Origin: an uncultured Chloroflexia bacterium
GTDB taxonomy: Bacteria > Chloroflexota > Limnocylindria > Limnocylindrales > CSP1-4
NCBI GenBank assembly: GCA_963715085.1
Contig: CAVQQU010000005.1
Coordinates: 163,881-227,880 of the forward strand
DNA: 64,000 bases
Direction of reading: 5' to 3'
Both the position numbers and the translations under genes were made by a program. The notes under the pieces are model-generated. The model worked only from the letters and a program-made list of their open reading frames with translations, was not told where the DNA came from and ran no database searches. This document shows, in pieces, positions 1 to 64,000 of the stretch. How positions within the stretch are numbered: the stretch's first letter is position 1; the number at the start of each line of letters is the position of its first letter.

Positions 1-5
1 ACGCC

Positions 6-491
6 ATGGAGGAGTACGCGTACGACCTCCTGATCTGCATCCCGCCCCACAAGGGCGCCCAGGTCGTGATCGACTCGGGCCTGGCCCCGAAGTCGGGCTG
101 GGTCCCGACCGACCGCCACTCGCTGCAGGTCAAGAAGACGGCCGCGCCCGGCACGAAGGACGAGGACGTCGAGCGCTACCGGAACATCTACGCCCTCGGC
201 GACGCCACCGACCTGCCGCTCTCGAAGGCCGGCTCGACCGCGCACTTCGAGGCGCCGGTCGTCGCCGAGCGCGTGGCGGCCGCCGTCCTGGGCCGCAAGC
301 CGTCCGGCAAGCACGCCCTCTACAGCGGCAAGGTGATGTGCTTCTTCGAGGTCGGCGACGGGAAGGGCACGATGCTCTCGTTCGACTACGACAACCCGCC
401 GAAGCCGCCCAAGCCGAACCAGCTCTGGCACCTGGGCAAGATCGTCTTCAACAAGACCTACTGGCGGACCGTCCCGAAGGGTCGCGTCTAG
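6..491 (+). CDS. C-terminal fragment of an FAD-dependent pyridine-nucleotide-disulfide oxidoreductase, possibly sulfide:quinone or NDH-2-like; the 5' end is truncated by the window edge
   Basis: In-frame ORF with protein-like composition and the motifs YALGDATDLPLSKAGSTAHFEAPVVAE and GKVMCFFEVGDGKG. The N-terminus lies outside the window. Confidence 0.5.
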   Translation: MEEYAYDLLICIPPHKGAQVVIDSGLAPKSGWVPTDRHSLQVKKTAAPGTKDEDVERYRNIYALGDATDLPLSKAGSTAHFEAPVVAERVAAAVLGRKPSGKHALYSGKVMCFFEVGDGKGTMLSFDYDNPPKPPKPNQLWHLGKIVFNKTYWRTVPKGRV

Positions 492-608
492 GACGACCGG
501 CGGGTCGCGCCCCGCGGCTCCACCGGTGGCCGGGCCGTCCCTCGTGGAGGGCCCGGCCGCGTCGCGTCCGGGGCCTGCCCGGCGCGTACGGCTCCGTACA
601 ATCGGGGC

Positions 609-1955
609 ATGACGGAGCAGCTTCCCGGCACGCCTGCCGGTCGCGTCTTCCCGCGCGTCTTCGGACGCCGCCTCCCGGTCGCGGTCCGCGCGTCCGGCGC
701 CACGATCTGGGATGCGGAAGGCCGCGCCTACCTCGACGCGGCCGGTGGGGCGGTCGTGGTCGGGATCGGCCACGGGCGGGCCGAGGTGGCGGCGGTGATG
801 GCGGCCCAGGCCGGCCGCATCGCCTACGCCCACGGCACCGCGTTCACGACGGATGCGCTGGAGGCATACGCCGCGGAGGTCGGGCCGCTGCTGCCCCTCG
901 ACGCGCCGGCCGTCTACCCCGTGTCCGGCGGGTCGGAGGCGATCGAGACCGCCCTCAAGATGGCGCGGGCCTACCACCTCGCCCGCGGCGAGTCCGGTCG
1001 CGACGTCGTGATCGCCCGCTGGGGGAGCTACCACGGCAACAGCCTCGGCGCCCTCGACCTCTCGGGCCGCGAGCCGCTGCGCCGCCCGTACGCCCCGTGG
1101 CTGGGGCGCTTCCGCCACGTCTCCACGCCGTACCCGTACCGGGCCGGCCAGGCCGCCGCCCACGCGCTTGGCGACGCGGCGGCGCTGGCGGCGGAGCTGG
1201 AGGCGGCGATCGTGGCCGCGGGCGAGCGCCGCGTGGCGGCCTTCGTGGCGGAGCCGATCGTGGGGGCCACCCTGGGCGCGGTCGCCCCGCCGGACGGCTA
1301 CTGGCCGGCGGTCGCGGAGATCTGCGCCCGGCACGGGGTGCTGCTCATCGCCGACGAGGTGATGACCGGCTTCGGGCGGACGGGGCGCTGGTTCGGGAGC
1401 GACCACTGGGGGCTCCGGCCGGACATCCTGGTCGCGGCCAAGGGCGCCACGTCCGGCTACTGGCCGTTCGGGTTCGCGGCGGCGAGCGGGCCGGTCTACG
1501 AGGCGATCGCGGCCGGTGGGTTCGTCCACGGCTTCACCTTCAGCCACTCGCCCGTGGGCGCGGCCGTCGCCCGCGAGGTCCTGCGGATCCTGCGCGAGGA
1601 GGACCTCGTGGCCGCGTCCGCGGCCAAGGGCGAGCGGCTGCGGTCGTTGCTGCGGGACCGGCTGGGCGACCATCCGCACGCCGGCGACATCCGCGGCAGC
1701 GGGCTGATGGTGGGCGTCGAGCTCGTCGCCGACCGGGCCACCACGGCGCCCTTCCCGCGGGCGGAGCGGCGGATGGAGGCGGTGGTGGCGGCCGCTCGCG
1801 AGCGGGGCGTGCTGGTCTATTCGGGGACCGGGGCCGCGAACGGCGTCGACGGCGACACGGTCCTCCTGGGGCCGCCGTTCGTCACGACCGACGACGAGCT
1901 CGTCCGGATCGCCGACGGCGTGGCCGGGGCGATCGAGGCCGCGACGGCCGGGTAG
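609..1955 (+). CDS. Class III (omega) aminotransferase, PLP-dependent
   Basis: Intact 448 aa ORF. It carries the ATIWDAEGRAYLD motif and LIADEVMTGFGRTGRWF. The PLP-lysine context (AKGATSGY) is present. Confidence 0.85.
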   Translation: MTEQLPGTPAGRVFPRVFGRRLPVAVRASGATIWDAEGRAYLDAAGGAVVVGIGHGRAEVAAVMAAQAGRIAYAHGTAFTTDALEAYAAEVGPLLPLDAPAVYPVSGGSEAIETALKMARAYHLARGESGRDVVIARWGSYHGNSLGALDLSGREPLRRPYAPWLGRFRHVSTPYPYRAGQAAAHALGDAAALAAELEAAIVAAGERRVAAFVAEPIVGATLGAVAPPDGYWPAVAEICARHGVLLIADEVMTGFGRTGRWFGSDHWGLRPDILVAAKGATSGYWPFGFAAASGPVYEAIAAGGFVHGFTFSHSPVGAAVAREVLRILREEDLVAASAAKGERLRSLLRDRLGDHPHAGDIRGSGLMVGVELVADRATTAPFPRAERRMEAVVAAARERGVLVYSGTGAANGVDGDTVLLGPPFVTTDDELVRIADGVAGAIEAATAG

Positions 1956-2029
1956 CGCGACGGCGCGAGTCGGCGAGGCGCTGCTGCGCGCGGCGCCCTG
2001 CCGGCCGCCGGTGCGCCCGGGCGGCCGGC

Positions 2030-2568
2030 CTACGCTCCGCGGAAGCCGCGCCGGAGGACGGCGACGCCGATCAGGACGAGGACGACGGGCACGATCATGT
2101 CGCCCAGGGTGGGGAAGCCCGGGATGGTCGCGCCGAGGACGCCCCACCCGCCGAAGACGGCGAGCGCCCCGCCCACCCAGGCCTGCCACCGGACGCCCTC
2201 GCCGCGGGTCACGCGGACGAGCGCCGATGAGCAGGAGGCCGAGGCCGGCGCCCAGCGAGCCCCAGCCGGCGGACGGCAGCCCGGCGATCTCGGCCACCAC
2301 GCGGGCGATGCCGAAGCCGCCGAGGACCACGCCCGCGTGGACGGCCCACGCGCCGGCGCGGCCGGCGAGGTGCCAGCCGACGAGGGCGCAGCCGATGGTC
2401 GCGAGGGCGACGGACCCGAGCAGGGCGACCCCGGGCACGAACGAGGCGAGGACCAGGTAGCCGCCGAAGGCCAGCAGCGAGAGCCCGATCCAGAGCCCGA
2501 GCCGACCGGCCTCGGCCTGCGAGATCCCCCAGGACACGACGCGAACGCCGGGCCCCGGAGGCGGCATG
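2030..2568 (-). CDS. Hypothetical polytopic membrane protein; it may extend upstream to about 2829 through a frameshift
   Basis: The C-terminal part of the minus frame has several hydrophobic helices (WIGLSLLAFGGYLVLASF..., VPVVLVLIGVAVL). An ATG lies at 2566-2568. An upstream in-frame-shifted segment starts MSAAQPPPPDDEVERRLAALKSG. Confidence 0.35.
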
Positions 2569-2835
2569 TCGTCGGCCTGGGCGCCGGCCGCCCGGGAGCT
2601 GGCCCGGCGCCGCCGCCCGGCGGCGCCCAGGTGCGGCCGTCGTCGATGACCTCCCCGACGAGCGCCGGCGGCTCGCTGCGCCAGGATCGGGGGCTGGCTG
2701 GGCACCCGGAGCCGGCCTTGCAGGCGCCGCCGGTGGCGGGCCGAAGGAGCCCGGGTCCGCGCCGGACTTGAGCGCGGCGAGGCGGCGCTCGACCTCGTCG
2801 TCGGGCGGCGGCGGTTGCGCGGCGGACACGTCGGC

Positions 2836-3795
2836 CTACAGTGCCCCGCCGTGCTCGCGCCGCTCGATGTGGCCGTACGTGCCGTGCCCCGGGATCGCCG
2901 GCGGCGGGCTGGCCTCGTGGCGCGGACCACCCCGGCCGGAGTCGGGCCCGAGGAGCCGCGACAGGAACTTGGACGTCCGCGGGTCCTGGGGCGCGTCGAT
3001 CACCTGCTCCGGCGGCCCCGCCTCCACGAACTCCCCGAAGTCGATGTAGTAGACGCGGTCGGCGGCTTCCTTGGCGAACTGCATCTCGTGGGTCACGACG
3101 ATCATCGTCGCACCCTCGTGGGCCAGCTCGGCCATGACCTTCAGCACCTCGCCGACGAGCTCGGGATCCAGGGCGGACGTCGGCTCGTCGAAGAGGAGGA
3201 CCTTGGGCTCCATCGTCAGCGCGCGCGCGATCGCGACGCGCTGCTTCTGGCCGCCCGAGAGCCGGGCCGGGTACTCGTCGCGCTTCTCCGAGAGCCCGAC
3301 CTTGTCCAGGTACTTCTCGGCCGTGGCGATCGCCTTGTCCCTCCGGACTCCCATGACCCGGACCGGGGCCTCGATGAGGTTGTCGATCACCTTCATGTGG
3401 GGGAAGAGGTTGAACTCCTGGAAGACCATCTGGGCGCTCAGCCGGATCTGCCGGATCTTCTCGCGGTGGTCGCGGCTCCGGGCGTGGAGCGGGTCGGCGT
3501 CGATCCGGAAGCCGTCGATCTCCACGGCGCCGGCCGTCGGCTCCTCGAGGAAGTTGAGACAGCGCAGGAGCGTGCTCTTGCCCGAGCCCGAGCGCCCGAT
3601 GATGCAGATCGTCTCGCGGGGGTAGACCTCCAGCGTGCAGCCGCGCAGGACGTGGTTGGCCCCGAAGTACTTCTCGATCGCGAGCGCGCGCACGATCGGC
3701 TCGGACCCGGCCGGGGTCAGGGCACCGGGCTTCGCGAACGGGTCGCGGAGCCTCGAGAGCTCGTCGTGGCGGGCGGTGGTCGTCGTCATCGTCAT
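2836..3795 (-). CDS. Amino-acid ABC transporter ATP-binding protein (GlnQ/HisP-like)
   Basis: Walker A GRSGSGKST, the signature LSGGQKQRVAIARAL and Walker B LLFDEPTSALD. A GGAGG ribosome-binding site precedes ATG 3795. The 3' end of an SBP-permease-ATPase operon. Confidence 0.85.
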   Translation of the reverse strand: MTMTTTTARHDELSRLRDPFAKPGALTPAGSEPIVRALAIEKYFGANHVLRGCTLEVYPRETICIIGRSGSGKSTLLRCLNFLEEPTAGAVEIDGFRIDADPLHARSRDHREKIRQIRLSAQMVFQEFNLFPHMKVIDNLIEAPVRVMGVRRDKAIATAEKYLDKVGLSEKRDEYPARLSGGQKQRVAIARALTMEPKVLLFDEPTSALDPELVGEVLKVMAELAHEGATMIVVTHEMQFAKEAADRVYYIDFGEFVEAGPPEQVIDAPQDPRTSKFLSRLLGPDSGRGGPRHEASPPPAIPGHGTYGHIERREHGGAL

Positions 3796-3807
3796 CGTCG
3801 GGTCTCC

Positions 3808-4665
3808 TCAGATCCGCCGGTCGCTCTCGGCCATGCGCTTCTCCAGGCGGTCCTGGAGGATCGAGAGGACGATCGTCAGGAGCCAGTAGATGAGCGCGGC
3901 GAGGAGGAGCGTCTCGAGGGCCCGGAAGTTCGACTGCCCGACGCGCTGGGCCCGCCACAGGATCTCCTGGACGCCCATGAAGGCGACGAGCGAGGAGTCC
4001 TTGACCATCGAGATGAACTCGTTACCGATGGCCGGGGTGATGATCCGGATCGCCTGGGGAAGGATGATCCGGCGCATCCGCGTGCGCCCCGGCATGCCCA
4101 GCGCCTGGGCCGCCTCCGTCTGGCCGCGCGGCACGGCCTGGATGCCGGCCCGGAACGTCTCGGTCATGTACGCCCCGTAGTTGAAGGACAGGGCGAAGAT
4201 GCCGAGGGCGATCGTCGGGACGCCGGCGAAGCCCGACCAGATCTGAGGCAGGGCGAGGAAGATGAACAGGATCTGGACGATGAGCGGCGTGCCCCGTACG
4301 AGCGACACGTAGAGCGTGGCGATCGCGAAGAGGACCGGGTTCGTGCTCAGGCGCCCCAGGGCGCCCGTGATGGCGAAGGCGATCGCCACGGCGATCGAGC
4401 AGACCGCCACGAAGATCGTGATCGGGACGCCCTGCAGGATGTAGGGGCCCCACTTCGACAGGAAGGCAGTGTCGATCTTGCCGGTGGCGAAGAGCCAGCC
4501 GACGAGGGCGCCGACGAGCACGATCCACGTGACGACGAAGATCATCCGGAAGCGGAGCGTCTGGCGCCGGCGCTGGGCCGCGATCGCCTCGACGATGGGA
4601 TTCGGAGGCTCCGCCGGCGCGGCTCCGCCGGCGGGCACCTCCAGGGTGCTTGCCGAAGCGCTCAT
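3808..4665 (-). CDS. Amino-acid ABC transporter permease (His/Glu/Gln/Arg/opine family)
   Basis: Polytopic membrane protein with the EAA-like loop TEAAQALGM. 12 bp separate it from the ATPase gene. Confidence 0.85.
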   Translation of the reverse strand: MSASASTLEVPAGGAAPAEPPNPIVEAIAAQRRRQTLRFRMIFVVTWIVLVGALVGWLFATGKIDTAFLSKWGPYILQGVPITIFVAVCSIAVAIAFAITGALGRLSTNPVLFAIATLYVSLVRGTPLIVQILFIFLALPQIWSGFAGVPTIALGIFALSFNYGAYMTETFRAGIQAVPRGQTEAAQALGMPGRTRMRRIILPQAIRIITPAIGNEFISMVKDSSLVAFMGVQEILWRAQRVGQSNFRALETLLLAALIYWLLTIVLSILQDRLEKRMAESDRRI

Positions 4666-4753
4666 CCTCGCCCTCCTCCTGTCGCGGGATGTGCGACGGG
4701 GGCGTTCGCGTTGCGACGCCCCCGTCGGGTCAGCCGTGCCGTGCCGGCGCGCC

Positions 4754-5596
4754 TCACGGCTCGACGGTCAGGTCGTAACCGTCGAACCACTTCTCGGAGA
4801 ACGCCTTGAGCGTGCCGTCGGCGCGCATCTCGTCGAGGATCTCGTTGACCTTGTCGACCATCGACTTCGGATCCGGGCCGCCCTTGTCGAACGCGACCGC
4901 GAGCGGCTCGTAGTAGACCGGGTCGCCGACCTTGATGAGGGGCAGGCCCTCGGCGATCGCGGCGTCGACCGTGGTCGAGGAGCTGAGCCAGCCCTCGAAG
5001 TCGGTCCGGCCGGCCTTCCACGTCTCGGCGCAGAGGCGGTCGGTGTCGAGCGTCGTGACCTCGGCGCCCTCGGGCGGTCCCTCCTCCGGCGTGTAGGAGC
5101 CGAGGTCGAGGGTGCCGCTCATCCAGTCGAAGTACGTGGTCGCCGCGCCGACGCAGATCGTCTTGCCGGCCAGGCCGTCGAGGGTGGTGATCCCCGACGC
5201 GGTGCTGGCGGCCATCTGGGCCGGCGTGTAGTAGTACGGCTTGCTGAAGTCGAGGACGAGCTCGCGCGGCGCCGTGATCGTCATCGAGCCGACGCTGAAG
5301 TCCCAGCGGCCGCTCCACGAGCCTGCGGTGATCGTGTCCCAGCTGGGTGTCGCGAACTCGATGTCGACGCCGAGGCGCTTCGCGATCTCCGTCCCGACGT
5401 CGATGTCGAAGCCCTCGTAGGTGCCGTCGTCCTTGAGCGCGGACTGCGGCGGGTACTGGGGGTCCGTCGACATGACGATCTTCCCGGCGGCCTCGACCTT
5501 GCCGAGAAGCGTGTCGGTGTCGCTGCCACCGCCGCACGCGGCCAGCGCAATGGCTGCCGCTGCCGCGAGCACGACGATCCTCCGGGTGGTGGACAT
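4754..5596 (-). CDS. Amino-acid ABC transporter substrate-binding lipoprotein
   Basis: MSTTRRIVVLAAAAAIALAACGGG lipoprotein signal with a lipobox cysteine. SBP family 3-like body. First gene of the operon. Confidence 0.8.
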   Translation of the reverse strand: MSTTRRIVVLAAAAAIALAACGGGSDTDTLLGKVEAAGKIVMSTDPQYPPQSALKDDGTYEGFDIDVGTEIAKRLGVDIEFATPSWDTITAGSWSGRWDFSVGSMTITAPRELVLDFSKPYYYTPAQMAASTASGITTLDGLAGKTICVGAATTYFDWMSGTLDLGSYTPEEGPPEGAEVTTLDTDRLCAETWKAGRTDFEGWLSSSTTVDAAIAEGLPLIKVGDPVYYEPLAVAFDKGGPDPKSMVDKVNEILDEMRADGTLKAFSEKWFDGYDLTVEP

Positions 5597-5824
5597 GTAG
5601 CTCGTCCTCCTCCTGATGCGGGGGTTGTCGCCGCCCGCTGGTGCACCATGCGTCGCCGACGGTGGGACGAACCGCGGCGATCGATTCGGATCATTGCACG
5701 GTTCCGCAAGTGCCATATCGCCTCCGCGCAACCTCCGGTCCGCGCGCGGGTGCTCCACGCGCCCACGAATCAGCGCCGACGCATGCGCCGCCCCCGACGG
5801 CGACGGGCGGCGGATAATCGCGCC

Positions 5825-6789
5825 ATGGCGCCCTTCGTGCAGACCGTCCTCGGGCGGATCGAACCCTCCGACCTCGGCTTCACCCTGCCCCACGAGCACA
5901 CCCAGTGCCAGCTGTGGACCGTTCCGGAACGCTTCGACTACTGGGAGCTGACCGCCGACGAGGAGCTGATCGCGGCCGAGCTCGGGCGGTTCCGGGATGC
6001 TCGGCGGCACCTGCGTCGTCGACGTGACGCTCCCGGGGATCGGCAGGAACCCGGGCTGGCTGCGCCGCATCGCCGCGGCGCACCGGCCTCCACATCGTGA
6101 TGGGGACCGGCTGGTACCGCGAGCCGTACTACCCGCCCGACGCCCTCATCGACCGGCGCAGCGTGGGCGAGCTGGCCGAGGTCATGATCCGCGAGTTCGA
6201 GGAGGGCGGCCCGGGCAGCGAGGAACGGACGGGACGCGTGTCCGACCCGGGATCATCGGCGAGATCGGGACCCACAAGCCGTGGGTCAGCGCTCAGGAGG
6301 AGCGGGTCTTCCGCGCCTGTGGCCGCGCGTCGCGGGTGACCGGCATGGCGGTGACGACGCACGCCGTCATGTCGCCGGTCGGGCTGCGCCAGCTCGAGAT
6401 CCTCGAGGAGGCTGGGGCCGACCCGTCGCGCGTGGTCATCGGCCACTCCGACTCGTCACCCGGTGCTCGACCACTGGCTGGCGATCGCCGCCCGGGGCGC
6501 CTCGATCGAGTGCGACTTCCTCGGGATGTCGTTCACGCCGATGGAGCGCCGCGGCGAGCCGCGGGTGATCGAGCTGATCCTGCGGCTGCTCGATCGGGGC
6601 TACGGCGACCGGGTCCTCCTCTCGCAGGACGTCTGCGACAACAGCCAGCTCACGTTCTACGGGGGCAACGGCTACACGTACCTCCAGGAGACGTTCCTGC
6701 CGCGGCTCCGCGAGCGGGGCGTCGGCGAGGACGAGATCCGCCGGATCACGGTGGAGAACCCGCGGCGGATCCTGGCCATCGCGGGGTAG
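5825..6789 (+). pseudogene. Phosphotriesterase-family (PTE/PHP) metal-dependent hydrolase; the reading frame is broken at least four times
   Basis: PTE hallmarks are spread over frames 2, 0, 1, 0, 1: GFTLPHEH, GGTCVVDVT, HIVMGTGWYREPYYP, PGIIGEIGTHK..., SIECDFLGMSF...NPRRIL. Confidence 0.6.
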
Positions 6790-6878
6790 GCGGGCCGCGT
6801 GGCAGCGCGCGGGTGCCGCGGCGTGATGGCCGGGACCGCACGGTGACCGCGAGCGGGTAGCCGGCCTCGAGGCACGGG

Positions 6879-7322
6879 CTACTCCTCGAGGGTCGCCTCG
6901 ACGGAGAGGGCCACGTTGCCCTTGAGCGCCTGGCTGATCGGGCAGCCGTCCTTGGCAGCCTCGGCGAGCTCGGCGAACGTGGCAGCGTCGATGCCCGGCA
7001 CGTTCCCGCGCACGGCGAGGGCCGACGAGACGACGCCCCAGCCCGCCTCGCTCTTGTCGAACGTGACCGTCGCGGTGACCTTGAGCGATGCCGGGGGCGT
7101 GCCGTTGCGGCCGAGCTTCCCCGAGAGGGACATCGAGTAGCACGAGGCGTGAGCGGAGGCCAGCAGCTCCTCGGGGCTCGTCCGGCCGTCGGCGGCTTCG
7201 GTCCGGGACGCCCACGTGACCGGGAGGCGGGTGAACGCGCCGCTCGTGACGTAGTCGATGCTGCCCTGGCCCTCGGCAAGCGAGCCGGTCCAGGTGACCT
7301 CGGCGGTGCGGATGGCGGCCAT
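6879..7322 (-). CDS. OsmC/Ohr family peroxiredoxin
   Basis: 147 aa intact. It has the OsmC fold signature with the two conserved Cys (AHASCYSMSL and KDGCPIS). Confidence 0.85.
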   Translation of the reverse strand: MAAIRTAEVTWTGSLAEGQGSIDYVTSGAFTRLPVTWASRTEAADGRTSPEELLASAHASCYSMSLSGKLGRNGTPPASLKVTATVTFDKSEAGWGVVSSALAVRGNVPGIDAATFAELAEAAKDGCPISQALKGNVALSVEATLEE

Positions 7323-7412
7323 GGATACCTCCTGCGTGGCGATGTGCTGGTTTGCCCGGCCGGCCGACGCGGCGGAGCCCTCGTCGGATGGTACGCGGAG
7401 TCGACTGATGGT

Positions 7413-8693
7413 TCAGATTGCGCGCGAGACGGCACGCGCGAGCGCCCGGGCGGCCCGGTCGCGCGGGAACGTGGCTCGCGTCGCGCCGTGGAAGGCGCGG
7501 TACGCCGCGAGGGCCTCCGCCAGTGCCGGCACGAACCCCTCCGCGGCCAGCGGGTCGAACCCGTCCTCCCACCACAGGCCGAGGACGCGCACCGCGCGCG
7601 TGGAACGCTCGAAGCGCGGCTCGATGCGCCCGACGAAGCTGGTCGCCGAAGAGGAGCGGCAGGACGTAGTAGCCCCAGCGCCGCCTGGCGGCCGGCACGT
7701 AGACCTCCCAGAGGTAGTCGAACCCGAAGAGGGAGCGCAGCAGGTTGCGGTCCCAGGCCAGCGGGTCGAGCGGGGCGAGGAACGTGACGGACAGCGGGGC
7801 GCCGCCCGGAGGGCGTCCCTCGGCGACCTCGCGCTCCGCCTGGGCGAGGAGCGACAGCTCGTCGGTTACCACGTGGTGGACGCCGCGGATGCCCTCGATC
7901 GCGACCGGCAGGAGCTCGCCGCGCTCGACGAGCTCGGCGAGCAGTGGCGGCGCGCCGCGGGTGCGGCGACCCGACTTCGAGGGGTGCGACCGGCCGGAGC
8001 CCGAGGAAGATCTCGGCCTGGCCTGTCGCGCCCAGCAGCCCGTGGGCCCGGTAGCGGCTGAGCAGGCGGTGGAGGATCTGCTCGCGCTCGGGAACGCGTT
8101 CCTCGAGCAGGCCGGCCGGGAAGAGGCGTTCGGCAAGGTCGTAGAAGCGGCGGTTGCCTTCGCGGCGCGCGATGCCGAGGATGCCGGCCTCGGCCAGCGC
8201 CTCGAGGACGGCCCGCGACTTCAGCGTCGGCCCCCAGTACCAGTCGATCGCCTCGCTGCGGTCGAGGTCGGCAGTGGAGACGGGGCCGTCGCGCCGGATC
8301 CGGTCGAGGAGCTCGGCGACGTGGTCGCCGTGGTCGCTGAAGGTCTCGCCCTCGTGGGCACGGCGTGCGCGGTCCCAGGTGAGGCGGTGCCATGGCAGCT
8401 CGCGGGTCGGGAGGATGCTGAGACCCTTGTTGTAGGCCTCGAAGAGGAGGCGGCGGTCGTACAGCAGGTGCTCGGTCCACGATCGCCGGTAGCCGGCGAT
8501 GCGCGCGTGGAGCACGAGGTCGTGGTTGCGGCCGGCCACCTCGAGCGGGTCGAACTGGAGCGAGCCGAGGCGGTCTACGACCGCGAGAACGCTCTCCTCG
8601 GTGTCCGGCAGTGACCGCGCCGGGGCGAGGAGATGCCGGAGCACCAGGAATCGTCGCGCGATGGCCTGGGACAGTGAGCGCGGGGCGGACATG
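7413..8693 (-). pseudogene. Winged-helix DUF1006/YcaQ-family protein (AlkZ-like DNA-glycosylase family); frameshifted two or more times
   Basis: The N-terminus LVLRHLLAPAR...FDPLEVAGRNHDLVLHARI, then LLAELVERGELLPVAIEGIRGVHHVVTDE and FDYLWEVYVPAARRRWGYYVLPLLFGDQL. These lie in three minus frames. The stop is at 7413. Confidence 0.6.
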
Positions 8694-8834
8694 GCGCGGA
8701 TCCTAGCCGGTCGAGTCATGCCGACGCCGCACCCACGCCCCGTCGAGCCTACCCGAACGCCCGGAGACGGGCCGGACTATCGCCTCGACCCCGATTCTTC
8801 GCTGATCCGATATTCTTGTCGTCAAGTCAACACT

Positions 8835-9371
8835 TTGCATGGAGCAAATGATTTGCCTGAAGTCCCGGTGCCCCACGATGGTCGCGTCGATCCAGCTCGC
8901 GAGGCTGTCATCGCCCGGATCGTGGCCACCTTCGAGGCGATGATGCACAGCGTGGCCGCGGCCCATGCCCCCGAGCTGCTCGAGGTGGGCGTGACGATGT
9001 CGCAGGCGAAGGCGCTCTACCTCGTCCAGGCCGCGCCCGGCCTCCGGATGTCGGACCTCTCGGCGCGCCTCGGCGTCTCGCTCTCGACGGTCAGCGGCGT
9101 GGTCGACCGGCTGGTCGACCAAGGCCTGTTGGATCGCAAGGACGACCCGGCTGACCGTCGCCACGTGGTCCTGTGGCTGACCGACGCCGGGACGACCCAG
9201 CTCGAGCTCTTCCGGGAGCTGAACGAGGGGCAGATCCGGGCCCTCCTCGCCCGCATCGATGCTGCCGACCTCGGCGTCATCGGTCGGGCCCTCGACGTCC
9301 TCGCCGCCGCGGCCGCCCGAACGGCGGCCGCCCCACCTGCGTCCCTCGCCACTGAAGGAGAACCCGCGTGA
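8835..9371 (+). CDS. MarR-family transcriptional regulator
   Basis: wHTH core MSQAKALYLVQAAPGLRMSDLSARLGVSLSTVSGVVDRLVDQGLLDRKDDPADRRHVVLWLTDAG. The start is uncertain (TTG 8835, TTG 8853 or GTG 8868). The stop overlaps the RND start (GTGA). Confidence 0.8.
   Translation: MHGANDLPEVPVPHDGRVDPAREAVIARIVATFEAMMHSVAAAHAPELLEVGVTMSQAKALYLVQAAPGLRMSDLSARLGVSLSTVSGVVDRLVDQGLLDRKDDPADRRHVVLWLTDAGTTQLELFRELNEGQIRALLARIDAADLGVIGRALDVLAAAAARTAAAPPASLATEGEPA
8844..8856. promoter_or_regulatory. Candidate MarR operator: inverted repeat GCAAAT-g-ATTTGC over the marR 5' end, in a locally AT-richer divergent promoter region
   Basis: A perfect 6+6 palindrome with a 1-nt centre, seen directly in the sequence. 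It sits between divergent YcaQ-like and marR starts. Confidence 0.4.
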
Positions 9372-12300
9372 GCCGTCTTACCGAGCTGTCGGTCGCCAAG
9401 CGGAGCGTCACGCTCCTCCTCGCGGTCGGGCTCTTCTTCGCCGGCATCTCGGCCTGGGGCAGCCTCCAGCAGGAGCTGCTGCCCGACATCGACTTCCCCG
9501 TGATCACCGTGATCGCCCCCTATCCGGGCGTCGGCGCGGCGGACGTCACGGAGCAGGTCACGAAGCCGATCGAACAGGCCATCTCGGGTGTGCCGCGCCT
9601 GGAGGCGCTGTCGTCGTCATCGGCCAACTCCATCGCGATCGTGGTCGCCCAGTTCGAGTTCGGCACCGACGTCAAGGAAGTGCGCTCGACGATCGAGCAG
9701 AACCTCCAGACGGCCGGCCTGCCCCCGAGCGTCGCCCCGGAGGTTGCCGCGCTCAACATCAACGCCTCGCCGGTGATCATCGCGTCTGTCGCCGGCGCCG
9801 GTGAAGACGGCCTCGACGCCGCCGCCGAGGTCGCCCGGAACGACGTTGTGCCCGCGCTGCAGGCGATCGATGGCGTGGCGACCGTCGACCTGACCGGCGG
9901 GCTCGAGACGCAGGCGGTCGTCACGCTCGACCCGGCGAAGCTCATCGAGACGGGCATCTCGGTCGCGCAGGTCACGGGCATCCTCACCGCCAACAACCTG
10001 ACCCTGCCGTCGGGCCAGATCTCGTCCGACGGCACGAACATTCCCGTGTCGACGATCGGGGTGATCAGCTCGATCGCCCAGATCGAGAACCTCGTCGTCG
10101 GCGTCAAGCTGCCGACGACTCCGCCCGCGATCCCTGGCACCGCCCCGACCCTGCCGGTCGTGCCGCCCGGAACCGACCCGGGCGCGGTGCCGACCGTGCC
10201 CGTCGAGCCGACGCCGATCTTCCTCAAGGACATCGCGACCGTCGAGGAAGCCGGCGTTGCGACGACCGGCTATGCCCGCACCGACGGCGTGCCCTCGCTG
10301 ACGCTGACCGTCACCAAGACATCGACGGCGAACACGGTCGAGGTCGCCGACGCGGTCACGGCCGAGCTCGAGGCGATCGGCGCCGCGAATGCCGAGACTG
10401 TCTCGATCACGGTGATCTCCGACCTCTCCACCTTCATCAAGGATTTCCCGCGACGGCCTGCTCAAGGAGGGCGGCCTGGGGGCGTTCTTCGCGATCCTGA
10501 CGATCTTCCTGTTCCTCTTCAGCATCCGGGCGACGCTGGTCGCCGCGGTCAGCATCCCGCTGTCCGTGTTGACGGCGCTCGTGGTCATGCAGATCACCGG
10601 CGTCACGATCAACGTCATGACTCTGGGCGGCCTCGCGGTCGCGGTCGGGCGCGTGGTCGACGACGCGATCGTCGTCCTGGAGAACATCTATCGCCACCGG
10701 GCACTGGGCGACGACCGCCTGACCGCCTCCCTGCGGGGTCCGCGCGAGGTGGCCGGGGCGATCACGTCGGCGACGCTCACGACCGTTGCCGTCTTCCTGC
10801 CCCTGGGCCTGGTCGGCGGCATCGTCAGTCAGCTCTTCCTGCCCTTCGCCTTGACCGTCACGTTCGCGCTACTGGCTTCGCTCGTCGTGGCCCTCACCGT
10901 GGTACCCGTGCTCGCTTACATGTTCATCGGGCAGGTCAAGCTCAACGTCGACGAGGATGGCGAGCCGAAGAACTCCCCCTGGATCCGTGCCTACACGCCG
11001 ACGATCCATTTCGTCCTGCGGGGCCGGGCCACGAAGTGGGCCGTCCTGGCGATCTCGACGATCCTCTTCATCGGGGCGACGGCCCTCGTCCCGCTCCTCC
11101 CCACGCAGTTCATCGATGCCGGAGGGGAGAACCTCCTGCAGGTGACAGTCGCCCCACCGGCCGGCACCAGCTCGGAGGCCGTGCTCGACCGGGCGATCGA
11201 GGCCGAGACCATCCTCCTCGCCGACCCCGAGGTCGAGGCGGTTCAGACCAGCGTCCCGGGCGAAGGGGACACGAGCTTCGGCACCGTCCAGGCCGCCCTC
11301 AGCGGCCGGCCGGCCAACAGCGCCACGCTCACGGTTCGACTCTCGGGTGAGGTGGACCTGACCACCTATGCGCAGAAGCTCTCGAACGACCTCGCCCCGG
11401 TCAAGACCGACGGCTACGACGTCGCCGTTGCCCAGACGGCCGGGTTCAGCTCGAATGGCCTGAACGTCGTGGTCAGCTCCGAGAATCCCGATGACGTCGC
11501 CGTGGCCACCGACGAGGTGATGGCGGCCCTCTCCGACAACGACGACCTCCTCAACCTCAAGTCCGACCTTTCGAAGGGGACGCCCGAAGTCCAGGTCGTT
11601 GTCGATCCCAACAAGGCGATCGGCGTCGGCCTCACCGCGGCCCAGGTCGCCGGCGAGGTCCGCGCGATCCTCGTCGGCACTCAGCCCACCACGATCCCGC
11701 CCGGCGAGGGCGGCGAGCCGATGCCGGTTGCCGTCCAGGTTGACCCGGAGCTCGTCACGAGCGTCGAGACGCTGCGGGCGCTGCCGGTCGGCACGACCGT
11801 CACCGTTCCTCTCGAGACGATCGCCGCGGTCGACGAGGTCGATGCCCAGGGCAGCATCACCCGCGTCGACCAATCCCCTGCGGCCACCGTCTCGGCCGAG
11901 ATCGCCAGCGACGACACCGGAGCGGTCTCCATGGAGGTTCAGCAGGAGATCGACGACCTCCAGGCGAGCGGGGCAATCCCGGCCGGCGTCACGATCACCC
12001 TGGCCGGCGTCACCGAGCAGATGAACGAGGCGTTCGGCAACCTCTTCATCTCGATGGGCGTCGCCATCCTGCTTGTCTACGTGATGATGGTCCTGACCTT
12101 CAACTCGCTCGTCACGCCCTTCATCATCCTGTTCAGCCTTCCGCTGGCCCTGATCGGCGCCTTCCCGGCGCTCTACCTGACCGGCAAGCCGATCGGCGTC
12201 AGCGCCCTCATCGGGTTCCTGATGCTCATCGGGATCGTGGTCACCAACGCCATCGTCCTGCTCGACCTCGTCGAGCGGCTGCGGAGCGAGGGCCACTCCA

Positions 12301-12629
12301 CGAAGGACGCCCTCATCGAGGGCGGCCGGACGCGAGTGCGCCCGATCCTGATGACGGCGATCGCGACGATCCTGGCCCTGATCCCGCTGGCCGCCGGCCT
12401 CTCCGAGGGCTCGATCATCGCGGCGGAGCTGGGCACCGTCGTCATCGGCGGGCTCTTCTCGTCGACCTTCCTGACTCTCCTCGTGATCCCCGTCCTGTAC
12501 TCCCTCGTCGACGGCGGCAAGTCGGGCCTGGCCCGGCGCTTCCGTCGTGCCGAGCCGATGGCGCCCGACGCCATGACGGCCGATCCGGGCGGCCCGACGC
12601 CGCCCGTCCAGCCGGCCCCGGCCGGCTGA
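9368..12629 (+). pseudogene. RND-superfamily efflux transporter permease (HAE/AcrB-like, about 1087 aa); one frameshift near 10440
   Basis: The N-terminus MSRLTELSVAKRSVTLLLAVGLFFAGI with a periplasmic loop. After ...DLSTFIKD the frame switches from 2 to 0 (DGLLKEGGLGAFFAILTIFLF...), then continues intact to 12629 with 12-TM RND topology. GTG 9368 is translationally coupled to marR. Confidence 0.8.
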
Positions 12630-12723
12630 CGATCGACCCGGCGCGTGCCTTCGGGCGATCCGGCACTTGGCCGGTTCGCCCGAGCCGTGCACGCTCCGGG
12701 TCACAAGCACGGAGGTGTTGACG

Positions 12724-13043
12724 TGGCCCTGTTCGAGGAACGTGACCTTGCCCGCTGGGGCCGCGCGGCGCGCGCCTGGCTCGTCCAGGACGACCAGCGC
12801 CGGACGATCGGCCTGATCGTCCTGTCGGTGACGATCTCGATCGCGGTGTCGCTGATCGCGACCGCCGTCGTCGGGCTCGTCTCGAAGCGGCGCGCCCCCG
12901 TCCGGGGCGATGTCCCGCCGCCTGACGTTGGCGAGCCGCTGGCCGAGGTCCAGCCCACGGCCGAGCAGGCCGTGGGCATCCCGGTCATGGCAGCCGACGG
13001 GGTCGCAGCCGCGGTCGAGGCGGCGGAGGCAGGCGGCGCCTGA
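12724..13043 (+). CDS. Hypothetical small single-pass membrane protein
   Basis: GGAGG, then 7 nt, then GTG. TM segment TIGLIVLSVTISIAVSLIATAVVGLV. No recognisable family. Confidence 0.35.
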
Positions 13044-13085
13044 CGATCAGCGCTTCAGGGGCGCTCGCGCGCCCTTCGAGTGGGA

Positions 13086-14426
13086 TCAGAGGAGCGGCGA
13101 GATTCGGTCCATGGCCGCGTCGAACACCTTGCCGCCCGCCGTCCGGTTGATCTCGGCGGGCGTCGAGACGGCCACCAGCGGGTCGAAGATCGCCCGCTCG
13201 AAGGCCTCGGCAACCTCGGCGCCCTCCAGGAACAGGTTCAGCTCCCAGTTGCGGTAGAGGCTCAGGGCGTCGAGGTTGCAGCCGCCCACGAGCACGCCGT
13301 CGTCGGCGACCATGACCTTGGCGTGGGCCATCGTGGGGTGGAAGAGGACCGTCGCTCCGGCCTCCTGGAGCCGCGGCACGTTGTGGCGGAACGCGGCCGC
13401 CGGCATCGGCGGCGTGGGCTTGCCCGGTACCACGATCCGCACCGCCACGCCCCGCTCCGCGGCCTGTACCAGGCGGTCCAGGATCGGCTTCTCCGAGATG
13501 TACGGGTTGACCAGGTCGACCCGCCGCGCGGCCGCGTCGATCACCTGCTCGTAGGCCTCGCTGATCGGCACGTGGCCCGTGCCGGGCACGTTCACGAGCA
13601 GGGTTGCCGGGACGACTCCGGGACCCGCCGTCGCGCCATCGTCCGGCGGGAACAGGCGGGCCATCGTCGCGTCGTCCGCGTCGAGCGGGCCGTCCTGGTG
13701 GCGCCAGCCTGCCACGAAGAGCGCCTGGAGCTGGCGGACGGCCAGGCCCTCGAAGCGGACCATCACGTCGGTGAACCGCTCGTCGTTGAAGTGGTCCTCG
13801 ATCCCCGTCCCGCCGAGGTAACCGACGCGGCCGTCGATCACCATGAACTTGCGGTGGTCGAAGTGGCCGATGTTCTCCCGCCGCCAGCCGATCCGTGCGC
13901 CCGGGCCCAGCGTTCCCTTGACATCGGGGAACATCCCGCGGTTCTGGACGACCTGCACACCGCCCTCCACGAGCTCGCCGAAGAGGGCCTTCGAGCCCGC
14001 CCGGACCTCGCTGCCGACGGCGTCGACCGAGAGGCGAACCGGGATGCCCGCGGCGACCTTCTCGAGGAGGACGTCCCGGAAGGCGGACCCGATGTCGCCC
14101 GGCTTGAAGCCGTAGATCAGCATGTTGATCGACAATTCGGCCGCCCGCAGGTCCTCGAGCATCCGCGGGAAGTACGTCGTGCCGTGGAGGAGTGGCTCCA
14201 CCGCCCGGGCCGTCGTGGGCGCGAAGGAGACGGCCACGTCGCGCTTCCGGACGATCGGCGCGGCCGCCATGCGGGCGGCGAACACCGCCGCCTCGTCCGC
14301 GGGCAACGAGACCGGACCGGACGGGAACGAGGGCACGCGCTTGGCGGCATTCCGGCGCGACGACGCCAGGACGCCGCCCGCCGCGGCAGCGGTGCTGAGG
14401 CCGAGGAGCAGGCGAACGCGACTCAT
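13086..14426 (-). CDS. Phospholipase D-family protein (two HKD motifs; cardiolipin-synthase-like), secreted or membrane-anchored
   Basis: HKD motifs HRKFMVIDG and HAKVMVADD. Signal or TM MSRVRLLLGLSTAAAAGGVLA. GGAGG RBS 7 nt before ATG 14426. Confidence 0.8.
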   Translation of the reverse strand: MSRVRLLLGLSTAAAAGGVLASSRRNAAKRVPSFPSGPVSLPADEAAVFAARMAAAPIVRKRDVAVSFAPTTARAVEPLLHGTTYFPRMLEDLRAAELSINMLIYGFKPGDIGSAFRDVLLEKVAAGIPVRLSVDAVGSEVRAGSKALFGELVEGGVQVVQNRGMFPDVKGTLGPGARIGWRRENIGHFDHRKFMVIDGRVGYLGGTGIEDHFNDERFTDVMVRFEGLAVRQLQALFVAGWRHQDGPLDADDATMARLFPPDDGATAGPGVVPATLLVNVPGTGHVPISEAYEQVIDAAARRVDLVNPYISEKPILDRLVQAAERGVAVRIVVPGKPTPPMPAAAFRHNVPRLQEAGATVLFHPTMAHAKVMVADDGVLVGGCNLDALSLYRNWELNLFLEGAEVAEAFERAIFDPLVAVSTPAEINRTAGGKVFDAAMDRISPLL

Positions 14427-14705
14427 GAGGTACCTCCTGGGGCCGCGGAGCGACCGTGTCTTCGTGGTGGCGGTGGGGATCGGGCGAATCGCCCGGCGTG
14501 ACCGCGGGGCCAGGCGCGGGAAGCGGCTTGCCTCGGCAACCGAGGCAGTGCCACCGGGCGACGGGTCGATCAACGGTCGAGGCCTCGAGCAGGAAGCGGC
14601 CCGAGGATGGTACCGGGTTGCCGCGACGCCGCGTCACCCTCGTGGGACGATACCGCTCACGCGGAGCTCCGTGCCGTCGGTTCCACCATGCTCCTGCCGG
14701 GCCGG

Positions 14706-14747
14706 TTGACGACAGCGCATGGATATCCGACAATTCAACTCGGAATT
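14706..14747 (+). promoter_or_regulatory. Candidate sufB promoter TTGACG-N17-GACAAT with an overlapping inverted repeat AATTC-aactcg-GAATT
   Basis: Local GC dip about 150 nt upstream of sufB. Hexamers and the palindrome were read directly from the sequence. Confidence 0.3.
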
Positions 14748-14890
14748 CGGCCGGGTCCGGGCGTCCTCACCGGGGCTTCGTCCCCGGCGTTCCCATCCGG
14801 CAGCGTCCCACCGGCCGAACTCCACCTGACCGCCCCGTTCGCGGCGCGGGACGACCTCCCCGCCGCTGCCGTTCGCCACGAGGAGCTGCG

Positions 14891-16300
14891 ATGACCGCAC
14901 CCGTCCGCGGGGAGATCGTCTCCCAGGAGTACCAGTTCGGCTTCCACGACGAGGTCGCCTACCTCGCGGAGACGGAGGCCGGCCTGACGCGGGCCACGGT
15001 CGAGGAGATCAGCGCGATCAAGGATGAGCCGGAGTGGATGCTCCAGTTCCGCCTTCGCGCCTACGACCATTTCCTCAAGCGCTCGATGCCCAGCTGGGTC
15101 CCCGAGAGCGTCAAGGGGATCGACTTCGGCAAGATCGTCTACTACCGGAAGCCGTCCGAGCGCGAGGAGAAGTCCTGGGACGACGTCCCGGAGCAGATCA
15201 AGCAGACCTTCGAGAAGCTGGGGATCCCGGAGGCCGAGCGCAAGTTCCTCGCCGGCGTCGGCGCCCAGTACGACTCCGAGGTCGTGTACCACTCCGTGCG
15301 CGAAGAGCTGAGCAAGATCGGCGTGGTCTTCATGGGCATGGACCAGGGGCTGCGCGAGCACCACGACCTGGTGCGGAAGTACTTCGCCACGGTGGTTCCC
15401 CCGGAGGACAACAAGTTCGCGGCGCTCAACAGCGCGGTCTGGTCCGGGGGCTCGTTCGTCTACGTCCCGAAGGGCGTCGAGGTGCCGCTCCCCCTGCAGG
15501 CCTACTTCCGGATCAACGGAGAGAACACCGGCCAGTTCGAGCGGACCCTGATCATCGCGGACGAAGGCGCCAAGCTGCACTACATCGAGGGCTGCACCGC
15601 CCCCATCTACACGACCGACGCGCTCCACGCCGCCGTCGTCGAGGTGATCGCGCTGCCGGGCGCGCAGGTCCGCTACACGACGATCCAGAACTGGAGCCGC
15701 GACGTCTACAACCTCGTGACGAAGCGGGCCCACGCCCACGCCCGGTCCACGGTCGAGTGGGTCGACGCGAATACCGGCTCCCGGGCGACGGTGAAGTACC
15801 CGGCGATCTACTTGCGCGGCGAGGGCGCCACGGCCGAGGTGATCTCGGTCGCGTTCGCCGGCCACGGCCAGCACCAGGACACCGGCGCCAAGGCCGTCCA
15901 CCTGGCCCCCAACACGCGGAGCCGGATCGTCAGCAAGTCCGTGAGCAAGGACGGCGGGCGCGGGACCTACCGGGGCACCCTCAAGGTGGCCCCCGGGGCG
16001 ACGGGCGTGATCGCCAGCGTGCGCTGCGACGCGCTCCTCCTCGACGAGGAGAGCCGCTCGGACACGTACCCCTATATCGACATCCAGGAAGACGACACGA
16101 CGATGACCCACGAGGCCACCGTGGGCAAGGTGTCGGCCGACCAGATCTTCTACCTCATGAGCCGCGGGCTGACCGAGAACGAGGCGACCAACCTGGTGGT
16201 GCAGGGCTTCCTCGAGGTCTTCACCAAGGAGCTCCCGATGGAGTACGCCATCGAGTTCAACCGGCTCGTGAAGATGGAGATGGAGGGGTCGCTCGGATGA
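14891..16300 (+). CDS. sufB: Fe-S cluster assembly protein SufB
   Basis: Intact 469 aa with high-identity SufB hallmarks throughout (FGFHDEVAY..., GENTGQFERTLIIADEGAKLHYIEGCTAP...). Confidence 0.9.
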   Translation: MTAPVRGEIVSQEYQFGFHDEVAYLAETEAGLTRATVEEISAIKDEPEWMLQFRLRAYDHFLKRSMPSWVPESVKGIDFGKIVYYRKPSEREEKSWDDVPEQIKQTFEKLGIPEAERKFLAGVGAQYDSEVVYHSVREELSKIGVVFMGMDQGLREHHDLVRKYFATVVPPEDNKFAALNSAVWSGGSFVYVPKGVEVPLPLQAYFRINGENTGQFERTLIIADEGAKLHYIEGCTAPIYTTDALHAAVVEVIALPGAQVRYTTIQNWSRDVYNLVTKRAHAHARSTVEWVDANTGSRATVKYPAIYLRGEGATAEVISVAFAGHGQHQDTGAKAVHLAPNTRSRIVSKSVSKDGGRGTYRGTLKVAPGATGVIASVRCDALLLDEESRSDTYPYIDIQEDDTTMTHEATVGKVSADQIFYLMSRGLTENEATNLVVQGFLEVFTKELPMEYAIEFNRLVKMEMEGSLG

Positions 16301-17779
16301 TGGCTCCCACCGAGACCGAAGTCCGGCTCTCCGGCCCGCGGCGACGGCTCTGCCTGCGCCCCGCCCACGGCGCACCCCGGCCGACCTCCCGTTCACCTTC
16401 CCCGACGCCGCCCTCGCCGAGGCCCTCGGCGCCGAGCGGGACGAGCCCACCTGGCTCCGCGAGGATCGCCGCGCAGCCGCCGAGACGTACGCCCGCCTCC
16501 CGGTGGAGACGAGCGAGCTCTACACCTCGTACGTCGACTTCCGCGCCGCCGACCTGTTCGGCGCGAGCCCCTACGTTCGCACCGCGACTGCGCCCGGCAA
16601 CGGCCGGGGAGATCCCGGACGGTGCGGACGGGATCATCGAGCTGCGCGAGGACGCCGTCCTCCGCCTGGCCCTCGCGCCCGGCCTCGCCGAGCGGGGCGT
16701 GGTCCTCGAGACGCTGGGGGCCGCGCTCGACCGCGACGCCACGGGGATCCGCGAGATCGCTCACCGCGACTGCACTTCCCGCCGACGAGAAGCTGGCCTG
16801 GCTCTCGCGCGGCTTCTGGAGCCAGGGAATCCACCTCCACGTGCCGGCCGGGGTCCGGCTGGAGCGCCCGATCGTGCTGCGCTGGGGGGCCGGCACGCCG
16901 GAGCGGGCGCTGCTGACCCGGACCCTGGTCCGGCTCGACGACGGCGCCGAGGCGGCCCTCGTGGAGGAGCTCGTGCCGGCGGGACCGGCCGTCTGCTGCG
17001 CCGCCGGCGAGCCCGTGCCGCAGGCGCTCTTCGGCGGGACGACCGAGATCGACCTCGGACCCGGCGCCGTCCTCCGCTTTGCTTCGATCCAGGACCTGCC
17101 CTGCTCCACCACGGCGCTCCAGCAGCGGACGGCGCGGATCGGGGCGGGCGCGACGCTCCGCTTCGCGATCGCCCAGCTCGGCGGACGCGTCGTCCGCTCG
17201 CGCATCGACAACCGCCTCGAGGGCGACGGGAGCGAGGTCGAGCAGGTCGAGATCGTCTTCGGCGGCCGCGACCAGCTCTTCGACCTGACGGCCTACACGC
17301 GCCACGTCGGCCGGGACACGACCGGGAATCTCCTCTCGAAGGCGGTCCTCCAGCACGGCGCCCGCGCGTACATCAAGGGCCTCATCTCGATCGAGAAGTC
17401 CGCTCGCGGGACCGACAGCTTCCTCGGCGAGTTCGGAATGCTGCTCGACAAGCAGAGCCGCTCGGTGACGATCCCGAGCCTGGAGATCGACCAGCCGGAC
17501 TGCCGGCGAGCGGCCCATGCCTCGTCCGTCGGTCCGATCGACCCCGCCCAGCTCTTCTACCTGGAGAGCCGCGGGATCACGCCCGACGAGGCCCGCAAGT
17601 TCATCACGCTCGGCTTCCTGGAACCGGTCGTCGCCCGGGTGCCGCTCGAGGCCGAGCAGGAGCGCCTCTGGGAGCTCCTCGAGGCGAAGTGGTCCGACGC
17701 GCTGGGCGACGGCGCGGTGGGTTCCGGCGAGACCGTCCCGACGCGGCGCCGGCGCGGCGCCCGCCGCCTGACGGCGTGA
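16297..17779 (+). pseudogene. sufD: Fe-S cluster assembly protein SufD; frameshifted three or more times in the first 500 nt
   Basis: ATGA overlap with sufB. The N-terminus is in frame 1. TWLREDRRAAAETYARLPVETSELYTSYVDF is in frame 0. GEIPDGADGIIELRE is in frame 1. From KLAWLSRGFWSQGIHLHVPAGVRLERPIVL onward frame 2 is intact to 17779. Confidence 0.75.
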
Positions 17780-18092
17780 GCCGCCGGATCGACTGCGGCC
17801 CGCTCGCGGACCTCGCCGAGGGGACGATGCGATGGCCTGGGTCGACGGCACCGAGCCGCTCCTGCTCGTCAACGTTGGCGGCGAGGTCCGGGCGGTGCAG
17901 GGCATCTGCAGCCACGAGTACTTCGAGCTGGACCGCGGGTTCCTCACCGCGGGCAGCCTCACCTGCGCGCTTCACCTCTCGCGCTTCGACCTCGTGTCCG
18001 GCGAGCCGCTGGACCCGCCGGCGGACGAGCCGCTCGCCGTCTACCCGGTCTCGGTCGAGGACGGCCGGATCGTCGTCGCGTACCCGGGCTGA
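17776..18092 (+). pseudogene. Rieske [2Fe-2S] domain protein of the suf operon; one frameshift near 17830
   Basis: GTGA coupling to sufD. CSHEY...CALHLSRFDLVSGEPL Rieske ligand motifs. The N-terminus CGPLADLAEGTMR is in a different frame from MAWVDGTEPLLLVNVGG. Confidence 0.6.
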
Positions 18093-18115
18093 GGCCAGGC
18101 CGGAGCGCGGTTCGC

Positions 18116-20320
18116 TCAGGCTCCGGGCTGGGCCGTCGGCTCGGGCGCGGTGCTCGCGCCCGCCGGCATCGGCAGCACCGGCGCGGTCCCGTCCTTGCCG
18201 AAGCGGTGGTCCAGATGGCGCTCGGCCCAGCGGCGGATCTGGCGGTAGACGGCCGGGGCGCCGACGATCTCCTCGTCGAGCTCCCATTCGGCGGGGTGCA
18301 TGATGATCGGCTGGGTCTGCGGCCCGCCGAGGCCGCCGTGGCTGCCGATCAGCTCCTCGAACGCGGCCACCTCGTCGAACTCGGGGTCGTAGAGGCTGAT
18401 CACGGAGAGGTCCGGGACGTGGTCCATCCCGTCGAGGCGGAGGAACGCCTCGCGGGCCCGGCCGCCGTACTGGGCGACCGGGTCGACGCCTTCGACGCGG
18501 TTCTCCTCGAGGAAGTTGATGCCCGGCGCGGCCGACGACGATCGAGCCATGGTTCTCGGACTTGATCAGCATCGCGCCGATGCCGGGGTGAACGGCCAGG
18601 GCGTCGACCAGGCCGGGATGGGCCGCGGCGAGCTGCTCCAGCGTCACCCGTCCGGGCAGGCGCGGGAAGTAGACGAGGCCGAAGTTGCCCGAGGCGATGG
18701 CGATCAGGTCGACACGCTCGGCGGGAGCCCCCGGTTCGGGACCAGGCTCGCTCGGCGCGGCCTCGTCGCCGCTGGGTCCGAGCTCGACGACGCCGTCCTC
18801 GGTCTGCGATCGGAGGGCCGTTCGAGCGAGGCCACCGGTGACGCCCTTGACCTGGGTCATCTCCGAGAGCATGGCGTTGGTCTGGCCCCACTCCTCGACG
18901 CGAGCCGTGGCCTCCCGGACCTTCGCCTCGCCACCCATCAGCTCGTGGATCACGTCGGCGAGGGTCTTGCCGTAGCGCTGGAGGAAGGTGGCGCCCAGGC
19001 TCTGGCCGTGGTCGGAGACGACGACGAACTTGTACGGACGAGGCGCCGCGGCGGAGGCCTTCTCCAGGGTGGCGATCGCCTTGTCGACCCCGTCGAGCGC
19101 GTCGAACGTCTCGCTCCGCTCGGGTCCGCTGTGGTGGGCGATCTCGTCGTAGTCGGTGTAGTCGACGAAGATGACGGGGGCGCCGCGGTACATCTCCTCG
19201 ATGACGAGCGAGGTCGACAGGTCGCGCAGGGCGACGTTCGTCGCGGCGCGCGCGATCGGGTAGGGCATCCCGCGGTGCATCAGGGGCACGATCCCCGCCC
19301 GCTCCTGCCGCCGCGCCTGGAGGTACTCCTTGAAGATCTCGGCGACCGTGCGGACGATCGTGTGAAGGTAGTTGTACGGGCTGGCGAAGAACGAGAAGAA
19401 GGTCTGGCTCTTGCCGAGCCCCTGGCCCTTGTCCTTGATCGTGGCCATCGTGATGTACGAGCGGACGGCGTCGCCGGAGAAGAGGTTGCCGACGCTCGCC
19501 CCGTTGTTCGACAGCAGGCCCTCGCCGTTCGAGATCCTGGTCGCGACCTCGGCGGCATCCGCCGGGTGGTTGGCGACCAGGATCCGGTCGGATTCCTTCT
19601 CGTACCACCGGAAGGCCGGGATGCCGTCGTTGTTGCCGTGCAGGATCCCGGCCTGGCTCGCCGGCGTGGTCGGCGGCAGGAGTGCCTCCCAGCTCGCGAG
19701 CCGGTAGCGGCCGGAGCGCACCCAGGACGACAGGTGGGGGACCCGGCCGGCCCGAATCTGGCGGGTGAGGATCGGGTGGGCCAGCCCGTCGATCTGCACG
19801 ACGACGAGGCCGGGCTTGTCCGTGCGCACGACGTCCTCGCCCCGGGCCGCGAGCTGCTGGATCAGCATCCCGAAGTACGAGTCGTCGTCGCTGATCGAGA
19901 GGATCGCGGTCGAGGATCGTGTTCACGAACGCGTACATGAACGACGCCACGAGGGCCGCCACGATGCCGCTCACGACGATCTCCGAGATCAGCCGCGGCA
20001 GGAGCAGGAACGACACCACCTGGAAGACCAGGGTGGCGATGACGACCGCGATGACCGAGACGCCGGCGAAGGCCGCGATGAAGACGGGACGGATGGCGAC
20101 GTTCAGGATGCCGAGCACGAGCGCGGCACCCAGGGCGACGAGGAGGGGCCGGGAGCCGGACTCCAGCGAGACGCCCGGGGTGAGGAAGACGGCGCCGAGG
20201 AACGAGAGCGCGCTCACGATCAGCGTCGCGACGATGCGGCGGAGGCGCGAGCCGCTGCTCGGACGCCACGTCGCGCATGACCTGGATCTGAAGCCTGTAG
20301 AAGTCGATCAGGCGCCGCAT
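18116..20320 (-). pseudogene. Membrane-anchored alkaline-phosphatase-superfamily protein (type I phosphodiesterase / nucleotide pyrophosphatase-like); frameshifted three or more times
   Basis: GGAGGG RBS then ATG (MRRLIDFYRLQIQVMRDV). TM N-domain (SALSFLGAVFLTPGVSL...). AP-superfamily core LVVVQIDGLAHP...VVVSDHGQS. The C-terminal tail is in a third frame ending at 18116. Confidence 0.6.
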
Positions 20321-20549
20321 CTTCCCTCCATCCGGACCGCGAATGCCACGGCCGTGGGTCCGGGCCACCGTCGGCGCCGATCATTGCACAGCGCAGCGAT
20401 CGCGCGCTTCACCGAGCGGGATGACACCCGGCGGCGATCGTGACGGCGGGGTGCCGCTTGCGGCCGGGTGGACACGGGGGCCTGCTCCGCCCGCCGTCCG
20501 GCGCGCACCGGATGCTGGGCGACCGCGGCCGAGAGGGAGGTCATCGCGT

Positions 20550-21200
20550 ATGTCGCTCGAGGAAATCGTCATCGGGGTGCTGGGCATCGCGCTCGGCGCC
20601 GCATTCGCCTTCGCAGGCTTCCGCTTCTTCCTGATCCTGCTGCCCATCTGGGGCCTCTTCACGGGGTTCATGGTCGGCGCGGGCGCGACCGCCATGCTGC
20701 TCGGCGAGGGCTTCCTCGGGAGCGTCCTGGCGATCGGAGTCGGGGTCGTGGTGGCGATCGTCTTCGCCGTCCTCAGCTACCTGTACTGGTGGGGCGCGAT
20801 CGCCGTGGTCGGTGGCGCGCTCGGGTACTGGGTCGCCCACTGGCTGCTCGTCGCCATCGGCTTCGCGGACGACGGGTTCGTGACCACGCTGATCGCCCTG
20901 GCGGCCGGCGTGGCCGTGGGCTTCCTCGCGCTGGTGGTGAACGCCCCGAAGTACGTCGCGATCATCCTGACCGCGTTCGCCGGGGCCTCGTGGCTGGCCG
21001 CCGGCGTCGCCCTCTTCCTCGGGGTCGTCAAGACCGACGAGCTGACCAACGGCTCGATCGCGGCGATCTACACGGAGGGCTGGCTCTGGATCGCCATCTG
21101 GGGCGTCGTCGCCGCGGCCGGGATCATCGCCCAGCTCGCGACGACCGCCCGCATGGAGCAGGACCTGTCCGCATCGATGGCGGCGCGCCGGCCCTTCTGA
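20550..21200 (+). CDS. DUF4203-like polytopic membrane protein
   Basis: GAGGGAGG RBS. About six TM helices. No catalytic motifs. Confidence 0.55.
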   Translation: MSLEEIVIGVLGIALGAAFAFAGFRFFLILLPIWGLFTGFMVGAGATAMLLGEGFLGSVLAIGVGVVVAIVFAVLSYLYWWGAIAVVGGALGYWVAHWLLVAIGFADDGFVTTLIALAAGVAVGFLALVVNAPKYVAIILTAFAGASWLAAGVALFLGVVKTDELTNGSIAAIYTEGWLWIAIWGVVAAAGIIAQLATTARMEQDLSASMAARRPF

Positions 21201-21242
21201 GCGCGACGGCCCGTCCGGGGTCGCCCGCTCACCGGAACCACG

Positions 21243-21270
21243 CAGGCCCCGGGAGCCCACCCGGGGCCTG
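21243..21270. terminator. Perfect 10-bp GC hairpin CAGGCCCCGG-N8-CCGGGGCCTG between convergent genes
   Basis: Read directly. It sits between the DUF4203 stop (21200) and the penicillin-acylase stop (21331). Confidence 0.5.
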
Positions 21271-21330
21271 CCGCGTCTCGGGACGAGGACCAGGCGTCCG
21301 CCTCCCTCCGACGTGAGCCGGCCCGAAGCG

Positions 21331-23958
21331 TCAGGGCTCCAGGATGCAGTCGGGTGGACATCCGTCCCTCGACCGCATCGCGCGTGAAGGGGAGGGGGAC
21401 GCTCCGGCCGGTGATCCAGTCATCGATCAGGTCGCTGTAGTGGCGGCCGCCCGGGTTGCCGCCCTGGCCGGTGCTGATGACGATCCGCGCGTCGTCGAGC
21501 CGCTCGGGAGCCATCTCGATCGCCAGGCGGTACGAGGGATGGTTCGTCATCGTGAACGCCTCGATGAGCGTCCCAGGCGTGGCGCCCGGCTCGTCCGGGT
21601 CGGGATACCAGGCGCCCAGGGTCAGGTTGCCGTTGTTCACGGCGTCGCTCGTGCCGGGGATGCCGTACGGGCCCGCGTTGAACATGCCCTCGAGGATCGC
21701 GATCCCGCTCTTGCCCAGCGTCTGCTCGCGGAAGGTCGTGGTGTGGACCCGCGCCCACGCCCAGCGGGACGGGTCGCCGATCGCCCCGCGCAGCTCTGCG
21801 CCCGCGTCGTCGAGGGCGGCAGCAAGGCGGCCGTTGCGCGTCTCCACGGCCTCCGTGCCGGGGTCGTCCCAGAACGGCGACCCGGCGTCCGCCACGGCCG
21901 CCCGGAGGGCCAGGCGCGACGGATCGGAGCCCATGTACATCGGGGCGAGCGTCCCCAGCCACGGGTCGAAGAGGGCCCGCAGGAGCCGCCACTCCGTGAC
22001 CTCGTAGGCGGAGCAGCCGCGGCTGTCGAGATCGCAGGCGCCGTTCCAGCCGCTGATGAGGCGCTGGACTTCGCGGCCGTCGGTCGTCGTGGGCGAAGCG
22101 GCGAGGAGGGCGGGGATCACCTCGTCGGCCCGCAGGAGGCGGACGTCGTTCTGGATCGCCGATAGATCGGCCTGGGTCACGCCGCCGTCGGCAGCGGCTG
22201 CGTCGAGCAGCTGCCGGATCCGCGTCGCGCGCCAGCCGGAGTCCCACTCGTTCCCGAGGTGATACGGGTACTCGGCGTCGACGGGGTTGTTGTTGGCCGT
22301 GACGATGATCTCGTCGGGCGGGTTGTAGAGGGCGGGGAGCTCGTCGAACGGAACGTAGCCGGTCCAGTCGTGTTCGCCGGACGACCCGTCGACCGGGCGC
22401 CGGCCGTCGTCGCCCTGCGGCCGGAGCGGGATCCGGCCCGGCACCTGGTACCCGATGTTGCCGTCGAGGTCGGCATAGACGAAGTTCTGGGCGGGTGCCA
22501 CGTACGAGCGAAGCGCGTCGCGAAGCTCGGCGAACGTGCTGGCCGCGTCGATCTTGAGGAAGGCGCCAAGGGCGCCGTCCGTCTCGGCCAGGGCCGTCCA
22601 CCGGAAGGCGTAGAGCGCGCTGGTGGTGGCCAGCTCGGGCACGACGTCGTTGAGGATCGGCCCGTGGACCGTCGAGCGCACCGTGATCGTGACGGGGTCG
22701 CCGCCGGCGACCGCGATCGTCTCCTCGCGTGTCTCGAACGGCACCGACGCGCCCTTGTAGAGGTAGTTGGCCGGGTTGGCCGGGTCGGGCGTCTCGACGA
22801 ACAGGTCCTGGACGTCGGGGCCGGTGTTGGTGACGCCCCACGCGATCCGGCCGTTGTGGCCCAGGACGACGCCCGGCGCGCTGGGGAAGGAGACGCCCGC
22901 CACGTCGTACGGGCAGGTGGACGACACGACGCGGCAGTGGAGGGCGTTCATGTACCAGATGCTCGGCATCTGGACGCCGAGATGCGGATCGTTGGCCAGG
23001 AGGGCATTCCCGGTGGCGCTCTTGCGCCGGACCCACGACCCAGTTGTTCGATCCCACGCCGGGGTGCCCGAGCGCGGACGCCCCCGTGTCGAAGCCGGCG
23101 AGGGCGCTGATGTCGTCGCCGATCGCCACCAGGCGGGCGAATCCGGCCGCGTGTCCCGCGTCCACGGCGGGTGGCTCGCCCGTCGCGGCCGCTGTCGCGG
23201 CGGTGCCCGCCCGGCCGGCCGGCGCCCCGACCAGGTCCTTCGTGCGAGTGATCGTCGGCGCCCCGGCGGGGTACGCCGGCACCAGGAGGTCGGTCAGCGC
23301 CGGGTCGCCGAGGCGGGCGTCGGCGAGAAGGCGGAAGAGCTCGGCGTCGTAGTTGCCGCCCAGCGACCAGGCCTGGAGCTTGCCGAAGGTGACCGTGTCG
23401 AGCGTCGTCCACGGCTCCGGTTGATAGCCGTCGAGGCCGCCGCCCTTCCCGGATTGGAGACCGGCCACCACGAAGGCCAGCCCGCGCTGGCCGCTGCTCA
23501 TCGCCGAGCCACGCGTTGACGCCCGCCGCGTAGCGTTCCAGGGCCCGGACCGTCGGCGCGTCCAGGGCCGCCAGGTCACGCTCCGCCGCCTGCCGCCAGC
23601 CGAGCGTCCGGATGAAGCGGTCCGTGTCGAGCTGGGACTCCCCGAAGAGCTCGCTGACGCGGCCGGCCCCGATGTGGCGGAAGACCTCCATCTGCCACAT
23701 CCGCTCGGAGGCATGCACGAATCCCTGGGCGAAGAAGAGGTCGTCGGACGTGTCGGCGTAGATGTGCGCGATCCCCGTCTCGTCGCGGATCACCTCGGCC
23801 GAGGCCGCGAGCCCGGGGACCTGCAGCGTCCCGCTCACCTGGGGCTGGGCCCTCCCGCTCACCCATGCCAGGAGGCCGCCGACGGCCACCGTGCTGATCA
23901 GCGCGACGGCAATGACGACGATGAGCAGGCCCGCCAGCAGGCGGCCGACAATTCGCAC
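21331..23958 (-). pseudogene. Penicillin-acylase-family Ntn hydrolase (penicillin amidase / possible AHL-acylase); frameshifted three or more times
   Basis: Signal/TM VRIVGRLLAGLLIVVIAVA. Alpha-subunit motifs (FAQGFVHASERMWQMEVFR). The beta-subunit nucleophile is SNNWVV. The body and the C-terminus ...ILEP lie in different minus frames. Confidence 0.7.
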
Positions 23959-24058
23959 GGGGTCCCTCTTCTCCTCGCCGCCGCAGCGCGCCGGTTCCGC
24001 GCATAGTGCCCGAACCGGGACTCCGGCGCGTCTCCCCCGCGCCTCCGGCGCGGCCGGT

Positions 24059-25057
24059 TCAGCGAGGCAGCAGCATCCCGACGTCCCGCGTCGCCGCCGT
24101 CGCCAGGATCGCCTCGGCGAAGACGAGATCGGCCAGGCCCACACCGAGATGCGTCACGAGCACGCGTCCGCGCGCGGGGCGAGGGGTCGCGTCGCGGATG
24201 GCAGTCCCGAGGATCGCCACCGGGTCGGGGTAGTCGTCGAACTGGCCCGCGGCGCGATTCGCACGGAACTGGCCGTCCTCGTCGACGAGGAAGAGGCCCG
24301 CCTCGTGCGCGACACCGGCGGCGATCGACATGGCGTAGTCGACGGCGATCGATGAGCGCGCCGGGCGCGAACCAGTCGCTCGCCATCACCTGGCGCACCG
24401 GCCCGAACGAGACGCAGGTCACCACGACGTCGGCGTCGCGGACCGCCGATCGGGCGTCGTGGACGGCCCGCGCGGAGCCGATCCCGGGCATGGCCGACGC
24501 CACGCCGGCGAGGGCGGCCGCCCTGGCTCGGCGTCGCGATCGTGGATCGCAAGCTCGACGCCGGGCAGGAGGTGGCCGAGGACGGGCAGGTGGGCGCGGC
24601 CCTGGATGCCGGCCCCCACGATCGCGGCCCGCGCGGCCCGACCGCCGGTCGGTGGCGCCCAGCGGGCGATCGCGGTCCCGGAGACCGCGGCCGTCCGCTC
24701 GGAGGTGATCGGCGCGGCGTCGAGGATCGCGAGCGGGACGCCGGTCCGCGCATCGTTGACGACGACCAGGCCGTGCAGCGCGGGCAGCCCGGCCGCCGGG
24801 TTGTCGGGGAACCCGGCGATCCACTTCATGCCCGCGAGGTCGCGCGAGCCGTCGTTCGCCGGGCCGGGGAGGTACGCGGGCATCGCGTGGGCGAAGGAGC
24901 CTGCCGGGCGCGGGTGGATCCCGATCTTCGGCGGCAGCTCGGCCCCCTCGGTCAGCCCGACGAGCGTCCGCTCGGCGAGGCGAAGCCGCTCAGGGAGCAG
25001 CGGCATGCACGCGACGACGTCGGCCGCGACCAGGTAGCGGAGGGCCGGCAGGGCCAT
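24059..25057 (-). pseudogene. Ornithine cyclodeaminase / mu-crystallin family protein; frameshifted twice
   Basis: Rossmann segment AAIVGAGIQGRAHLPVL. The C-terminus LVDEDGQFRA...THLGVGLADLVFAEAI. Three frame segments. Confidence 0.65.
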
Positions 25058-25085
25058 GTGCGGGCAGGGGAGTGGCGCGCCCGGC

Positions 25086-25664
25086 TCAGGCGCCCGGTTC
25101 GCGCTCGCCGGCGGCGGGGGCAGCCTCCGGCGCGTCCGCGGCGTCGGCTTCCTTCGCGACGTCGCGGAGAGCCCGGCGCATCTTCTCCTCGGTCTCCATC
25201 AGGATCGAGCTCTGGGCGAGCTCGCCGCCGAACGGCGCCAGCTCCGCGATCATCTCGTCAGGCGTGGCCGTGCCGGGGTCGCCCGTGACGAAGACCGCCG
25301 AGTGGCTCGGCTTCAGGATTGCCCGCACGCGGTCGGCGAACTCCTGCTCCTTGCCGCGGTCGGCCCTGTGGGCGCCGATGCCGACGGCGCCGCCCGCCAT
25401 GACGAGGCCGATGATCGGGATGGAGAGCGCGGCGCCGAAGAGGAGGCCTCCAGCGGCTGCCTTGGCGAAGCTCTTCGTGGCGTGGCGGTGCGTGCTGACG
25501 ACGGTGAACTCGCCCTGCGCGTCGGCGCTGACGAGGGCCGCGTCCCGGACCTGGATTCGGCCGTCCTTGTCCATCGCCTTGATCTTCTCGTAGACGAGCT
25601 CCGCGGTCGCGTGCTCCGGGTAGACCAGGATGAAGAGCCGGCTGGGCTGCTGCGGCGGGGCCAT
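25086..25664 (-). CDS. DUF1269-like membrane protein
   Basis: GGAGG RBS. MAPPQQPSRLFILVYPEHATAELVYEKIKAMDKDGRIQVRDAALV and a Gly-rich TM region. Confidence 0.55.
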   Translation of the reverse strand: MAPPQQPSRLFILVYPEHATAELVYEKIKAMDKDGRIQVRDAALVSADAQGEFTVVSTHRHATKSFAKAAAGGLLFGAALSIPIIGLVMAGGAVGIGAHRADRGKEQEFADRVRAILKPSHSAVFVTGDPGTATPDEMIAELAPFGGELAQSSILMETEEKMRRALRDVAKEADAADAPEAAPAAGEREPGA

Positions 25665-25776
25665 CAGGCGCAACCTCCATGCCTCCACCCGACACTGGGG
25701 GGAGCCGACGCACTCTAGCACGCAGAGATGCGCCGGGACACGGACGCAGGCCCTCCTGCGGCGTACGATCCGGGGC

Positions 25777-26988
25777 ATGACCCAGAGCAGTGCCCCCGAT
25801 CCCGCCGCCCTGCGGGAGACCACGACCGCGCTCCGGATGGAGCGCGACGCCATTCACCTGTACGACAGCCTGGCCCGGATGGAGAAGGATCCCCATCGCG
25901 CCGAGGCGTTCCGGACGATTGCCGCCGACGAACGCCGCCACGCGGAGGTCTGGGAAGATCGCCTCCGCGAGGCCGGAGTGACGATCCCGCCGCCCGGCGG
26001 GCCAGGGCCGCGCATGCGCTTCATCCTCGCGGTCGCGCGCGTCCTCGGCACGCGGGCCGTGGGTGACCTCGTCCGGACGCTCGAGGGCAACGATGAGCGG
26101 CGCTACGCGAAGGAAGCGCCCTTGGCGCCGGGTGCCGGGATGACGGCAACGATGGCGGCCATGGCCGCCGACGAGCGCCGCCACGCCGAGACCTGGCGCT
26201 GGCTGGAGAAGCCACATGGCGACGAGGGCGCGGCGACGACCGTCGACGCCGAGCGCCAGGGCCGCGTCGCGGCGAGCGTCGCCGAGATCACCAAGGCCGA
26301 GAACTGGCACCGTGGCGGCGCCGGCACGCTGCGCGCGATCGTCTTCGGGGCGTCCGACGGCCTCGTGAGCAACCTCTCGCTGGTCATGGGCGTCGCCGGC
26401 GCCACCGCGGAGCCGTCGTTCATCCTTCTCTCGGGGATCGCCGGGCTCCTCGCGGGCGCCTTCTCGATGGCGGCGGGGGAGTACATCTCGGTTCGCTCGC
26501 AGGTGGAGGTGCTGGAGCGCCAGATCGCCCTGGAGCGCGCCGAGCTGGCGGCCATCCCCGAGGAGGAGTTCGAGGAGCTCGTCGCGATCTACCGCTCCAA
26601 GGGACTCCCGGAGGAGGACGCGCGGCGGTTCGCCGAGCACATCTTCCAGGATCCCGAGGTGGCCCTCCAGACGCTGGTCCGGGAGGAGCTGGGGCTCGAC
26701 CAGGACGGGATCAGCTCGCCGTGGTCGGCGGCCGGTGGGTCGTTTCTCGCCTTCGTCACGGGGGCGATCGTCCCCGTCATCCCGTTCCTCTTCGGCAGCG
26801 GCGACGTGGCCCTCCTCGTCAGCTTCGGGATGAGCATGGCGGCCCTGTTCCTGCTGGGCGCCCTCGTGAGCCTGCTGACCGGACGGAACCTGGTCTTCTC
26901 CGGGCTGCGCCAGGTCGGGATCGGGGCCACCGCGGCGATCGTCACGTACATGGTCGGCCGCGTCATCGGCGTCAACGTCGCCGGCTGA
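25777..26988 (+). CDS. Membrane-bound ferritin-like / VIT1-CCC1 family iron transporter (MbfA-like: N-terminal rubrerythrin-ferritin domain plus C-terminal VIT domain)
   Basis: Two ExxH ferritin-like motifs (ADERRHAEVWE and ADERRHAETWR). VIT-domain TM segments with GASDGLVSNLSLVMGVAG. Intact 403 aa. Confidence 0.8.
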   Translation: MTQSSAPDPAALRETTTALRMERDAIHLYDSLARMEKDPHRAEAFRTIAADERRHAEVWEDRLREAGVTIPPPGGPGPRMRFILAVARVLGTRAVGDLVRTLEGNDERRYAKEAPLAPGAGMTATMAAMAADERRHAETWRWLEKPHGDEGAATTVDAERQGRVAASVAEITKAENWHRGGAGTLRAIVFGASDGLVSNLSLVMGVAGATAEPSFILLSGIAGLLAGAFSMAAGEYISVRSQVEVLERQIALERAELAAIPEEEFEELVAIYRSKGLPEEDARRFAEHIFQDPEVALQTLVREELGLDQDGISSPWSAAGGSFLAFVTGAIVPVIPFLFGSGDVALLVSFGMSMAALFLLGALVSLLTGRNLVFSGLRQVGIGATAAIVTYMVGRVIGVNVAG

Positions 26989-26991
26989 CGG

Positions 26992-27324
26992 ATGGACCCG
27001 CGCGACCCGGTCGCCGGGCTGACGGCACGGCTGAGCGCGGAAGGGTTGCGGCCCATGACCTGGGCGAACGGGCCCGGGGACGAGTACGCCGCGCACGCCC
27101 ACGGCTTCGACAAGGTGCTGGCCTGCGCTGCGGGGAGCATCGTGTTCGGCCTGCCGGGCCGCGGTGAGAGGGTGGCACTGCGCGCCGGCGACCGGCTCGA
27201 CCTGCCGGCCGGGACCCTGCATGACGCGATCGTCGGGCCGGACGGGGTCACCTGCCTGGAGGCGCACCTCCCGGCCGGGTCGCTCGGGCCGCTGGCGGAG
27301 CGACGGCCCGCGGGCGAGTGGTAG
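26992..27324 (+). CDS. Cupin-domain protein
   Basis: 110 aa starting 4 nt after the mbfA stop. A cupin-like His cluster (YAAHAHGFDKV...). Confidence 0.55.
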   Translation: MDPRDPVAGLTARLSAEGLRPMTWANGPGDEYAAHAHGFDKVLACAAGSIVFGLPGRGERVALRAGDRLDLPAGTLHDAIVGPDGVTCLEAHLPAGSLGPLAERRPAGEW

Positions 27325-27358
27325 GGCTCCTGGGCGCCGGCGGGCCGGAAATCGAGAA

Positions 27359-27377
27359 GGCCCCCTCGACGGGGGCC
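27359..27377. terminator. GC hairpin GGCCCCC-tcgac-GGGGGCC between convergent genes
   Basis: Read directly. Confidence 0.4.
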
Positions 27378-27406
27378 CCTCGCTCGGTGCATTGTTGGCG
27401 GGCTGG

Positions 27407-27541
27407 TCAGCGCAGGCCGAAGCGAGCCCAGGTGGGAAGCCGATCGCGCGGATCGACCTCGGGAGACTTGTCGTCGTCGCTCAGCAGGACACTGACGAAG
27501 GAGAAGAGCGCGAGAAGGCCGAGCACGGTTGCGATGATCAT
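27407..27541 (-). CDS. Hypothetical 44 aa single-TM peptide
   Basis: GGAGG-N8-ATG. MIIATVLGLLALFSFVSVLLSDDDKSPEVD... Confidence 0.3.
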   Translation of the reverse strand: MIIATVLGLLALFSFVSVLLSDDDKSPEVDPRDRLPTWARFGLR

Positions 27542-27645
27542 CGTCGCCTGCCTCCGTCGAATGGCTGCGTGACGACCACAATGTGACCTGTCGCCTGCAA
27601 CAATAGCCTAATGAATCGTGTGCGTCAACCGGATATGCCTAACAA

Positions 27646-28132
27646 ATGGTGGCTAGAATGCCTGTGAGCCCGAAGATCAACCCGACGGATGCACGAATCC
27701 TCGACATCCTCCAGCGCGACGGTCGATGCTCCTTCGCGGAGATCGGCGTCGAGGTGGGCATGAGCGGCCCCTCGGCGCACGAACGGGTCAAGAAGCTGGA
27801 GGCGCGCGGGATCGTGCGCGGCTACGCGGCGCAGGTCGATCCGGTGGCGGTCGGCCTCGGCGTGCTGGCGTTCATGTGGGTGACCCAGGCGCCGGGGAGC
27901 ATCGCCGATGACATCACGGGACGACTTCGCGGACATCCCCGAAGTCGAGGCCTGCCATCGGATCGCGGGCGAAGGGGACTACCTGCTCAAGATCCGGGCC
28001 AGCGACACCGCCGACCTGGAGCGGGTAGTACGGCGGGTCCAGACCACCCGGCACGTCTACCGCACTGAGACCGACATCGTGTTCTCGACGCCGTTCGAGC
28101 GGCGCCCGTTGCCGATCCCGGCCGGCCGCTGA
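27646..28132 (+). pseudogene. Lrp/AsnC-family transcriptional regulator; one frameshift near 27915
   Basis: HTH DARILDILQRDGRCSFAEIGVEVGMSGPSAHERVKKLE. RAM domain C-terminus EVEACHRIAGEGDYLLKIRA...FSTPFE in another frame. Confidence 0.7.
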
Positions 28133-28175
28133 CGCCGCCGAATCCCCGCGTTGAGCGCGAGGACCCCCAGAACGG

Positions 28176-28346
28176 CTACCCGGCCGGGCCGGACCTGACG
28201 CCGTTGAGATCCGCTGCGTCGAGTGGCGCCTCAGCGGTCTCGTCCTCGTCCTCGATCTCGGGCACCCGTCCGAAGGCGAGGAAGGCCAGCACGCCCCCGC
28301 CGGCAAGGATGAGCGCGACGATCCACCAGACGTACTCGAGGTTCAT
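28176..28346 (-). CDS. Hypothetical 56 aa single-TM acidic-tail peptide
   Basis: MNLEYVWWIVALILAGGGVLAFLAFG plus EIEDEDETAE. Confidence 0.3.
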   Translation of the reverse strand: MNLEYVWWIVALILAGGGVLAFLAFGRVPEIEDEDETAEAPLDAADLNGVRSGPAG

Positions 28347-28436
28347 GCGGCCGGGAGTATCGCACGCCGCCCGGGTACCCATCGCGCCGCGCGGCCGCGC
28401 CACCACTCCGGGACGACCGCCGCTACACTCCCGGCG

Positions 28437-29297
28437 ATGATCGACTGGACGCCCGATCCGATCGCGTTCTCGCTCGGCCCGCTCACCGTCTACTGGTACG
28501 GGGTCATGTACGCCCTCGGCCTCGCGGTCACGTTCGTGGTCATCGAGCGCGAGGCGCGCCGCCGCGGGCCTGGACTGCCGGCCTCCTCGTCAACGGCATG
28601 ATCATCGTCGCCGTCGCGGCCCTGATCGGCGGTCGCCTCTACCACGTCATCGACCAGTGGGACCGCTACAAGGACGACCTGCCTCTCGATCGTCCTGCCG
28701 CCCTACAGCGGCCTGGGCGTCTACGGCGGGATCATCACCGGCTTCGTCGTGGCCTACATCTACGTGCGCTGGAAGCGCCAGCCCTTCCTGACCTGGTCCG
28801 ACTGCGTCGCGCCCGGCCTCCTCGTGATGCAGGCGGTGGCCCGCTGGGGCAACTTCTTCAACCAGGAGCTCTACGGGCCCCCGACCGATCTCCCCTGGGG
28901 GATCCCGATCCAGTGCATCAATCGGACACCGACATGGGCCTGCCCGCCGCTCGGGACGACACCCGTCGACACCCACTTCCAGCCGCTCTTCCTGTACGAG
29001 TCCATCTCCGGGGCGGTCGGCGCGATCGTCCTCCTGCTGATTGCCCGCCGGGTACGCTGGCTGCGGCCGGGCGACATCACCCTGCTCTTCTTCGTCTGGT
29101 ACGGGACGACGCGCTTCCTGCTCGAGCCGCTCCGCTCCAACAACTGGACGGTCGGCGGGCTCGCCACGGCCTCGATCATCAGCGCGTCCTTCGTTCTCGG
29201 GGCGCTGGCGATCCTCGCCTGGCGCCACCGGCCCGGAGCCCGCACCGCGGACGCGGCACGGCCCCGGAGCACGGCACCGCCCCCGGACGGACGCTGA
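28437..29297 (+). pseudogene. lgt: Prolipoprotein diacylglyceryl transferase; frameshifted twice
   Basis: Frame order 0, 2, 0. GVMYALG..., LIGGRLYHVIDQW, ARWGNFFNQELYG. Confidence 0.75.
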
Positions 29298-29341
29298 CAC
29301 GGCGCCGCCCCGGACGCGGCACAGCCCCCGGCCGCTCCGGA

Positions 29342-30193
29342 ATGACCGGGCCGCGGCGGCGACGGGCCGACGCGAACATCCGGCCGGACGAGGTCCGCCG
29401 GTCGAGGCGGGACGTCCGCGAGGGGCTCGACTGGCTCGGGAAGCCGCCCGCGATCCGGGCGGGGGTCGCCTACAGGCTGGTGCGCGTGCTGGCCCGCGTG
29501 CTTCTGGTGGGCGCGTTCGGGTTCCGCGTCGACGCGCGCGGTCGCGAGCACCTTCCGCCCGGCGGCGGCTACCTGCTGCTTGCCGCGGTCCACCGCGGAT
29601 GGATGGACCCGTTCCTGGCTCTCGACGCCGTCCCTGCCGAGCCGCGCGTCTGGACGCTGGGGAGCGGCGCGTCCGGCTTCGACCGGCCCTGGAAGGAGCG
29701 ACTCCTGCGGATCGTGGGCGGCGTGCTCCCGGTCTGGCGCGGCGGCGTCGGAATCGAGGTCCACGTCACGGCCGCCCGCGCCGTCCTCGAGCGGGGCGGC
29801 GTCTTCTCCACGTTCGTCGAAGGGACGATCGGGGGCCCGCCGGACCGGCCGACGCCATTCCGCCACGGCGCCTTCGTCATCGCCCTGCGGACCGGGGCGC
29901 CGATCGTCCCCCTGGCCGTTGCCGGCGCGGAGGTGCTCTACCGGGGCAAGCGGTTTGCCACCCGGATCCTGCCGCCGGTCACGATGGCGGAGCTCGCCGG
30001 CGCCGACTGGAACGGCACCCCCGAGCCCGGATCCCGCGAGGAGCTGGCCGTGGCCCGGCTGGCGGCCGAGGCCCTCGAGGCGCTGCTCGCCCCGGTCATC
30101 GCCGAGATCCATCCGTCCACGGTGGATCCTCCGACCCGCCGCCGGCGCTGGCCCTGGCTGACCGGCCTCCTCCTCGGCCGCCCGAGAGCCTGA
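29342..30193 (+). CDS. 1-acyl-sn-glycerol-3-phosphate acyltransferase family protein (PlsC-like)
   Basis: HxxxxD motif HRGWMD and FVEGTIGG (the FPEGTR-equivalent). It follows lgt, so a lipid-modification operon. Confidence 0.7.
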   Translation: MTGPRRRRADANIRPDEVRRSRRDVREGLDWLGKPPAIRAGVAYRLVRVLARVLLVGAFGFRVDARGREHLPPGGGYLLLAAVHRGWMDPFLALDAVPAEPRVWTLGSGASGFDRPWKERLLRIVGGVLPVWRGGVGIEVHVTAARAVLERGGVFSTFVEGTIGGPPDRPTPFRHGAFVIALRTGAPIVPLAVAGAEVLYRGKRFATRILPPVTMAELAGADWNGTPEPGSREELAVARLAAEALEALLAPVIAEIHPSTVDPPTRRRRWPWLTGLLLGRPRA

Positions 30194-30235
30194 CCCGGCG
30201 GGGGCCGGCCCCGGCCCGTGAGATACTGCCGGCCC

Positions 30236-31659
30236 ATGCAGTACGCCGAATCCATCCTCGATCTCGTCGGTCACACGCCCCTCGTGCGGATCAATCACCT
30301 GACGCGCGGTATCGGTCCGCTCGAAGAGCAGCCGCTCGTGCTCGCCAAGCTCGAGACGTTCAACCCCGGCGGCTCCGTGAAGGATCGGATCGGCCTCCCG
30401 ATGATCGAGGCCGCCGAGCGGGACGGGCTCCTCCGCCCGGGCGGGACGATCGTCGAGCCGACCTCCGGGAACACGGGTCACGGGCTCGCCATCGCCGCGG
30501 CGCTCCGCGGCTACCGCTGCATCTTCGTGATGGCCGACAAGCAGTCCGCCGAGAAGCAGGCGATCCTGCGGGCGTACGGCGCCGAGGTCGTCCTCTGCCC
30601 GACGAACGTGCCGCCCGGAATCGCCGGAGAGCTACTACTCGGTCGCGGCGCGACTCGCCCGCGACATCCCCGGCGCCTTCAAGCCGGACCAGTACTGGAA
30701 CGAGGAGAACCCCCGGGCGCACGAGGCGACGACCGGGCCCGAGATCTGGGAGCAGACCGCGGGCCGGGTCACCCACTTCGTGGCGAGCGTCGGGAACCGG
30801 GGGCACGATCACCGGCGCGGCGCGCTACCTGCGGGCGCAGCGCCCCGATCTCGTGGTGGTCGGGGCGGACCCCGAGGGCAGCGTCCTCTCGGGCGACACT
30901 GCCCGGCCCTACCTCACCGAAGGGGTGGGCGAGGACTTCATGCCGGGCACCCTCGATCCGGCACTCATCGACCGCTGGGTGCGGGTGTCCGACCACGACG
31001 CCTTTGCGATGGCTCGTCGGATCACGCGCGAGGAGGGGATCCTGGCCGGCGAGTCGTGCGGCACGACGATGGTCGCCGCCCTCGAGGTGGCTCGCGAGCT
31101 GACCGTCGGAGGAGCCGGCGCGGCCGCCGTGGTCGTCGCCATCCTGCCGGACAGCGGCCGGAACTACCTCTCCAAGCTCTACAACGACGAGTGGATGCGG
31201 GCGAACAGCCTGCTCCCGACGCCCGGCGGCGTGGTCACCCTGCGCGACATCCTCGACGACCATCACCACGGCAAGCAGCTGCCCGACGTCGTCGTCGTCC
31301 GGACGACGGAGTCCGTGGGCACCGCGATCGGCCGGCTCCAGGAGTTCGGGATCAGCCAGATGCCCGTCTCCGAGGACCGGGAGGACGCGCGGATCGACGG
31401 CCTCGTCGGGTCCGTGAGCGAGACCGGGCTCCTGGCCCGTGCCTATCGCGACCCGTGGATCGTGGAGCGGACGGTGGGCGAGGTGATGGCGGCGCCGCTC
31501 CCCCAGGTCCGCGAGAACGCAACCCTGGACGAGGTGTTCGCGCTGCTCGAGGGCGGCGCGTCGGCCGTCCTCGCGACCCGTGGCGAGCGACCGGCCGGAA
31601 TCGTCACGAAGCTCGACATCCTCGAGTACCTGGGCCACCACCCGCGGCTCGGTTCGTAG
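30236..31659 (+). pseudogene. Cystathionine beta-synthase (PLP domain plus tandem CBS domains); frameshifted twice around 30620-30800
   Basis: PLP-lysine context [20 protein letters not shown] appears mutated to GNRGHDHRR by an indel. C-terminal CBS pair. Confidence 0.75.
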
Positions 31660-31683
31660 CCGTCGGCGGCGGAGCTGGCGCGC

Positions 31684-32200
31684 GTGGAGCTACGGACGGC
31701 GCGCCTTCGCCTCCGTCCGTACGGCGAGGCCGATTTCGAGACCCTGTTCCGCGAGCTGGTCCTTGATCCCGCGGTGGTCGGCCTCTGGCACGACTACGCC
31801 GACCCGGAGCTGACGGTCGCGGACAAGCGGGCGATGGCCGAGCGCGACCTGGGCTCGTGGATCGAGGAGGGGATCGCGGCCGGTTACCCGACCTGGATCC
31901 TGGAGGCAGCCGATCCGTCGCTGGGGCCGCTCGGGGAGTTCGTCGGGGCGGCGGGCGTCTTCCCGCCGGAGAACGAGTGGGGCCCGGAGCCCGAGGTCGG
32001 CTGTCTGCTGGCGTCGCGCCACCACGGACGCGGGCTGGCCACGGAGGGGTTGAGCGCCGTCATCGCCGACGCGACGGAGCGACTGGGGATCGCGATCCTC
32101 GTCGCGATCATCGACGAGGAGAACGTGGCGTCCATCCGCCTCGTGGACAAGTGCGGCTTCGTCGCTCGAGCGTTCCTTCACGGGCAGCGACGGCGCCCCG
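31684..32200 (+). CDS. GNAT-family N-acetyltransferase
   Basis: RLRLRPYGEADFETLF..., HHGRGLATEGL, IRLVDKCGF. The 3' end is uncertain because the frame runs open into the next gene. Confidence 0.5.
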
Positions 32201-32245
32201 TGCCGGCGCTACGTGCGGCGGGCCGGTGTCGGGAGGGCGGCGATA

Positions 32246-33495
32246 ATGCCGCCCATGCCCGACCGCGACTCACCCTGACGCCTTCGCCACCCGCGCCGTT
32301 CACGCCGGCGCCGAGCCCGACGAGGTCGCGGGTGCCGTCAGCCCGCCGATCTACCAGACCAGCACGTATGCCCAGGACGGCGTCGGGCGTCCGCACGCCG
32401 GCTACGAGTACGCCCGCACGCAGAACCCCACCCGGGAGCGCCTCGAGCGCGCCGTGGCCGAGCTCGAAGGCGGGGCGTCCGGGATCGCGTTCGCCTCGGG
32501 ATCGGCGGCGACTGCCACCCTGGTCGAGCTGGTCGCCCCGGGCGAGGAGATCGTCGTCGGCGACGACGTCTACGGCGGGACGTTCCGCTTCTTCGAGCAG
32601 GTGGCCCGGCCGCGGGGCGTGGATGCCCGCTACGTGGACCTGGCGGGGGACCCCGGGCCGGCCCTGGCGGACGCGCTGTCGCCGCGGACGCGCCTGGTCT
32701 GGTTCGAGACGCCGTCGAACCCGCTGCTCAAGGTCATCGACATCGCCGCCGTCGTTCGACGCTGTCGCCGCCCACGTCGGGGCCCGCGGGGAGCGGCCGC
32801 TCGTCGCCGTCGACAGCACGTTCGCCTCACCGGCGCTCCAGCGGCCGCTCGAGCTCGGCGCGGACGTCGTCGTCCATTCGGCGACCAAGTACCTCGGTGG
32901 CCACAGCGACACGGTGAGCGGCGTCGTCGTGACGTCGGATGCGGTCGTGGCCGAGCAGCTGCGCTTCCTCCAGAACGCGATGGGCGCGGTGCCCGGACCG
33001 CAGGACTGCTTCCTCGCGCTGCGCGGGCTGCGCACGCTGGCCCTGCGCGTGGAGCGCCACAGCGCCAACGCGCTGGCGGTCGCCCGGGCGCTCGCCGCCC
33101 GCGACGACGTGGAGTGGCTTCGTTACCCCGGGATTACCGACGGACGACACGCGCACCCGGGCGCCGCGATCGCCGAGCGGCAGATGCGGCTCGGCAGCGC
33201 CGACGGGGCACCCGCGTTCGGCGGGATGATCAGCTTCGTCCCGGCCGCCGGTGGGCGCCACGGACGGACCGCGCGGGAGCGTGCGATCGCGGTCGCCGAG
33301 CGGACGCGCCTCTGGACCCTGGCGGAGTCGCTCGGCGGCGTCGAGTCGCTCATCGAGGTGCCGGCCGTCATGACCCATGCTCCGGTCGCCGCGTCGCCGC
33401 TCGAGGTGCCGGAGGCGCTCGTTCGCCTCTCGGTCGGGATCGAGGACGCGGCCGACCTGGTCGCCGACCTCCTGCGCGCGCTCGACGAGGCGTAG
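32246..33495 (+). pseudogene. Cystathionine gamma-synthase/lyase family PLP enzyme (trans-sulfuration); frameshifted three or more times
   Basis: TRAVHAGAEPD...PPIYQTSTY. The SATKYLGGHSD lysine motif. C-terminus VRLSVGIEDAADLVADL. Frame order 2, 1, 0, 1. Confidence 0.7.
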
Positions 33496-34581
<1,086 letters not shown>

Positions 34582-35791
34582 CCCGGCGCTGGGCGGTGCC
34601 GACGGGCACGATCGAGGCAGGCGACGGCGCCGCGGGTGACCGTTCGTACTAGCGATCGCCTGGGGCAGCCCGCCCGTCCCGGCGGGCCTATGGAGGAGGT
34701 ATCCGGTGCAAGGCACGCCGGCGTCCGGCTGGTCGCGCCGGTAGGCGCCGCCGACCACGGAGGAATAGGGCTGATGCGCAACGAGGTCACCGCGACGCCG
34801 ACGGTTCGAGGTGGTGTTGTCGCAACGTGGCCTCGCCGTGCCGGCGAAGCGGTACCACCGATCGCCAGGTTGATTCGAGAGCACGATGCACGTTGTCGCG
34901 CGGGTCGCCGTTCAGCGCTGTGGCGAGCTTCGGCTCGGCCTTCCGGGCTCGCTGCTCGACGCCACCGTCGACGCCTGATCGGCAGGTCACTTCCCGAGGC
35001 CGTAGCCGACCGTGTCGACACGGCTCTCGTTCCGAGCAGGATCGCCGGAGCCAACTACGACCCGGCGACTGCAGGCTCGACGCCGGTCTCCGGCTACCCG
35101 GAGACTACTGCGCCGCCGGGACGCTCGGGACGATGTGCGCAACGTCGGACGAGATCGTACGACTACGGGTTCGACAACTTCGCGGGCTTCCCGAACACGC
35201 ACGATGCCGGGATCGTCGTGCTCGACCAGTCGATCCGCATGCCTCGAATACGGGCCCTGGCTGCTGTCGGCGCCATCGAGGCCTGCGCAACGGCGGGAGG
35301 CCGTCGAAGGTCGCCTCCTCGGCGAAGCGGATCCGGCCTGTCGCTGCCGCCGCTCGCCAACAGCGCGGTGGCAACGTCTCGTTCCGCTCGCGCCGTCGTC
35401 GAGACTCCGTGCAGGCCGACCGAACGTCGCAGTGGCGGCAGGACGATGACTTCGAACCTCCAGACCAGGGTCGGCGACGGTGCAGGGGCACCAGCTCCGG
35501 GGTCGGTGAAGCGCGAGTCGACCGCATCCGGGACATAGACGAGGAGCTGCCGACGTAGGCGGTCACCGTCGTCGTCGGGCTGACCCGTCGTGATGGCCGC
35601 CACGGGGGCCGCCTACGGGCGAGCGCGCGGCGAGTCCAGGACTGGATCGTGAGCTTCCGTCGCACGATGACCGTCACCTCCGTACACATGCTGGGAGCTC
35701 ATCGTAGTCGCCCGCGCTGCTCCGCGCCACCAGCGGTGCTCGCGGTCACCACTTCGCGGCCGCCCGCGCGCGCGGCTAGACTCGGGGCGCC

Positions 35792-37461
35792 ATGACCCAT
35801 CACTACACGGTCCTGTTCGGCGGCACCGTCCTGACGTTCGATGGTGCGCTGCCGACCGATGCCGCCAGCCGCGCGACGGGCGATCCGGGCGTGCCGGACG
35901 CGGCGGGTCGACGCGCCACCGCCATCTGCTACGCCCACGAGCGGATCCTCGCGGTCGGCAGCGACGAGGAGATGCTCGCGCTGGCGGGCCCGGATTCGCA
36001 CGTCATCGACCTGCGCGGCCGGGCCGTCCTGCCGGGATTCGTCGAGCCCCACGCCCACCCGTACTGGGAGGGGTTCGTCGCCGGGATGGCGCTGATCGCC
36101 GGGCGCGACCGGCGGGCGGCCATGCGGGCGATCCCCGGCGCGACCGAGCACCTTGACCCGGATGCGTGGCTGGTCGCGCGCTACGACCCGACGGGCTGGG
36201 ATCGCCCCGACGACCCGACCCGCGACGACCTGGACCGGGCGGTGCCGGATCGGCCCGTCCTGCTGGCCCACGTCTCGGGCCACGCCGTGACGGCGAACAG
36301 CCTCGCCCTGGCGCTCGCCGGCGTGGACGCGGCCACGGTGGATGTCGCCGGCCGATTCCTGGTGGAGCGCGACACCTCCGGCGAGCCGACCGGGATCGTG
36401 CGCGGGCCCGACGCCTGGGACCGGTTCGCCGCCGCCATGCCTCCGCCGACCGTCGAAGGGGGCCGCGGCGCCCTGGCCCGCGCGGCAGCCCGCCTGGCCG
36501 CCGACGGCGTCACGAGCGTCGCCGACGCCGACGTGGGCTCGACCGCCGGCGTCGAGGCTGAGATGGCGGCCTGGGGCGATGCCCTGGCCAGCGGGGCGAT
36601 GCCCCTCGCCGTGGCGCTGATGCCGGGGCTCGCGCGGATCGCGGCGAACCCCGACGATCCCGTCCCGCAGCCCAGCCGACCTCGCAGCGCTTCTCCCGGA
36701 CGGGGTTCGTGGCCAGGTCCGACTCACCCACGTGAAGCTCAAGGCCGACGGCGCGCTGACGACGCGGACGGCCTGGCTGCGCGACCCCTACGACGATGCC
36801 CCCCACGCGGGCGGGCCCGTCCACGACCCCGCCGCCCTCGCGGAGCGGATCCGTCGCGCGGCCACGGCCGGCTGGGCCAGCGCAACGCATGCGATCGGCG
36901 ACGCCGCCGTCGTGGCTGTCCTCGACGCCTGCGCCGCCGCGCCCGCGCGCTCGGGCATGGCCCACCGGATCGAGCACGCGATGCTCCTCGACGACGACCT
37001 CGTCAGCCCGCCTGGCCGCCTCGGGCATGACGGCCGTCGTGCAGCCGGAGTTCCTCGCGTGGGCCGGGCCGACCTACCGCGCCCGCCTCGGCGAGGAGCG
37101 CGCCGGGCGCCTCCTGCCATTCTCGCGCCTCCTGGCGGCCGGGATCCCCGTCGTCTTCTCGAGCGATCGGCCGGTCGTTCCGGGCGCCCCGCTGGCAGGC
37201 GTGCGCGCGGCGCTCCGACACGACGCCGCGCTCTCCGCCGCGGAGGCGTTGCACGCCTGGACGGCCGCGGGTGCCGCGACCCTCGGCGATGACGCTGCCG
37301 GGCGCCTGGAGGTCGGCGCGCGCACCGACCTCGTGGTCCTCTCGGGGGACCCGACCGCCGTCGCGCGCGACGCCTGGGCAAGTGGCGCCGACGGGATCCG
37401 GGTGGAGGCCACCGTGGCGGCCGGGCGCGTGGTCCACGGGGCGCTGGGCTGGGAGAGATGA
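35792..37461 (+). pseudogene. Amidohydrolase-family (amidohydrolase-3-like) metal-dependent hydrolase; frameshifted twice
   Basis: HAHPYWEG near the N-terminus. LKADGALTTRTAWL in the middle. C-terminal SSDRPVVPG. Three frame segments. Confidence 0.6.
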
Positions 37462-38354
37462 ACCCGGGCATCCTCGGGGTGATCGTCTTCGACTTCGACC
37501 CGTACGTGCATCTCGGGGACCTCGCCGTCCGCTGGGAGACGCTGGGAATCGCCGCCGCCGTGCTGATGGGGATCCTCGCTCTGGCGTTCCTCGCGGGCCG
37601 AACGCCCGCCCACGACGAGTGGATCGGCGAGGAGGAGCCACCGGAGGAGGAGCGCGAGGGCACCTGGCACCTGCGCCGCGACGACCTCCTGTTCATCCTC
37701 CTCGGCGCGGTTCCCGGTGCCGTCATCCTCGGGCGGCTGGGCTACGGCCTGCTCCACCTCGACTACTACGGCAACGAGTGGCGCGCGCTCCTCGACCCGG
37801 CCCAGGGGAGCATGGAGCTCGCGCTCGCGGTCGTCGGCGGCACGCTGACGGCCCTCTACGTCGCCGCGCTGCTGGACGCGCCGGTGGGCCGCTGGCTCCA
37901 CGTCGCGATCGCGCCGCTGCTCCTCGTCCTGGGGCTGGGCAAGGCCGCGCAGGCCCTCGGTGGCTCCGGCCAGGGCGAGGCCAGCGTCGCGGACTGGGCG
38001 ACGGCCTACGCCCCACCCGGGCCGTGGGGCAGCCCCGGCGCGGAGATCCCCGCCCACCCGGCCCAGCTCTACGAGGCGGCGATGACCGGTGCCGTCCTGC
38101 TCCTGGTCGTGGCCCTCGCACGCCTGACCCCGCTCCGCCGTGCGGACGGCCGCCTCTACGCCGTGGGCCTGGGCCTGTGGGCGCTCGGCCGCGGCCTCGT
38201 TGCCTCGACCTGGCGCGACCCGGTGGTCGTTGCCGGCCTGAACGCCGGCCAGCTCATCTGTCTCGGGGTTGCCGCGGCGATGTTCGGGGCGGCCGCGATC
38301 GCCACGATCGTCCGGGCGCGGCAGCCGGCGGGGCCGATCGTCCCCGCGCCCTGA
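37458..38354 (+). CDS. Lgt-family (prolipoprotein diacylglyceryl transferase-like) membrane protein; second paralogue
   Basis: The HPAQLYEA signature and polytopic topology. ATGA overlap with the upstream amidohydrolase. Confidence 0.6.
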   Translation: MNPGILGVIVFDFDPYVHLGDLAVRWETLGIAAAVLMGILALAFLAGRTPAHDEWIGEEEPPEEEREGTWHLRRDDLLFILLGAVPGAVILGRLGYGLLHLDYYGNEWRALLDPAQGSMELALAVVGGTLTALYVAALLDAPVGRWLHVAIAPLLLVLGLGKAAQALGGSGQGEASVADWATAYAPPGPWGSPGAEIPAHPAQLYEAAMTGAVLLLVVALARLTPLRRADGRLYAVGLGLWALGRGLVASTWRDPVVVAGLNAGQLICLGVAAAMFGAAAIATIVRARQPAGPIVPAP

Positions 38355-38399
38355 CGCGGCCGCCCTCCCCTGCGAGGCCCGCGAGACGAGACCGTCGCG

Positions 38400-39817
38400 T
38401 CAGGACTGCCGGACGTAGTCGGCGCGGCTCCGGCGCAGGAAACGGCCGTGCCCCTCCGGGCCCTCCCAGACGTTGTCGCGGACGAGCACCGTGCCCCGGC
38501 TCATCACGAGGTCGGGCGCCCCCTGGATCTCCCAGCCCTCGAAGAGGGAGTAGTCGACGTCCATGTGGTGCGTCTTCGCGCTGATCGTTCGCTTCCGGTT
38601 CGGGTCGTAGACCAGGAGGTCGGCGTCCGAGCCGACCGCGATCGTTCCCTTCTGCGGGTACATGCCGAAGATCTTGGCGGGGTTGGTGGCCATGATCTCC
38701 ACCCAGCGCTCGCGGGTCAGGCGTCCCTCGACGACGCCGAAGTGGTGGAGCAGGTCGACCCGGTCCTCGACCGCCGGCAGGCCGTTCGGGATCTTCCGGA
38801 AGTCGCCCCGGCCGAGCTCCTTCTGGCCCTCGAAGTCGAACGGGCAGTGGTCCGTGCCGACGAGCTGGAGGTCGTCGCGCAGGAGGCCGCGCCAGAGATC
38901 CTCCCAGTGGTCCTTCGGCCGGAGCGGCGGGCTGCAGACGTACTTCGCGCCCTCGAACCCGTGGCCGAGGTCGTCGAGCGACAGGAGGAGGTACTGCGGG
39001 CACGTCTCCGCCCAGACCGGCGACCCGCGGTGGCGCGCGGCGGACACGGCCTCCAGCGCGTCGCGCGAGGAGAGGTGGACGAAGTACACCGGGGCGCCGG
39101 CCGCCTCCGCCAGGCGGATGCAGCGGTTGGTCGCCTCGCCCTCGAGGCCCGGGTAGCGGGCCAGGCCGTGGCCGATCGGGTCGGTCGTGCCGTTCGCCAC
39201 GAGATCGGCGGCGATCACGTCGATGACCGGGCCGTTCTCGGCGTGCATGAGGATGAGGCCGCCGTTCTTCTCCGTCTGCTTCATCGCCCGGAAGATGTGG
39301 TCGTCCGGGCTGAAGAAGACGCCGGGATAGGCGGTGAACAGCTTGAAGTCGGGTACGCCCTCCGCGACGAGCTGGTCCATCTCGGCCAGGCTCGCGTCGT
39401 TGACGTCGCTCATGATCATGTGGAAGGCGTAGTCGAGCACGGCGTGGCCCTCGGCCTTCGCCATCCAGGTGTCGAGGCCTTCGCGCAGGGCGTGCCCCTT
39501 GGGCTGGACGGCGAAGTCGACGATCGTCGTCGTCCCCCCGTGGGCCGCCGCCTTCGTCCCGCTCTCGAAGGTGTCCTTGGCGAACGTGCCGCCGAACGGC
39601 AGCTCGAAGTGCGTGTGCCCGTCGATCCCGCCGGGGACCACGTACTTGCCGCGTCGCGTCGATCGTCTCGTCGGCGACGAGCCCGGCGAGCGCCGACTCG
39701 ACGGCGCCCACGGCCCGCCGTGTCACCGCCTCGATCTTCCCGTCCGCGACCAGGACATCGGCCTCGAACGACCCGTCGGCCGTCGACGACGAGGCCGTTC
39801 TTGATCAGCGTGCGCAT
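38400..39817 (-). pseudogene. Dihydropyrimidinase / D-hydantoinase (cyclic amidohydrolase); frameshifted twice near the 5' end
   Basis: GGAGG RBS and MRTLIKNGLVVDG. GGIDGHTHFELPF. The carboxylated-lysine region FKLFTAY. The C-terminal 413 aa are intact. Confidence 0.75.
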
Positions 39818-39827
39818 CGAACCCTCC

Positions 39828-40836
39828 TCAGGCCTTGGCCGCGGGGACGTCGCGGAGGGCCGGGATGATCTCCCGGCCGTAGATCTCGAGCTGCTCTTCC
39901 TCGTTGCCGTTCATGAGGTAGAGGTTGAACTGGTCGACGCCGGCGTCGGCGAGGACCCGGAGCTTGGCAACGTGGGCCTCGGACGTCGCCGACGAGCCCG
40001 AAACGGTCGACGATGTCGTCGGTCACGAAGGCGGCGTTCGTGCTGCCGACCTCCGCGTGGTGCAGGTAGTCGTAGCCTTCGCGGCCGCGGATGTAGTGGG
40101 TGAGCGCCTCGGGCAGCTCGCCCTGGTACTTGTTGACGAGGTCGACGACGTGGTTGCCCACGAGGGCCGGGAACCAGCGGACGCGGTCGCGGCCGTCGGC
40201 GAGGTCGCCGACGTGGGCCGGGGCGGCCGCCATGATCCGGACGGCGTCGGGTCTCGCCCCGCCTCGCGGGCCGAGTCGTGGACCTGGCCGGCGAACCAGC
40301 GCACGAGGTCCGGATCGGCGATCTGGAGCATCGCCCCGTCGGCGATGCGCCCGGTCATCTTGAGAGCGACCGGCCCGTAGCCCGGCGATCCAGACGGGCA
40401 GGCGGTGTCCGGCCGCCCAGGGCAGCTGGAGGGTCGCACCCTCGTACTCGATCGGCCGTCCCTCGGCGAGGGCCCGGATGACGTGGACCGCCTCCTCGAG
40501 CGTCGCCATCGTCGTGGGCGCCTTGCCGAGGACGCGGATGGCCGAATCGCCCCGGCCGATCCCGAGGTCGAAGCGGCCGCCCGAGAGCTCCTGGAGGACG
40601 GCGAGGCTCGACGCCGTGACCGAGGGCTCGCGCGTGGCCGGGTTGGTGACGCAGGTCCCGAGGCGCATGGTCGTGGTGGCCTGCGCCATCAGCGTCAGGA
40701 GCGGATACGGGTCCCGCCAGAGCACGTGACTGTCGAAGAGCCAGCCGTAGGCGAAGCCGGCCGCCTCGGCCTGCCGGGCGAGGGCGATCGTTCGCTCGAC
40801 TGAGTGCTCGGGCTTGATCGTGAAGCCGAACTCCAT
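39828..40836 (-). pseudogene. LLM-class (luciferase-like) flavin/F420-dependent oxidoreductase; frameshifted twice
   Basis: MEFGFTIKPEH...RLGTCVTNPATREP, IADPDLVRWFAGQVHDS, C-terminus LYLMNGNEEEQLEIYGREIIPAL. It lies between the dihydropyrimidinase and the CN-hydrolase. Confidence 0.65.
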
Positions 40837-40863
40837 CGGGCCCCTCCTTCCCGGTGCGCAGCC

Positions 40864-41715
40864 CTACGGGCGAGTCAGGTCACCGTACATGTCCGGCCGC
40901 CGGTCGCGGTAGAACTGCCAGGTCTCGCGTACCTTCTTGACCATGTCGAGGTCCAGGTCGCGAACGAGCAGCTCCTCGTCGTGCGGGCTGCCGACGCCGC
41001 CGATGAACTGGCCGCGCGGGTCGCAGAAGTAGCTCTGGCCGTAGAAGTCGTCGGGACCGATCTCGGCCTCGACGCCCACCCGGTTGATCGTTCCGACGAA
41101 GTAGCCGTTCGCCAGCGCGTGGCTGACCTGCTCCACCCGCCAGAGGTACTCGGAGAGGCCGCGGCTGGTGGCCGACGGGATCAGCACGAGCTCGGCGCCG
41201 TTGAGGCCGAGCGCACGGGCACCCTCGGGGAAGTGGCGGTCGTAGCAGATGTAGACCCCGATCTTGCCGACGGCGGTCTCGAAGACCGGGTAGCCCAGGT
41301 TGCCGGGCCGGAAGTAGAACTTCTCCCAGAAGCCCTCGACGTGGGGGATGTGCGTCTTGCGGTACTTGCCGAGGTACGACCCGTCGCTGTCGATGACCGC
41401 GGCGGTGTTGTAGTAGAGGCCGTTGACGCGCTCGTCCTCCTCGTACATCGGGACGACGAGGACCATGCCCGTCTGCTTCGCGAGGTCCTGCATGCGCTTC
41501 GTGGTCGGGCCGTCCGGGATGCGCTCCGTGTACGAGTAGTACTTCTTGTCCTGCACCTGGCAGAAGTAGGGACCGTAGAACAGCTCCTGGAAGAGCATGA
41601 ACTGGGCACCCTGCTTGGCCGCCTCGTGGGCGTAGCCCTCGTGCTTCTGGATCATCGATTCCTTGTCGCCGGTCCAGGTCGCCTGCAGGAGCGCGCCGCG
41701 AACGATCCGGGTCAT
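40864..41715 (-). CDS. Nitrilase-superfamily C-N hydrolase (beta-ureidopropionase / N-carbamoyl-amino-acid amidohydrolase-like)
   Basis: Intact 283 aa. The catalytic triad context E...K...C (VGKIGVYICYDRHFPE). GAGG RBS. Confidence 0.8.
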   Translation of the reverse strand: MTRIVRGALLQATWTGDKESMIQKHEGYAHEAAKQGAQFMLFQELFYGPYFCQVQDKKYYSYTERIPDGPTTKRMQDLAKQTGMVLVVPMYEEDERVNGLYYNTAAVIDSDGSYLGKYRKTHIPHVEGFWEKFYFRPGNLGYPVFETAVGKIGVYICYDRHFPEGARALGLNGAELVLIPSATSRGLSEYLWRVEQVSHALANGYFVGTINRVGVEAEIGPDDFYGQSYFCDPRGQFIGGVGSPHDEELLVRDLDLDMVKKVRETWQFYRDRRPDMYGDLTRP

Positions 41716-41998
41716 GCCGTACCTCACTGTGTCGTCACGGTGGAATGCGGCCGAGGATACACCGGCGGCATGGCCACGCCGCCCCCGACAGGGCCGGTGG
41801 GCGCGAGCCGCTGGCGCATCCGTCGCGTGCGCATCTGTCGTGCCGGGGCTTGCCCGGCCGCGTAGGATGCCCCGCAACTTGGCCGCGATGGTCGGCGAGA
41901 GGTGAGAGGAGGACGACAAGCGGAGGGCCGCACCGAAGCGCGGCGCGTCTTCACCGATCCAGGCATCAACCGCTGAGGGACAACTGCGGAGGGAGTCG

Positions 41999-43641
41999 AT
42001 GACTGCGACAACGATGGAGGAGATCGTCCACCCCGACGGGCGACACGAGCTGACCCCGGACACGGATGCGTCGCTCGACGGATCCCCGCTCCACAACCAG
42101 GACCTTGCACCCGTTGCGCTCCCCAGGCGCACCTGGACCACCTACAACTACCTGGCCCTGTGGATCGGGATGTCCATCAACATCCCGTCGTGGGCGCTGG
42201 CGGCCGGCCTGATCACGATCGGGATGGACTGGGTCCAGGCGATCATCACGATCGGCCTCGGCAATCTGATCGTGCTGATCCCGATGCTGCTGATCAGCCA
42301 CGCGGGCACCAAGTACGGCATCCCGTACCCGGTCGTCTCGCGCGGCCGCGTTCGGCGTCTGGGGCGCCAACCTGCCGGCCCTCCTGCGCGCCGGCGTGGC
42401 CTGCGGGTGGTTCGGCATCCAGACCTGGATCGGCGGCCCTCGCCGTCTTCGCCATCGGCACCGTCGTTCTTCACCGGCTCCTCGGCGAGGACAACTTCTG
42501 GACGACTCGGCCGGCGACGATCTCGATCGGCGATCGGCCTGACGCGGTCCGCTACAGCCTTGGGCGGTGTGGCTCAGCTTCCTCGATCTTCTGGGCCGTC
42601 AACATTTGATCATTCTCTTCGGGGCATGAACACGGTGAAGCGGTTCGAGAACTGGGCCGCGCCGTTCATGGTCGTCGTGTTCCTCGGCCTGATGACTGGA
42701 TGGTCATCCGCGCCGGCGGCCTGGGCCCGGTCGTGGAACAGGCCGGGACCCTCGGCTGGGGTCCGGACTTCTGGGCGGTCTTCCCGATCTCGCTCATGGG
42801 CATGATCGCGTTCTGGTCGACGCTGTCGCTGAACATGCCGGACTTCACCCGGTTCGGCCGAAGTCAGCGTGAGCAGATGGTCGGCCAGGCCGCGGGCCTG
42901 CCTACCACCATGACCCTCTTCCCGCTGCTCGGCGTCCTTACCGTGTCGGCGACGGTCGTCGTCTACGGCGAGGCGATCTGGGACCCGACACGCTGGTCTC
43001 CCGGCTCGACAACCGCTCGTCGTCGATCCTCATGCGGATTCACGCTCGCGATCGCCACCCTGTCGACGAACGTGGCCGCCAACGTCGTGAGCCCGTCCTA
43101 CGACTTCTCCAACGCCTGGCCGAGCAAGATCAGCTTCCGCACCGGCGGCATCATCACGGGCATCATCGGCATCCTGATCATGCCCTGGAACCTGCTGGCC
43201 ACGCCGAGCTCTACATCTTCACCTGGCTCGGCACCTACGGCGGCCTGACCGGCGCCATTGCCGGCGTGCTGATCGCCGACTACTGGTTGATTCGGCGGAC
43301 GAAGCTCAAGCTGGCCGACCTCTACCGGCCGAACGGCATCTACCGCTACGCCGGCGGTTGGAACTGGCGGGCGCTCGTCGCCCTCATCGTCGGGGCCATC
43401 GTGGGCATCGGCGGCGCCTACACGCCGGCCGGCGCCAGCGGTCCGTTCCCGGCAGACGGGATCATCCCGTTCCTCAAGCCGTTCTACGACTACAGCTGGA
43501 TCGCCTCGCTGATCGTCGGGTTCGTGCTCTACTGGGTTCTCGCCACGTTCTTTATCCCGCAGAAGGGCCAGGAGATCGAGGACATGGCTGCCTGCGGCCG
43601 GCGGCTGCCGAGCCGCCAGATCCGCGCCGTCATGGGTCGCA
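41999..43641 (+). pseudogene. NCS1-family nucleobase:cation symporter (uracil/allantoin/hydantoin-type permease); frameshifted three or more times
   Basis: NCS1 N-terminus (YNYLALWIGMSINIPSWALAAGL) and fragments in all three plus frames. The 3' end is approximate and upstream of the 43670 terminator. Confidence 0.7.
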
Positions 43642-43669
43642 CTGACCCCGCGCCGATGCAGCACGAAGC

Positions 43670-43702
43670 GAAGGGGCCCCTCCGCCGAGCGGAGGGGCCC
43701 CT
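43670..43702. terminator. Bidirectional intrinsic terminator: perfect 15-bp stem AAGGGGCCCCTCCGC-cga-GCGGAGGGGCCCCTT followed by TTCTTGTGT
   Basis: Read directly. It sits between convergent NCS1 and mmsA. Confidence 0.6.
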
Positions 43703-43765
43703 TCTTGTGTCCGACATCGAGCCGATTCGGCGGTGGGCCGCCGTGCGCGCTCGGGCGGGATGGGC

Positions 43766-45309
43766 TCAGCTGTTGCCGGGGAAGACCAGGGAGAGGCCGG
43801 GACGGCGGCCGGGCTCCGGCCAGCGCTCGGTGACCATCTTCTGCTGGGTGAAGAAGCGGACCCCGTCCTCGCCGCGCATGGCCAGGTCGCCGATGGCCGA
43901 CTCCTTGGCCCCCCCGAAGGAGAGGTAGCCGGCCGGGACCGGGATCGGGACGTTGACCCCGATCATGGGCACCTCGACCTCGAGCTTGAAGCGCCGGGCG
44001 GCACCGCCGTCGGTCGTGAAGATGGCCGTCCCGTTGGCGTACTTGTGGGCGTTGATGAGGCCGATCGCCTCGTCGTACGTCGCCGCGTGGACGATGCCCA
44101 GCACCGGCCCGAAGATCTCCTCCTGGTAGATGTCCATGTCCGGGGTCACGTGGTCGAAGAGGGTGACCCCGAGGAAGAAGCCGTCGGGGTTCGTCCGGAT
44201 GGACGAAGGGCCGCCCGTCGACCACGAGCTCGGCCCCCTCGGCCTCGCCCCGCTCGATCCACTTCACGACCGAGGCCCGGTGCTCCGCGGTGTAGAGCGG
44301 GCCCATGTCCACGCCCGGCTCCATGCCCGGGCCGACCTGGAGCTTGGCGATCCGCTCCTCCATGAGCGGGCGGAGCCTGTCCGCCGTGTCGCCCACCGTG
44401 ATGACGAGGGTCTGGGCCATGCAGCGCTCGCCGGCGGAGCCGTAGCCCGCGGCGACCGCGGCGTCGGCGGTCAGCTCCATGTCGGCGTCGGGCAGGACGA
44501 TCATCGCGTTCTTGGCCGAGGTGTACGCCCCGACCCGCTTGCCCCGCTTCGTGCCCTCCTCGAAGACGTACTTCCCGACCGCGGTCGAGCCCACGAACTG
44601 GATGGCCTTGATGCCCGGGTGCTCGACGATCGCGCTGACCGCGTCGCGGCCGCCGTACACGACGTTGAACGTGCCGTCGGGGCCGCCGGCCGCCTGCCAC
44701 AGCTCGGCCTGGAGCTGGGTGGCCCCGGGGGTGTGGGAGGAGGGCTTGAGGACGACCGTGTTGCCGCACATGAGGGCGATCGGGACGATCCACATGGGGA
44801 CCATGACCGGGAAGTTGAAGGGCGTGATCGCCGCGACCACCCCGAGCGGGCCGCGCAGGGTGAAGGCGTCCACGTTGGTGGCCACGTTGGGGGTCATCAT
44901 CCCCGCCAGGTGGACCGGCAGGCCGGCCGCGTACTCGACCGTCTCGAGGCCGCGCATCACCTCGGCGAAGGCGTCGGGGTAGGTCTTGCCGTGGTCCCTC
45001 GTGATGAGGGCGGCCAGCTCCTCGCGGTGCTGCCAGAGCTGCTCGCGCCAGGCGAAGAAGACCTCGCTGCGGGCGATGAGGGGGGTGTCCCGCCAGGCCG
45101 GGAAGGCGGCGGCCGCCGCGGCCACGGCCGCGTCCACCTCGGGTGCCCCGCCGCGCGGGACGCGGGCGATGACCGCTCCCGTGGCCGGGTTGTACACCGG
45201 GCCGGTCTGCTCGGGCAGGACCTCGACCGGTGCGCCGGCGATCCAGTGGGACAGGATGGGCAGGCTCACGGGGGCCGCGCTGGCCTCCGGACGCACTTCG
45301 GTCGTCATG
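43766..45309 (-). pseudogene. mmsA: Methylmalonate-semialdehyde dehydrogenase (CoA-acylating); one frameshift near 44190
   Basis: AAGGAGG RBS. The ILSHWIAG hallmark. The catalytic Cys context GERCMA. The C-terminal 127 aa are in a second frame. Confidence 0.8.
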
Positions 45310-45704
45310 GTGCTGGTGCCTCCTTGGGGCTGCGGCAGGACGCGTGGCCACGATGGCCAGCCGGCATGGATCGGGCAGACCCGTCTCGCGAGCTGTTCCA
45401 CCGATCGTCGTCATTATGGCGCCCACCGCGCAAGGTCCGGACGGCGACTTCCGAGCCTGCCGGACGGACCGTCTGGGGCAGCGGCCCGGCCGGGCGGCTG
45501 GGGTGCCGTGGGAACCAGGACGATCGGCCTGCACCCGGTCGTCACCGTCCGGGCGCCGAGTCTCGCCCGCGAGCGCAGGGCCGCGCCGGCCCGGCGTCTC
45601 GTGTCCTTTGGGCCTCTCGCCGCGTGTCCCTCCCGTGCTGTAATGACCGCGACGCCCCAGCGTGACCACGCGGACGGCCCGCGCCGCCCGGTACGGAGGA
45701 CCTC

Positions 45705-47041
45705 ATGAGCACCAGCACCGCGCCCGGAACCATGGCCAGCGAGGAGATCGTTCGCCTCTCCCGGGCGCACACGTTCTTCTCGTGGTCCGCCCAGGGCGCC
45801 ATCGACCCCATCGCGATCGACCACGCCGAGGGGATCTACCTCTACACGCCCGAAGGCCGCCGGATCATCGACTTCAACAGCCAGCTGATGTCGGTGAACG
45901 TCGGCCACGGCGACCGCCGGATCATCGACGCGATCACGGCCCAGGCGGCGAAGCTCCAGTACGTCCAGCCGGCCTTCGCCACCGAGATCCGGGCCCGCCT
46001 CGGCGCGAAGATGGCCGAGATCATGCCGGGCGACCTCGACAAGGTCTTCTTCACCCTCGGCGGGGCGGAGGCGGTCGAGAACGCGATCAAGCTCGCCCGC
46101 CACTTCACGGGCCGGACCAAGGTGCTCGCCCGCTACCGGACCTACCACGGCGCCACGCTCGGGGCCATGACGCTCACCGGCGACCCGCGCCGCTGGGCCA
46201 ACGAGCCGGCGATCTACGGGGTCGTCCGCTACCCGGACACGCATCGCTGGGGCGAGAAGGAGCCCCGGCCGGCGGCCGAGGCGCTGGCCGGCCTCGAGGA
46301 CGTGATCCGCTACGAGGGCCCGCACACGATCGCGGCGATCTTCCTCGAGACGATCGTGGGGACGAACGGCATCCTCATCCCGCCCGACGGCTACCTGGCC
46401 GGCGTGCGCGAGCTGTGCGACCGCTACGGGATCCTCATGGTCGCCGACGAGGTGATGGCCGGCTTCGGGCGGACCGGCAAGTGGTTCGCGGTCGACCACT
46501 GGGACGTCGTGCCCGACCTCATGACGATGGCCAAGGGCCTGACGTCGAGCTACCTGCCCGCTCGGCGCGGTGGCGATGCGCCACCACATCGCCGAGGCGT
46601 TCGACACGAAGATGTTCTACGGCGGCCTCACCTACAGCAGCCACCCGGTGAGCCTGGCGGCCGCCCTGGCCACGATCGGGGTCTACGAGGAAGACGGGCT
46701 CATCGAGCGGTCCGCCGCCATGGGGGCGGTGCTGCCGCAGCCACCACGAGGCGCTCGCGGCGAAGCACCCGAGCGTGGGCGCGACCCGCAGCCTGGGCCT
46801 CTTCGGGATCATCGACCTGGTCCGCAGCCGGGACCCGTGGACTCCGATGACGCCGTTCAACGGCACGTCGGACGAGATGAAGGCGGTCGCGAAGCACCTC
46901 CGCGACAACGGCCTCTACACGATGATCGCCAACAACGGGATCCACACGAACCCGCCGCTGTGCATCACGGAGGAGCAGCTCGGCGAGGCCTTCGCGATCA
47001 TCGACGCGGCCCTCGACAAGGCGGACGAGGCGCTCGCGTAG
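45705..47041 (+). pseudogene. Class III omega-aminotransferase (beta-alanine/beta-aminoisobutyrate:pyruvate type); frameshifted two to three times in the 3' third
   Basis: MVADEVMAGFGRTGKWF. The PLP-lysine MAKGLTSSY. The C-terminus GLYTMIANNGIHTNPPLCITEEQL is in another frame. Confidence 0.75.
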
Positions 47042-47098
47042 GTCCTGACGCACGCGCACGCCGCGCGCGGAGCGGTCGCTGCGGCGCGCGCGCGTCGG

Positions 47099-47756
47099 TC
47101 AGCTGATCTGACCCGTCCCGAACTGGCGGTCGCCGGCGTCGCCCAGGCCGGGCAGGATGTAGCCCTCGCTCGTTGAGCTGGCGGTCGAGGGCGGCGCAGT
47201 GGATCGTGACGTCCGGGTGCGCGGCACTCACCGCGGCGACGCCCTCCGGGGCGGCGATCAGGTTGATGAGCTTGATCCGGGTGGCGCCCCAGCGCTTGAG
47301 CACGTCGATTGCCGCCGTGGCCGAGCCGCCGGTCGCGAGCATCGGGTCGAGGATGAGGCAGAGGTCGACCGTCGCGGAGTCGGGGAGCTTGTTGTAGTAC
47401 TCGACCGGGCGCAGGGTGCGCTCGTCGCGGAAGAGGCCCAGGTGCCAGACCTGCGCGGTGGGCATCAGCTCGAGCATCGCGTCGACCATGCCGAGGCCGG
47501 CGCGCAGGATCGGGACGAGCCCGATCCGGTCGGCCAGCTCGTGGGCGTCGATCTCCTCCAGGGGCGTGCGGACGCGGAGCGGGCGCAGCCGGGCGTCGGC
47601 GAGGGCCTCGTAGCCGAGGAGCCAGGAGAGCTCCCGGACGACCTCGCGGAACTTCTTGGGCTCGGTCTCCTCGTCGCGCAGAATCGCGAGCTTGTGGAGG
47701 ACGGCCGGGTGGCGCGGACAGGTGGAGATTGGGCGGGCGGGGTTGCTGTCGGACAC
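47099..47756 (-). pseudogene. upp: Uracil phosphoribosyltransferase; one frameshift near the 3' end (length is not a multiple of 3)
   Basis: [17 protein letters not shown] motif. The C-terminus [16 protein letters not shown] is in a second frame. Confidence 0.7.
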
Positions 47757-47981
47757 GGGCGCGCACCTCGGGCGTTCAGCGGGGATCGGCGCGGCCGGCG
47801 GCCCGGGACGGGGTTCCGACCGGACCGATCCTAGCATCCGCCCGGGGCACGCCGTGGGGCCGTGCCCCGCAGGCACCGCCGCTCCCGGGTCGCCCCCGGC
47901 CAGCCACGGCGCCAAGCCCTGGACACCCGGCGGCGCAACGGCCGCCGCGCCCGGCATCCGTCGCGCTATCCTCGGCCCACC

Positions 47982-49115
47982 ATGCCATCCGCCCGGCCCC
48001 CGAGGGGCATCCGTTCGCCAGCGCCCCCGCCGCGCGGCCCGCGCCGGGCCGCGCCCGTCCTGGCCCTCCAGGTGCGGGGCGAGATCGTGGAGAGCGTCCA
48101 TCGCGGCCACGTCGTGCGGGTGGACGAGGCGGGCCGCGTCACCCACGTCGCCGGCGACGCCGAGGTCGAGGTGACGCTGCGCTCCGGCGTCAAGCCGTTC
48201 GCTCTGCTCGCCCTTGCGGAAGCCGGTGGGTTCCGAGACTACGGTCTCACCTCCGCGGAGATCGCCCTGATGGCGAGCTCGCACTCGGGCGAGGACCTCC
48301 ACGTGCGGACGCTGCAGGCCGTCTTCCGGCGGTCGGGACTCACCCAGGCGCTCCTGGCCTGCGGAACGGAGGGCGCCCCGCTCGATTCCCTCACCTCGGC
48401 GCGGCTGGCCCGGGACGGCGAGCGCGCCGGACCCATCCGCCACATGTGCTCGGGCTACCACGCCGCCATGCTCCTCCTGGCCCGTCTCGGCGACTGGAGC
48501 CTCGAGGACTACTGGAACGCCGACCATCCCGTCCAGGTCGCCGTGCGGGCGGCCGTTGCCCGGGCCTTCGCGACCACGCCCGAGCGGCTCCTCACGGCGC
48601 CCGACAACTGCGGCGTGGAGACGTACGCCTTCCCGCTGGCAGCGGTGGCGCGGGCCTACGCGTTCCTGGCCGACCCGGATGCCGTGCCGGCGGGCGACCC
48701 GCGGCAGGGCCTGGCGCCGCCGCTCCGAGCGATCCGCGACGCGATGGCCGCCCACCCGGAGATGGTGGGCGGGACCCGCGAACGGCTCGACACCTCGCTC
48801 GCAAAGGCGCTCCCGGGACGCCTCGTGGTCAAGGGCGCGGCCGAGGGGCTTCGGGCGATCGCCGTCCTCCCGGACCCGGCCCGGCGCACGGGCGCGTCGG
48901 CGATCGCGGTGAAGGTCGAGGACGGCGGGGGCTTCGACCGGGCGACCTGGGCGGTGAGCGTGGAGGCGTTGCGCCTCGCCGGGGTCCTCGAGGGACAGGC
49001 CCTTCGGGTCGTTGGCCGCTACCATCGACCCGTCGAGCTGGATCCGCACGGGCGCATCGCGGCCGAGACGATCCCGGGCTTCGACTTCGCCCCGGTGGGC
49101 GAGCTGATCGGCTGA
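47982..49115 (+). CDS. Asparaginase-family protein (PF06089-like L-asparaginase II / isoaspartyl-type)
   Basis: Intact [18 protein letters not shown]...[13 protein letters not shown]. The start is uncertain (ATG 47982). Confidence 0.55.
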
Positions 49116-49194
49116 CGGGGCCGGCGGTCAGCGAGGGGTTGGCTGCGGGGCGGGAAGGCGCCTTGGGGTGCCAGGACGAGGTGGGACAGGCCGG

Positions 49195-49972
49195 TGAGAT
49201 CGGGCGATCGTGACCCGTATCGCACGCTCGGTGTCAGGCAGGACGCCCCGGAGGCGGAGATCAAGCGCGCCTACCGCGCCCTGGCCAAGCGTCACCATCC
49301 CGGACGGCGGGCAGGGCTCGGTCGCGCGCTTCCTGGAGATCCAGGCGGCGTACGAGGCGCTGGTGAGTGATGGCCGCCCAGGCTCCCCGACGGGCCAGGG
49401 AGGCCAGGGCGGGACGACCCCGCGGTCGAGCGCGGCGTGGACGCGCCGGACGCGGCCAACCGGCACGCGCTCGTCGCATCCGGGAACGTGCCGCCGGGCG
49501 GCAACCCGGTGCCGGCAACCCGAACGCCGGCAGCCCGAACGCCGGCCGCCCGCGGCCGGCAGCCGATCCAGACGCGGCCGCGGCGAGCACCCGGGCGTCG
49601 CAGGGCCTCGCTCGGGTCCACCTCCTACGACGACGCCGAGGAGGTCTTCGAGCCGGGCTGGGGTGGCGCGAGCTGGTACGGCCCGTCGTCCGGCACCTAC
49701 TGGACGCTGAACCCTCGCGAGTACGCCGACCCACGGAAGCACGGCCCCGAGTACCAGGCACGCGCCAAGCGGCCGGTGGCTGACGAGCCTGACCGATCGG
49801 GCCGGCCGCGGCCGAGCCCTCCGGGCAGCCGACGGCCGAGCCTGGCGACGCTGCCCCGAGCCCGCCGCCCGAGCCCGCCCCCGGACGGGCCGGCGGCCGA
49901 GTCCGCCACGCAGGGCCGACCCTCCGTCGCCGCCCGGATCCTCCGGGCCTGGCGGCGCGGTACGATCCGCCC

Positions 49973-49976
<4 letters not shown>
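49195..49976 (+). pseudogene. J-domain (DnaJ-like) protein with a low-complexity Pro/Arg-rich tail; frameshifted about twice
   Basis: DPYRTLGVRQDAPEAEIKRAYRALAKRHHPD then, in another frame, GGQGSVARFLEIQAAYEALVSDG. The tail is in a third frame. Confidence 0.4.
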
Positions 49977-52277
<2,301 letters not shown>

Positions 52278-52363
52278 CCCGCGGCCGGCCGTGTGATGAC
52301 CGTGCCGCATTCGTTAACCGTCCGCCAACGCGCCAGTAACCACGGGACCTATCCTGTGGGGCG

Positions 52364-53053
52364 ATGGCCCGCACGATCCTCGTCGTCGATGATGAGCCGA
52401 CCCTGCGCGAGACGCTTGCCGAGGCGCTCGACGCGGACGGCTTTCGCGTGATCACGGCTGCTGACGGACGCGAGGCGCTGGTGCAGTTCCGCGAGCACCG
52501 CCCTGAGCTCGTGGTCCTGGACCTCATGCTTCCCGAGCTCTCCGGGATCGAGGTGTGCCGGGTCATCCGCCAGGAGTCAGACGTCCCGATCCTGATGCTC
52601 ACCGCGAAGAGCTCGGAGGTCGACAAGATCGTCGGCCTGGAGCTGGGGGCCGATGACTACGTCACGAAGCCCTTCAGCCTTCGCGAGCTCAGCGCACGCA
52701 TCCGGGCGCTCCTGCGGCGGTCGGAGCAGGTCGCGTCGGAGAGCCTCGCCACGGTCACCGTCGGCGAGCTGACCGTGGACCTGACCGGTCATCGGCTGCT
52801 GCGCGCCGGGGAGGTCGTCCCGCTCAAGCCGAAGGTGTTCGAGCTGCTGGCATTCCTCGTCCGCCATCCGGGGCAGGTCTTCAGCCGAGAGCAGCTCCTC
52901 CAGCAGGTGTGGGGCTATGACTACGCCGGCGAGACGCGCACCGTGGACGTCCACGTCCACTGGCTGCGCACGGCGATCGAGCCGGACCCGGCAGCGCCGA
53001 CCCTGCTCCAGACCGTGCGGGGTGTCGGCTACGTGCTCCGCCGCCCGACCTGA
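52364..53053 (+). CDS. OmpR/PhoB-family response regulator, RegX3-like
   Basis: Intact 229 aa. Receiver D-D-K residues. High similarity to the RegX3 segment SSEVDKIVGLELGADDYVTKPFSLRELSARIRALLRR. Winged-helix C-terminus. Confidence 0.85.
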   Translation: MARTILVVDDEPTLRETLAEALDADGFRVITAADGREALVQFREHRPELVVLDLMLPELSGIEVCRVIRQESDVPILMLTAKSSEVDKIVGLELGADDYVTKPFSLRELSARIRALLRRSEQVASESLATVTVGELTVDLTGHRLLRAGEVVPLKPKVFELLAFLVRHPGQVFSREQLLQQVWGYDYAGETRTVDVHVHWLRTAIEPDPAAPTLLQTVRGVGYVLRRPT

Positions 53054-53115
53054 CGCCGAGAAGGCGCCGGCAGCCGAGACGTCCTCGAGGTCGTCGTGAC
53101 GACCGATCCGCGGCG

Positions 53116-53730
53116 CTACTGGTGCTTGGCGGCCACCCGCTCGAGGACCTCGGCCGCGTCCTCGGCCGCGTCGATGGTGTCCTCGAGGGCCATGTAGAGG
53201 TCGCGGAACTTGATCACGCGGAGGGGGTCGCCCCCGTCGTGGAAGAGCCGGCCGATCGCCGCCCGCGAGAGGCCGTCAGCCTTGTTCTCGAGGTCGTGGA
53301 CCTGCACGAGGTGGCGCCCCGCATTCTCGAGGTGATCGAGCAGCTTCAGGGCCGAGAGCAGCTGCTCGGCCTGGGCCGCGACGATGCCGGCGAGCTGCCG
53401 CGCCTCGTCCGTGGGCGCCTCGATGCCGTAGATGACGACCGTCTCAGCGGCCTCCTGGATGCCGTCCACGACGTCGTCAAGGCGCGCCGACAGCTCGTGG
53501 ATGTCATCGCGGTCAAAGGGCGTGATGAACGCGCGCTCGAGGCGCACCGCGATCTCGGCGTCGATCTGGTCGCCCGCGTGCTCCAGCGCCTGGATCTCGG
53601 CGACACGTTCGTCGAGGCGATCGAAGATGGTGAACAGGTCATTGAGCGCTCGCGCGGCCAGGAGCAGGTTCTCGCCATCCTTGACGAAGATCTCCTGGAA
53701 TGCCTCGTCGCGCGGGATCAGGCGGGGCAT
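53116..53730 (-). CDS. DUF47-family (PhoU-like, Pit-accessory) protein
   Basis: GGAGG RBS. An all-alpha PhoU-like repeat composition. Intact 204 aa immediately downstream of pit. Confidence 0.7.
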   Translation of the reverse strand: MPRLIPRDEAFQEIFVKDGENLLLAARALNDLFTIFDRLDERVAEIQALEHAGDQIDAEIAVRLERAFITPFDRDDIHELSARLDDVVDGIQEAAETVVIYGIEAPTDEARQLAGIVAAQAEQLLSALKLLDHLENAGRHLVQVHDLENKADGLSRAAIGRLFHDGGDPLRVIKFRDLYMALEDTIDAAEDAAEVLERVAAKHQ

Positions 53731-54747
53731 GGTGCAACCTCCGGGAAGTGCGTCACTTGATGGCGAGATGCGTTCAGCACGACCCACGAGAGCGCCCCCA
53801 TGGTCGCGGCGGCGGGAAGCGTCACCACCCACGCGACGAGGATGCTGCGGGCGACACCCCAGCGGACGCCATGGGCGCCCTTGCTCGTCCCGACGCCCAT
53901 GATCGCGCTGGAGATGACGTGCGTCGTCGAGACCGGCATGCCGAAGTGGGCCGCCGTGTAGATGATCGTGGCCGCCGTCGTCTCGGCCGCGAAGCCGTGG
54001 ATCGGCTCGAGCTCGACGACCTTGTGGCCCATGGTCTTCATGATCCGCCAGCCGCCGGCGGCGGTGCCCAGCGAGATGGCAGTGGCCGAGAGAACGATGA
54101 CCTCGGGGGGAACTTCGATCGAGTCGATGACGCCGGCCGAGAAGAGCGCCAGCGTGATGATGCCCATCGTCTTCTGGGCGTCGTTGGATCCGTGAGCGAA
54201 GGCCATGAACCCGGCGGACACGACCTGGAGACGCCGGAAGCGGCGCGCGAGCGGTCGGCGATCGGCGCGCCGGAAGATCCAGAAGAGGGCGATCATCAGC
54301 GAGAACGCGCCGGCGAAGCCGATCACCGGCGAGGTGACGAGCGGGATCAGGACCTTGTTGACGATGCCCTCGATGTTGAGGGCGCCGACCCCCGCGGCGA
54401 CGATCGTGGCACCGATGAGCCCGCCGATCAGGGCGTGGCTGCTGGAGCTCGGGATGCCGAGGCGCCACGTGATCAGGTTCCAGGCAATCGCCCCGATCAG
54501 CGCCGCGCCGACCACCGCCTGGGTGGTCGTCGACTCGTCGACGATGCCCTGCCCCGATCGTCTTGGCGACGGCCGTCCCGGCGAACGCCCCGATGAAGTT
54601 GAACGCGGCCGCCATGGCGATCGCGTGCGCAGGGCGCAGAGCCCGCGTCGCCACCGACGTGGCGATCGCGTTGGCCGTGTCGTGGAAGCCGTTGATGTAG
54701 TCGAACGCGAGCGCCAGGACGATGATGACGAGGAGGGTTACGTCCAC
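53718..54747 (-). pseudogene. pit: PiT-family inorganic phosphate transporter; one frameshift near 54450
   Basis: GTG start and AFDYINGFHDTANAIATS (the PiT signature). A second signature GSNDAQKTMGII. It overlaps DUF47 by 13 nt. Confidence 0.7.
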
Positions 54748-54902
54748 GGCAGGAAGCGCTACAGACGCCGATGGTGGTCGCGCATGGCCCCAGTATGTTG
54801 ATCTTGTTAACGGCTCGCAGGACGGCTTCGCGCGCACAGTGCCGACAGAGCGTTAACCGCCGGTCGATCTGCCGTTCATCAGCCCGGGCCAGTCTTCGCG
54901 CC

Positions 54903-55382
54903 ATGGTCAGCCAGCTCGAGTCGTCGTCGGGCGCGTCGGGCCCGTTGCGCGAGGGGCCCCACGGTGCTCCGGCGCGACGGCCGGTGCGCCGCCGCCTCGT
55001 GGTCGCGCCGGCGCCATCGGCGGAGCATGCGCTCGCGGCGCGGGCCGACGAGGTCCTTCAGGCCCGCATCGGGCGTCCGCCGGCCCGGTGGCTCCTGCCG
55101 GGGTTCGCCGCGGATGTCGACCAGGTCCGCCGGCAGCTGGGTCCACTCCGCGATCGCCGGATGCTCGTGGCCTCCTTCGAGCGCGAGAGCGCCCGGCTGG
55201 CGGCGCTGCGCCGGCTCGTCGCCGACCCGACCGTCCCGCCCCTCCCCGTGGATCCGGTCGAAGCTGCCTACGCGATCCGCTGGCTCGAGCTCGCCGACGG
55301 CGGCACTGCGCTGCCGCCGTGGCGCGCCTTCATCGAGGGTGGGGTCACCGAGCCCGACGCAGTCGATCCGTCGCCCGGCTGA
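54903..55382 (+). CDS. Hypothetical protein
   Basis: 159 aa ORF with non-repetitive composition (…RWLELADGGTALPPWRAFIEGG…). No family recognised. Confidence 0.3.
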   Translation: MVSQLESSSGASGPLREGPHGAPARRPVRRRLVVAPAPSAEHALAARADEVLQARIGRPPARWLLPGFAADVDQVRRQLGPLRDRRMLVASFERESARLAALRRLVADPTVPPLPVDPVEAAYAIRWLELADGGTALPPWRAFIEGGVTEPDAVDPSPG

Positions 55383-55492
55383 CGAGGGAGGCTCCCAGGG
55401 CCATCTGGCCGGGCCGCAGGTGCCCTGGGCCGCCCGGCGGCGGGGCCATCTGGCCGTGGCGCCGGCATCCACGATCACGCCACGATCGGGCG

Positions 55493-57037
55493 GTGACGGA
55501 TCATCTCGAGACCCTCCGCGCGATGCGGGTGCGGGCGCTGGAGGGCGGCGGCCCCGAGCGCGTCGCGCAGCAGCATGCCCGGGGCAAGCTCACGGCCCGG
55601 GAGCGGCTGGCGCTGCTCCTCGACGACAGCTCGTTCCAGGAGATGGGCGCCCTGGCCACCCACGACGAGACCGAGTTCGGCCTTGCCGACCAGCGCTACC
55701 CGGGCGACGGCATCGTGGCCGGCTTCGGCAAGATCAACGGCCGGCGCGTGGCCGCCTTCGCGCAGGACTTCACGGTCCTGGGCGGGTCATTCAGCCGGGT
55801 CCAGTCCAACAAGATCAGTCGGATCCAGGATCTGGCACTCGAGAGCGGCGTCCCGCTCATCGGCCTCAACGACTCCGGCGGGGCGCGGATCCAGGAAGGC
55901 GTCGCGAGCCTTGCGGCGTACGGCGAGATCTTCGTGCGCAACGTGCTGTCCTCCGGTGTCATTCCCCAGATCTCGCTGATCCTGGGGCCGTGCGCCGGCG
56001 GCGCGGTCTACTCGCCGGCGCTCACTGACTTCGTGGTGATGGCCCGCGGTACCTCATCGATGTTCCTGACAGGCCCCGACGTCGTCGCGGCGGTCACCGG
56101 GGAGAGAGTCACGATCGACGAGCTCGGCGGGGCCGACGTCCACGACACCCGGAGCGGGGTCGCCCACCTGGTCGCCGACACCGAGCCGCAGGCCCTCGAG
56201 CTCGTGAAGCTCCTGCTCGGCTACCTGCCCCAGAACAACAACGAGGACCCGCCGCAGGTCACGCCCCACGATCCGGCCGATCGGATGGACGACGAGCTCA
56301 ACACCATCGTCCCGGACGAGGAGGCGGAGGCCTACGACGTCCGCGACGTCCTGGCCATGGTGTTCGACCGCGACAGCTTCCTCGAGATCCATCCCGCCTA
56401 CGCGCCGAACGCCGTCGTCGGCTTCGCCCGCCTCGACGGGTACTCGGTCGGGATCGTCGCCAACCAGCCGGCCGTGATGGCCGGCGTCCTCGACATCGAC
56501 GCCAGCGACAAGATCGCCCGCTTCATCCGGATCTGCGATGTGTACAACATCCCGATCGTCACGTTCGTGGATTGCCCGGGCTTCCTGCCCGGGATCGACC
56601 AGGAGTACCGGGGCGTGATCCGCCACGGGGCCAAGATCATCTACGCCTATTGCGAGGCGACGGTCCCGAAGATCTCGATCGTCACCCGCAAGGCGATGGG
56701 CGGCGCCTACGTGGCGATGTCATCGCGCCAGATGCGGACCGACGTGGCGTTCGCCTGGCCGGGCGCGCAGATCGCGGTGATGGGGGCCGAAGCGGCCGTC
56801 CGGATCCTGTACCGGCGCGAGGTCCGCGAGGCCGCCGACCCGGCCGCGGCGGAGGCGGCCTACGTCGCCCGCTACCGCGAGGCGTTCTTCAATCCCTACC
56901 GGGCCGCCGACGTGGGTCAGATCGACGAGGTCATCGAGCCGCGCGAGACGCGGCCGCGCCTCATCCGGGCGTTGGAGCTGCTGCGCACGAAGGTCCAGCA
57001 GAACCCACCCAAGAAGCACGGCCTCTTCCCGGCTTAG
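55493..57037 (+). CDS. Acyl-CoA carboxyltransferase subunit (propionyl-CoA carboxylase beta / methylmalonyl-CoA decarboxylase alpha type)
   Basis: Intact 514 aa. GKLTARERLALLLD at the N-terminus and two CT subdomains (GGAYVAMSS...). Confidence 0.85.
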   Translation: MTDHLETLRAMRVRALEGGGPERVAQQHARGKLTARERLALLLDDSSFQEMGALATHDETEFGLADQRYPGDGIVAGFGKINGRRVAAFAQDFTVLGGSFSRVQSNKISRIQDLALESGVPLIGLNDSGGARIQEGVASLAAYGEIFVRNVLSSGVIPQISLILGPCAGGAVYSPALTDFVVMARGTSSMFLTGPDVVAAVTGERVTIDELGGADVHDTRSGVAHLVADTEPQALELVKLLLGYLPQNNNEDPPQVTPHDPADRMDDELNTIVPDEEAEAYDVRDVLAMVFDRDSFLEIHPAYAPNAVVGFARLDGYSVGIVANQPAVMAGVLDIDASDKIARFIRICDVYNIPIVTFVDCPGFLPGIDQEYRGVIRHGAKIIYAYCEATVPKISIVTRKAMGGAYVAMSSRQMRTDVAFAWPGAQIAVMGAEAAVRILYRREVREAADPAAAEAAYVARYREAFFNPYRAADVGQIDEVIEPRETRPRLIRALELLRTKVQQNPPKKHGLFPA

Positions 57038-57045
57038 GCCGAGTG

Positions 57046-57471
57046 ATGGAGAACCTCGGCTTCGGCCTGGCCGTCGCGGTCGTCGGGATGGGCATCGTCT
57101 TTGGCCTGCTCGCGGTCATGTGGGCCCTCCTCACGCTCGCCCTGAAGCTCGAGCATCGCCACGATGGCGTCGGGCCGGCGGTTGCGACGGCGCCGGGCCC
57201 CGTGGACGAGGGGCCCGGCATCTCCGTGCCGCGGCCGAGGGTCGTGCCGAGCGCCGCCGGCACCCACCGCCTCTCCGGCGTGCCCGAGGGCCTCGATCCC
57301 CGGCTCGTCGCCGCCGTCACCGTGGCCGTCCTCCGCCACGCGGAGACCCGGCGCCGGCAGGCCGCCCCCGCCATGCGCAGCTACTGGCCGGGAAGCCTCC
57401 TGTTCGCGAGCCGCTGGGTGGCGGCGGGCCGGATGCGCCAGGGCCAGACTTGGCGGCGGCGGGCGAGGTAG
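57046..57471 (+). CDS. OadG-like gamma subunit of a Na+-translocating decarboxylase (small membrane anchor)
   Basis: The N-terminal TM MENLGFGLAVAVVGMGIVFGLLAVMWALLTLA, typical of OadG/MmdD. 9 nt after the carboxyltransferase gene. Confidence 0.5.
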   Translation: MENLGFGLAVAVVGMGIVFGLLAVMWALLTLALKLEHRHDGVGPAVATAPGPVDEGPGISVPRPRVVPSAAGTHRLSGVPEGLDPRLVAAVTVAVLRHAETRRRQAAPAMRSYWPGSLLFASRWVAAGRMRQGQTWRRRAR

Positions 57472-57474
57472 TCG

Positions 57475-57993
57475 ATGCGCCGTTACACCGTCGCCATCGG
57501 TGACGAGACCTACACGATCGACGTCCACCAGCTTGCCGCCGACCGCTTCGAGGTCACCGTCGGCGACCTGGCCTTCGAGGCGACGCTCGAGGAGGAGGGC
57601 GATCTGCCGGGCGCGCTGATCTCGCCGGAGATGGTGGCGCCCGAGGAGGCACGGTCGGCGCCTCTGCCCCGGGTGATCGCCCAGCCCGCCCCGCCGTCGA
57701 GCCCGGGACCCAGGCCCGGTCCGGCCGCCAGGAGCTCGCCCGGTGCGGAGACCGCACCCGCCGGCGGACGCACCGACGTCCTTGCGGCACCGATGCCCGG
57801 GGTCGTCCTGGAGGTGCTCGTCGCTCCCGGCACGGCCCTGCGTCGAGGTGACCCGATCCTGGTTCTCGAGGCGATGAAGATGCGCAACACGATCCGCTCG
57901 CCGCGCGACGCGGTCGTGCTGGAGATCGCCGTCGAGGCCGGCCGGACCGTCGGACCGGGCGACGCGCTCGTCCGTCTCGGCGCCGCCGGGTGA
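57475..57993 (+). CDS. Biotin carboxyl carrier protein subunit
   Basis: The biotinyl-lysine motif EAMKM in a C-terminal biotinyl domain. A Pro/Ala linker. Confidence 0.8.
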   Translation: MRRYTVAIGDETYTIDVHQLAADRFEVTVGDLAFEATLEEEGDLPGALISPEMVAPEEARSAPLPRVIAQPAPPSSPGPRPGPAARSSPGAETAPAGGRTDVLAAPMPGVVLEVLVAPGTALRRGDPILVLEAMKMRNTIRSPRDAVVLEIAVEAGRTVGPGDALVRLGAAG

Positions 57994-58009
57994 GCCGGGC
58001 GGGCGACGG

Positions 58010-59131
58010 ATGAGCGGCGCCACCGTCGACCAGCTGCTCGCAGGGATCACGGGCCTCACGTGGCAGTCCCTGGTGATGTTCGCCGTCGCCGGGATCCTGC
58101 TCTACCTGGCGATCGTTCGCGAGTACGAGCCGCTGCTTCTCCTGCCGATCGCGGCGGGCTGCCTTCTCGCCAACCTGCCCCTCTCGCCGATGATCGGAGA
58201 GGAGGGGCTCCTCACGCTCCTCTACGACGCGGGGATCGAGAACGAGCTCTTCCCGCTCCTCATCTTCATCGGGATCGGCGCCATGACCGACTTCGGCCCC
58301 TTGCTGGAGAACCCGCGGATGATCCTGCTCGGCGCCGCCGGGCAGTTCGGGATCTTCGGCGTCCTCATCCTGGCCCTCCTCCTCGGCTTCAGCCGCGAGG
58401 AGGCCGCGTCGATCGGGATCATTGGCGCCATCGACGGACCGACCTCGATCTACGTCAGCGGGATCCTGGCCCCGCACCTCCTGGGACCCATCACCGTCGC
58501 CGCCTACAGCTACATGGCCCTGGTGCCGGTGATCATGCCGCCGGTCATGCGGGCCCTCACCAGCCCCGAGGAGCGCCGGATCAGGATGCCGTACGGCGGC
58601 CGCGCGGTGAGCCGACGGACCCGGATCCTCTTCCCGATTGGGGTGACGCTGCTCGTCGGGACGCTCGTGCCGTTCGCCACGCCGCTCGTCGGCTCGCTCA
58701 TGCTCGGCAACCTCATGCGAGAGTCGAGCGTCGTGGAGCGGCTCACGAAGATGTCCTCGAACGAGCTGGCGAACATCGTCACGCTCTTCCTCGGCCTCGC
58801 GATCGGGTCGACGATGGTCGGCGAGCAGTTCCTGAACGGGACGACGCTGGCGATCCTCGGCCTCGGCATCCTCGCCTTCGCGCTCGACACGGCGGCCGGG
58901 CTGGTCTTCGCCAAGGGCCTCAACCGGCTCGCCGGCGGGACCTTCAACCCGTTGATCGGGGCGGCCGGGATCAGCGCCTTCCCGATGGCGGCGCGGGTCG
59001 TCCAGCGCGTGGCGCAGGAGGAGGACTTCGAGAGCTACCCGCTGATGCACGCGATGGGGGCCAACGCCGCCGGCCAGGTCGCCAGCGTCGTCGCGGGTGG
59101 GGTGCTGCTGGCGCTGATGGCCGCGGCCTGA
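58010..59131 (+). CDS. Na+-translocating decarboxylase beta subunit (OadB/MmdB/GcdB family)
   Basis: Intact 373 aa polytopic protein with strong OadB-family similarity throughout (LLYDAGIENELFPLLIFIGIGAMTDFGPLL...). Confidence 0.85.
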   Translation: MSGATVDQLLAGITGLTWQSLVMFAVAGILLYLAIVREYEPLLLLPIAAGCLLANLPLSPMIGEEGLLTLLYDAGIENELFPLLIFIGIGAMTDFGPLLENPRMILLGAAGQFGIFGVLILALLLGFSREEAASIGIIGAIDGPTSIYVSGILAPHLLGPITVAAYSYMALVPVIMPPVMRALTSPEERRIRMPYGGRAVSRRTRILFPIGVTLLVGTLVPFATPLVGSLMLGNLMRESSVVERLTKMSSNELANIVTLFLGLAIGSTMVGEQFLNGTTLAILGLGILAFALDTAAGLVFAKGLNRLAGGTFNPLIGAAGISAFPMAARVVQRVAQEEDFESYPLMHAMGANAAGQVASVVAGGVLLALMAAA

Positions 59132-59150
59132 ACCTCGGCGGACGTCGTCG

Positions 59151-60531
59151 TCAGGCGACGACGCTCGGGAGGTCTCGATAGGCGCCTTTCCGCCACGTGC
59201 CGTCGACCATGTCGCCCATGATCCGGGTGAGCAGGTCGGCGAACCCGGGGTCGAGGATGTGCATGTCGGCCGCGAGCACGTCGAGGTGCTCGTTCGAGGG
59301 CTCGACCGCCGTCGCCACCGTCCGCCAGGTGATCGCCGCCTTGCGCGACCACGCCGGCACTTCGGGATCGGCCTCCCAGGTGGGTCCGTCGCCGTTACCC
59401 TCCGCCCAGCCCCGCGCCCGCGTGGCCGTGACCTCCGGCTGGTCATAGGCGGAGAGGCCCCGCAAGGGCACGACGAAGGCCGTGGGCCCGGTCGCCCGGC
59501 AGAGGCGCGCGGCGACCAGGCGGGCCACCTCGGCGCTCTCGTCGGGCGTCGGCCGGATGGTCGTCACGTTCGCGTTGTGGAGATACGGCGCGCGCGTGCC
59601 GTGGTGGCCCGCGCGCCGGCCATCGGCGATCTCGTCGAGGATCCGCTGGGGGACCACCTCGAGCGCGCCATGGGACGCCTGGTCGAGCCCGCCGGGGACG
59701 ACGACCTGGGGGATGCCGAGTTCGCCGGCGGCCGTCAGGCGCTCGCCCTCCCAGGTGTCGGGGGCGCGGTAGACGCTGCCGAGGTGACCGCCCATGAGCT
59801 CGGCGATCGTGAGGTCGATGACCGCGGTGATCTGCCCGGAGCGGACGAGGTCCTCCATCGTCGCTCCGGGCACGCCGACGGCGTGGAAGACCGCGACGTC
59901 CCAGCCGCGCGCCTCCATGAACGCCGAGCAGCGGGCAACCGTCGGTGTCGTCGAGCCGTAGGCCGTGATCGCGCAGAGCGGGCGCCCACCGGCCGTGACC
60001 TCGGGCAGCCTCGCCATGCCGACAATGGCCGCGGCGGCGTTCGCGACCGCGCGCCGGGTCACGACGTTGATGCCCTGCTCGGCAGTCGGGTTGACCATCC
60101 AGATGTCCTTGGTGCCGACCCAGCGGCTGATGTCGCTGGCGACCATGTCGCTCAGCATCACCTTCGGGACGCCGAACGGCAGCGCCCGCATGACCATCGT
60201 CGCCGTCGTCGTCCCCACGGCGCCGGCCCACGAGATGATCCCGTCGCAGCGACCGGCGGCGTGCAGCTCCAGGATCTTGGCCGCGCCGGCGTGCCCGACC
60301 AGGTCGATGGCCGCCGCCCTGGGGGCCGCGTAGACGGCTTCCGGCAGCCGTGCCGGTCGCGGCCAGCACCTCGCCCAGCGAGACGTCCGCCCAGTCGACG
60401 GCGCCGCCCAGGCTCAGGTCCATGATGAGCGGCCTGCCGCCGTGCACCGCGACCTGCTCGGCGAGGAACCGGATCTCGACGCCCTTCGTGTTGCACATCC
60501 CGGTGACGACGATCGTCGGCGCCTCGCTCAT
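59151..60531 (-). pseudogene. UPF0261 (Tm-1-like) family protein; frameshifted two or more times
   Basis: AGGAGG RBS. MSEAPTIVVTGMCNTKGVEIRFLAEQV. The body GTTTATMVMRALPFGVPKVMLS. Confidence 0.6.
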
Positions 60532-60709
60532 GGGTACCTCCTGGGACGGGCCGCTGTGGGCCACGTGTCAGACGGTGGCCCCCTGCCCGTGTCCATGATG
60601 GCGCTCCAGCTTCCCTCGCACCTGCCCCCAAGGAGCTCCCGGCGCGCACCGCGTGTCCGGGGCGGCGCACACCGCGTCGCCCGGGGCGGCGCGCCGGTAT
60701 CCTTCGCGT

Positions 60710-62411
60710 ATGCGCCTGAGCCATCTCTTCTTCACGACCCTCCGCGACGACCCCTCTGACGCGGAGATGCCGAGCCATCGCCTCCTGGTCCGGGCCGGCT
60801 ACGTCCGCCAGCTGGGCGCCGGCATCTACTCGCTGCTGCCGCTCGGCTTCCGGGTGGCGAAGCGGGTGGAGCAGGTGATCCGCGAGGAGATGGACCGGAT
60901 CGGCTGCCAGGAGATGGAGATGCCGGTCGTCCATCCGGCCGAGCTCTGGAAGGAGACCGGGCGCTGGTACCAGATCGGCCCCGAGATGGCCCGCTTCAAG
61001 GACCGCGGCGGACGCGACATGGTCCTGGCCATGACCCACGAGGAGGTCGTCGCGAGCCTCCTGGCCGACCTCGTGAAGAGCTACCGCCAGCTGCCGATGA
61101 TGGTCTACCACTTCCAGACGAAGTGGCGCGACGAGCCGCGTTCCCGGGGCGGGCTCATCCGCGTCCGCGAGTTCGTCATGAAGGACTCGTACACCTGCGA
61201 TCTCGACGAGGCCGGCCTCGACGTCGCCTACGAGAAGCACTACGAGGCGTACACCAGGATCTTCGAGCGGCTGGGGTTGCGGGCCGTCGCGGTCGCCTCG
61301 GACGTGGGGATGATGGGCGGCACGGGTGCCCACGAGTTCATGGTCCTCAACGAGTACGGCGAGGACGTCCTGGTCCTGTGCGAGACGTGCGGCTTCTCCG
61401 CCAACCGGCAGGTCGCGACCGTCCGCGTGTCCGAGCCGCCGGCGGGCGAGCCACTCCCGCTCGAGGAGGTGGCCACTCCCGGCACCACCACGATCGCGGA
61501 TCTCGCTGCGTTCCTCGGGATCAGCCCCGAGGAGACGGCCAAGGCGACCTTCTTCGTGGACGGCGACGGGCGGCTCATCACCGCCATCGTCCGGGGCGAC
61601 ATGGAGGTCAACGAGACCAAGCTCGCCAACGCGACCGGCGCCCGCGCGCTTCGGCCGGCCCAGGTCGAGGAGATCAAGGCGGCCGGGATGGAGCCCGGCT
61701 ACGGCTCGCCGATCGGCGCCCGCGGCGCCTTCATCCTCGTGGACGAGCTGGTGGCTCGCTCCTCCAACCTCGTGGCCGGCGCCAACCGGGAGGGGTTCCA
61801 CTACCGCAACGTCAACGTCGGCCGCGACTTCACGCCCGACCTTGTCGCGGACCTGGCCAACGCCCGCGAGGGCGACGGATGTCCCACCTGCGGCTCGCCG
61901 GTCATCCTGCGCAACGGGATCGAGGTCGGCAACATCTTCAAGCTGGGCACGAAGTACACGACCGCCCTCGGCGCGACGTACCTCGGCGAGGACGGCATGG
62001 CGCATCCCATCGTCATGGGCTCCTATGGCATCGGCGTCGGGCCGCGCCCTCGCCTGCGTCGTCGAGGCCCACCATGACGCGAAGGGGATCGCCTGGCCGG
62101 CCGAGGTGGCGCCCTACGCGGCCCACGTCGTGACCGTGTCGGCGGCGAAGGACCCACGCGTCACCGAGATCGCCGAGCGCCTCCACGACCAGGCCCGCGA
62201 CGCCGGCCGCGAGGTCATCTGGGACGACCGCGACGAGTCGCCGGGCGTCAAGTTCACCGACGCCGAGCTCCTCGGGATGCCCCTGATCGTCACGATCAGC
62301 CCGCGCTCGCTGGCGGCGGGCGGCGCCGAGGTGACCGTGCGGGCGACCGGCGAGCGGACGATCGAATCGCTCGAGGCGGTCGAAGCGCGCCTCCTGGCCA
62401 AGGCCGGGTAA
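60710..62411 (+). pseudogene. proS: Proline--tRNA ligase; one frameshift near 62040
   Basis: Bacterial-type ProRS with an INS domain. The class II motifs. The C-terminal anticodon-binding domain is in a second frame. Confidence 0.8.
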
Positions 62412-62437
62412 GCAGGCCGGCGGCGGCCCCGATCCCG

Positions 62438-63650
62438 ATGGGTGCGCTGCTCGAGTACGGCGCCCTTCTCGCGCTCGTCGCGGCCGCGCTGCTCCTGCTC
62501 GCCGGATGGCTCCAGCGACGCGGCGCCCGGCAGGGGTCGTCCAGGCCCGCGCCGGCCGATGTGGCGGTCGAGGCGCGCCTCGCGGCGGCCGACGAGCGGG
62601 CGGCGGCTGCTCACCGCGACGCGGCCGTCCTCGTCGAGCTCGTCGGCGTTGGAGCCGTCCACCTGGACCCTGACCTCACGGTGACGGCCGCGAACGAGGC
62701 AGCCCATCGGCTGGTGGGCCGGCGACCGGGCGCGATGGTCGGAGGCAGCGTTCTCGAAGCGTTCACCGATCATCACGTCGAGGAGATCGCCCGCACCGCG
62801 CTCGCGTCCGGTTCGGCAGTCGGCGAGCTCACCGTGCGGATCGAGCACGGTCCGACGCTGCTGGCCCGCGCCCAGCGGATGCCGGCGAGGTGACGCCTGG
62901 CTCGTGCTCGAGGACGTCTCAGAGCTGCGGCGCCTGCAGCGCATTCGCACCGAGTTCCTCGACAACCTCAGCCACGAGCTGCGCACGCCGCTGACGACCA
63001 TCAGCCTCCTCGCGGAGACGCTGGCCGCCGACGCGGACACCCTGCCGCCTAGGGCCGCGGAGCGGGTGGCGAAGATCGAGGTTGAGACCGGGCACCTCGT
63101 CCAGATGGTCAACGAGCTGCTCGACCTTTCGCGGATCGAATCGGGGATCGCGACCGAGGCCCTCGATGCCGTCGACCTCGGACGCCTGGCGGTCGAGACG
63201 GCGGACCGCATGCGACTCTTCGCCGAGCGGCAGGGCGTGATCATCGAAGTCCGTGCCCCGCCCGCCCTCCCGCTCGTACGCGGCGACCGCGAGCGGCTCG
63301 GCCAGGCGCTCCTGAACCTGCTCCACAACGCCGTCAAGTTCAGCCCGGCCGGATCGACCGTGGCCATCATCGTCCTGGTCGCCGAGACGGAGGTGATCGT
63401 CGCGGTGGAGGATCACGGCCCGGGGATCCCGCGGACCGCACTGCCGAGGATCTTCGAGCGCTTCTACAAGGTCGACCGGGCTCGCACGCGCGGCGCCGGC
63501 GGCACCGGCCTCGGTCTTTCGATCGTCCGCCACGTCGTCGAGGCGCACGGCGGCCGGATCTGGGCGGAGTCCGAGGAGGGCGTGGGGTCGACCTTCTCGT
63601 TCGCGATCCCGGTCGCAGGCCCGGACCTCGCAGCGACGCCGGGCGGCTGA
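62438..63650 (+). pseudogene. PAS-domain sensor histidine kinase, SenX3-like; one frameshift near 62890
   Basis: N-terminal TM and PAS. H-box LSHELRTPLT. N, G1 and G2 boxes (HNAVKF, EDHGPGI, GGTGLGLSI). Confidence 0.75.
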
Positions 63651-63652
63651 CC

Positions 63653-64000
63653 GTGCTCCTGCTGGCCCATCGGGGCGACCACCGCGAGGCACCGGAGAAC
63701 ACGCTCGCGGCCTTCGCGGCCGCGCTGGCGATTCCCGGGGTCGACGGCCTCGAGCTCGACCTCCGGGCATCTGCGGACGGCATCGCAGTCGTCCTCCACG
63801 ACGCCTCGTTGGCGCGCGTGCAGCGCCGGAGCATCCGTGCGTCGCGGCTTGCTGCTGGAGAGCTGGCTGCGTTCGGCGTTCCCGGCCTCATCGATGTGCT
63901 GGCTGCCTGCCCCCCCGGCGCGTTCCTCGATGTCGAGCTGAAGGAGGATCTGGGCGAGGCCGCGCTGGCGCCGCTGCGGGCTGCCCGGGGTCGCGACGAC
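63653..64000 (+). CDS. Glycerophosphodiester phosphodiesterase family protein; the 3' end is truncated by the window edge
   Basis: GTG start overlapping the HK stop. The GDPD N-terminal motif HRGDHREAPENTLAAF. Confidence 0.6.
   Translation, partial: MLLLAHRGDHREAPENTLAAFAAALAIPGVDGLELDLRASADGIAVVLHDASLARVQRRSIRASRLAAGELAAFGVPGLIDVLAACPPGAFLDVELKEDLGEAALAPLRAARGRDD

Follow-up and report, generated by a model that had tools for sequence, protein, structure and literature searches.

The 64,000-nt stretch of DNA analysed here (the window, 64 kb) contains many interrupted genes, several of them normally essential, which poses the question whether the interruptions belong to the organism or to the assembly. 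The initial annotation had estimated that about half of the genes are frameshifted and had blamed assembly indels. The estimate holds, with 25 of ~53 genes broken; the host is an uncultured soil Chloroflexota of the class Limnocylindria with 72% GC, not an actinobacterium. Judging from the sequence and its relatives, the frameshifts are very probably consensus errors, of what would be a long-read-only metagenome assembly, and not mutations of the organism.

Same-strand frame switches were called with a Viterbi frame caller based on GC content by codon position. In a strict set, each flanking segment had to be 90 nt or longer, with no stop in the old frame within ±24 nt. In the window, 39 switches survive this filter. 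Since identically filtered short-read relatives predict 4.0, the excess has a Poisson P of 2e-25. Same-frame resumptions called by the frame caller always fall at gene boundaries. Events were placed by frameshift-aware protein-to-DNA alignment against intact orthologue open reading frames (ORFs), and this placement usually agrees in all relatives that cover a site. The closest comparators were two sister assemblies, L001 (95-99% nucleotide identity to the window) and L162 (85-93%). Where L001 was the sole close comparator, the window's own codon-position signal decided which of the two was broken. The curated total is ~55 frame-breaking indels, all of ±1 nt save a few of 2 nt. The breaks noticed earlier are indeed present in this sequence, but their density had been put too low, at ~0.6 rather than 0.86-0.98 per kb. 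The broken genes are as follows, with the permease gene given further below.

5825..6788, plus strand: phosphotriesterase-family gene; four frameshifts, ~6000 (+1), ~6080 (+1), ~6215 (-1), ~6456 (+1); Pfam PTE 1-297/298 over the four junctions; alignment of five relatives yields the identical four events.
7439..8649, minus strand: AlkZ-like glycosylase gene; two, 7635 (+1), 7945-8005 (+1); Pfam 1-329/329 over both junctions; shifts aligned in 11/11 and ~10/11 relatives.
9368..12629, plus strand: RND (ACR_tran) transporter gene; one, 10446 (+1); bridged by the Pfam match; 5/5 relatives by alignment, and nucleotide alignment to L086 concurs.
16297..17770, plus strand: sufD; three, 16320-16365 (net -1, near the N-terminus, probable), ~16593 (+1), ~16756 (+1); 4/7, ~10/11 and 11/11 relatives, respectively; nucleotide alignment to the short-read contig L082 concurs.
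17771..18090, plus strand: Rieske protein gene; one, 17831 (-1); bridged by the Pfam match; 11/11 relatives by alignment, 22 at the nucleotide level.
18124..20324, minus strand: holin-like/phosphodiesterase membrane protein gene; three, 18530, 19911, 20269 (each +1); called by the frame caller, each in 2/2 relatives by alignment.
21367..23986, minus strand: penicillin amidase gene; two, 23024 (+1), 23493 (+1); Pfam 2-674/675 over both junctions; 10/10 and 8/8 relatives by alignment.
24067..25124, minus strand: ornithine cyclodeaminase-family gene; two, 24350 (+1), 24525 (-1 or +2); 11/11 relatives by alignment; a Pfam match bridges 24524/24527.
27698..28118, plus strand: AsnC regulator gene; one, 27918 (+1); 11/11 relatives by alignment; specific to the window in 3/3 nucleotide alignments.
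28430..29229, plus strand: lgt; two, 28563-28581 (-1), 28684 (+1); Pfam LGT 1-240/240 over both junctions; each in 10/10 relatives by alignment.
30225..31659, plus strand: cystathionine beta-synthase gene (cbs); two, 30613 (+1), 30791 (+1); Pfam PALP 2-295/295 over both junctions; 4/4 relatives by alignment; L001 carries an intact 393-aa PALP ORF at this position.
31665..33490, plus strand: GNAT gene, 32163 (+1), and cystathionine gamma-lyase gene, 32756 (+1), the latter possibly with further shifts at 32233/32270; called by the frame caller; Pfam Cys_Met_Meta_PP 2-380/381 over 32753/32758; the L001 alignment has indels there too.
35792..37455, plus strand: amidohydrolase (Amidohydro_3) gene; two, 36668 (+1), 37005 (+1); Pfam 2-472/472 over both junctions; the 37006 site is specific to the window in the three-way comparison.
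38400..39817, minus strand: dihydropyrimidinase/hydantoinase gene; two, 39652 (+1), 39784 (+1); specific to the window in the three-way comparison, and both seen against an intact 471-aa ORF in L162.
39831..40836, minus strand: luciferase-like monooxygenase gene; three, 39983 (+1), 40248 (-1), 40383 (+1); Pfam bridges the three junctions; three-way comparison concurs; 94% identity to an intact 335-aa ORF in L162.
43769..45308, minus strand: aldehyde dehydrogenase gene; one, 44195 (+1); Pfam 8-461/461 over the junction; 95% identity to an intact 513-aa ORF in L162.
45705..47040, plus strand: class-III aminotransferase gene; two, 46557 (+1), 46736 (+1); specific to the window in 10/11 and 12/12 relatives; frameshift-aware alignment concurs.
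47108..47756, minus strand: upp; three frame-breaking indels, 47165-47168 (+1), 47715 (+1), 47738 (-1); 49/49 and 34/40 relatives concur at the nucleotide level; 97% identity to an intact 218-aa ORF in L162.
50776..52277, plus strand: gltX; two, 51088-51095 (+1), ~52031-52035 (+1); 75/75 and 72/75 relatives concur; Pfam matches bridge both junctions.
53737..54748, minus strand: PitA (PHO4) phosphate transporter gene; one, 54549 (+1); Pfam 1-350/350 over the junction; 11/11 relatives by alignment.
59156..60567, minus strand: UPF0261 (Tm-1-like) gene; one, ~60348 (+1); called by the frame caller; Pfam UPF0261 1-172/176 over the junction.
60711..62410, plus strand: proS; one, 62039 (+1); 45/46 relatives concur, 13/13 by alignment; Pfam tRNA-synt_2b bridges the junction.
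62411..63630, plus strand: SenX3-like histidine kinase gene; one, ~62888 (+1); 10/11 relatives concur, 11/11 by alignment.

Once the shifts are undone, the stitched translations give end-to-end Pfam matches across 32 junctions, to which those of UPF0261 and proS are added, and the corrected proteins are full length with 85-99% identity to intact orthologue ORFs. A change of ±1 or ±2 nt at each break, as the initial annotation had foreseen, restores the conserved reading frames. Its checked example, a 1-nt slip in gltX near 51100, is borne out: the sequence gives [12 protein letters not shown] in frame 0 but [14 protein letters not shown] in frame +1, and the slip corresponds to one extra base at 51088-51095 relative to 75/75 aligned relatives. 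The corrected gene aligns with residues 1-493 of the L003 gltX at 85% identity and has no stops, and the best 80 related loci each hold one match of full gene length. The break counts proposed for gltX (two), proS (one), lgt (two) and cbs (two) match the alignments; sufD, credited with three or more, has two firm breaks and the probable one; upp, thought to have a single break, has three. One to four switches per gene had been proposed; the permease gene needs at least 11.

Between the broken genes lie intact ones, and those singled out beforehand as unbroken are indeed so by ORF or Pfam match:

14891..16300, plus strand: sufB; a single ORF, SUFBD_core 1-232/232.
33643..34581, plus strand: mdh; protein 100% identical to that of the sister contig L001.
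52364..53053, plus strand: RegX3-like response regulator gene.
55523..59131, plus strand: Na+-translocating decarboxylase cluster (carboxyltransferase, gamma subunit, biotin carrier, beta subunit); end-to-end Pfam matches, zero internal junctions.

At 1339 nt against 799 nt, broken genes exceed intact ones in length (P = 2e-4), and the 28 intact genes observed compare with 21-25 predicted by a Poisson model. Breaks therefore strike genes in proportion to length, and function is irrelevant. gltX, proS, sufD and lgt are normally essential. In the window, for which alone copy number is known, they are broken as readily as other genes.

Could the genome truly be decaying, with the frameshifts as real inactivations in a lineage undergoing reduction like that of Mycobacterium leprae or of pathogens recently restricted to a host? 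The breaks do exist in the deposited sequence, and many genes are broken in related assemblies too, so that a lineage trait might be suspected. Against this, ~55 frameshifts are accompanied by zero nonsense mutations (P < 5e-6 if nonsense makes up at least 20% of inactivations). As had been anticipated, frameshift-aware alignment to the relatives yielded no in-frame stop backed by more than one of them. Multi-kb deletions and transposase domains were not seen in the window, and the gaps relative to L001 are nearly all of 1-2 nt. Nor is selection relaxed in the broken genes: 523 of 788 coding substitutions relative to L001 (66%) fall at third positions of the locally corrected frame, and this bias holds in every segment, persisting downstream of breaks (for example 18/19, 24/30 and 17/23). 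gltX and proS, usually indispensable, are broken too. Insertions predominate over deletions by 33 to 6 (P = 1.4e-5), whereas bacterial mutation is reportedly biased toward deletion, a view attributed to Mira, Ochman and Moran (2001). Break sites moreover differ between strains only 1-5% apart, with 176 gap openings to 496 mismatches relative to L001, so that frameshifts would have to be fixed at about one third of the substitution rate. On this evidence we regard genomic decay as highly improbable.

The distribution of breaks among related assemblies points to consensus error instead. Per 10 kb of coding sequence, the window has 6.8 frameshift-like junctions, L001 9.7 and L162 7.5. In 63 short-read or other relatives the figure is 0.69, a tenfold lower baseline, and some long-read relatives, such as L003 and L012, are at this baseline too, which again argues against decay. 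Across 36 long-read 'MFD' metagenome-assembled genomes (MAGs) there are 1.74, with 0 to 21 per locus. Break density thus tracks assembly and technology, not phylogeny. The sister assemblies' breaks also sit at other sites than the window's: the three-way comparison assigns 21 indels to the window, 25 to L001 and 85 to L162. L162 is intact where the hydantoinase, luciferase-like, aldehyde dehydrogenase and upp genes of the window are broken, and its gltX has five breaks other than the window's two. Conversely, two stretches that the window reads in one frame carry indels in L001, namely the CBS-domain region and the gamma-lyase gene in its 5' part.

Provenance is consistent with this. The sister contigs, which are the nearest sequences, come from metagenome assemblies in ENA (ERZ25039462 contig_96219 and ERZ25039478 contig_37332) and have Flye-style names; among GTDB genomes the closest are 'MFD' MAGs that follow the same naming. 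The Microflora Danica long-read catalogue was assembled from Nanopore reads only, with Flye --meta and one round of Medaka polishing, and its authors note that MAGs of low coverage have a low coding density (PMC12313526). Records from NCBI and ENA place ORFs of the window on a contig of 425,513 bp. These ORFs include the frameshift-shortened 381-aa fragment of the aminotransferase, itself listed in a public protein collection alongside the exact SufB protein, from the same contig, and the exact gamma and beta subunits of the decarboxylase.

The spectrum of the indels qualifies this picture. The initial annotation had expected the breaks mostly in homopolymers or G/C runs. Among the precisely placed insertions none lies within a run longer than 3, and ~10 of 28, about a third, adjoin an identical base. 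Because the breaks are not concentrated in homopolymer runs, our confidence in homopolymer error is lowered, but not that in consensus error as such. An excess of insertions outside homopolymers is unusual for Nanopore data, and is only partly explained. The 33:6 insertion bias, the density of ~0.9 per kb and the raw-read-like burst at 42344-42624 had gone without mention in the initial annotation.

Most shifts have one sign (+1), and four or five of them share the context CGT^G, as might be expected if programmed ribosomal frameshifting or transcriptional slippage decoded the shifted genes in vivo. The sites nevertheless have neither a slippery heptamer nor a stop codon, the latter being barred within ±24 nt by the filter itself, and there is no A/T homopolymer on which slippage could act. 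In the sister strains and in 10-75 relatives, orthologues yield the same proteins from a single frame at these sites, and the sites are not conserved among the window, L001 and L162. Decoding in vivo has next to no probability.

The indels are over-dispersed, and a single gene carries at least 11 of the ~55:

41999..43600, plus strand: cytosine/uracil-type permease gene; at least 11 frame-breaking indels, with isolated events at 42695, 42991, 43014, 43026, 43038, 43207 and 43590.
42344..42624, plus strand: dense indel burst within the permease gene; compared with L001, 14 bases inserted and 2 deleted over 280 nt.

Inside the burst the coding signal vanishes, and the flanks have no more than one gap per 300 nt, against 16 indel bases in 280 nt inside, a contrast that also speaks against decay. 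A second region, at 34.4-35.7 kb, has no coherent frame and only 57% protein identity to L001, with 11 events. Both could reflect a mixture, in which most breaks are assembly errors and a minority, with these two regions as candidates, are real strain-specific pseudogenes. However, the third-position bias of substitutions persists in the permease segments (18/19 and 11/13). The corrected permease is 93% identical to an intact 534-aa ORF in L001 over 11 events, with no stops once the shifts are undone, and the three-way comparison concurs. The burst of single-base insertions, too, looks like unpolished read quality and unlike mutation. We consider such a mixture unlikely; a few breaks, for example in these two regions, could be real, which would leave the overall picture unaltered.

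Taken together, frame repair by ±1 nt, the lack of nonsense mutations, purifying selection, independent breaks in the sisters, assembly-linked density and length-proportional breakage favour assembly indels over decay, in agreement with the initial annotation. The window would derive from Nanopore reads, probably assembled with Flye and one Medaka round and without short-read polishing; platform and pipeline are inferred from its sisters and relatives. At low depth, or where close co-occurring strains collapse, the consensus may gain or lose single bases, gains outnumbering losses. The insertions outside homopolymers and the burst at raw-read level suggest these two causes over homopolymer miscalling. 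About one frame-breaking error per kb would result, random across genes and proportional to their length, with one 280-nt patch left at roughly raw-read quality. Since the frameshifts are almost certainly consensus errors, pseudogene calls from this assembly would be wrong. It is quite improbable that a subset of the breaks (permease, 34.4-35.7 kb) are real recent mutations, or that the recurrent insertions turning CGT^G into CGTCG point to a DNA-modification motif that misleads base-calling. The former would imply a free-living soil Chloroflexota population that tolerates or rapidly turns over frameshifts in catabolic genes, the latter a modification that systematically confuses base-calling in this lineage.

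Reductive pseudogenisation, as in M. leprae, Shigella, Yersinia pestis and recent endosymbionts, likewise interrupts many genes, housekeeping genes included, and leaves intact neighbours between them. The window differs in that it lacks nonsense mutations, large deletions, IS elements and relaxed selection, is insertion-biased instead of deletion-biased, and does not have its break sites in common with close relatives. Programmed +1/-1 frameshifts (prfB, dnaX, IS3 transposases) are similar in the single-base change of frame within an otherwise continuous coding sequence. In the window, by contrast, dozens of unrelated genes are affected, neither a conserved slippery site nor a stimulatory element is present, and the shifts are not conserved in orthologues. 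The classical Nanopore signature (PMC9262707) is deletion in long homopolymers, whereas the window, at 72% GC, has mostly insertions outside homopolymers and one burst at raw-read level. The closest likeness is to errors in long-read-only MAGs from Nanopore reads, Flye and Medaka. There, as here, 1-nt indels split conserved genes (the IDEEL-type, low-coding-density signature), density is set by the assembly and not by the taxon, and break sites differ between sisters. The source also looks Flye-named and is deposited in ENA and NCBI, and for the catalogue most like it, errors of this kind are described by its authors in MAGs of low coverage (PMC12313526).

The breaks that interrupt the genes of the window are 1-nt, frame-breaking indels and no biological feature. 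By curated count they number about 55 (0.86-0.98 per kb) and affect 25 of about 53 genes. A strict automatic filter leaves 39, against 4.0 predicted from the false-positive rate of short-read relatives (P = 2e-25). All 10 window ORFs looked up by exact sequence are present in the public protein collection (NCBI, ENA; 425,513-bp contig), and a 381-aa aminotransferase ORF, which is a frameshift product only, is already there. The breaks therefore belong to the deposited assembly.

GC content is 69-75% along the entire window. Shadow frames dominate ORF lists at such GC (a naive listing at 72% GC returned 237 of 100 aa or more, mainly shadow frames), and frames were therefore called with a seven-state Viterbi model based on GC content by codon position. 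The resulting path contains dozens of same-strand frame switches; wherever it drops out of a frame and later resumes it, the site is an ordinary gene boundary. Segments translated each in its own frame and then joined gave proteins that read through cleanly, and in these stitched translations Pfam matches run end to end across 32 junctions. Those in UPF0261 and proS are likewise spanned. Over the 64-kb window, tRNA genes and Rfam families at gathering threshold both numbered zero.

Pfam matches across junctions in stitched translations
PTE: 1-297/298, across four junctions
Penicillin amidase: 2-674/675
LGT: 1-240/240
PALP: 2-295/295
Amidohydro_3: 2-472/472
PHO4: 1-350/350
gltX: tRNA-synt_1c and Anticodon_2, junctions spanned

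Blastx matches chained across frames proved too noisy, since the relatives' off-frame shadow ORFs align too, and the approach was dropped. In its place we used a custom frameshift-aware protein-to-DNA aligner with 316 intact ORFs from related loci, admitted only if they had a true GC3>GC2 pattern. Essentially all relatives that cover a given site place the event at one and the same position of the window, and nucleotide alignments place an extra base in the window only.

Support for individual events
51091-51094: 12/12 relatives (frameshift-aware alignment)
62039: 13/13 relatives (frameshift-aware alignment)
17830: 11/11 relatives (frameshift-aware alignment)
27919-27922: 11/11 relatives (frameshift-aware alignment)
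51064-51100: extra base, 75/75 relatives (nucleotide alignment)
about 52035: extra base, 72/75 relatives (nucleotide alignment)
62035-62043: extra base, 45/46 relatives (nucleotide alignment)
47162-47170: extra base, 49/49 relatives (nucleotide alignment)

The Viterbi frames, the Pfam matches and the alignments to relatives confirm the frameshifts described in the initial annotation. Its gene-by-gene list is right in general, except that upp carries three events rather than one and one permease at least 11. Its nucleotide check in gltX is exact, with [12 protein letters not shown] in frame 0 and [14 protein letters not shown] in the next frame, and the genes it held to be intact (sufB, mdh, the response regulator and the four decarboxylase genes) are so. 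Programmed frameshifting as the source of the switches fails on conservation and motif: orthologues are single-frame at each site, and the junctions carry neither a stop nor a slippery sequence.

Two sister contigs with frame breaks of their own were retrieved, L001 (ENA ERZ25039462 contig_96219, 116 kb) with an mdh query and L162 (ENA ERZ25039478 contig_37332, 188 kb) with a cluster-member query. Nucleotide identity between L001 and the window is about 87-90% at 23.9-28.4 kb and about 95% overall at 28.4-44.6 kb, where, a few divergent patches aside, it is as high as 97-99%. Within window 23900-44650 the step lies at about 28384, and mdh is 100% identical in protein; judged from the alignment, sequences of co-occurring strains seem to meet here at a mosaic or recombination boundary. 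The L001 alignment has 176 gap openings to 496 mismatches, a ratio absurd for coding DNA. Events seen only against L001 are ambiguous as to which sequence is broken, and a frameshifted L001 ORF remains open out of frame and pulls the alignment along with it; the codon-position signal of the window, third sequences or both were therefore used to decide.

Close strains do not share break sites, which speaks against real genome decay. In a three-way comparison over 7.3 kb, 21 indels were unique to the window, 25 to L001 and 85 to L162. The hydantoinase, the luciferase-like gene, the aldehyde dehydrogenase and upp are broken in the window and intact in L162, and the permease and PALP ORFs are intact in L001. 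Conversely, the CBS-domain and gamma-lyase regions carry indels in L001 and are single-frame in the window. gltX is broken twice in the window and five times in L162, at different sites, and the best 80 related loci retrieved have one full-gene-length gltX match apiece. With one junction counter for all assemblies, break density tracks the assembly and not the lineage.

Frameshift-like junctions per 10 kb of coding sequence
Short-read or other relatives (n = 63): 0.69
Long-read MFD MAGs (n = 36): 1.74; per-locus spread 0 (L003, L012) to 21 (L047)
L001: 9.7
L162: 7.5
Window: 6.8

Some long-read MAGs that represent related species in GTDB are also affected (21 junctions at L047 and 9 at L043, in about 18 kb), and related long-read MAG loci with zero junctions include L003, L012, L068 and L081.

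Genome decay fails every other test applied as well. In the frameshift-aware alignment no in-frame stop is backed by more than one relative, and zero nonsense codons stand against about 55 inactivating events (P < 5e-6 if nonsense makes up at least 20% of real inactivations). Insertions outnumber deletions by 33 to 6 (P = 1.4e-5); bacterial mutation has a deletional bias, the opposite of this spectrum. Nor is relaxed selection apparent. The window and L001 differ by 788 coding substitutions, 523 of which (66%) are on the third codon position of the locally corrected frame, a bias seen also in segments downstream of breaks; by this pattern the proteins have been under purifying selection during the whole window-L001 divergence. 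Normally essential genes are not spared, and gene function has no role in targeting, with aminoacyl-tRNA synthetases and catabolic genes alike broken. Broken genes are longer than intact ones (1339 vs 799 nt, P = 2e-4), and 28 intact genes were observed vs 21-25 predicted by a Poisson distribution at the observed rate. Every test run thus favours error over decay, and the reading of the breaks as assembly indels is supported.

A mixed picture, in which a few real pseudogenes hide among the errors, may apply to the permease or to a frameless region at 34.4-35.7 kb; it drew no positive support.

41999-43600 (+): permease gene
42344-42624: burst of indels inside the permease gene
34434-35922: about 1.3 kb without a coherent coding frame

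The burst comprises 14 inserted and 2 deleted bases within 280 nt, with an ordinary number of mismatches and clean flanks, and resembles raw-read or unpolished quality. Opposite 34434-35922, L001 has a 398-aa minus-strand gene call with a faint Trypsin hit, at 57% identity and with 11 frame events; both assemblies could be in error here, or the gene could be evolving fast.

Several further features were noticed in the gene content.

18124-20324 (-): single long gene, broken three times; 4-TMS holin-like domain (PF04020) fused to a type I phosphodiesterase/alkaline-phosphatase-like domain
28430-29229: lgt paralogue, broken twice
37458-38354: second lgt paralogue, 8 kb away, intact, 99% to L001
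38400-47756 (L162 8749-15057): cluster resembling reductive pyrimidine catabolism, with dihydropyrimidinase, luciferase-like monooxygenase, beta-ureidopropionase-type CN hydrolase, cytosine/uracil permease, aldehyde dehydrogenase, class-III aminotransferase and upp
55523-59131: intact four-gene Na+-translocating carboxylic-acid decarboxylase cluster (carboxyltransferase, gamma subunit, biotin carrier, OAD_beta) in a Limnocylindria genome

Because the second lgt is intact, the broken one may not be the sole copy. In the pyrimidine-type cluster L162 has, in addition to the window's genes, a DHO_dh gene and a 1156-aa AAA_16 gene.

The importance of these results is practical rather than biological, as a quality warning on the contig and its sisters. 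At about one frame-breaking error per kb in the deposited contig, and likewise in at least two sister assemblies, gene callers break up or shorten about half of the genes. Any work that uses the MAG to count pseudogenes, reconstruct metabolism, estimate completeness or cluster proteins would be misled. Filters aimed at homopolymers only would overlook the non-homopolymer insertions of this 72% GC genome as well as local bursts of raw-read quality.

The window is not actinobacterial, despite a first look: the best matches of the stitched gltX translation (62-83% protein identity) are MAGs labelled Chloroflexia, Chloroflexota or Candidatus Limnocylindrales, and among them are many 'MFD' isolates with contigs named contig_N. 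As to the cause, the Microflora Danica long-read catalogue comes closest among public data sets; it is Nanopore-only and was assembled with Flye --meta --nano-hq and one Medaka round (PMC12313526). Its authors report that coding density is lower where MAG coverage is low and that microdiversity plays a part (PMC12313526). The window is probably a product of this project, or of an equivalent pipeline, and the consensus errors probably arose from low depth or from co-occurring strains, at 95-99% ANI, being collapsed into one sequence. A mismatch lies within 2 nt of 6 of 34 isolated gaps, against a 6.8% background (P = 0.026), which lends weak support to indels at strain-polymorphic sites. A CGT^G to CGTCG context, spotted post hoc, is common to 4-5 of 28 precisely placed insertions (30791, 32163, 39784, 62039; also 44195) and may reflect a context-specific or modification-linked consensus error. 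Both are weak hints of context or strain effects. The initial annotation had predicted breaks mostly in homopolymers or G/C runs; this signature did not hold, as about one third of the insertions that could be placed precisely adjoin an identical base, and no run longer than three contains any of them. The textbook Nanopore signature is homopolymer deletion, and the errors of the window differ from it.

Follow-up and report, generated by a model that had tools for sequence, protein, structure and literature searches.

The cluster described here is best explained as an island for reductive pyrimidine (Pyd) catabolism; it lies on a 64-kb stretch of high-GC metagenome-assembled DNA (the window) from a soil Chloroflexota bacterium that is Limnocylindria-like. 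Gene content, order, and strands were assigned with NCBIfam and Pfam models, and gene spans were obtained via tblastn with intact orthologues. A tight minus-strand operon begins with the intact gene of a CN-hydrolase, a probable N-carbamoyl-beta-alanine amidohydrolase (PydC; 40864-41715), which is followed after 27 nt by a TIGR03842 luciferase-like (LLM) F420-dependent oxidoreductase (39828-40836). The final operon gene encodes a dihydropyrimidinase (PydB; 38400-39817), and its ATG lies about 10 nt downstream of the LLM stop codon, with GGAGG after that stop. Sequence inspection placed a divergent intergenic region (41716-41998) between this operon and the plus-strand gene of an NCS1 nucleobase:cation symporter (41999 to about 43631, the 3' end being approximate); a search of this region revealed neither a sigma-70-like promoter nor a convincing terminator or Rfam element. 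Further along are a CoA-acylating methylmalonate/malonate-semialdehyde dehydrogenase (MMSDH; 43766-45308, minus strand), a class-III (omega) aminotransferase presumed to be the beta-alanine/beta-aminoisobutyrate transaminase (45705-47041, plus strand), and the uracil phosphoribosyltransferase gene upp (47105-47756, minus strand). A 60-nt remnant resembling the FMN domain of PreA/PydA (45492-45551, plus strand) lies between the dehydrogenase and the aminotransferase. Among the steps of the reductive pathway, only the reductase step lacks a dedicated gene in the cluster, and the LLM is the sole redox enzyme within the operon. The first-pass annotation had read the same operon and divergent permease, with the LLM as the lone redox enzyme between PydC and PydB and with the aminotransferase, MMSDH, and upp nearby, and the gene calls bear it out in content, order, and strand.

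The 413-aa dihydropyrimidinase ORF scored 513 bits against the NCBIfam model TIGR02033 (cutoff 393), a full-length orthologue (L014) reached 562 bits, and the nearest solved structures are Bacillus D-hydantoinase/dihydropyrimidinase (1k1d, 3sfw). An Amidohydro_3 gene is located two genes from the dihydropyrimidinase. The CN-hydrolase matched PF00795 (212 bits) and fell below every NCBIfam equivalog cutoff; in the PDB it is closest to N-carbamoylputrescine amidase (5h8i, 207 bits), followed by the beta-ureidopropionases 2vhh and 6ftq (181 and 172 bits), whereas D-carbamoylases scored only about 90 bits. Pieces of the NCS1 ORF matched TIGR00800 and PF02133, with 414 bits for the intact orthologue L003 (cutoff 353), and the first 350 aa of MMSDH matched TIGR01722 at 419 bits, with 613 bits for the intact orthologue L010 (cutoff 448). 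The aminotransferase (PF00202, NF004718) scored 541 bits in its intact orthologue L006 (cutoff 472), and upp matched both PF14681 and NF001097 (211 bits, cutoff 114). Homologues of RutB, RutC, RutD, and RutF were not found in the cluster.

Family, fold, and cofactor of the LLM

The LLM, repaired by the removal of single-base indels, comprises 335 aa, is 97% identical to the family member P0001, and scored 444 bits against TIGR03842 (cutoff 295.45), while remaining below both Mer model cutoffs (156 vs 276 and 143 vs 349 bits). The RutA model was absent from its NCBIfam matches. The first-pass annotation had left the subfamily to be determined, with an alkanesulfonate or glucose-6-phosphate type as the unwelcome outcome; both were rejected on the basis of the TIGR03842 classification, as were Mer and RutA. 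TIGR03842 is a "hypothetical equivalog" without characterised function, and the literature searched yielded neither a biochemical or genetic test of any member nor a description of a uracil/thymine-reductase role for the family.

The closest characterised homologue is Mer, the methylenetetrahydromethanopterin reductase (PDB 8qpm, 1z69, 1f07), with approximately 30% identity, E~1e-35, and a TM score of about 0.8. In the Mer reaction, F420H2 donates a hydride directly to a carbon of an N-heterocycle, but the TIGR03842 LLM is bacterial and resides in a pyrimidine-catabolism context. The two share VTNP and GxGxGD segments, while FDS[HS][VI]LW, RWFPALVGNHV, and a GYDYxxH insert are TIGR03842 motifs missing from Mer. 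All of the nearest PDB sequences, headed by Mer, are F420 enzymes, and so are 30 of the 30 top PDB fold matches to the AlphaFold model (pLDDT 94). The cofactor evidence points to F420 rather than FMNH2. Against this, F420 biosynthesis genes were found neither in the 64-kb window nor in the flanks of the Chloroflexota loci.

Linkage of TIGR03842 genes and the PreA-like gene

In 74 of 80 related Chloroflexota loci, fewer than 250 nt separate the LLM gene from a CN-hydrolase gene upstream, and 67 of the 76 loci with enough sequence have a dihydropyrimidinase gene on the same strand downstream. Because this order recurs in most of these loci, the arrangement is not attributable to chance. The first-pass annotation had pointed to co-occurrence across genomes as informative, and three phyla indeed combine TIGR03842 with dihydropyrimidinase and an amidase of the N-carbamoyl-beta-alanine type; the gene order varies, and the amidase can even be a non-homologous (M20) one. 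Both linkages also occur in two unrelated metagenomic lineages. In Streptomyces, the dihydropyrimidinase adjoins the LLM, and the genes of the CN-hydrolase and the aminotransferase lie 5 kb upstream. The P0121 lineage combines CN-hydrolase, dihydropyrimidinase, aldehyde dehydrogenase, LLM, and an ABC transporter, and P0140 an ABC transporter, an Amidohydro_1 amidohydrolase that is not recognisably a dihydropyrimidinase, LLM, and CN-hydrolase, while P0127 has LLM and CN-hydrolase. As counter-examples, Pyd genes are not nearby for some family members (Paracoccus alcaliphilus, P0128, and P0122).

Leisingera plasmids carry a module of cofG-H-D-C-E, npdG (Fno), and the LLM (for example WP_027234022.1); transcribed away from it are pntAB and the genes of an omega-aminotransferase, a carbamoylase-type M20 hydrolase, hydA, and NCS1. 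The hydA gene is present on 10 of 10 LLM-bearing plasmids. The LLM is therefore linked to the pathway and not to one particular amidase, and the sharing of an operon with Fno fits an F420H2-consuming reductase. In the related Roseinatronobacter, preT-preA occupies the slot that the F420/LLM module holds in Leisingera, and the two islands share hydA (72% identity), the hydrolase (69%), and an orthologous RutR-type TetR regulator beside each island (53%). There were no Leisingera records among 85 PreA-positive plasmids. This exchange supports, as a prediction, the non-canonical first Pyd step proposed in the first-pass annotation.

That annotation had also stated that PydA/PreAT is absent. Using tblastn, no intact PreA or PreT homologue was found in the 64-kb window, and to this extent the statement holds; it requires amendment for the 60-nt remnant and for the intact PreA-like, FMN-domain-only gene that accompanies the LLM in 5 of 80 Chloroflexota loci. 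The remnant is the single significant blastn match in the window (E = 5.6e-15) and shares 86.7% identity with nt 108-167 of the L006 gene, and tblastn aligned 25 aa with 68% identity. By alignment, the remainder of the ~1.1-kb gene is missing from the window, whereas the gene is intact at the same position in sister loci. The lineage represented here has deleted its PreA-like gene. The sister-locus protein agrees with pig dihydropyrimidine dehydrogenase at uracil-binding and catalytic residues. Related Chloroflexota show three states, namely LLM only, both genes, and PreA-like without LLM; in L136 and L145, the CN-hydrolase directly adjoins the dihydropyrimidinase with no LLM and with a PreA-like gene alongside. 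Beyond the five Chloroflexota loci, no PreA/PreT matches were found in LLM loci. The long coexistence of LLM and PreA-like genes argues against simple redundancy, and we read the FMN-only enzyme of some sister genomes as a second enzyme with a different electron donor. PreA-like genes are frequently distant from Pyd genes, and one could therefore be encoded elsewhere in this genome, of which 64 kb was seen.

Predicted role of the LLM in pyrimidine catabolism

Considering family, fold, and gene context, we hypothesize that TIGR03842 is probably an F420H2-dependent uracil/thymine reductase. Uracil or thymine would be imported via the NCS1 permease, and the LLM would reduce the C5=C6 bond by hydride transfer from F420H2, yielding dihydrouracil or dihydrothymine. 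The dihydropyrimidinase would then open the ring, and the CN-hydrolase would release beta-alanine or beta-aminoisobutyrate with NH3 and CO2. Subsequently, the class-III aminotransferase would form malonate or methylmalonate semialdehyde, from which the CoA-acylating dehydrogenase would produce acetyl- or propionyl-CoA. Gene identities, family membership, the F420-class fold, and the linkage across phyla are observed, whereas we infer what the LLM acts on, in which direction it works, and which cofactor it uses in this organism; of the two cofactors in the first-pass annotation, F420H2 is the one that the evidence favours over FMNH2.

If the LLM reduces the C5=C6 bond, it is a non-homologous, F420-dependent functional analogue of the PydA/PreAT dihydropyrimidine dehydrogenase. 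The NAD(P)H-dependent PydA and PreT-PreA enzymes carry out the same predicted reduction before dihydropyrimidinase, in a neighbourhood of hydA, carbamoyl-amidase, transporter, and RutR-type regulator. However, the LLM is a single-domain TIM-barrel protein that lacks an FMN/DHODH-like domain, Fe-S clusters, and an FAD/NADPH module, and its predicted donor is F420H2. PydAc of Clostridium chromiireducens, a ferredoxin-dependent dihydropyrimidine dehydrogenase (PMC7332683), likewise holds the same predicted place in the pathway but differs in donor and shares no homology. RutA is also luciferase-like and the first enzyme to act on uracil/thymine, in a RutR-controlled catabolic operon, but it cleaves the ring oxidatively with FMNH2 from RutF and acts with RutB to RutE, whereas the downstream enzymes of the present cluster belong to the reductive pathway. 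The idea has published precedents in a putative F420 reductase of Chloroflexota urate clusters (PMC12507026; see below) and in SSGG-03002/NpsU of mureidomycin and napsamycin clusters, which is annotated as F420/FMN-dependent and is genetically required for C5=C6 reduction of the uracil ring (PMC10714638). However, the latter putative enzyme has 443 aa and shows weak partial similarity only to PPOX-class F420-dependent oxidoreductases and not to LLMs; its substrate is a uridyl-peptide antibiotic, and no activity was obtained in vitro (PMC10714638).

It is possible, although unlikely, that the LLM serves another redox step of the pathway while a PreA-like enzyme or PydA elsewhere reduces the ring. 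Most plausibly, the LLM would then use F420H2 to reduce malonate or methylmalonate semialdehyde to the 3-hydroxy acid, in a role comparable to that of PydE, RutE, or YdfG. The structural neighbours of the LLM include the F420 alcohol/carbonyl oxidoreductases Adf, FGD, and hydroxymycolate dehydrogenase, the LLM directly follows an aldehyde dehydrogenase in L087, a semialdehyde dehydrogenase is missing from the Leisingera island, and the PreA-like reductase of sister clusters is often unlinked to Pyd genes. However, such a reductase would be redundant with the semialdehyde dehydrogenase of the window, the LLM is wedged between two ring-processing hydrolases and not beside the aminotransferase, its nearest homologue Mer is not an alcohol dehydrogenase, and the Rhodobacterales module occupies the preT-preA slot of an orthologous island.

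An improbable alternative to uracil/thymine reduction is that the amidohydrolase/LLM/carbamoyl-amidase triad acts on another unsaturated cyclic ureide, with the LLM reducing that ring; this could be a uracil substituted at position 5, a compound of the hydantoin type, or an intermediate of purine origin, for instance the "yanthine" of the reductive urate pathway. Dihydropyrimidinases double as D-hydantoinases, the Amidohydro_3 gene is close by, and more distant TIGR03842 members (41% identity) adjoin divergent amidohydrolases, FAA hydrolase, and CoA transferases. Moreover, in Chloroflexota urate clusters, a putative F420 "luciferase-family" reductase (PF00296) has been put forward as a substitute for the PydA-like yanthine reductase beside ring-opening amidohydrolases (PMC12507026). 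Set beside TIGR03842 by description, that enzyme is likewise a bioinformatic prediction, yet it belongs to a purine pathway in clusters seeded on SsnA, and the nearby 554-aa amidohydrolase lacks an NCBIfam match at E<=1e-60 and is therefore not SsnA. The aminotransferase and MMSDH suit beta-alanine or beta-aminoisobutyrate rather than alpha-amino acids or diaminopropionate, and upp, the NCS1 permease, and the RutR-type regulator of the Leisingera island indicate uracil or thymine. Hydantoin, the other substrate considered in the first-pass annotation, is not favoured given an amidase nearest to beta-ureidopropionase and N-carbamoylputrescine amidase and not to D-carbamoylase.

Frameshifts across the cluster genes

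The cluster genes contain at least 11 single-base frameshifts in 9.4 kb: two in the dihydropyrimidinase (both in the first ~50 codons), three in the LLM (located by alignment), at least two in NCS1, one in MMSDH (near 44200), two in the aminotransferase, and one near the 3' end of upp. The tblastn matches of the dihydropyrimidinase and NCS1 are each spread over three frames. These frameshifts look like long-read assembly errors rather than decay. Their number and the loss of the PreA-like gene would suit a cluster of decaying, non-functional pseudogenes with an LLM inactive in this genome, but this is very unlikely, considering that every frameshift is a single-base indel, that the density of frame-phase switches is elevated over 24-56 kb of the window and not in the cluster alone, that genes are also broken in L086, a related long-read MAG contig, and that the repaired LLM differs from that of L086 by 43 synonymous and 10 non-synonymous codons with zero stop codons, a ratio equal to that between intact orthologues.

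Gene cluster and its conservation

The luciferase-like oxidoreductase (LLM) encoded at 39828-40836 on the minus strand belongs to the family TIGR03842, and we propose that this enzyme probably reduces the C5=C6 bond of uracil or thymine with F420H2 as the electron donor. The remaining enzymes of the cluster would then carry out ring opening, decarbamoylation, transamination, and oxidative CoA-acylation of the reduced product. Several independent comparative results support this interpretation of the LLM as a putative F420H2-dependent reductase.

Coding frames in the window, which has a G+C content of approximately 72%, were chosen by third-position GC and family scans, and gene spans were obtained by tblastn with intact orthologues. 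A CN-hydrolase (40864-41715), the LLM, and a dihydropyrimidinase (38400-39817) form a tight minus-strand operon, in which 27 nt separate the CN-hydrolase from the LLM and a GGAGG follows the LLM stop codon, with the dihydropyrimidinase ATG approximately 10 nt beyond. Further genes encode an NCS1 permease (41999 to approximately 43631, plus strand), a CoA-acylating methylmalonate-semialdehyde dehydrogenase (43766-45308, minus strand), a class-III aminotransferase (45705-47041, plus strand), and Upp (47105-47756, minus strand). These are the genes listed in the first-pass annotation, and the NCBIfam and Pfam assignments bear them out. The dihydropyrimidinase (PydB) scores 513-562 bits on TIGR02033 (cutoff 393), while intact orthologues of the aminotransferase (NF004718), dehydrogenase (TIGR01722), and permease (TIGR00800) all exceed their cutoffs, and the window copies fall in the same families. 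The CN-hydrolase, a candidate PydC, has its closest relatives in N-carbamoylputrescine amidase (207 bits) and animal beta-ureidopropionases (172-181 bits for beta-ureidopropionases), and it remains below every equivalog cutoff. Judged by its gene families, the cluster is of the type found in reductive pyrimidine (Pyd) catabolism and not of the hydantoin type. The hydantoin utilization that had been offered as an alternative is disfavored by the low CN-hydrolase scores against D-carbamoylases (only 82-92 bits, compared with 172-207 bits) and by NCBIfam and Pfam scans, in which no hydantoin racemase was detected in the cluster. No promoter, terminator, or Rfam element emerged when the cluster was scanned for them.

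Several flanking genes were also noted. A 554-aa Amidohydro_3/Amidohydro_1 protein at 35776-37461 adjoins the downstream side of the dihydropyrimidinase region; it has no NCBIfam match, and its identification as SsnA/UacY of the urate pathway was rejected on that ground. An lgt gene (37458-38354) lies directly downstream of the dihydropyrimidinase, and an asparaginase-II-like gene (47862-49115) flanks upp.

The gene order around the LLM was compared among its best 80 genomic matches. All of these are MAGs of Chloroflexota carrying the label Chloroflexia or Candidatus Limnocylindrales, which places the window in a high-GC member of this phylum and not in an actinomycete. In 74 of the 80 loci, under 250 nt separate the LLM from a CN-hydrolase upstream of it. 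Of the 76 loci with sufficient sequence, 67 have a dihydropyrimidinase downstream of the LLM on the same strand, and the aminotransferase is found in 62 of 80. An NMT1-type ABC transporter often replaces the NCS1 permease where the latter is absent. At 41-50% identity, the linkage to Pyd genes persists with different gene orders. The LLM of Streptomyces lies directly downstream of the dihydropyrimidinase, at a distance of 5 kb from the CN-hydrolase and aminotransferase, and one metagenomic lineage combines a CN-hydrolase, a dihydropyrimidinase, an aldehyde dehydrogenase, the LLM, and an ABC transporter. The co-occurrence of this LLM subfamily with dihydropyrimidinase, which the first-pass annotation had proposed as a check, is retained in Chloroflexota, Streptomyces, this metagenomic lineage, and Leisingera. 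It is possible that the LLM catalyzes another redox step of the same pathway, such as semialdehyde reduction, but we consider this unlikely. A second metagenomic lineage encodes an ABC transporter, an Amidohydro_1 amidohydrolase that is not recognizably a dihydropyrimidinase, the LLM, and a CN-hydrolase, and a third has the LLM with a CN-hydrolase. Reduction of a different cyclic ureide by the LLM would be a further alternative, and it too appears improbable.

Two other contexts hint at further pyrimidine-related variants. The neighbors of a TIGR03842-like gene on L092, the contig of the homologue P0128, are an LLM of 446 aa, an amidase, and an isochorismatase, a Rut-like set; on the contig of the homologue P0144, such a gene is accompanied by a second LLM, a CDA-fold deaminase, and an M20 peptidase. 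Between the LLM and dihydropyrimidinase, some Chloroflexota loci have an inserted MOSC-like ORF of approximately 270 aa and a PlsY-like membrane ORF of approximately 190 aa (L027 11008-11820, L031 12150-13549, and L077 3421-4772). These ORFs were identified by eye and proved uninformative.

Family and cofactor class of the oxidoreductase

On the TIGR03842 model ('F420_CPS_4043', classed as a hypothetical equivalog), the LLM protein repaired by removal of three indels reaches 444 bits, well above the NCBIfam cutoff of 295.45, and the raw frame-broken ORF scores 294.8 bits. It also matches the luciferase-like domain PF00296 (151 bits) and falls below the cutoffs for F420-dependent methylenetetrahydromethanopterin reductase (Mer), with 155.9 versus 276 bits on NF002619 and 143.4 versus 348.7 bits on TIGR03555. 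The first-pass annotation had named an alkanesulfonate- or glucose-6-phosphate-type LLM as an outcome that would count against its proposal; by NCBIfam, the protein is neither an alkanesulfonate monooxygenase nor FGD, nor is it RutA, the model for which is absent among its 22 NCBIfam matches. None of the cluster genes matched the isochorismatase (RutB) or flavin-reductase (RutF) families in NCBIfam and Pfam. Homologues of the TIGR03842 type are abundant and highly conserved: at least 8000 were found with E<1e-10, and the best 120 of these are 86-97% identical.

The closest solved sequences are those of Mer (E~1e-35), which shares the VTNP and GxGxGD segments with the LLM, followed by other F420 enzymes. 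An AlphaFold2 model was built for P0001, an orthologue 97% identical to the repaired LLM, from an alignment that included diverse homologues; a first model based on a shallow alignment (pLDDT 58.6) was discarded. The final model (pLDDT 94, pTM 0.92) is a luciferase-like TIM-barrel with a TM-score of approximately 0.8 to Mer. Its top 30 PDB fold matches are all F420-dependent LLMs (Mer, Adf, FGD1, FGD2, and the Thermomicrobium FGD), and FMN-dependent luciferases and monooxygenases rank below them. The cofGHDCE-npdG operons of Paracoccus and Leisingera end in a TIGR03842 member. Together with the sequence and fold matches, this points indirectly, though consistently, to F420 and not FMN as the candidate cofactor. 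No genes for F420 biosynthesis or Fno were found in the 64-kb window or in the Chloroflexota flanks.

Alignment of core family members from all three phyla revealed the motifs FDS[HS][VI]LW and RWFPALVGNHV[AV]D and a GYDYxxH insert, located near residues 34-40, 220-232, and 254-260 of the window LLM, respectively. Neither Mer nor the borderline members P0140, P0144, and P0122 have any of the three, and we regard these motifs as candidate substrate-binding elements. Cys62 (GTCVTNP) was considered as a catalytic acid comparable to Cys671 of dihydropyrimidine dehydrogenase and was rejected, as the position is occupied by Met or Leu in Streptomyces and Leisingera.

Single-base frameshifts interrupt most genes of the cluster, with at least 11 in 9.4 kb. 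Three of these (+C, -1, and +T, relative to four orthologues) lie in the LLM, which upon repair is stop-free and 335 aa long, equal in length to its homologues. Codon differences between the repaired gene and its nearest relative are synonymous in 43 cases and non-synonymous in 10, a ratio that intact orthologues also show among themselves. The elevated density of frame-phase switches extends far past the Pyd cluster, over 24-56 kb of the window, and an amidohydrolase gene split over three frames at 35790-37410 is one example of such damage outside the cluster. Contig L086, the closest relative (91% identical at the DNA level and syntenic), carries broken genes of its own. On the basis of the codon pattern, the wide spread, and the damage in L086, we read these single-base indels as assembly errors, consistent with long-read consensus errors. 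Pseudogenization of the island is rejected by the codon-substitution pattern and the wider spread of frame switches, and a dead cluster in the window's genome is highly improbable.

F420 and PreTA modules in Rhodobacterales

Rhodobacterales represent the most informative case for the linkage of the LLM. In Leisingera, the LLM closes a plasmid-borne cofG-cofH-cofD-cofC-cofE-npdG (Fno) operon. Encoded divergently from this operon are pntA-pntB, an omega-aminotransferase, an M20 carbamoylase-family hydrolase, hydA, and NCS1, and all 10 of the LLM-bearing Leisingera plasmids carry hydA. Roseinatronobacter sp. S2, a member of the same order, possesses an island without F420 genes in which preT-preA lie beside the regulator. 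The orthology of the two islands is indicated by the identities of hydA (72%), the M20 hydrolase (69%), and a RutR/YcdC-type TetR regulator (53%). PreA homologues were found on 85 plasmid records, mostly beside hydA, and none of these records is from Leisingera; PreA and PreT likewise had no match in the Streptomyces, Leisingera, Paracoccus, or metagenomic LLM loci. We read the alternation of preT-preA with the F420/LLM module as a putative non-orthologous displacement, in which a module passing electrons from NADPH through Fno and F420H2 to the LLM would replace PreTA.

On the Leisingera aquaemixtae plasmid NZ_CP081061.1 (L178), the pntA-pntB transhydrogenase genes (10652-13669) lead the Pyd operon opposite the F420 biosynthesis/Fno/LLM operon, a placement that suggests a dedicated supply line from NADH to NADPH to F420H2. 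On a plasmid of Paracoccus alcaliphilus (L081 9001-12794), the TIGR03842 gene is the final gene of the cof-Fno operon, with a NitT/TauT-type ABC transporter after it. Pyd genes are absent there within 9 kb; thus, not every TIGR03842 member is visibly tied to pyrimidine catabolism. This transporter was rejected as an orthologue of the Roseinatronobacter Pyd transporter, since the binding proteins are only 26% identical. A DUF1330 gene neighbors the F420/LLM or Pyd genes on both plasmids (L081 3083-3373 and L178 19437-19730).

We lean toward regarding TIGR03842 as a family of F420H2-dependent dihydropyrimidine dehydrogenases, a third non-homologous solution to uracil/thymine ring reduction in abundant soil Chloroflexota, Streptomyces, and some Rhodobacterales, with the cofGHDCE and Fno genes on the Rhodobacterales plasmids mainly feeding that step. 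The literature searched assigns no function to TIGR03842. According to a 2021 review, no F420-dependent enzyme had been studied in Chloroflexi or Proteobacteria, and the reason for F420 production by these groups was an open question (PMC8498797). The nearest published idea to our reading is a prediction from 2025 that a putative F420 'luciferase-family' enzyme replaces the PydA-like reductase in Chloroflexota urate clusters (PMC12507026). NpsU/SSGG-03002 can serve as a chemical precedent only and not as an LLM precedent, as it has only weak and partial similarity to PPOX-class F420-dependent oxidoreductases (PMC10714638). If our reading is correct, F420 would have a concrete role in these groups in the recovery of nitrogen and carbon from pyrimidines, and F420H2 would join NAD(P)H and ferredoxin as a third electron-donor variant of the Pyd pathway. 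The 'hypothetical equivalog' annotation would be corrected across thousands of genomes, and the resulting single-subunit, Fe-S-free reductase of the uracil C5=C6 bond would be of interest to biocatalysis. With a simple assay and culturable hosts such as Leisingera and Streptomyces, the function is directly testable.

A PreA-like gene in Chloroflexota

The first-pass annotation stated that no PydA/PreAT-type enzyme is present. This holds insofar as tblastn with PreA and PreT detected no intact gene within the 64-kb window, but a PreA-like remnant of 60 nt was matched at 45492-45551 on the plus strand (86.7% identity, E = 5.6e-15). Its syntenic place indicates that a PreA-like gene was deleted in the window's lineage. 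Five of the 80 Chloroflexota loci (L002, L006, L007, L014, and L061) encode such a gene (375 aa) between the semialdehyde dehydrogenase and aminotransferase, an intact copy being that at 4124-5251 on the minus strand of L006. The protein matches residues 531-820 of pig dihydropyrimidine dehydrogenase, the FMN/pyrimidine domain, and keeps its uracil-binding Asn residues and catalytic Cys, while lacking the C-terminal Fe-S domain and a PreT partner; its score is marginally below the PreA cutoff.

Three states exist among related Chloroflexota: the LLM only, both genes, and the PreA-like gene only. On L136 and L145, the CN-hydrolase abuts the dihydropyrimidinase with no LLM, and the PreA-like gene lies alongside. 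Such reciprocal loss suggests that the functions of the two enzymes overlap, whereas their long coexistence suggests that they are not fully equivalent; the difference may concern the electron donor or the substrate.

With the PreA-like protein as query, a metagenome scan yielded 80 loci, L136 and L145 among them, and most of the 80 have no Pyd genes nearby. As PreA-like genes are often unlinked, one may also lie elsewhere in the window's genome. At some of these loci, the gene follows what resembles a nucleoside-type ABC transporter, judged by ORF sizes and arrangement. Stand-alone FMN-domain homologues of this PreA-like type are common in Chloroflexota metagenomes.

Follow-up and report, generated by a model that had tools for sequence, protein, structure and literature searches.

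The four genes described here very probably form an operon of the Propionigenium mmdADCB type, predicted to encode a membrane-bound, biotin-dependent, Na+-translocating acyl-CoA decarboxylase whose likeliest substrate is (S)-methylmalonyl-CoA. They lie in a 64-kb stretch of DNA (the window) from an uncultured, apparently soil-dwelling, Limnocylindria-like Chloroflexota bacterium with a GC content of 72%. A carboxyltransferase, an OadG-like anchor, a biotin carrier and an OAD_beta subunit are encoded in that order on the same strand at 55493-59131 (Table 1), and all four genes are intact. The initial annotation had proposed an intact, contiguous four-gene cluster for a Na+-translocating decarboxylase of the methylmalonyl-CoA type, and the open reading frames and family matches bear this out. 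We call the system Mmd-type rather than proven Mmd, as the carboxyltransferase (alpha; 742 bits against 998.8 for TIGR01117 mmdA) and the carrier (gamma; 78 against 200 for NF047903 MmdC) do not reach the curated NCBIfam cut-offs, which we treated as a strict annotation rule and not as a defining biochemical feature.

Table 1. The four-gene cluster and the repeated upstream element, in window coordinates
Feature	Position	Strand	Remarks
Distal copy of the 14-mer GGGCCATCTGGCCG, with GGCC-N4-GGCC	55398..55411	+	Core begins 94 nt before the start codon; putative operator/promoter element
Proximal copy of the 14-mer GGGCCATCTGGCCG	55443..55456	+	Palindrome core begins 49 nt before the start codon
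mmdA-like carboxyltransferase (alpha)	55493..57037	+	514 aa, GTG start; PF01039, TIGR01117
mmdD / OadG-like small membrane anchor (delta)	57046..57471	+	141 aa; PF04277
mmdC-like biotin carrier (gamma)	57475..57993	+	172 aa; PF00364, EAMKM K135
mmdB-like beta subunit	58010..59131	+	373 aa, polytopic membrane protein; PF03977, TIGR01109

The genes are tightly spaced, as first reported, but the gaps are 8, 3 and 16 nt rather than 9, 4 and 17, each earlier figure being off by one. The anchor starts with the ATG at 57046, not 57047. A consensus scan of the + strand found no terminator-like site inside the cluster, which, with the short gaps, fits the earlier reading of a single operon. Several neighbours carry frame breaks (gltX near 51090, PHO4 near 54523-54590, and the AcrB, aldehyde dehydrogenase and aminotransferase genes), but the four genes of the cluster have none. 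Of the 66 loci fetched with both carboxyltransferase and beta genes, 59 repeat the order carboxyltransferase, anchor, carrier, beta with a detectable anchor, and Chloroflexota, Propionibacteriales, Dermatophilaceae and NC10 are all represented.

The beta subunit is a genuine member of the OAD_beta family. It matches PF03977 with E=4.6e-144 (480 bits, cut-off 31.6) and TIGR01109 with 439 bits (cut-off 190), and aligns over its full length with Salmonella OadB (PDB 6IVA/6IWW; 342 bits). The concern raised earlier, that this protein might belong outside the family, therefore falls away. Eleven StOadB residues (E40, D203, Y229, R304, N311, N373, G377, S382, R389, N412 and S419) are all identical in the beta subunit of the window, where they are, in the same order, E40, D142, Y168, R244, N251, N313, G317, S322, R329, N352 and S359, and six of the eleven are invariant in the 79 relatives checked. 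Their Na+-binding or essential roles are described in the structure paper on the Salmonella oxaloacetate decarboxylase (PMC7274780), and every residue given there as Na+-binding or essential is conserved. It is in this subunit that carboxybiotin would be decarboxylated and Na+ moved across the membrane.

The anchor scores 30.8 bits with PF04277 (cut-off 27, residues 7-98) and 21.7 bits with TIGR01195, under the cut-off of 36. Its sole hydrophobic segment, residues 1-36, is an N-terminal transmembrane helix that leads into a Pro/Ala-rich linker, and an alignment across phyla shows that this helix and a C-terminal RRxQAAPAMRSYWPGSxLFASRWVxxGR are conserved. The carrier matches PF00364 with E=4.2e-15 and NF004173 with 92 bits, below the cut-off of the latter. 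An anchor domain at its N-terminus is joined by a Pro/Ala-rich linker to a biotinyl domain at the C-terminus, the same architecture as described for GcdC/MmdC (PMC7145394). The EAMKM motif noted earlier for the carrier was confirmed, with K135 as the biotinyl lysine.

The carboxyltransferase matches PF01039 over residues 26-511 (E=6.6e-188) and contains both GG(A) oxyanion motifs. Compared with proteins of known structure, it scores 642 bits with 1VRG, 632 with 1X0U, about 612 with PccB and 573 with the 12S transcarboxylase, against 116 and 107 bits with the GcdA structures 1PIX and 3GF3. Scores for PccB/12S/MmdA-type enzymes are thus 5-6 times higher than for GcdA, and by sequence the protein reads as an acyl-CoA carboxyltransferase of the PccB/12S/MmdA-like type, neither GcdA- nor OadA-like. 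A Na+-translocating decarboxylase acting on another substrate (malonyl-CoA, glutaconyl-CoA, oxaloacetate or malonate) would accommodate the alpha and gamma scores below the Mmd cut-offs, and V407 occupies the position equivalent to PccB D422, which is Asp in bona fide PccB. Studies of D422 mutants reportedly show that this position affects acyl-CoA specificity, so relaxed specificity is plausible and malonyl-CoA or another acyl-CoA could also serve as substrate. We nevertheless consider a different principal substrate unlikely, as TIGR01117 mmdA is by far the best match to the carboxyltransferase among the NCBIfam models listed. The GcdA scores of 107-116 bits, set against 642 for the best PccB-type match, speak against glutaconyl-CoA decarboxylase. 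Oxaloacetate decarboxylase is disfavoured by a domain search, which found no OadA-type HMGL-like/PYC_OADA domain in any of the four proteins, and by the OadB-specific NCBIfam models, which reach 366-367 bits with cut-offs of 820-824. For malonate, the decarboxylase beta model TIGR03136 stays below its cut-off of 597 with 152 bits, and no mad genes lie near the cluster.

The similarity to PccB and the 12S subunit is about the same as that to proteins deposited as Mmd alpha, and would also suit an ordinary ATP-dependent propionyl-/acyl-CoA carboxylase or a transcarboxylase, with its biotin carboxylase or 5S partner encoded elsewhere and the membrane genes functionally unrelated. This seems extremely improbable. 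The genes are only 3-16 nt apart, and several phyla keep all four adjacent in an unchanged order. As in Gcd and Mmd, the carrier is not fused to another subunit and has an anchor domain and a linker of its own. To our knowledge, anchor and beta subunits occur only as components of Na+ decarboxylase pumps, which also counts against a carboxylase or transcarboxylase. Among the open reading frames scanned across the 64-kb window there is no ATP-grasp biotin carboxylase, no 5S subunit and no further candidate for a carboxylase partner. The soluble biotin carboxylase that the initial annotation had named as an alternative partner, encoded elsewhere, was thus not found in the window, and the carrier gene stands between the two membrane-subunit genes.

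By analogy with its enzyme family, the preferred Mmd-type pump would work in the following cycle, in which the substrate, the coupling to Na+ rather than H+ and the direction of operation are inferred. The soluble carboxyltransferase would transfer the free carboxyl group of methylmalonyl-CoA to the biotin on K135 of the carrier, releasing propionyl-CoA. The Pro/Ala-rich linker of the carrier would then swing the carboxybiotin to the membrane, where the beta subunit would decarboxylate it with the consumption of a proton and drive Na+ export with the free energy released. The sodium ions would be bound at beta-subunit sites built by D142/S322 and N352, and the single-helix delta subunit would tie the carboxyltransferase to beta. 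The likely physiological role of such a pump would be energy conservation in the conversion of succinyl-CoA through methylmalonyl-CoA to propionyl-CoA (succinate to propionate) when respiration is limited. Genes for methylmalonyl-CoA mutase, its epimerase and a CoA-transferase were not found in the open reading frames scanned across the 64-kb window.

The neighbours of the operon are housekeeping genes and give no hint of its function. The cluster had been described as sitting just downstream of mmsA and an aminotransferase gene, but these are found further upstream, at about 43.8-47.0 kb, with seven unrelated genes and no less than 8.4 kb in between. The intervening genes include asparaginase II, a DtxR-type repressor, gltX and a response regulator, with PhoU_div and PHO4 on the opposite strand, and a gap of 650 nt separates PHO4 from the cluster. 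The mmsA and aminotransferase genes are present, as annotated, but they had been thought to feed propionyl-/methylmalonyl-CoA, whereas mmsA yields propionyl-CoA, which Mmd releases rather than consumes. The neighbours conserved in relatives are gltX, the response regulator, PHO4 and proS, so the linkage between mmsA and the operon is not a conserved one.

A source of propionyl-CoA would make sense if the complex ran mainly in reverse, with the Na+ gradient driving the carboxylation of propionyl-CoA (from thymine, valine or odd-chain sources) to methylmalonyl-CoA in place of an ATP-dependent carboxylase. The mmsA gene belongs to a pyrimidine-degradation cluster in the same window, and in one relative (L062) the aminotransferase precedes the operon by only some 4 kb. 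Oad and Mmd have reportedly been reversed in proteoliposomes (Dimroth and Hilpert 1984, cited in PMC7274780). The window also holds no PccA-type biotin carboxylase, but this is the content of a single 64-kb stretch and does not imply absence from the genome. Against reversal stand the distance to the mmsA cluster, its location partly on the other strand and the lack of conserved linkage. In addition, we know of no organism that grows by using such a pump as a carboxylase. We found no positive support for reversal, an option raised by the initial annotation, and on balance we consider it improbable. It is quite improbable, too, that the Mmd pump of Limnocylindria-like Chloroflexota is not a fermentation enzyme but ties propionyl-CoA/methylmalonyl-CoA metabolism to a sodium cycle, under clade-specific control through a pair of upstream GGCC-N4-GGCC elements and perhaps reversed as an ATP-independent, Na+-gradient-driven propionyl-CoA carboxylase.

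The closest parallels in organisation to the proposed Mmd-type pump are well-known systems. Bott et al. are said to have described mmdADCB of Propionigenium modestum in 1997, in the order carboxyltransferase, small anchor, biotin carrier, beta, and Huder and Dimroth reportedly described MmdADECB of Veillonella parvula in 1993. The cluster has the same four subunit types as both and the same gene order as P. modestum, with a PccB-like carboxyltransferase of about 510 aa, a carrier with a Pro/Ala linker and an MKM motif, and a beta subunit of about 373 aa that lacks the insertion of some 60 residues in enterobacterial OadB. It differs in having no separate epsilon gene and in its alpha and gamma scores, and its host is a high-GC, apparently soil Chloroflexota bacterium, not an anaerobic Fusobacterium or Firmicute. 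The Mmd of Acidipropionibacterium acidipropionici and other Propionibacteriales (PMC7650540) shares the high GC content and an identical gene order, with 72-80% identity in beta and 65-74% in the carboxyltransferase, but belongs to a different phylum and forms a separate clade in the beta plus carboxyltransferase tree. OadGAB of Salmonella, Klebsiella and Vibrio (6IVA/6IWW; PMC7274780) has a homologous beta subunit and, likewise, a single-helix OadG-type anchor. Its OadA is a TIM-barrel protein with a fused biotin domain, in contrast to the acyl-CoA carboxyltransferase and separate carrier of the cluster, and the extra residues of OadB follow the first helix. GcdABCD of Acidaminococcus and Clostridium symbiosum (PMC7145394) follows the same four-subunit logic, with the same domain layout in carrier and anchor, but GcdA, at about 587 aa, represents a distinct carboxyltransferase subfamily.

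The genome had been described as actinobacterial-like, and this did not hold. Positions 50016-63999 of the window (14 kb) are 97% identical at the nucleotide level to a MAG whose record names an uncultured Chloroflexia bacterium. Contigs with that label, up to 3.5 Mb long, contain the same neighbourhood, and the nearest named proteins come from Ca. Limnocylindrales / Chloroflexi. Nor are these pumps uncommon in GC-rich Actinomycetota, as had been supposed: 38 of the best 80 genomic loci are from that phylum (mainly Propionibacteriales, with Austwickia and Mobilicoccus) and 33 from Chloroflexota, and a Na+-pumping Mmd is transcribed in A. acidipropionici (PMC7650540). A 2013 paper had already described another from a Chloroflexi genome (PMC3971608). 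The question of horizontal transfer, also raised earlier, can be answered in that we see no sign of a recent event. GC3 of the operon genes is 0.88-0.97 and their codon usage matches that of the flanking genes, the surrounding synteny is conserved in seven further related assemblies, and the tree of beta plus carboxyltransferase, which is unrooted and covers related loci without reference Mmd sequences, follows taxonomy. The operon appears to be a vertically inherited, conserved part of the genome of the host lineage.

The operon is an ordinary one, since others like it are frequent in both Chloroflexota and Actinomycetota and carry annotation there already. The gain for enzymology is small, with the family, subunits, gene order and presence in Chloroflexota and high-GC Actinomycetota documented and public pipelines annotating such genes. 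There is modest ecological interest in widespread uncultured soil Chloroflexota retaining a sodium-pumping decarboxylase at a constant place in the chromosome, which hints at facultative fermentation (succinate to propionate) or sodium bioenergetics in these bacteria.

Upstream of the operon, the 14-mer GGGCCATCTGGCCG occurs as two exact copies, the only ones in the window, both before the carboxyltransferase gene. Wherever the exact 14-mer occurs in the loci, it stands directly before the start of the carboxyltransferase gene, and the closest relatives have one at the distal position. The GGCC-N4-GGCC palindrome, at -49 and -94 from the start codon, is clade-specific: the loci of Chloroflexales, NC10 and Actinomycetota, the Propionibacteriales among them, lack it upstream of the operon. 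Such a conserved element offers a handle for finding the operon's regulator. Of the 16 checkable loci of the host's Chloroflexota clade, all except L010 (15 loci) have the core at -48 to -50, while the flanks of the proximal element diverge among clade loci, giving the variants GGCCATCTGGCC, GGCCATCCGGCC, GGCCATGTGGCC, GGCCGATCGGCC and GGCCACATGGCC.

Profile searches left no doubt about the identity of the four genes, which encode a carboxyltransferase (alpha), a membrane anchor (delta), a biotin carrier (gamma) and a polytopic beta subunit. All are co-directional and free of internal stops, and these reading frames and their profile matches bear out the claim of four intact, contiguous decarboxylase genes. 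The beta subunit scored 439 bits against TIGR01109 ("sodium ion-translocating decarboxylase subunit beta"; cut-off 190). Homologues of the carboxyltransferase align from residue 2 of its GTG-initiated frame, and the start GTGAC(G/C)GAT is common to its relatives. We consider it highly probable that this mmdADCB-type operon encodes a biotin-dependent, Na+-translocating methylmalonyl-CoA decarboxylase (Mmd). It is an ordinary operon of a well-known kind, and public MAGs already carry this annotation. The core of the initial annotation, a Na+-pumping Mmd-type operon, thus stands, but the actinobacterial host, the rarity and the link to mmsA that came with it do not.

Coordinates and profile matches of the operon, of the pyrimidine-degradation-like cluster and of the second carboxyltransferases in three Chloroflexales loci
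Feature	Position	Strand	Size	Match or remark
Carboxyltransferase (alpha)	55493-57037	+	514 aa, GTG start	Carboxyl_trans E=6.6e-188
Small membrane protein (anchor, delta)	57046-57471	+	141 aa	OAD_gamma 30.8 bits, gathering score 27
Biotin carrier (gamma)	57475-57993	+	172 aa	Biotin_lipoyl E=4e-15
Polytopic membrane protein (beta)	58010-59131	+	373 aa	OAD_beta E=4.6e-144
Amidohydrolase	within ~35780-47041
Dihydropyrimidinase	38400-39722	minus		TIGR02033 524 bits, above cut-off
Carbon-nitrogen hydrolase	40864-42141	minus
Cytosine/uracil-type permease fragment	~42.9-43.9 kb
mmsA-type aldehyde dehydrogenase	~43.8-45.3 kb	minus		TIGR01722 419 bits, larger part of frame-broken gene
Class-III aminotransferase	45666-47041	+
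Second carboxyltransferase, locus L014	~8986-10515	minus
Second carboxyltransferase, locus L065	~12030-13559	minus
Second carboxyltransferase, locus L079	~8177-9706	minus

Mmd was distinguished from the oxaloacetate (Oad) and glutaconyl-CoA (Gcd) decarboxylases by operon architecture, NCBIfam models and scores against PDB entries. The carboxyltransferase scored 642 bits against Thermotoga "PccB" (1VRG), 632 against 1X0U (a Sulfolobus entry with the deposited name Mmd alpha), about 612 against Streptomyces PccB and 573 against the 12S transcarboxylase subunit, but only 116 and 107 bits against two GcdA structures; profile searches found no OadA-type domain in it. Its top NCBIfam model was TIGR01117 (mmdA) at 742 bits, with the runner-up at 69, and beta lay far under the cut-offs of the OadB-specific and malonate decarboxylase models. 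Alpha, delta, gamma and beta follow one another as in mmdADCB of Propionigenium modestum, an order reportedly described by Bott et al. in 1997, in a paper that PMC7650540 and PMC7145394 cite. Taken together, the structure scores, the lack of an OadA domain, the NCBIfam models and the gene order argue for an Mmd-type pump.

As the curated NCBIfam Mmd cut-offs were not reached by alpha (998.8 bits) or gamma (200 bits), and given Val407 of the carboxyltransferase (56711-56713), we can only infer that the substrate is methylmalonyl-CoA, possibly malonyl-CoA as well. Val407 aligns with D422 of Streptomyces PccB, the alignment being made via two PccB mutant structures, 3IAV and 1XNW (D422V and D422I); this position is reported to influence acyl-CoA specificity. 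The equivalent residue is hydrophobic elsewhere too: the Thermotoga protein 1VRG has Ile there and the 12S transcarboxylase subunit has Leu. At this site, ATP-dependent PccB and the decarboxylase/transcarboxylase branch seem to have different residues.

Over its full length, beta aligns with the solved structure of Salmonella OadB (PDB 6IVA/6IWW; 342 bits). In OadB, the first Na+ site is made by D203 and S382, N412 belongs to the second, and E40, R304 and N311 are essential; earlier Klebsiella work had found Y229, N373 and G377 critical for function and S419 important, with activity down 90% on Ala substitution, and had characterised R389, whose substitution caused no severe inhibition (PMC7274780). 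All 11 are identical in the window's beta subunit (E40, D142, Y168, R244, N251, N313, G317, S322, R329, N352 and S359), and the six of them that we tracked were invariant across 79 genomic relatives. The carrier has an N-terminal domain, a long Pro/Ala-rich linker and an EAMKM motif whose biotinyl lysine, K135, lies 37 residues before the C-terminus. In the anchor, a single hydrophobic helix (residues 1-36) is followed by a variable linker rich in Pro and Ala and then by a conserved C-terminal region. Both layouts agree with those described for GcdC/GcdD and their Oad/Mmd counterparts (PMC7145394). Homology and the conserved residues suggest a mechanism in which the carboxyl group would be transferred to biotin on the carrier, carboxybiotin would swing to the beta subunit, and decarboxylation would be coupled to Na+ export via the D142/S322 and N352 sites.

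The anchor extends about 43 residues past the Pfam OAD_gamma model (residues 99-141; 57340-57468). This tail carries the motif RRxQAAPAMRSYWPGSxLFASRWVxxGRxRQ, kept from Chloroflexota to Propionibacteriales and NC10 (relatives among loci L002-L078). It might be the counterpart of the epsilon subunit, which is a protein of its own in Veillonella Mmd.

The genome had been described as actinobacterial-like, but its nearest relatives and synteny point to Chloroflexota. The exact beta protein sequence had no match in the contig index, and close relatives were compared instead. The nearest homologues, 83-99% identical, belong to MAGs deposited as "uncultured Chloroflexia bacterium" (the MFD series), "Chloroflexota bacterium" and "Candidatus Limnocylindrales bacterium", Limnocylindrales being an order of Chloroflexota. 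Positions 50016-63999 match MAG contig CAVUAG010000019.1 at 97% nucleotide identity over 14 kb. Seven further related assemblies, with contigs as long as 3.5 Mb, have the whole operon neighbourhood in synteny at about 80-90% nucleotide identity. The shared order runs from a DtxR-type repressor through gltX and a response regulator to PhoU_div and PHO4, these two on the opposite strand, and continues past the operon with a UPF0261 gene, proS and a histidine kinase. From the homologues, the contig identity and the synteny, we assign the host to the Chloroflexota, as a high-GC member and no actinomycete.

Nor is the operon uncommon in GC-rich Actinomycetota, as had been supposed. A single pattern-limited scan, in which each species was represented by one genome, turned up at least 568 relatives, and the best 80 of these comprised 38 loci from Actinomycetota, 33 from Chloroflexota (including Chloroflexus and Oscillochloris), five from NC10/Methylomirabilota and four from other bins. 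The Actinomycetota among these best 80 included Luteococcus, Micropruina, Tessaracoccus, Propionicimonas, Propioniciclava and Nigerium, as well as Cutibacterium modestum, C. namnetense, Austwickia and Mobilicoccus. Relative gene order was the same in all 66 fetched loci having both carboxyltransferase and beta, and an anchor gene was detectable between the two in 59. A Na+-pumping Mmd has been reported in a Chloroflexi genome (PMC3971608), and a transcribed one in Acidipropionibacterium acidipropionici (PMC7650540); literature searches gave nothing specific on Mmd for either Limnocylindria or Ellin6529.

It had been proposed to test for horizontal transfer by phylogeny and to compare GC and codon usage with the flanking genes. 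The four genes (GC 0.69-0.77, GC3 0.88-0.97) were indistinguishable in GC, GC3 and codon usage from 16 other genes of the window. An unrooted neighbour-joining tree of concatenated beta and carboxyltransferase from the genomic relatives grouped them by taxonomy: the window fell inside the MFD Chloroflexota clade, with Chloroflexales as its sister, then NC10 with an Anaerolineae bin, and Actinomycetota as a separate clade. Recent transfer was rejected on composition, conserved synteny and the tree, and on this comparative evidence the operon is judged to be vertically inherited in an uncultured soil bacterium of the Chloroflexota that is Limnocylindria-like. With loci L015-L076 set against the window, identities between the phyla (Chloroflexota, Actinomycetota and NC10) are 72-80% for beta and 65-77% for the carboxyltransferase. 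This seems high across phyla and may reflect strong constraint or an old inter-phylum transfer, though the tree still follows taxonomy.

Three Chloroflexales loci (L014, L065 and L079) have a second carboxyltransferase, 54-55% identical to that of the window, 2.5-3 kb 3' of the operon on the opposite strand, and L014 has a second biotin-carrier-like match between the two. In these organisms the second carboxyltransferase may represent a separate acyl-CoA carboxylase; the window has no gene of this kind.

The operon was said to lie just downstream of mmsA and an aminotransferase and possibly to couple valine/thymine catabolism to a sodium-motive force. Both genes are real, within a cluster resembling reductive pyrimidine degradation (~35780-47041), but they are not adjacent: 8.4 kb separate the end of that cluster from the operon, occupied by asparaginase II, the DtxR-type repressor, gltX, the response regulator, the opposite-strand PhoU_div and PHO4 and a 650-nt gap. 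Propionyl-CoA, into which the mmsA enzyme converts methylmalonate semialdehyde by the established pathway, is what Mmd produces rather than what it consumes. Among the ORFs scanned over the 64 kb there was no methylmalonyl-CoA mutase, epimerase, CoA-transferase or biotin carboxylase. Given the distance, the reaction of the mmsA enzyme and the lack of these enzymes among those ORFs, the context lends the coupling no functional support. The pump might also run in reverse, as members of this enzyme family reportedly did in vitro in the 1984 work of Dimroth and Hilpert, to which PMC7274780 refers; we give this a low probability. Energy conservation by the decarboxylase on the succinate-to-propionate route is its likely role, held with less confidence than the enzyme class.

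The genes are 8, 3 and 16 nt apart, rather than 9, 4 and 17 as first given, and the anchor's ATG lies one base earlier than implied. In a consensus scan of 54700-59400, the coding strand of the cluster showed no terminator-like site; nor was there any sigma-70 promoter-like site, and the sole intrinsic-terminator-like site was on the minus strand at chance level, both results being uninformative at the 72% GC of this Chloroflexota genome. An Rfam scan of the entire window had no matches at gathering thresholds, so the 650-nt region 5' of the operon holds no known riboswitch or leader. Candidate ORFs in this gap (54771-55379 on the plus strand and others) were rejected as genes: they had no Pfam match and were conserved in relatives only over the last ~100 nt.

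Within the 64-kb window there are just two exact copies of the 14-mer GGGCCATCTGGCCG, both 5' of the operon (55398-55411 and 55443-55456) and 45 nt apart. Its core is a palindrome, GGCC-N4-GGCC. Of the 16 checkable loci of this Chloroflexota clade, 15 have the proximal copy of this core 48-50 nt before the start codon, locus L010 being the one without it. Besides the window, the carriers are L001-L007, L011-L013, L016, L062, L063 and L075, with copies 48-50 and 92-94 nt before the carboxyltransferase start; the arms are preserved and the central bases vary. The palindrome was absent 5' of the operon in Chloroflexales, NC10 and Actinomycetota loci. The pair is probably a clade-specific operator.

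Several of the window's genes are broken across two reading frames: gltX (~51090), PHO4 (~54523-54590), AcrB (~10416-11347), the mmsA aldehyde dehydrogenase (~44263) and the aminotransferase (~46652-46850). In several sister assemblies, mmd genes match the window proteins in two pieces (delta in L001, beta in L063 and the carboxyltransferase in both L011 and L013), and in L081 carboxyltransferase and delta are called as a fusion. This pattern suggests indel errors of assembly, not pseudogenes or biology. In the window itself, all four mmd genes are intact.
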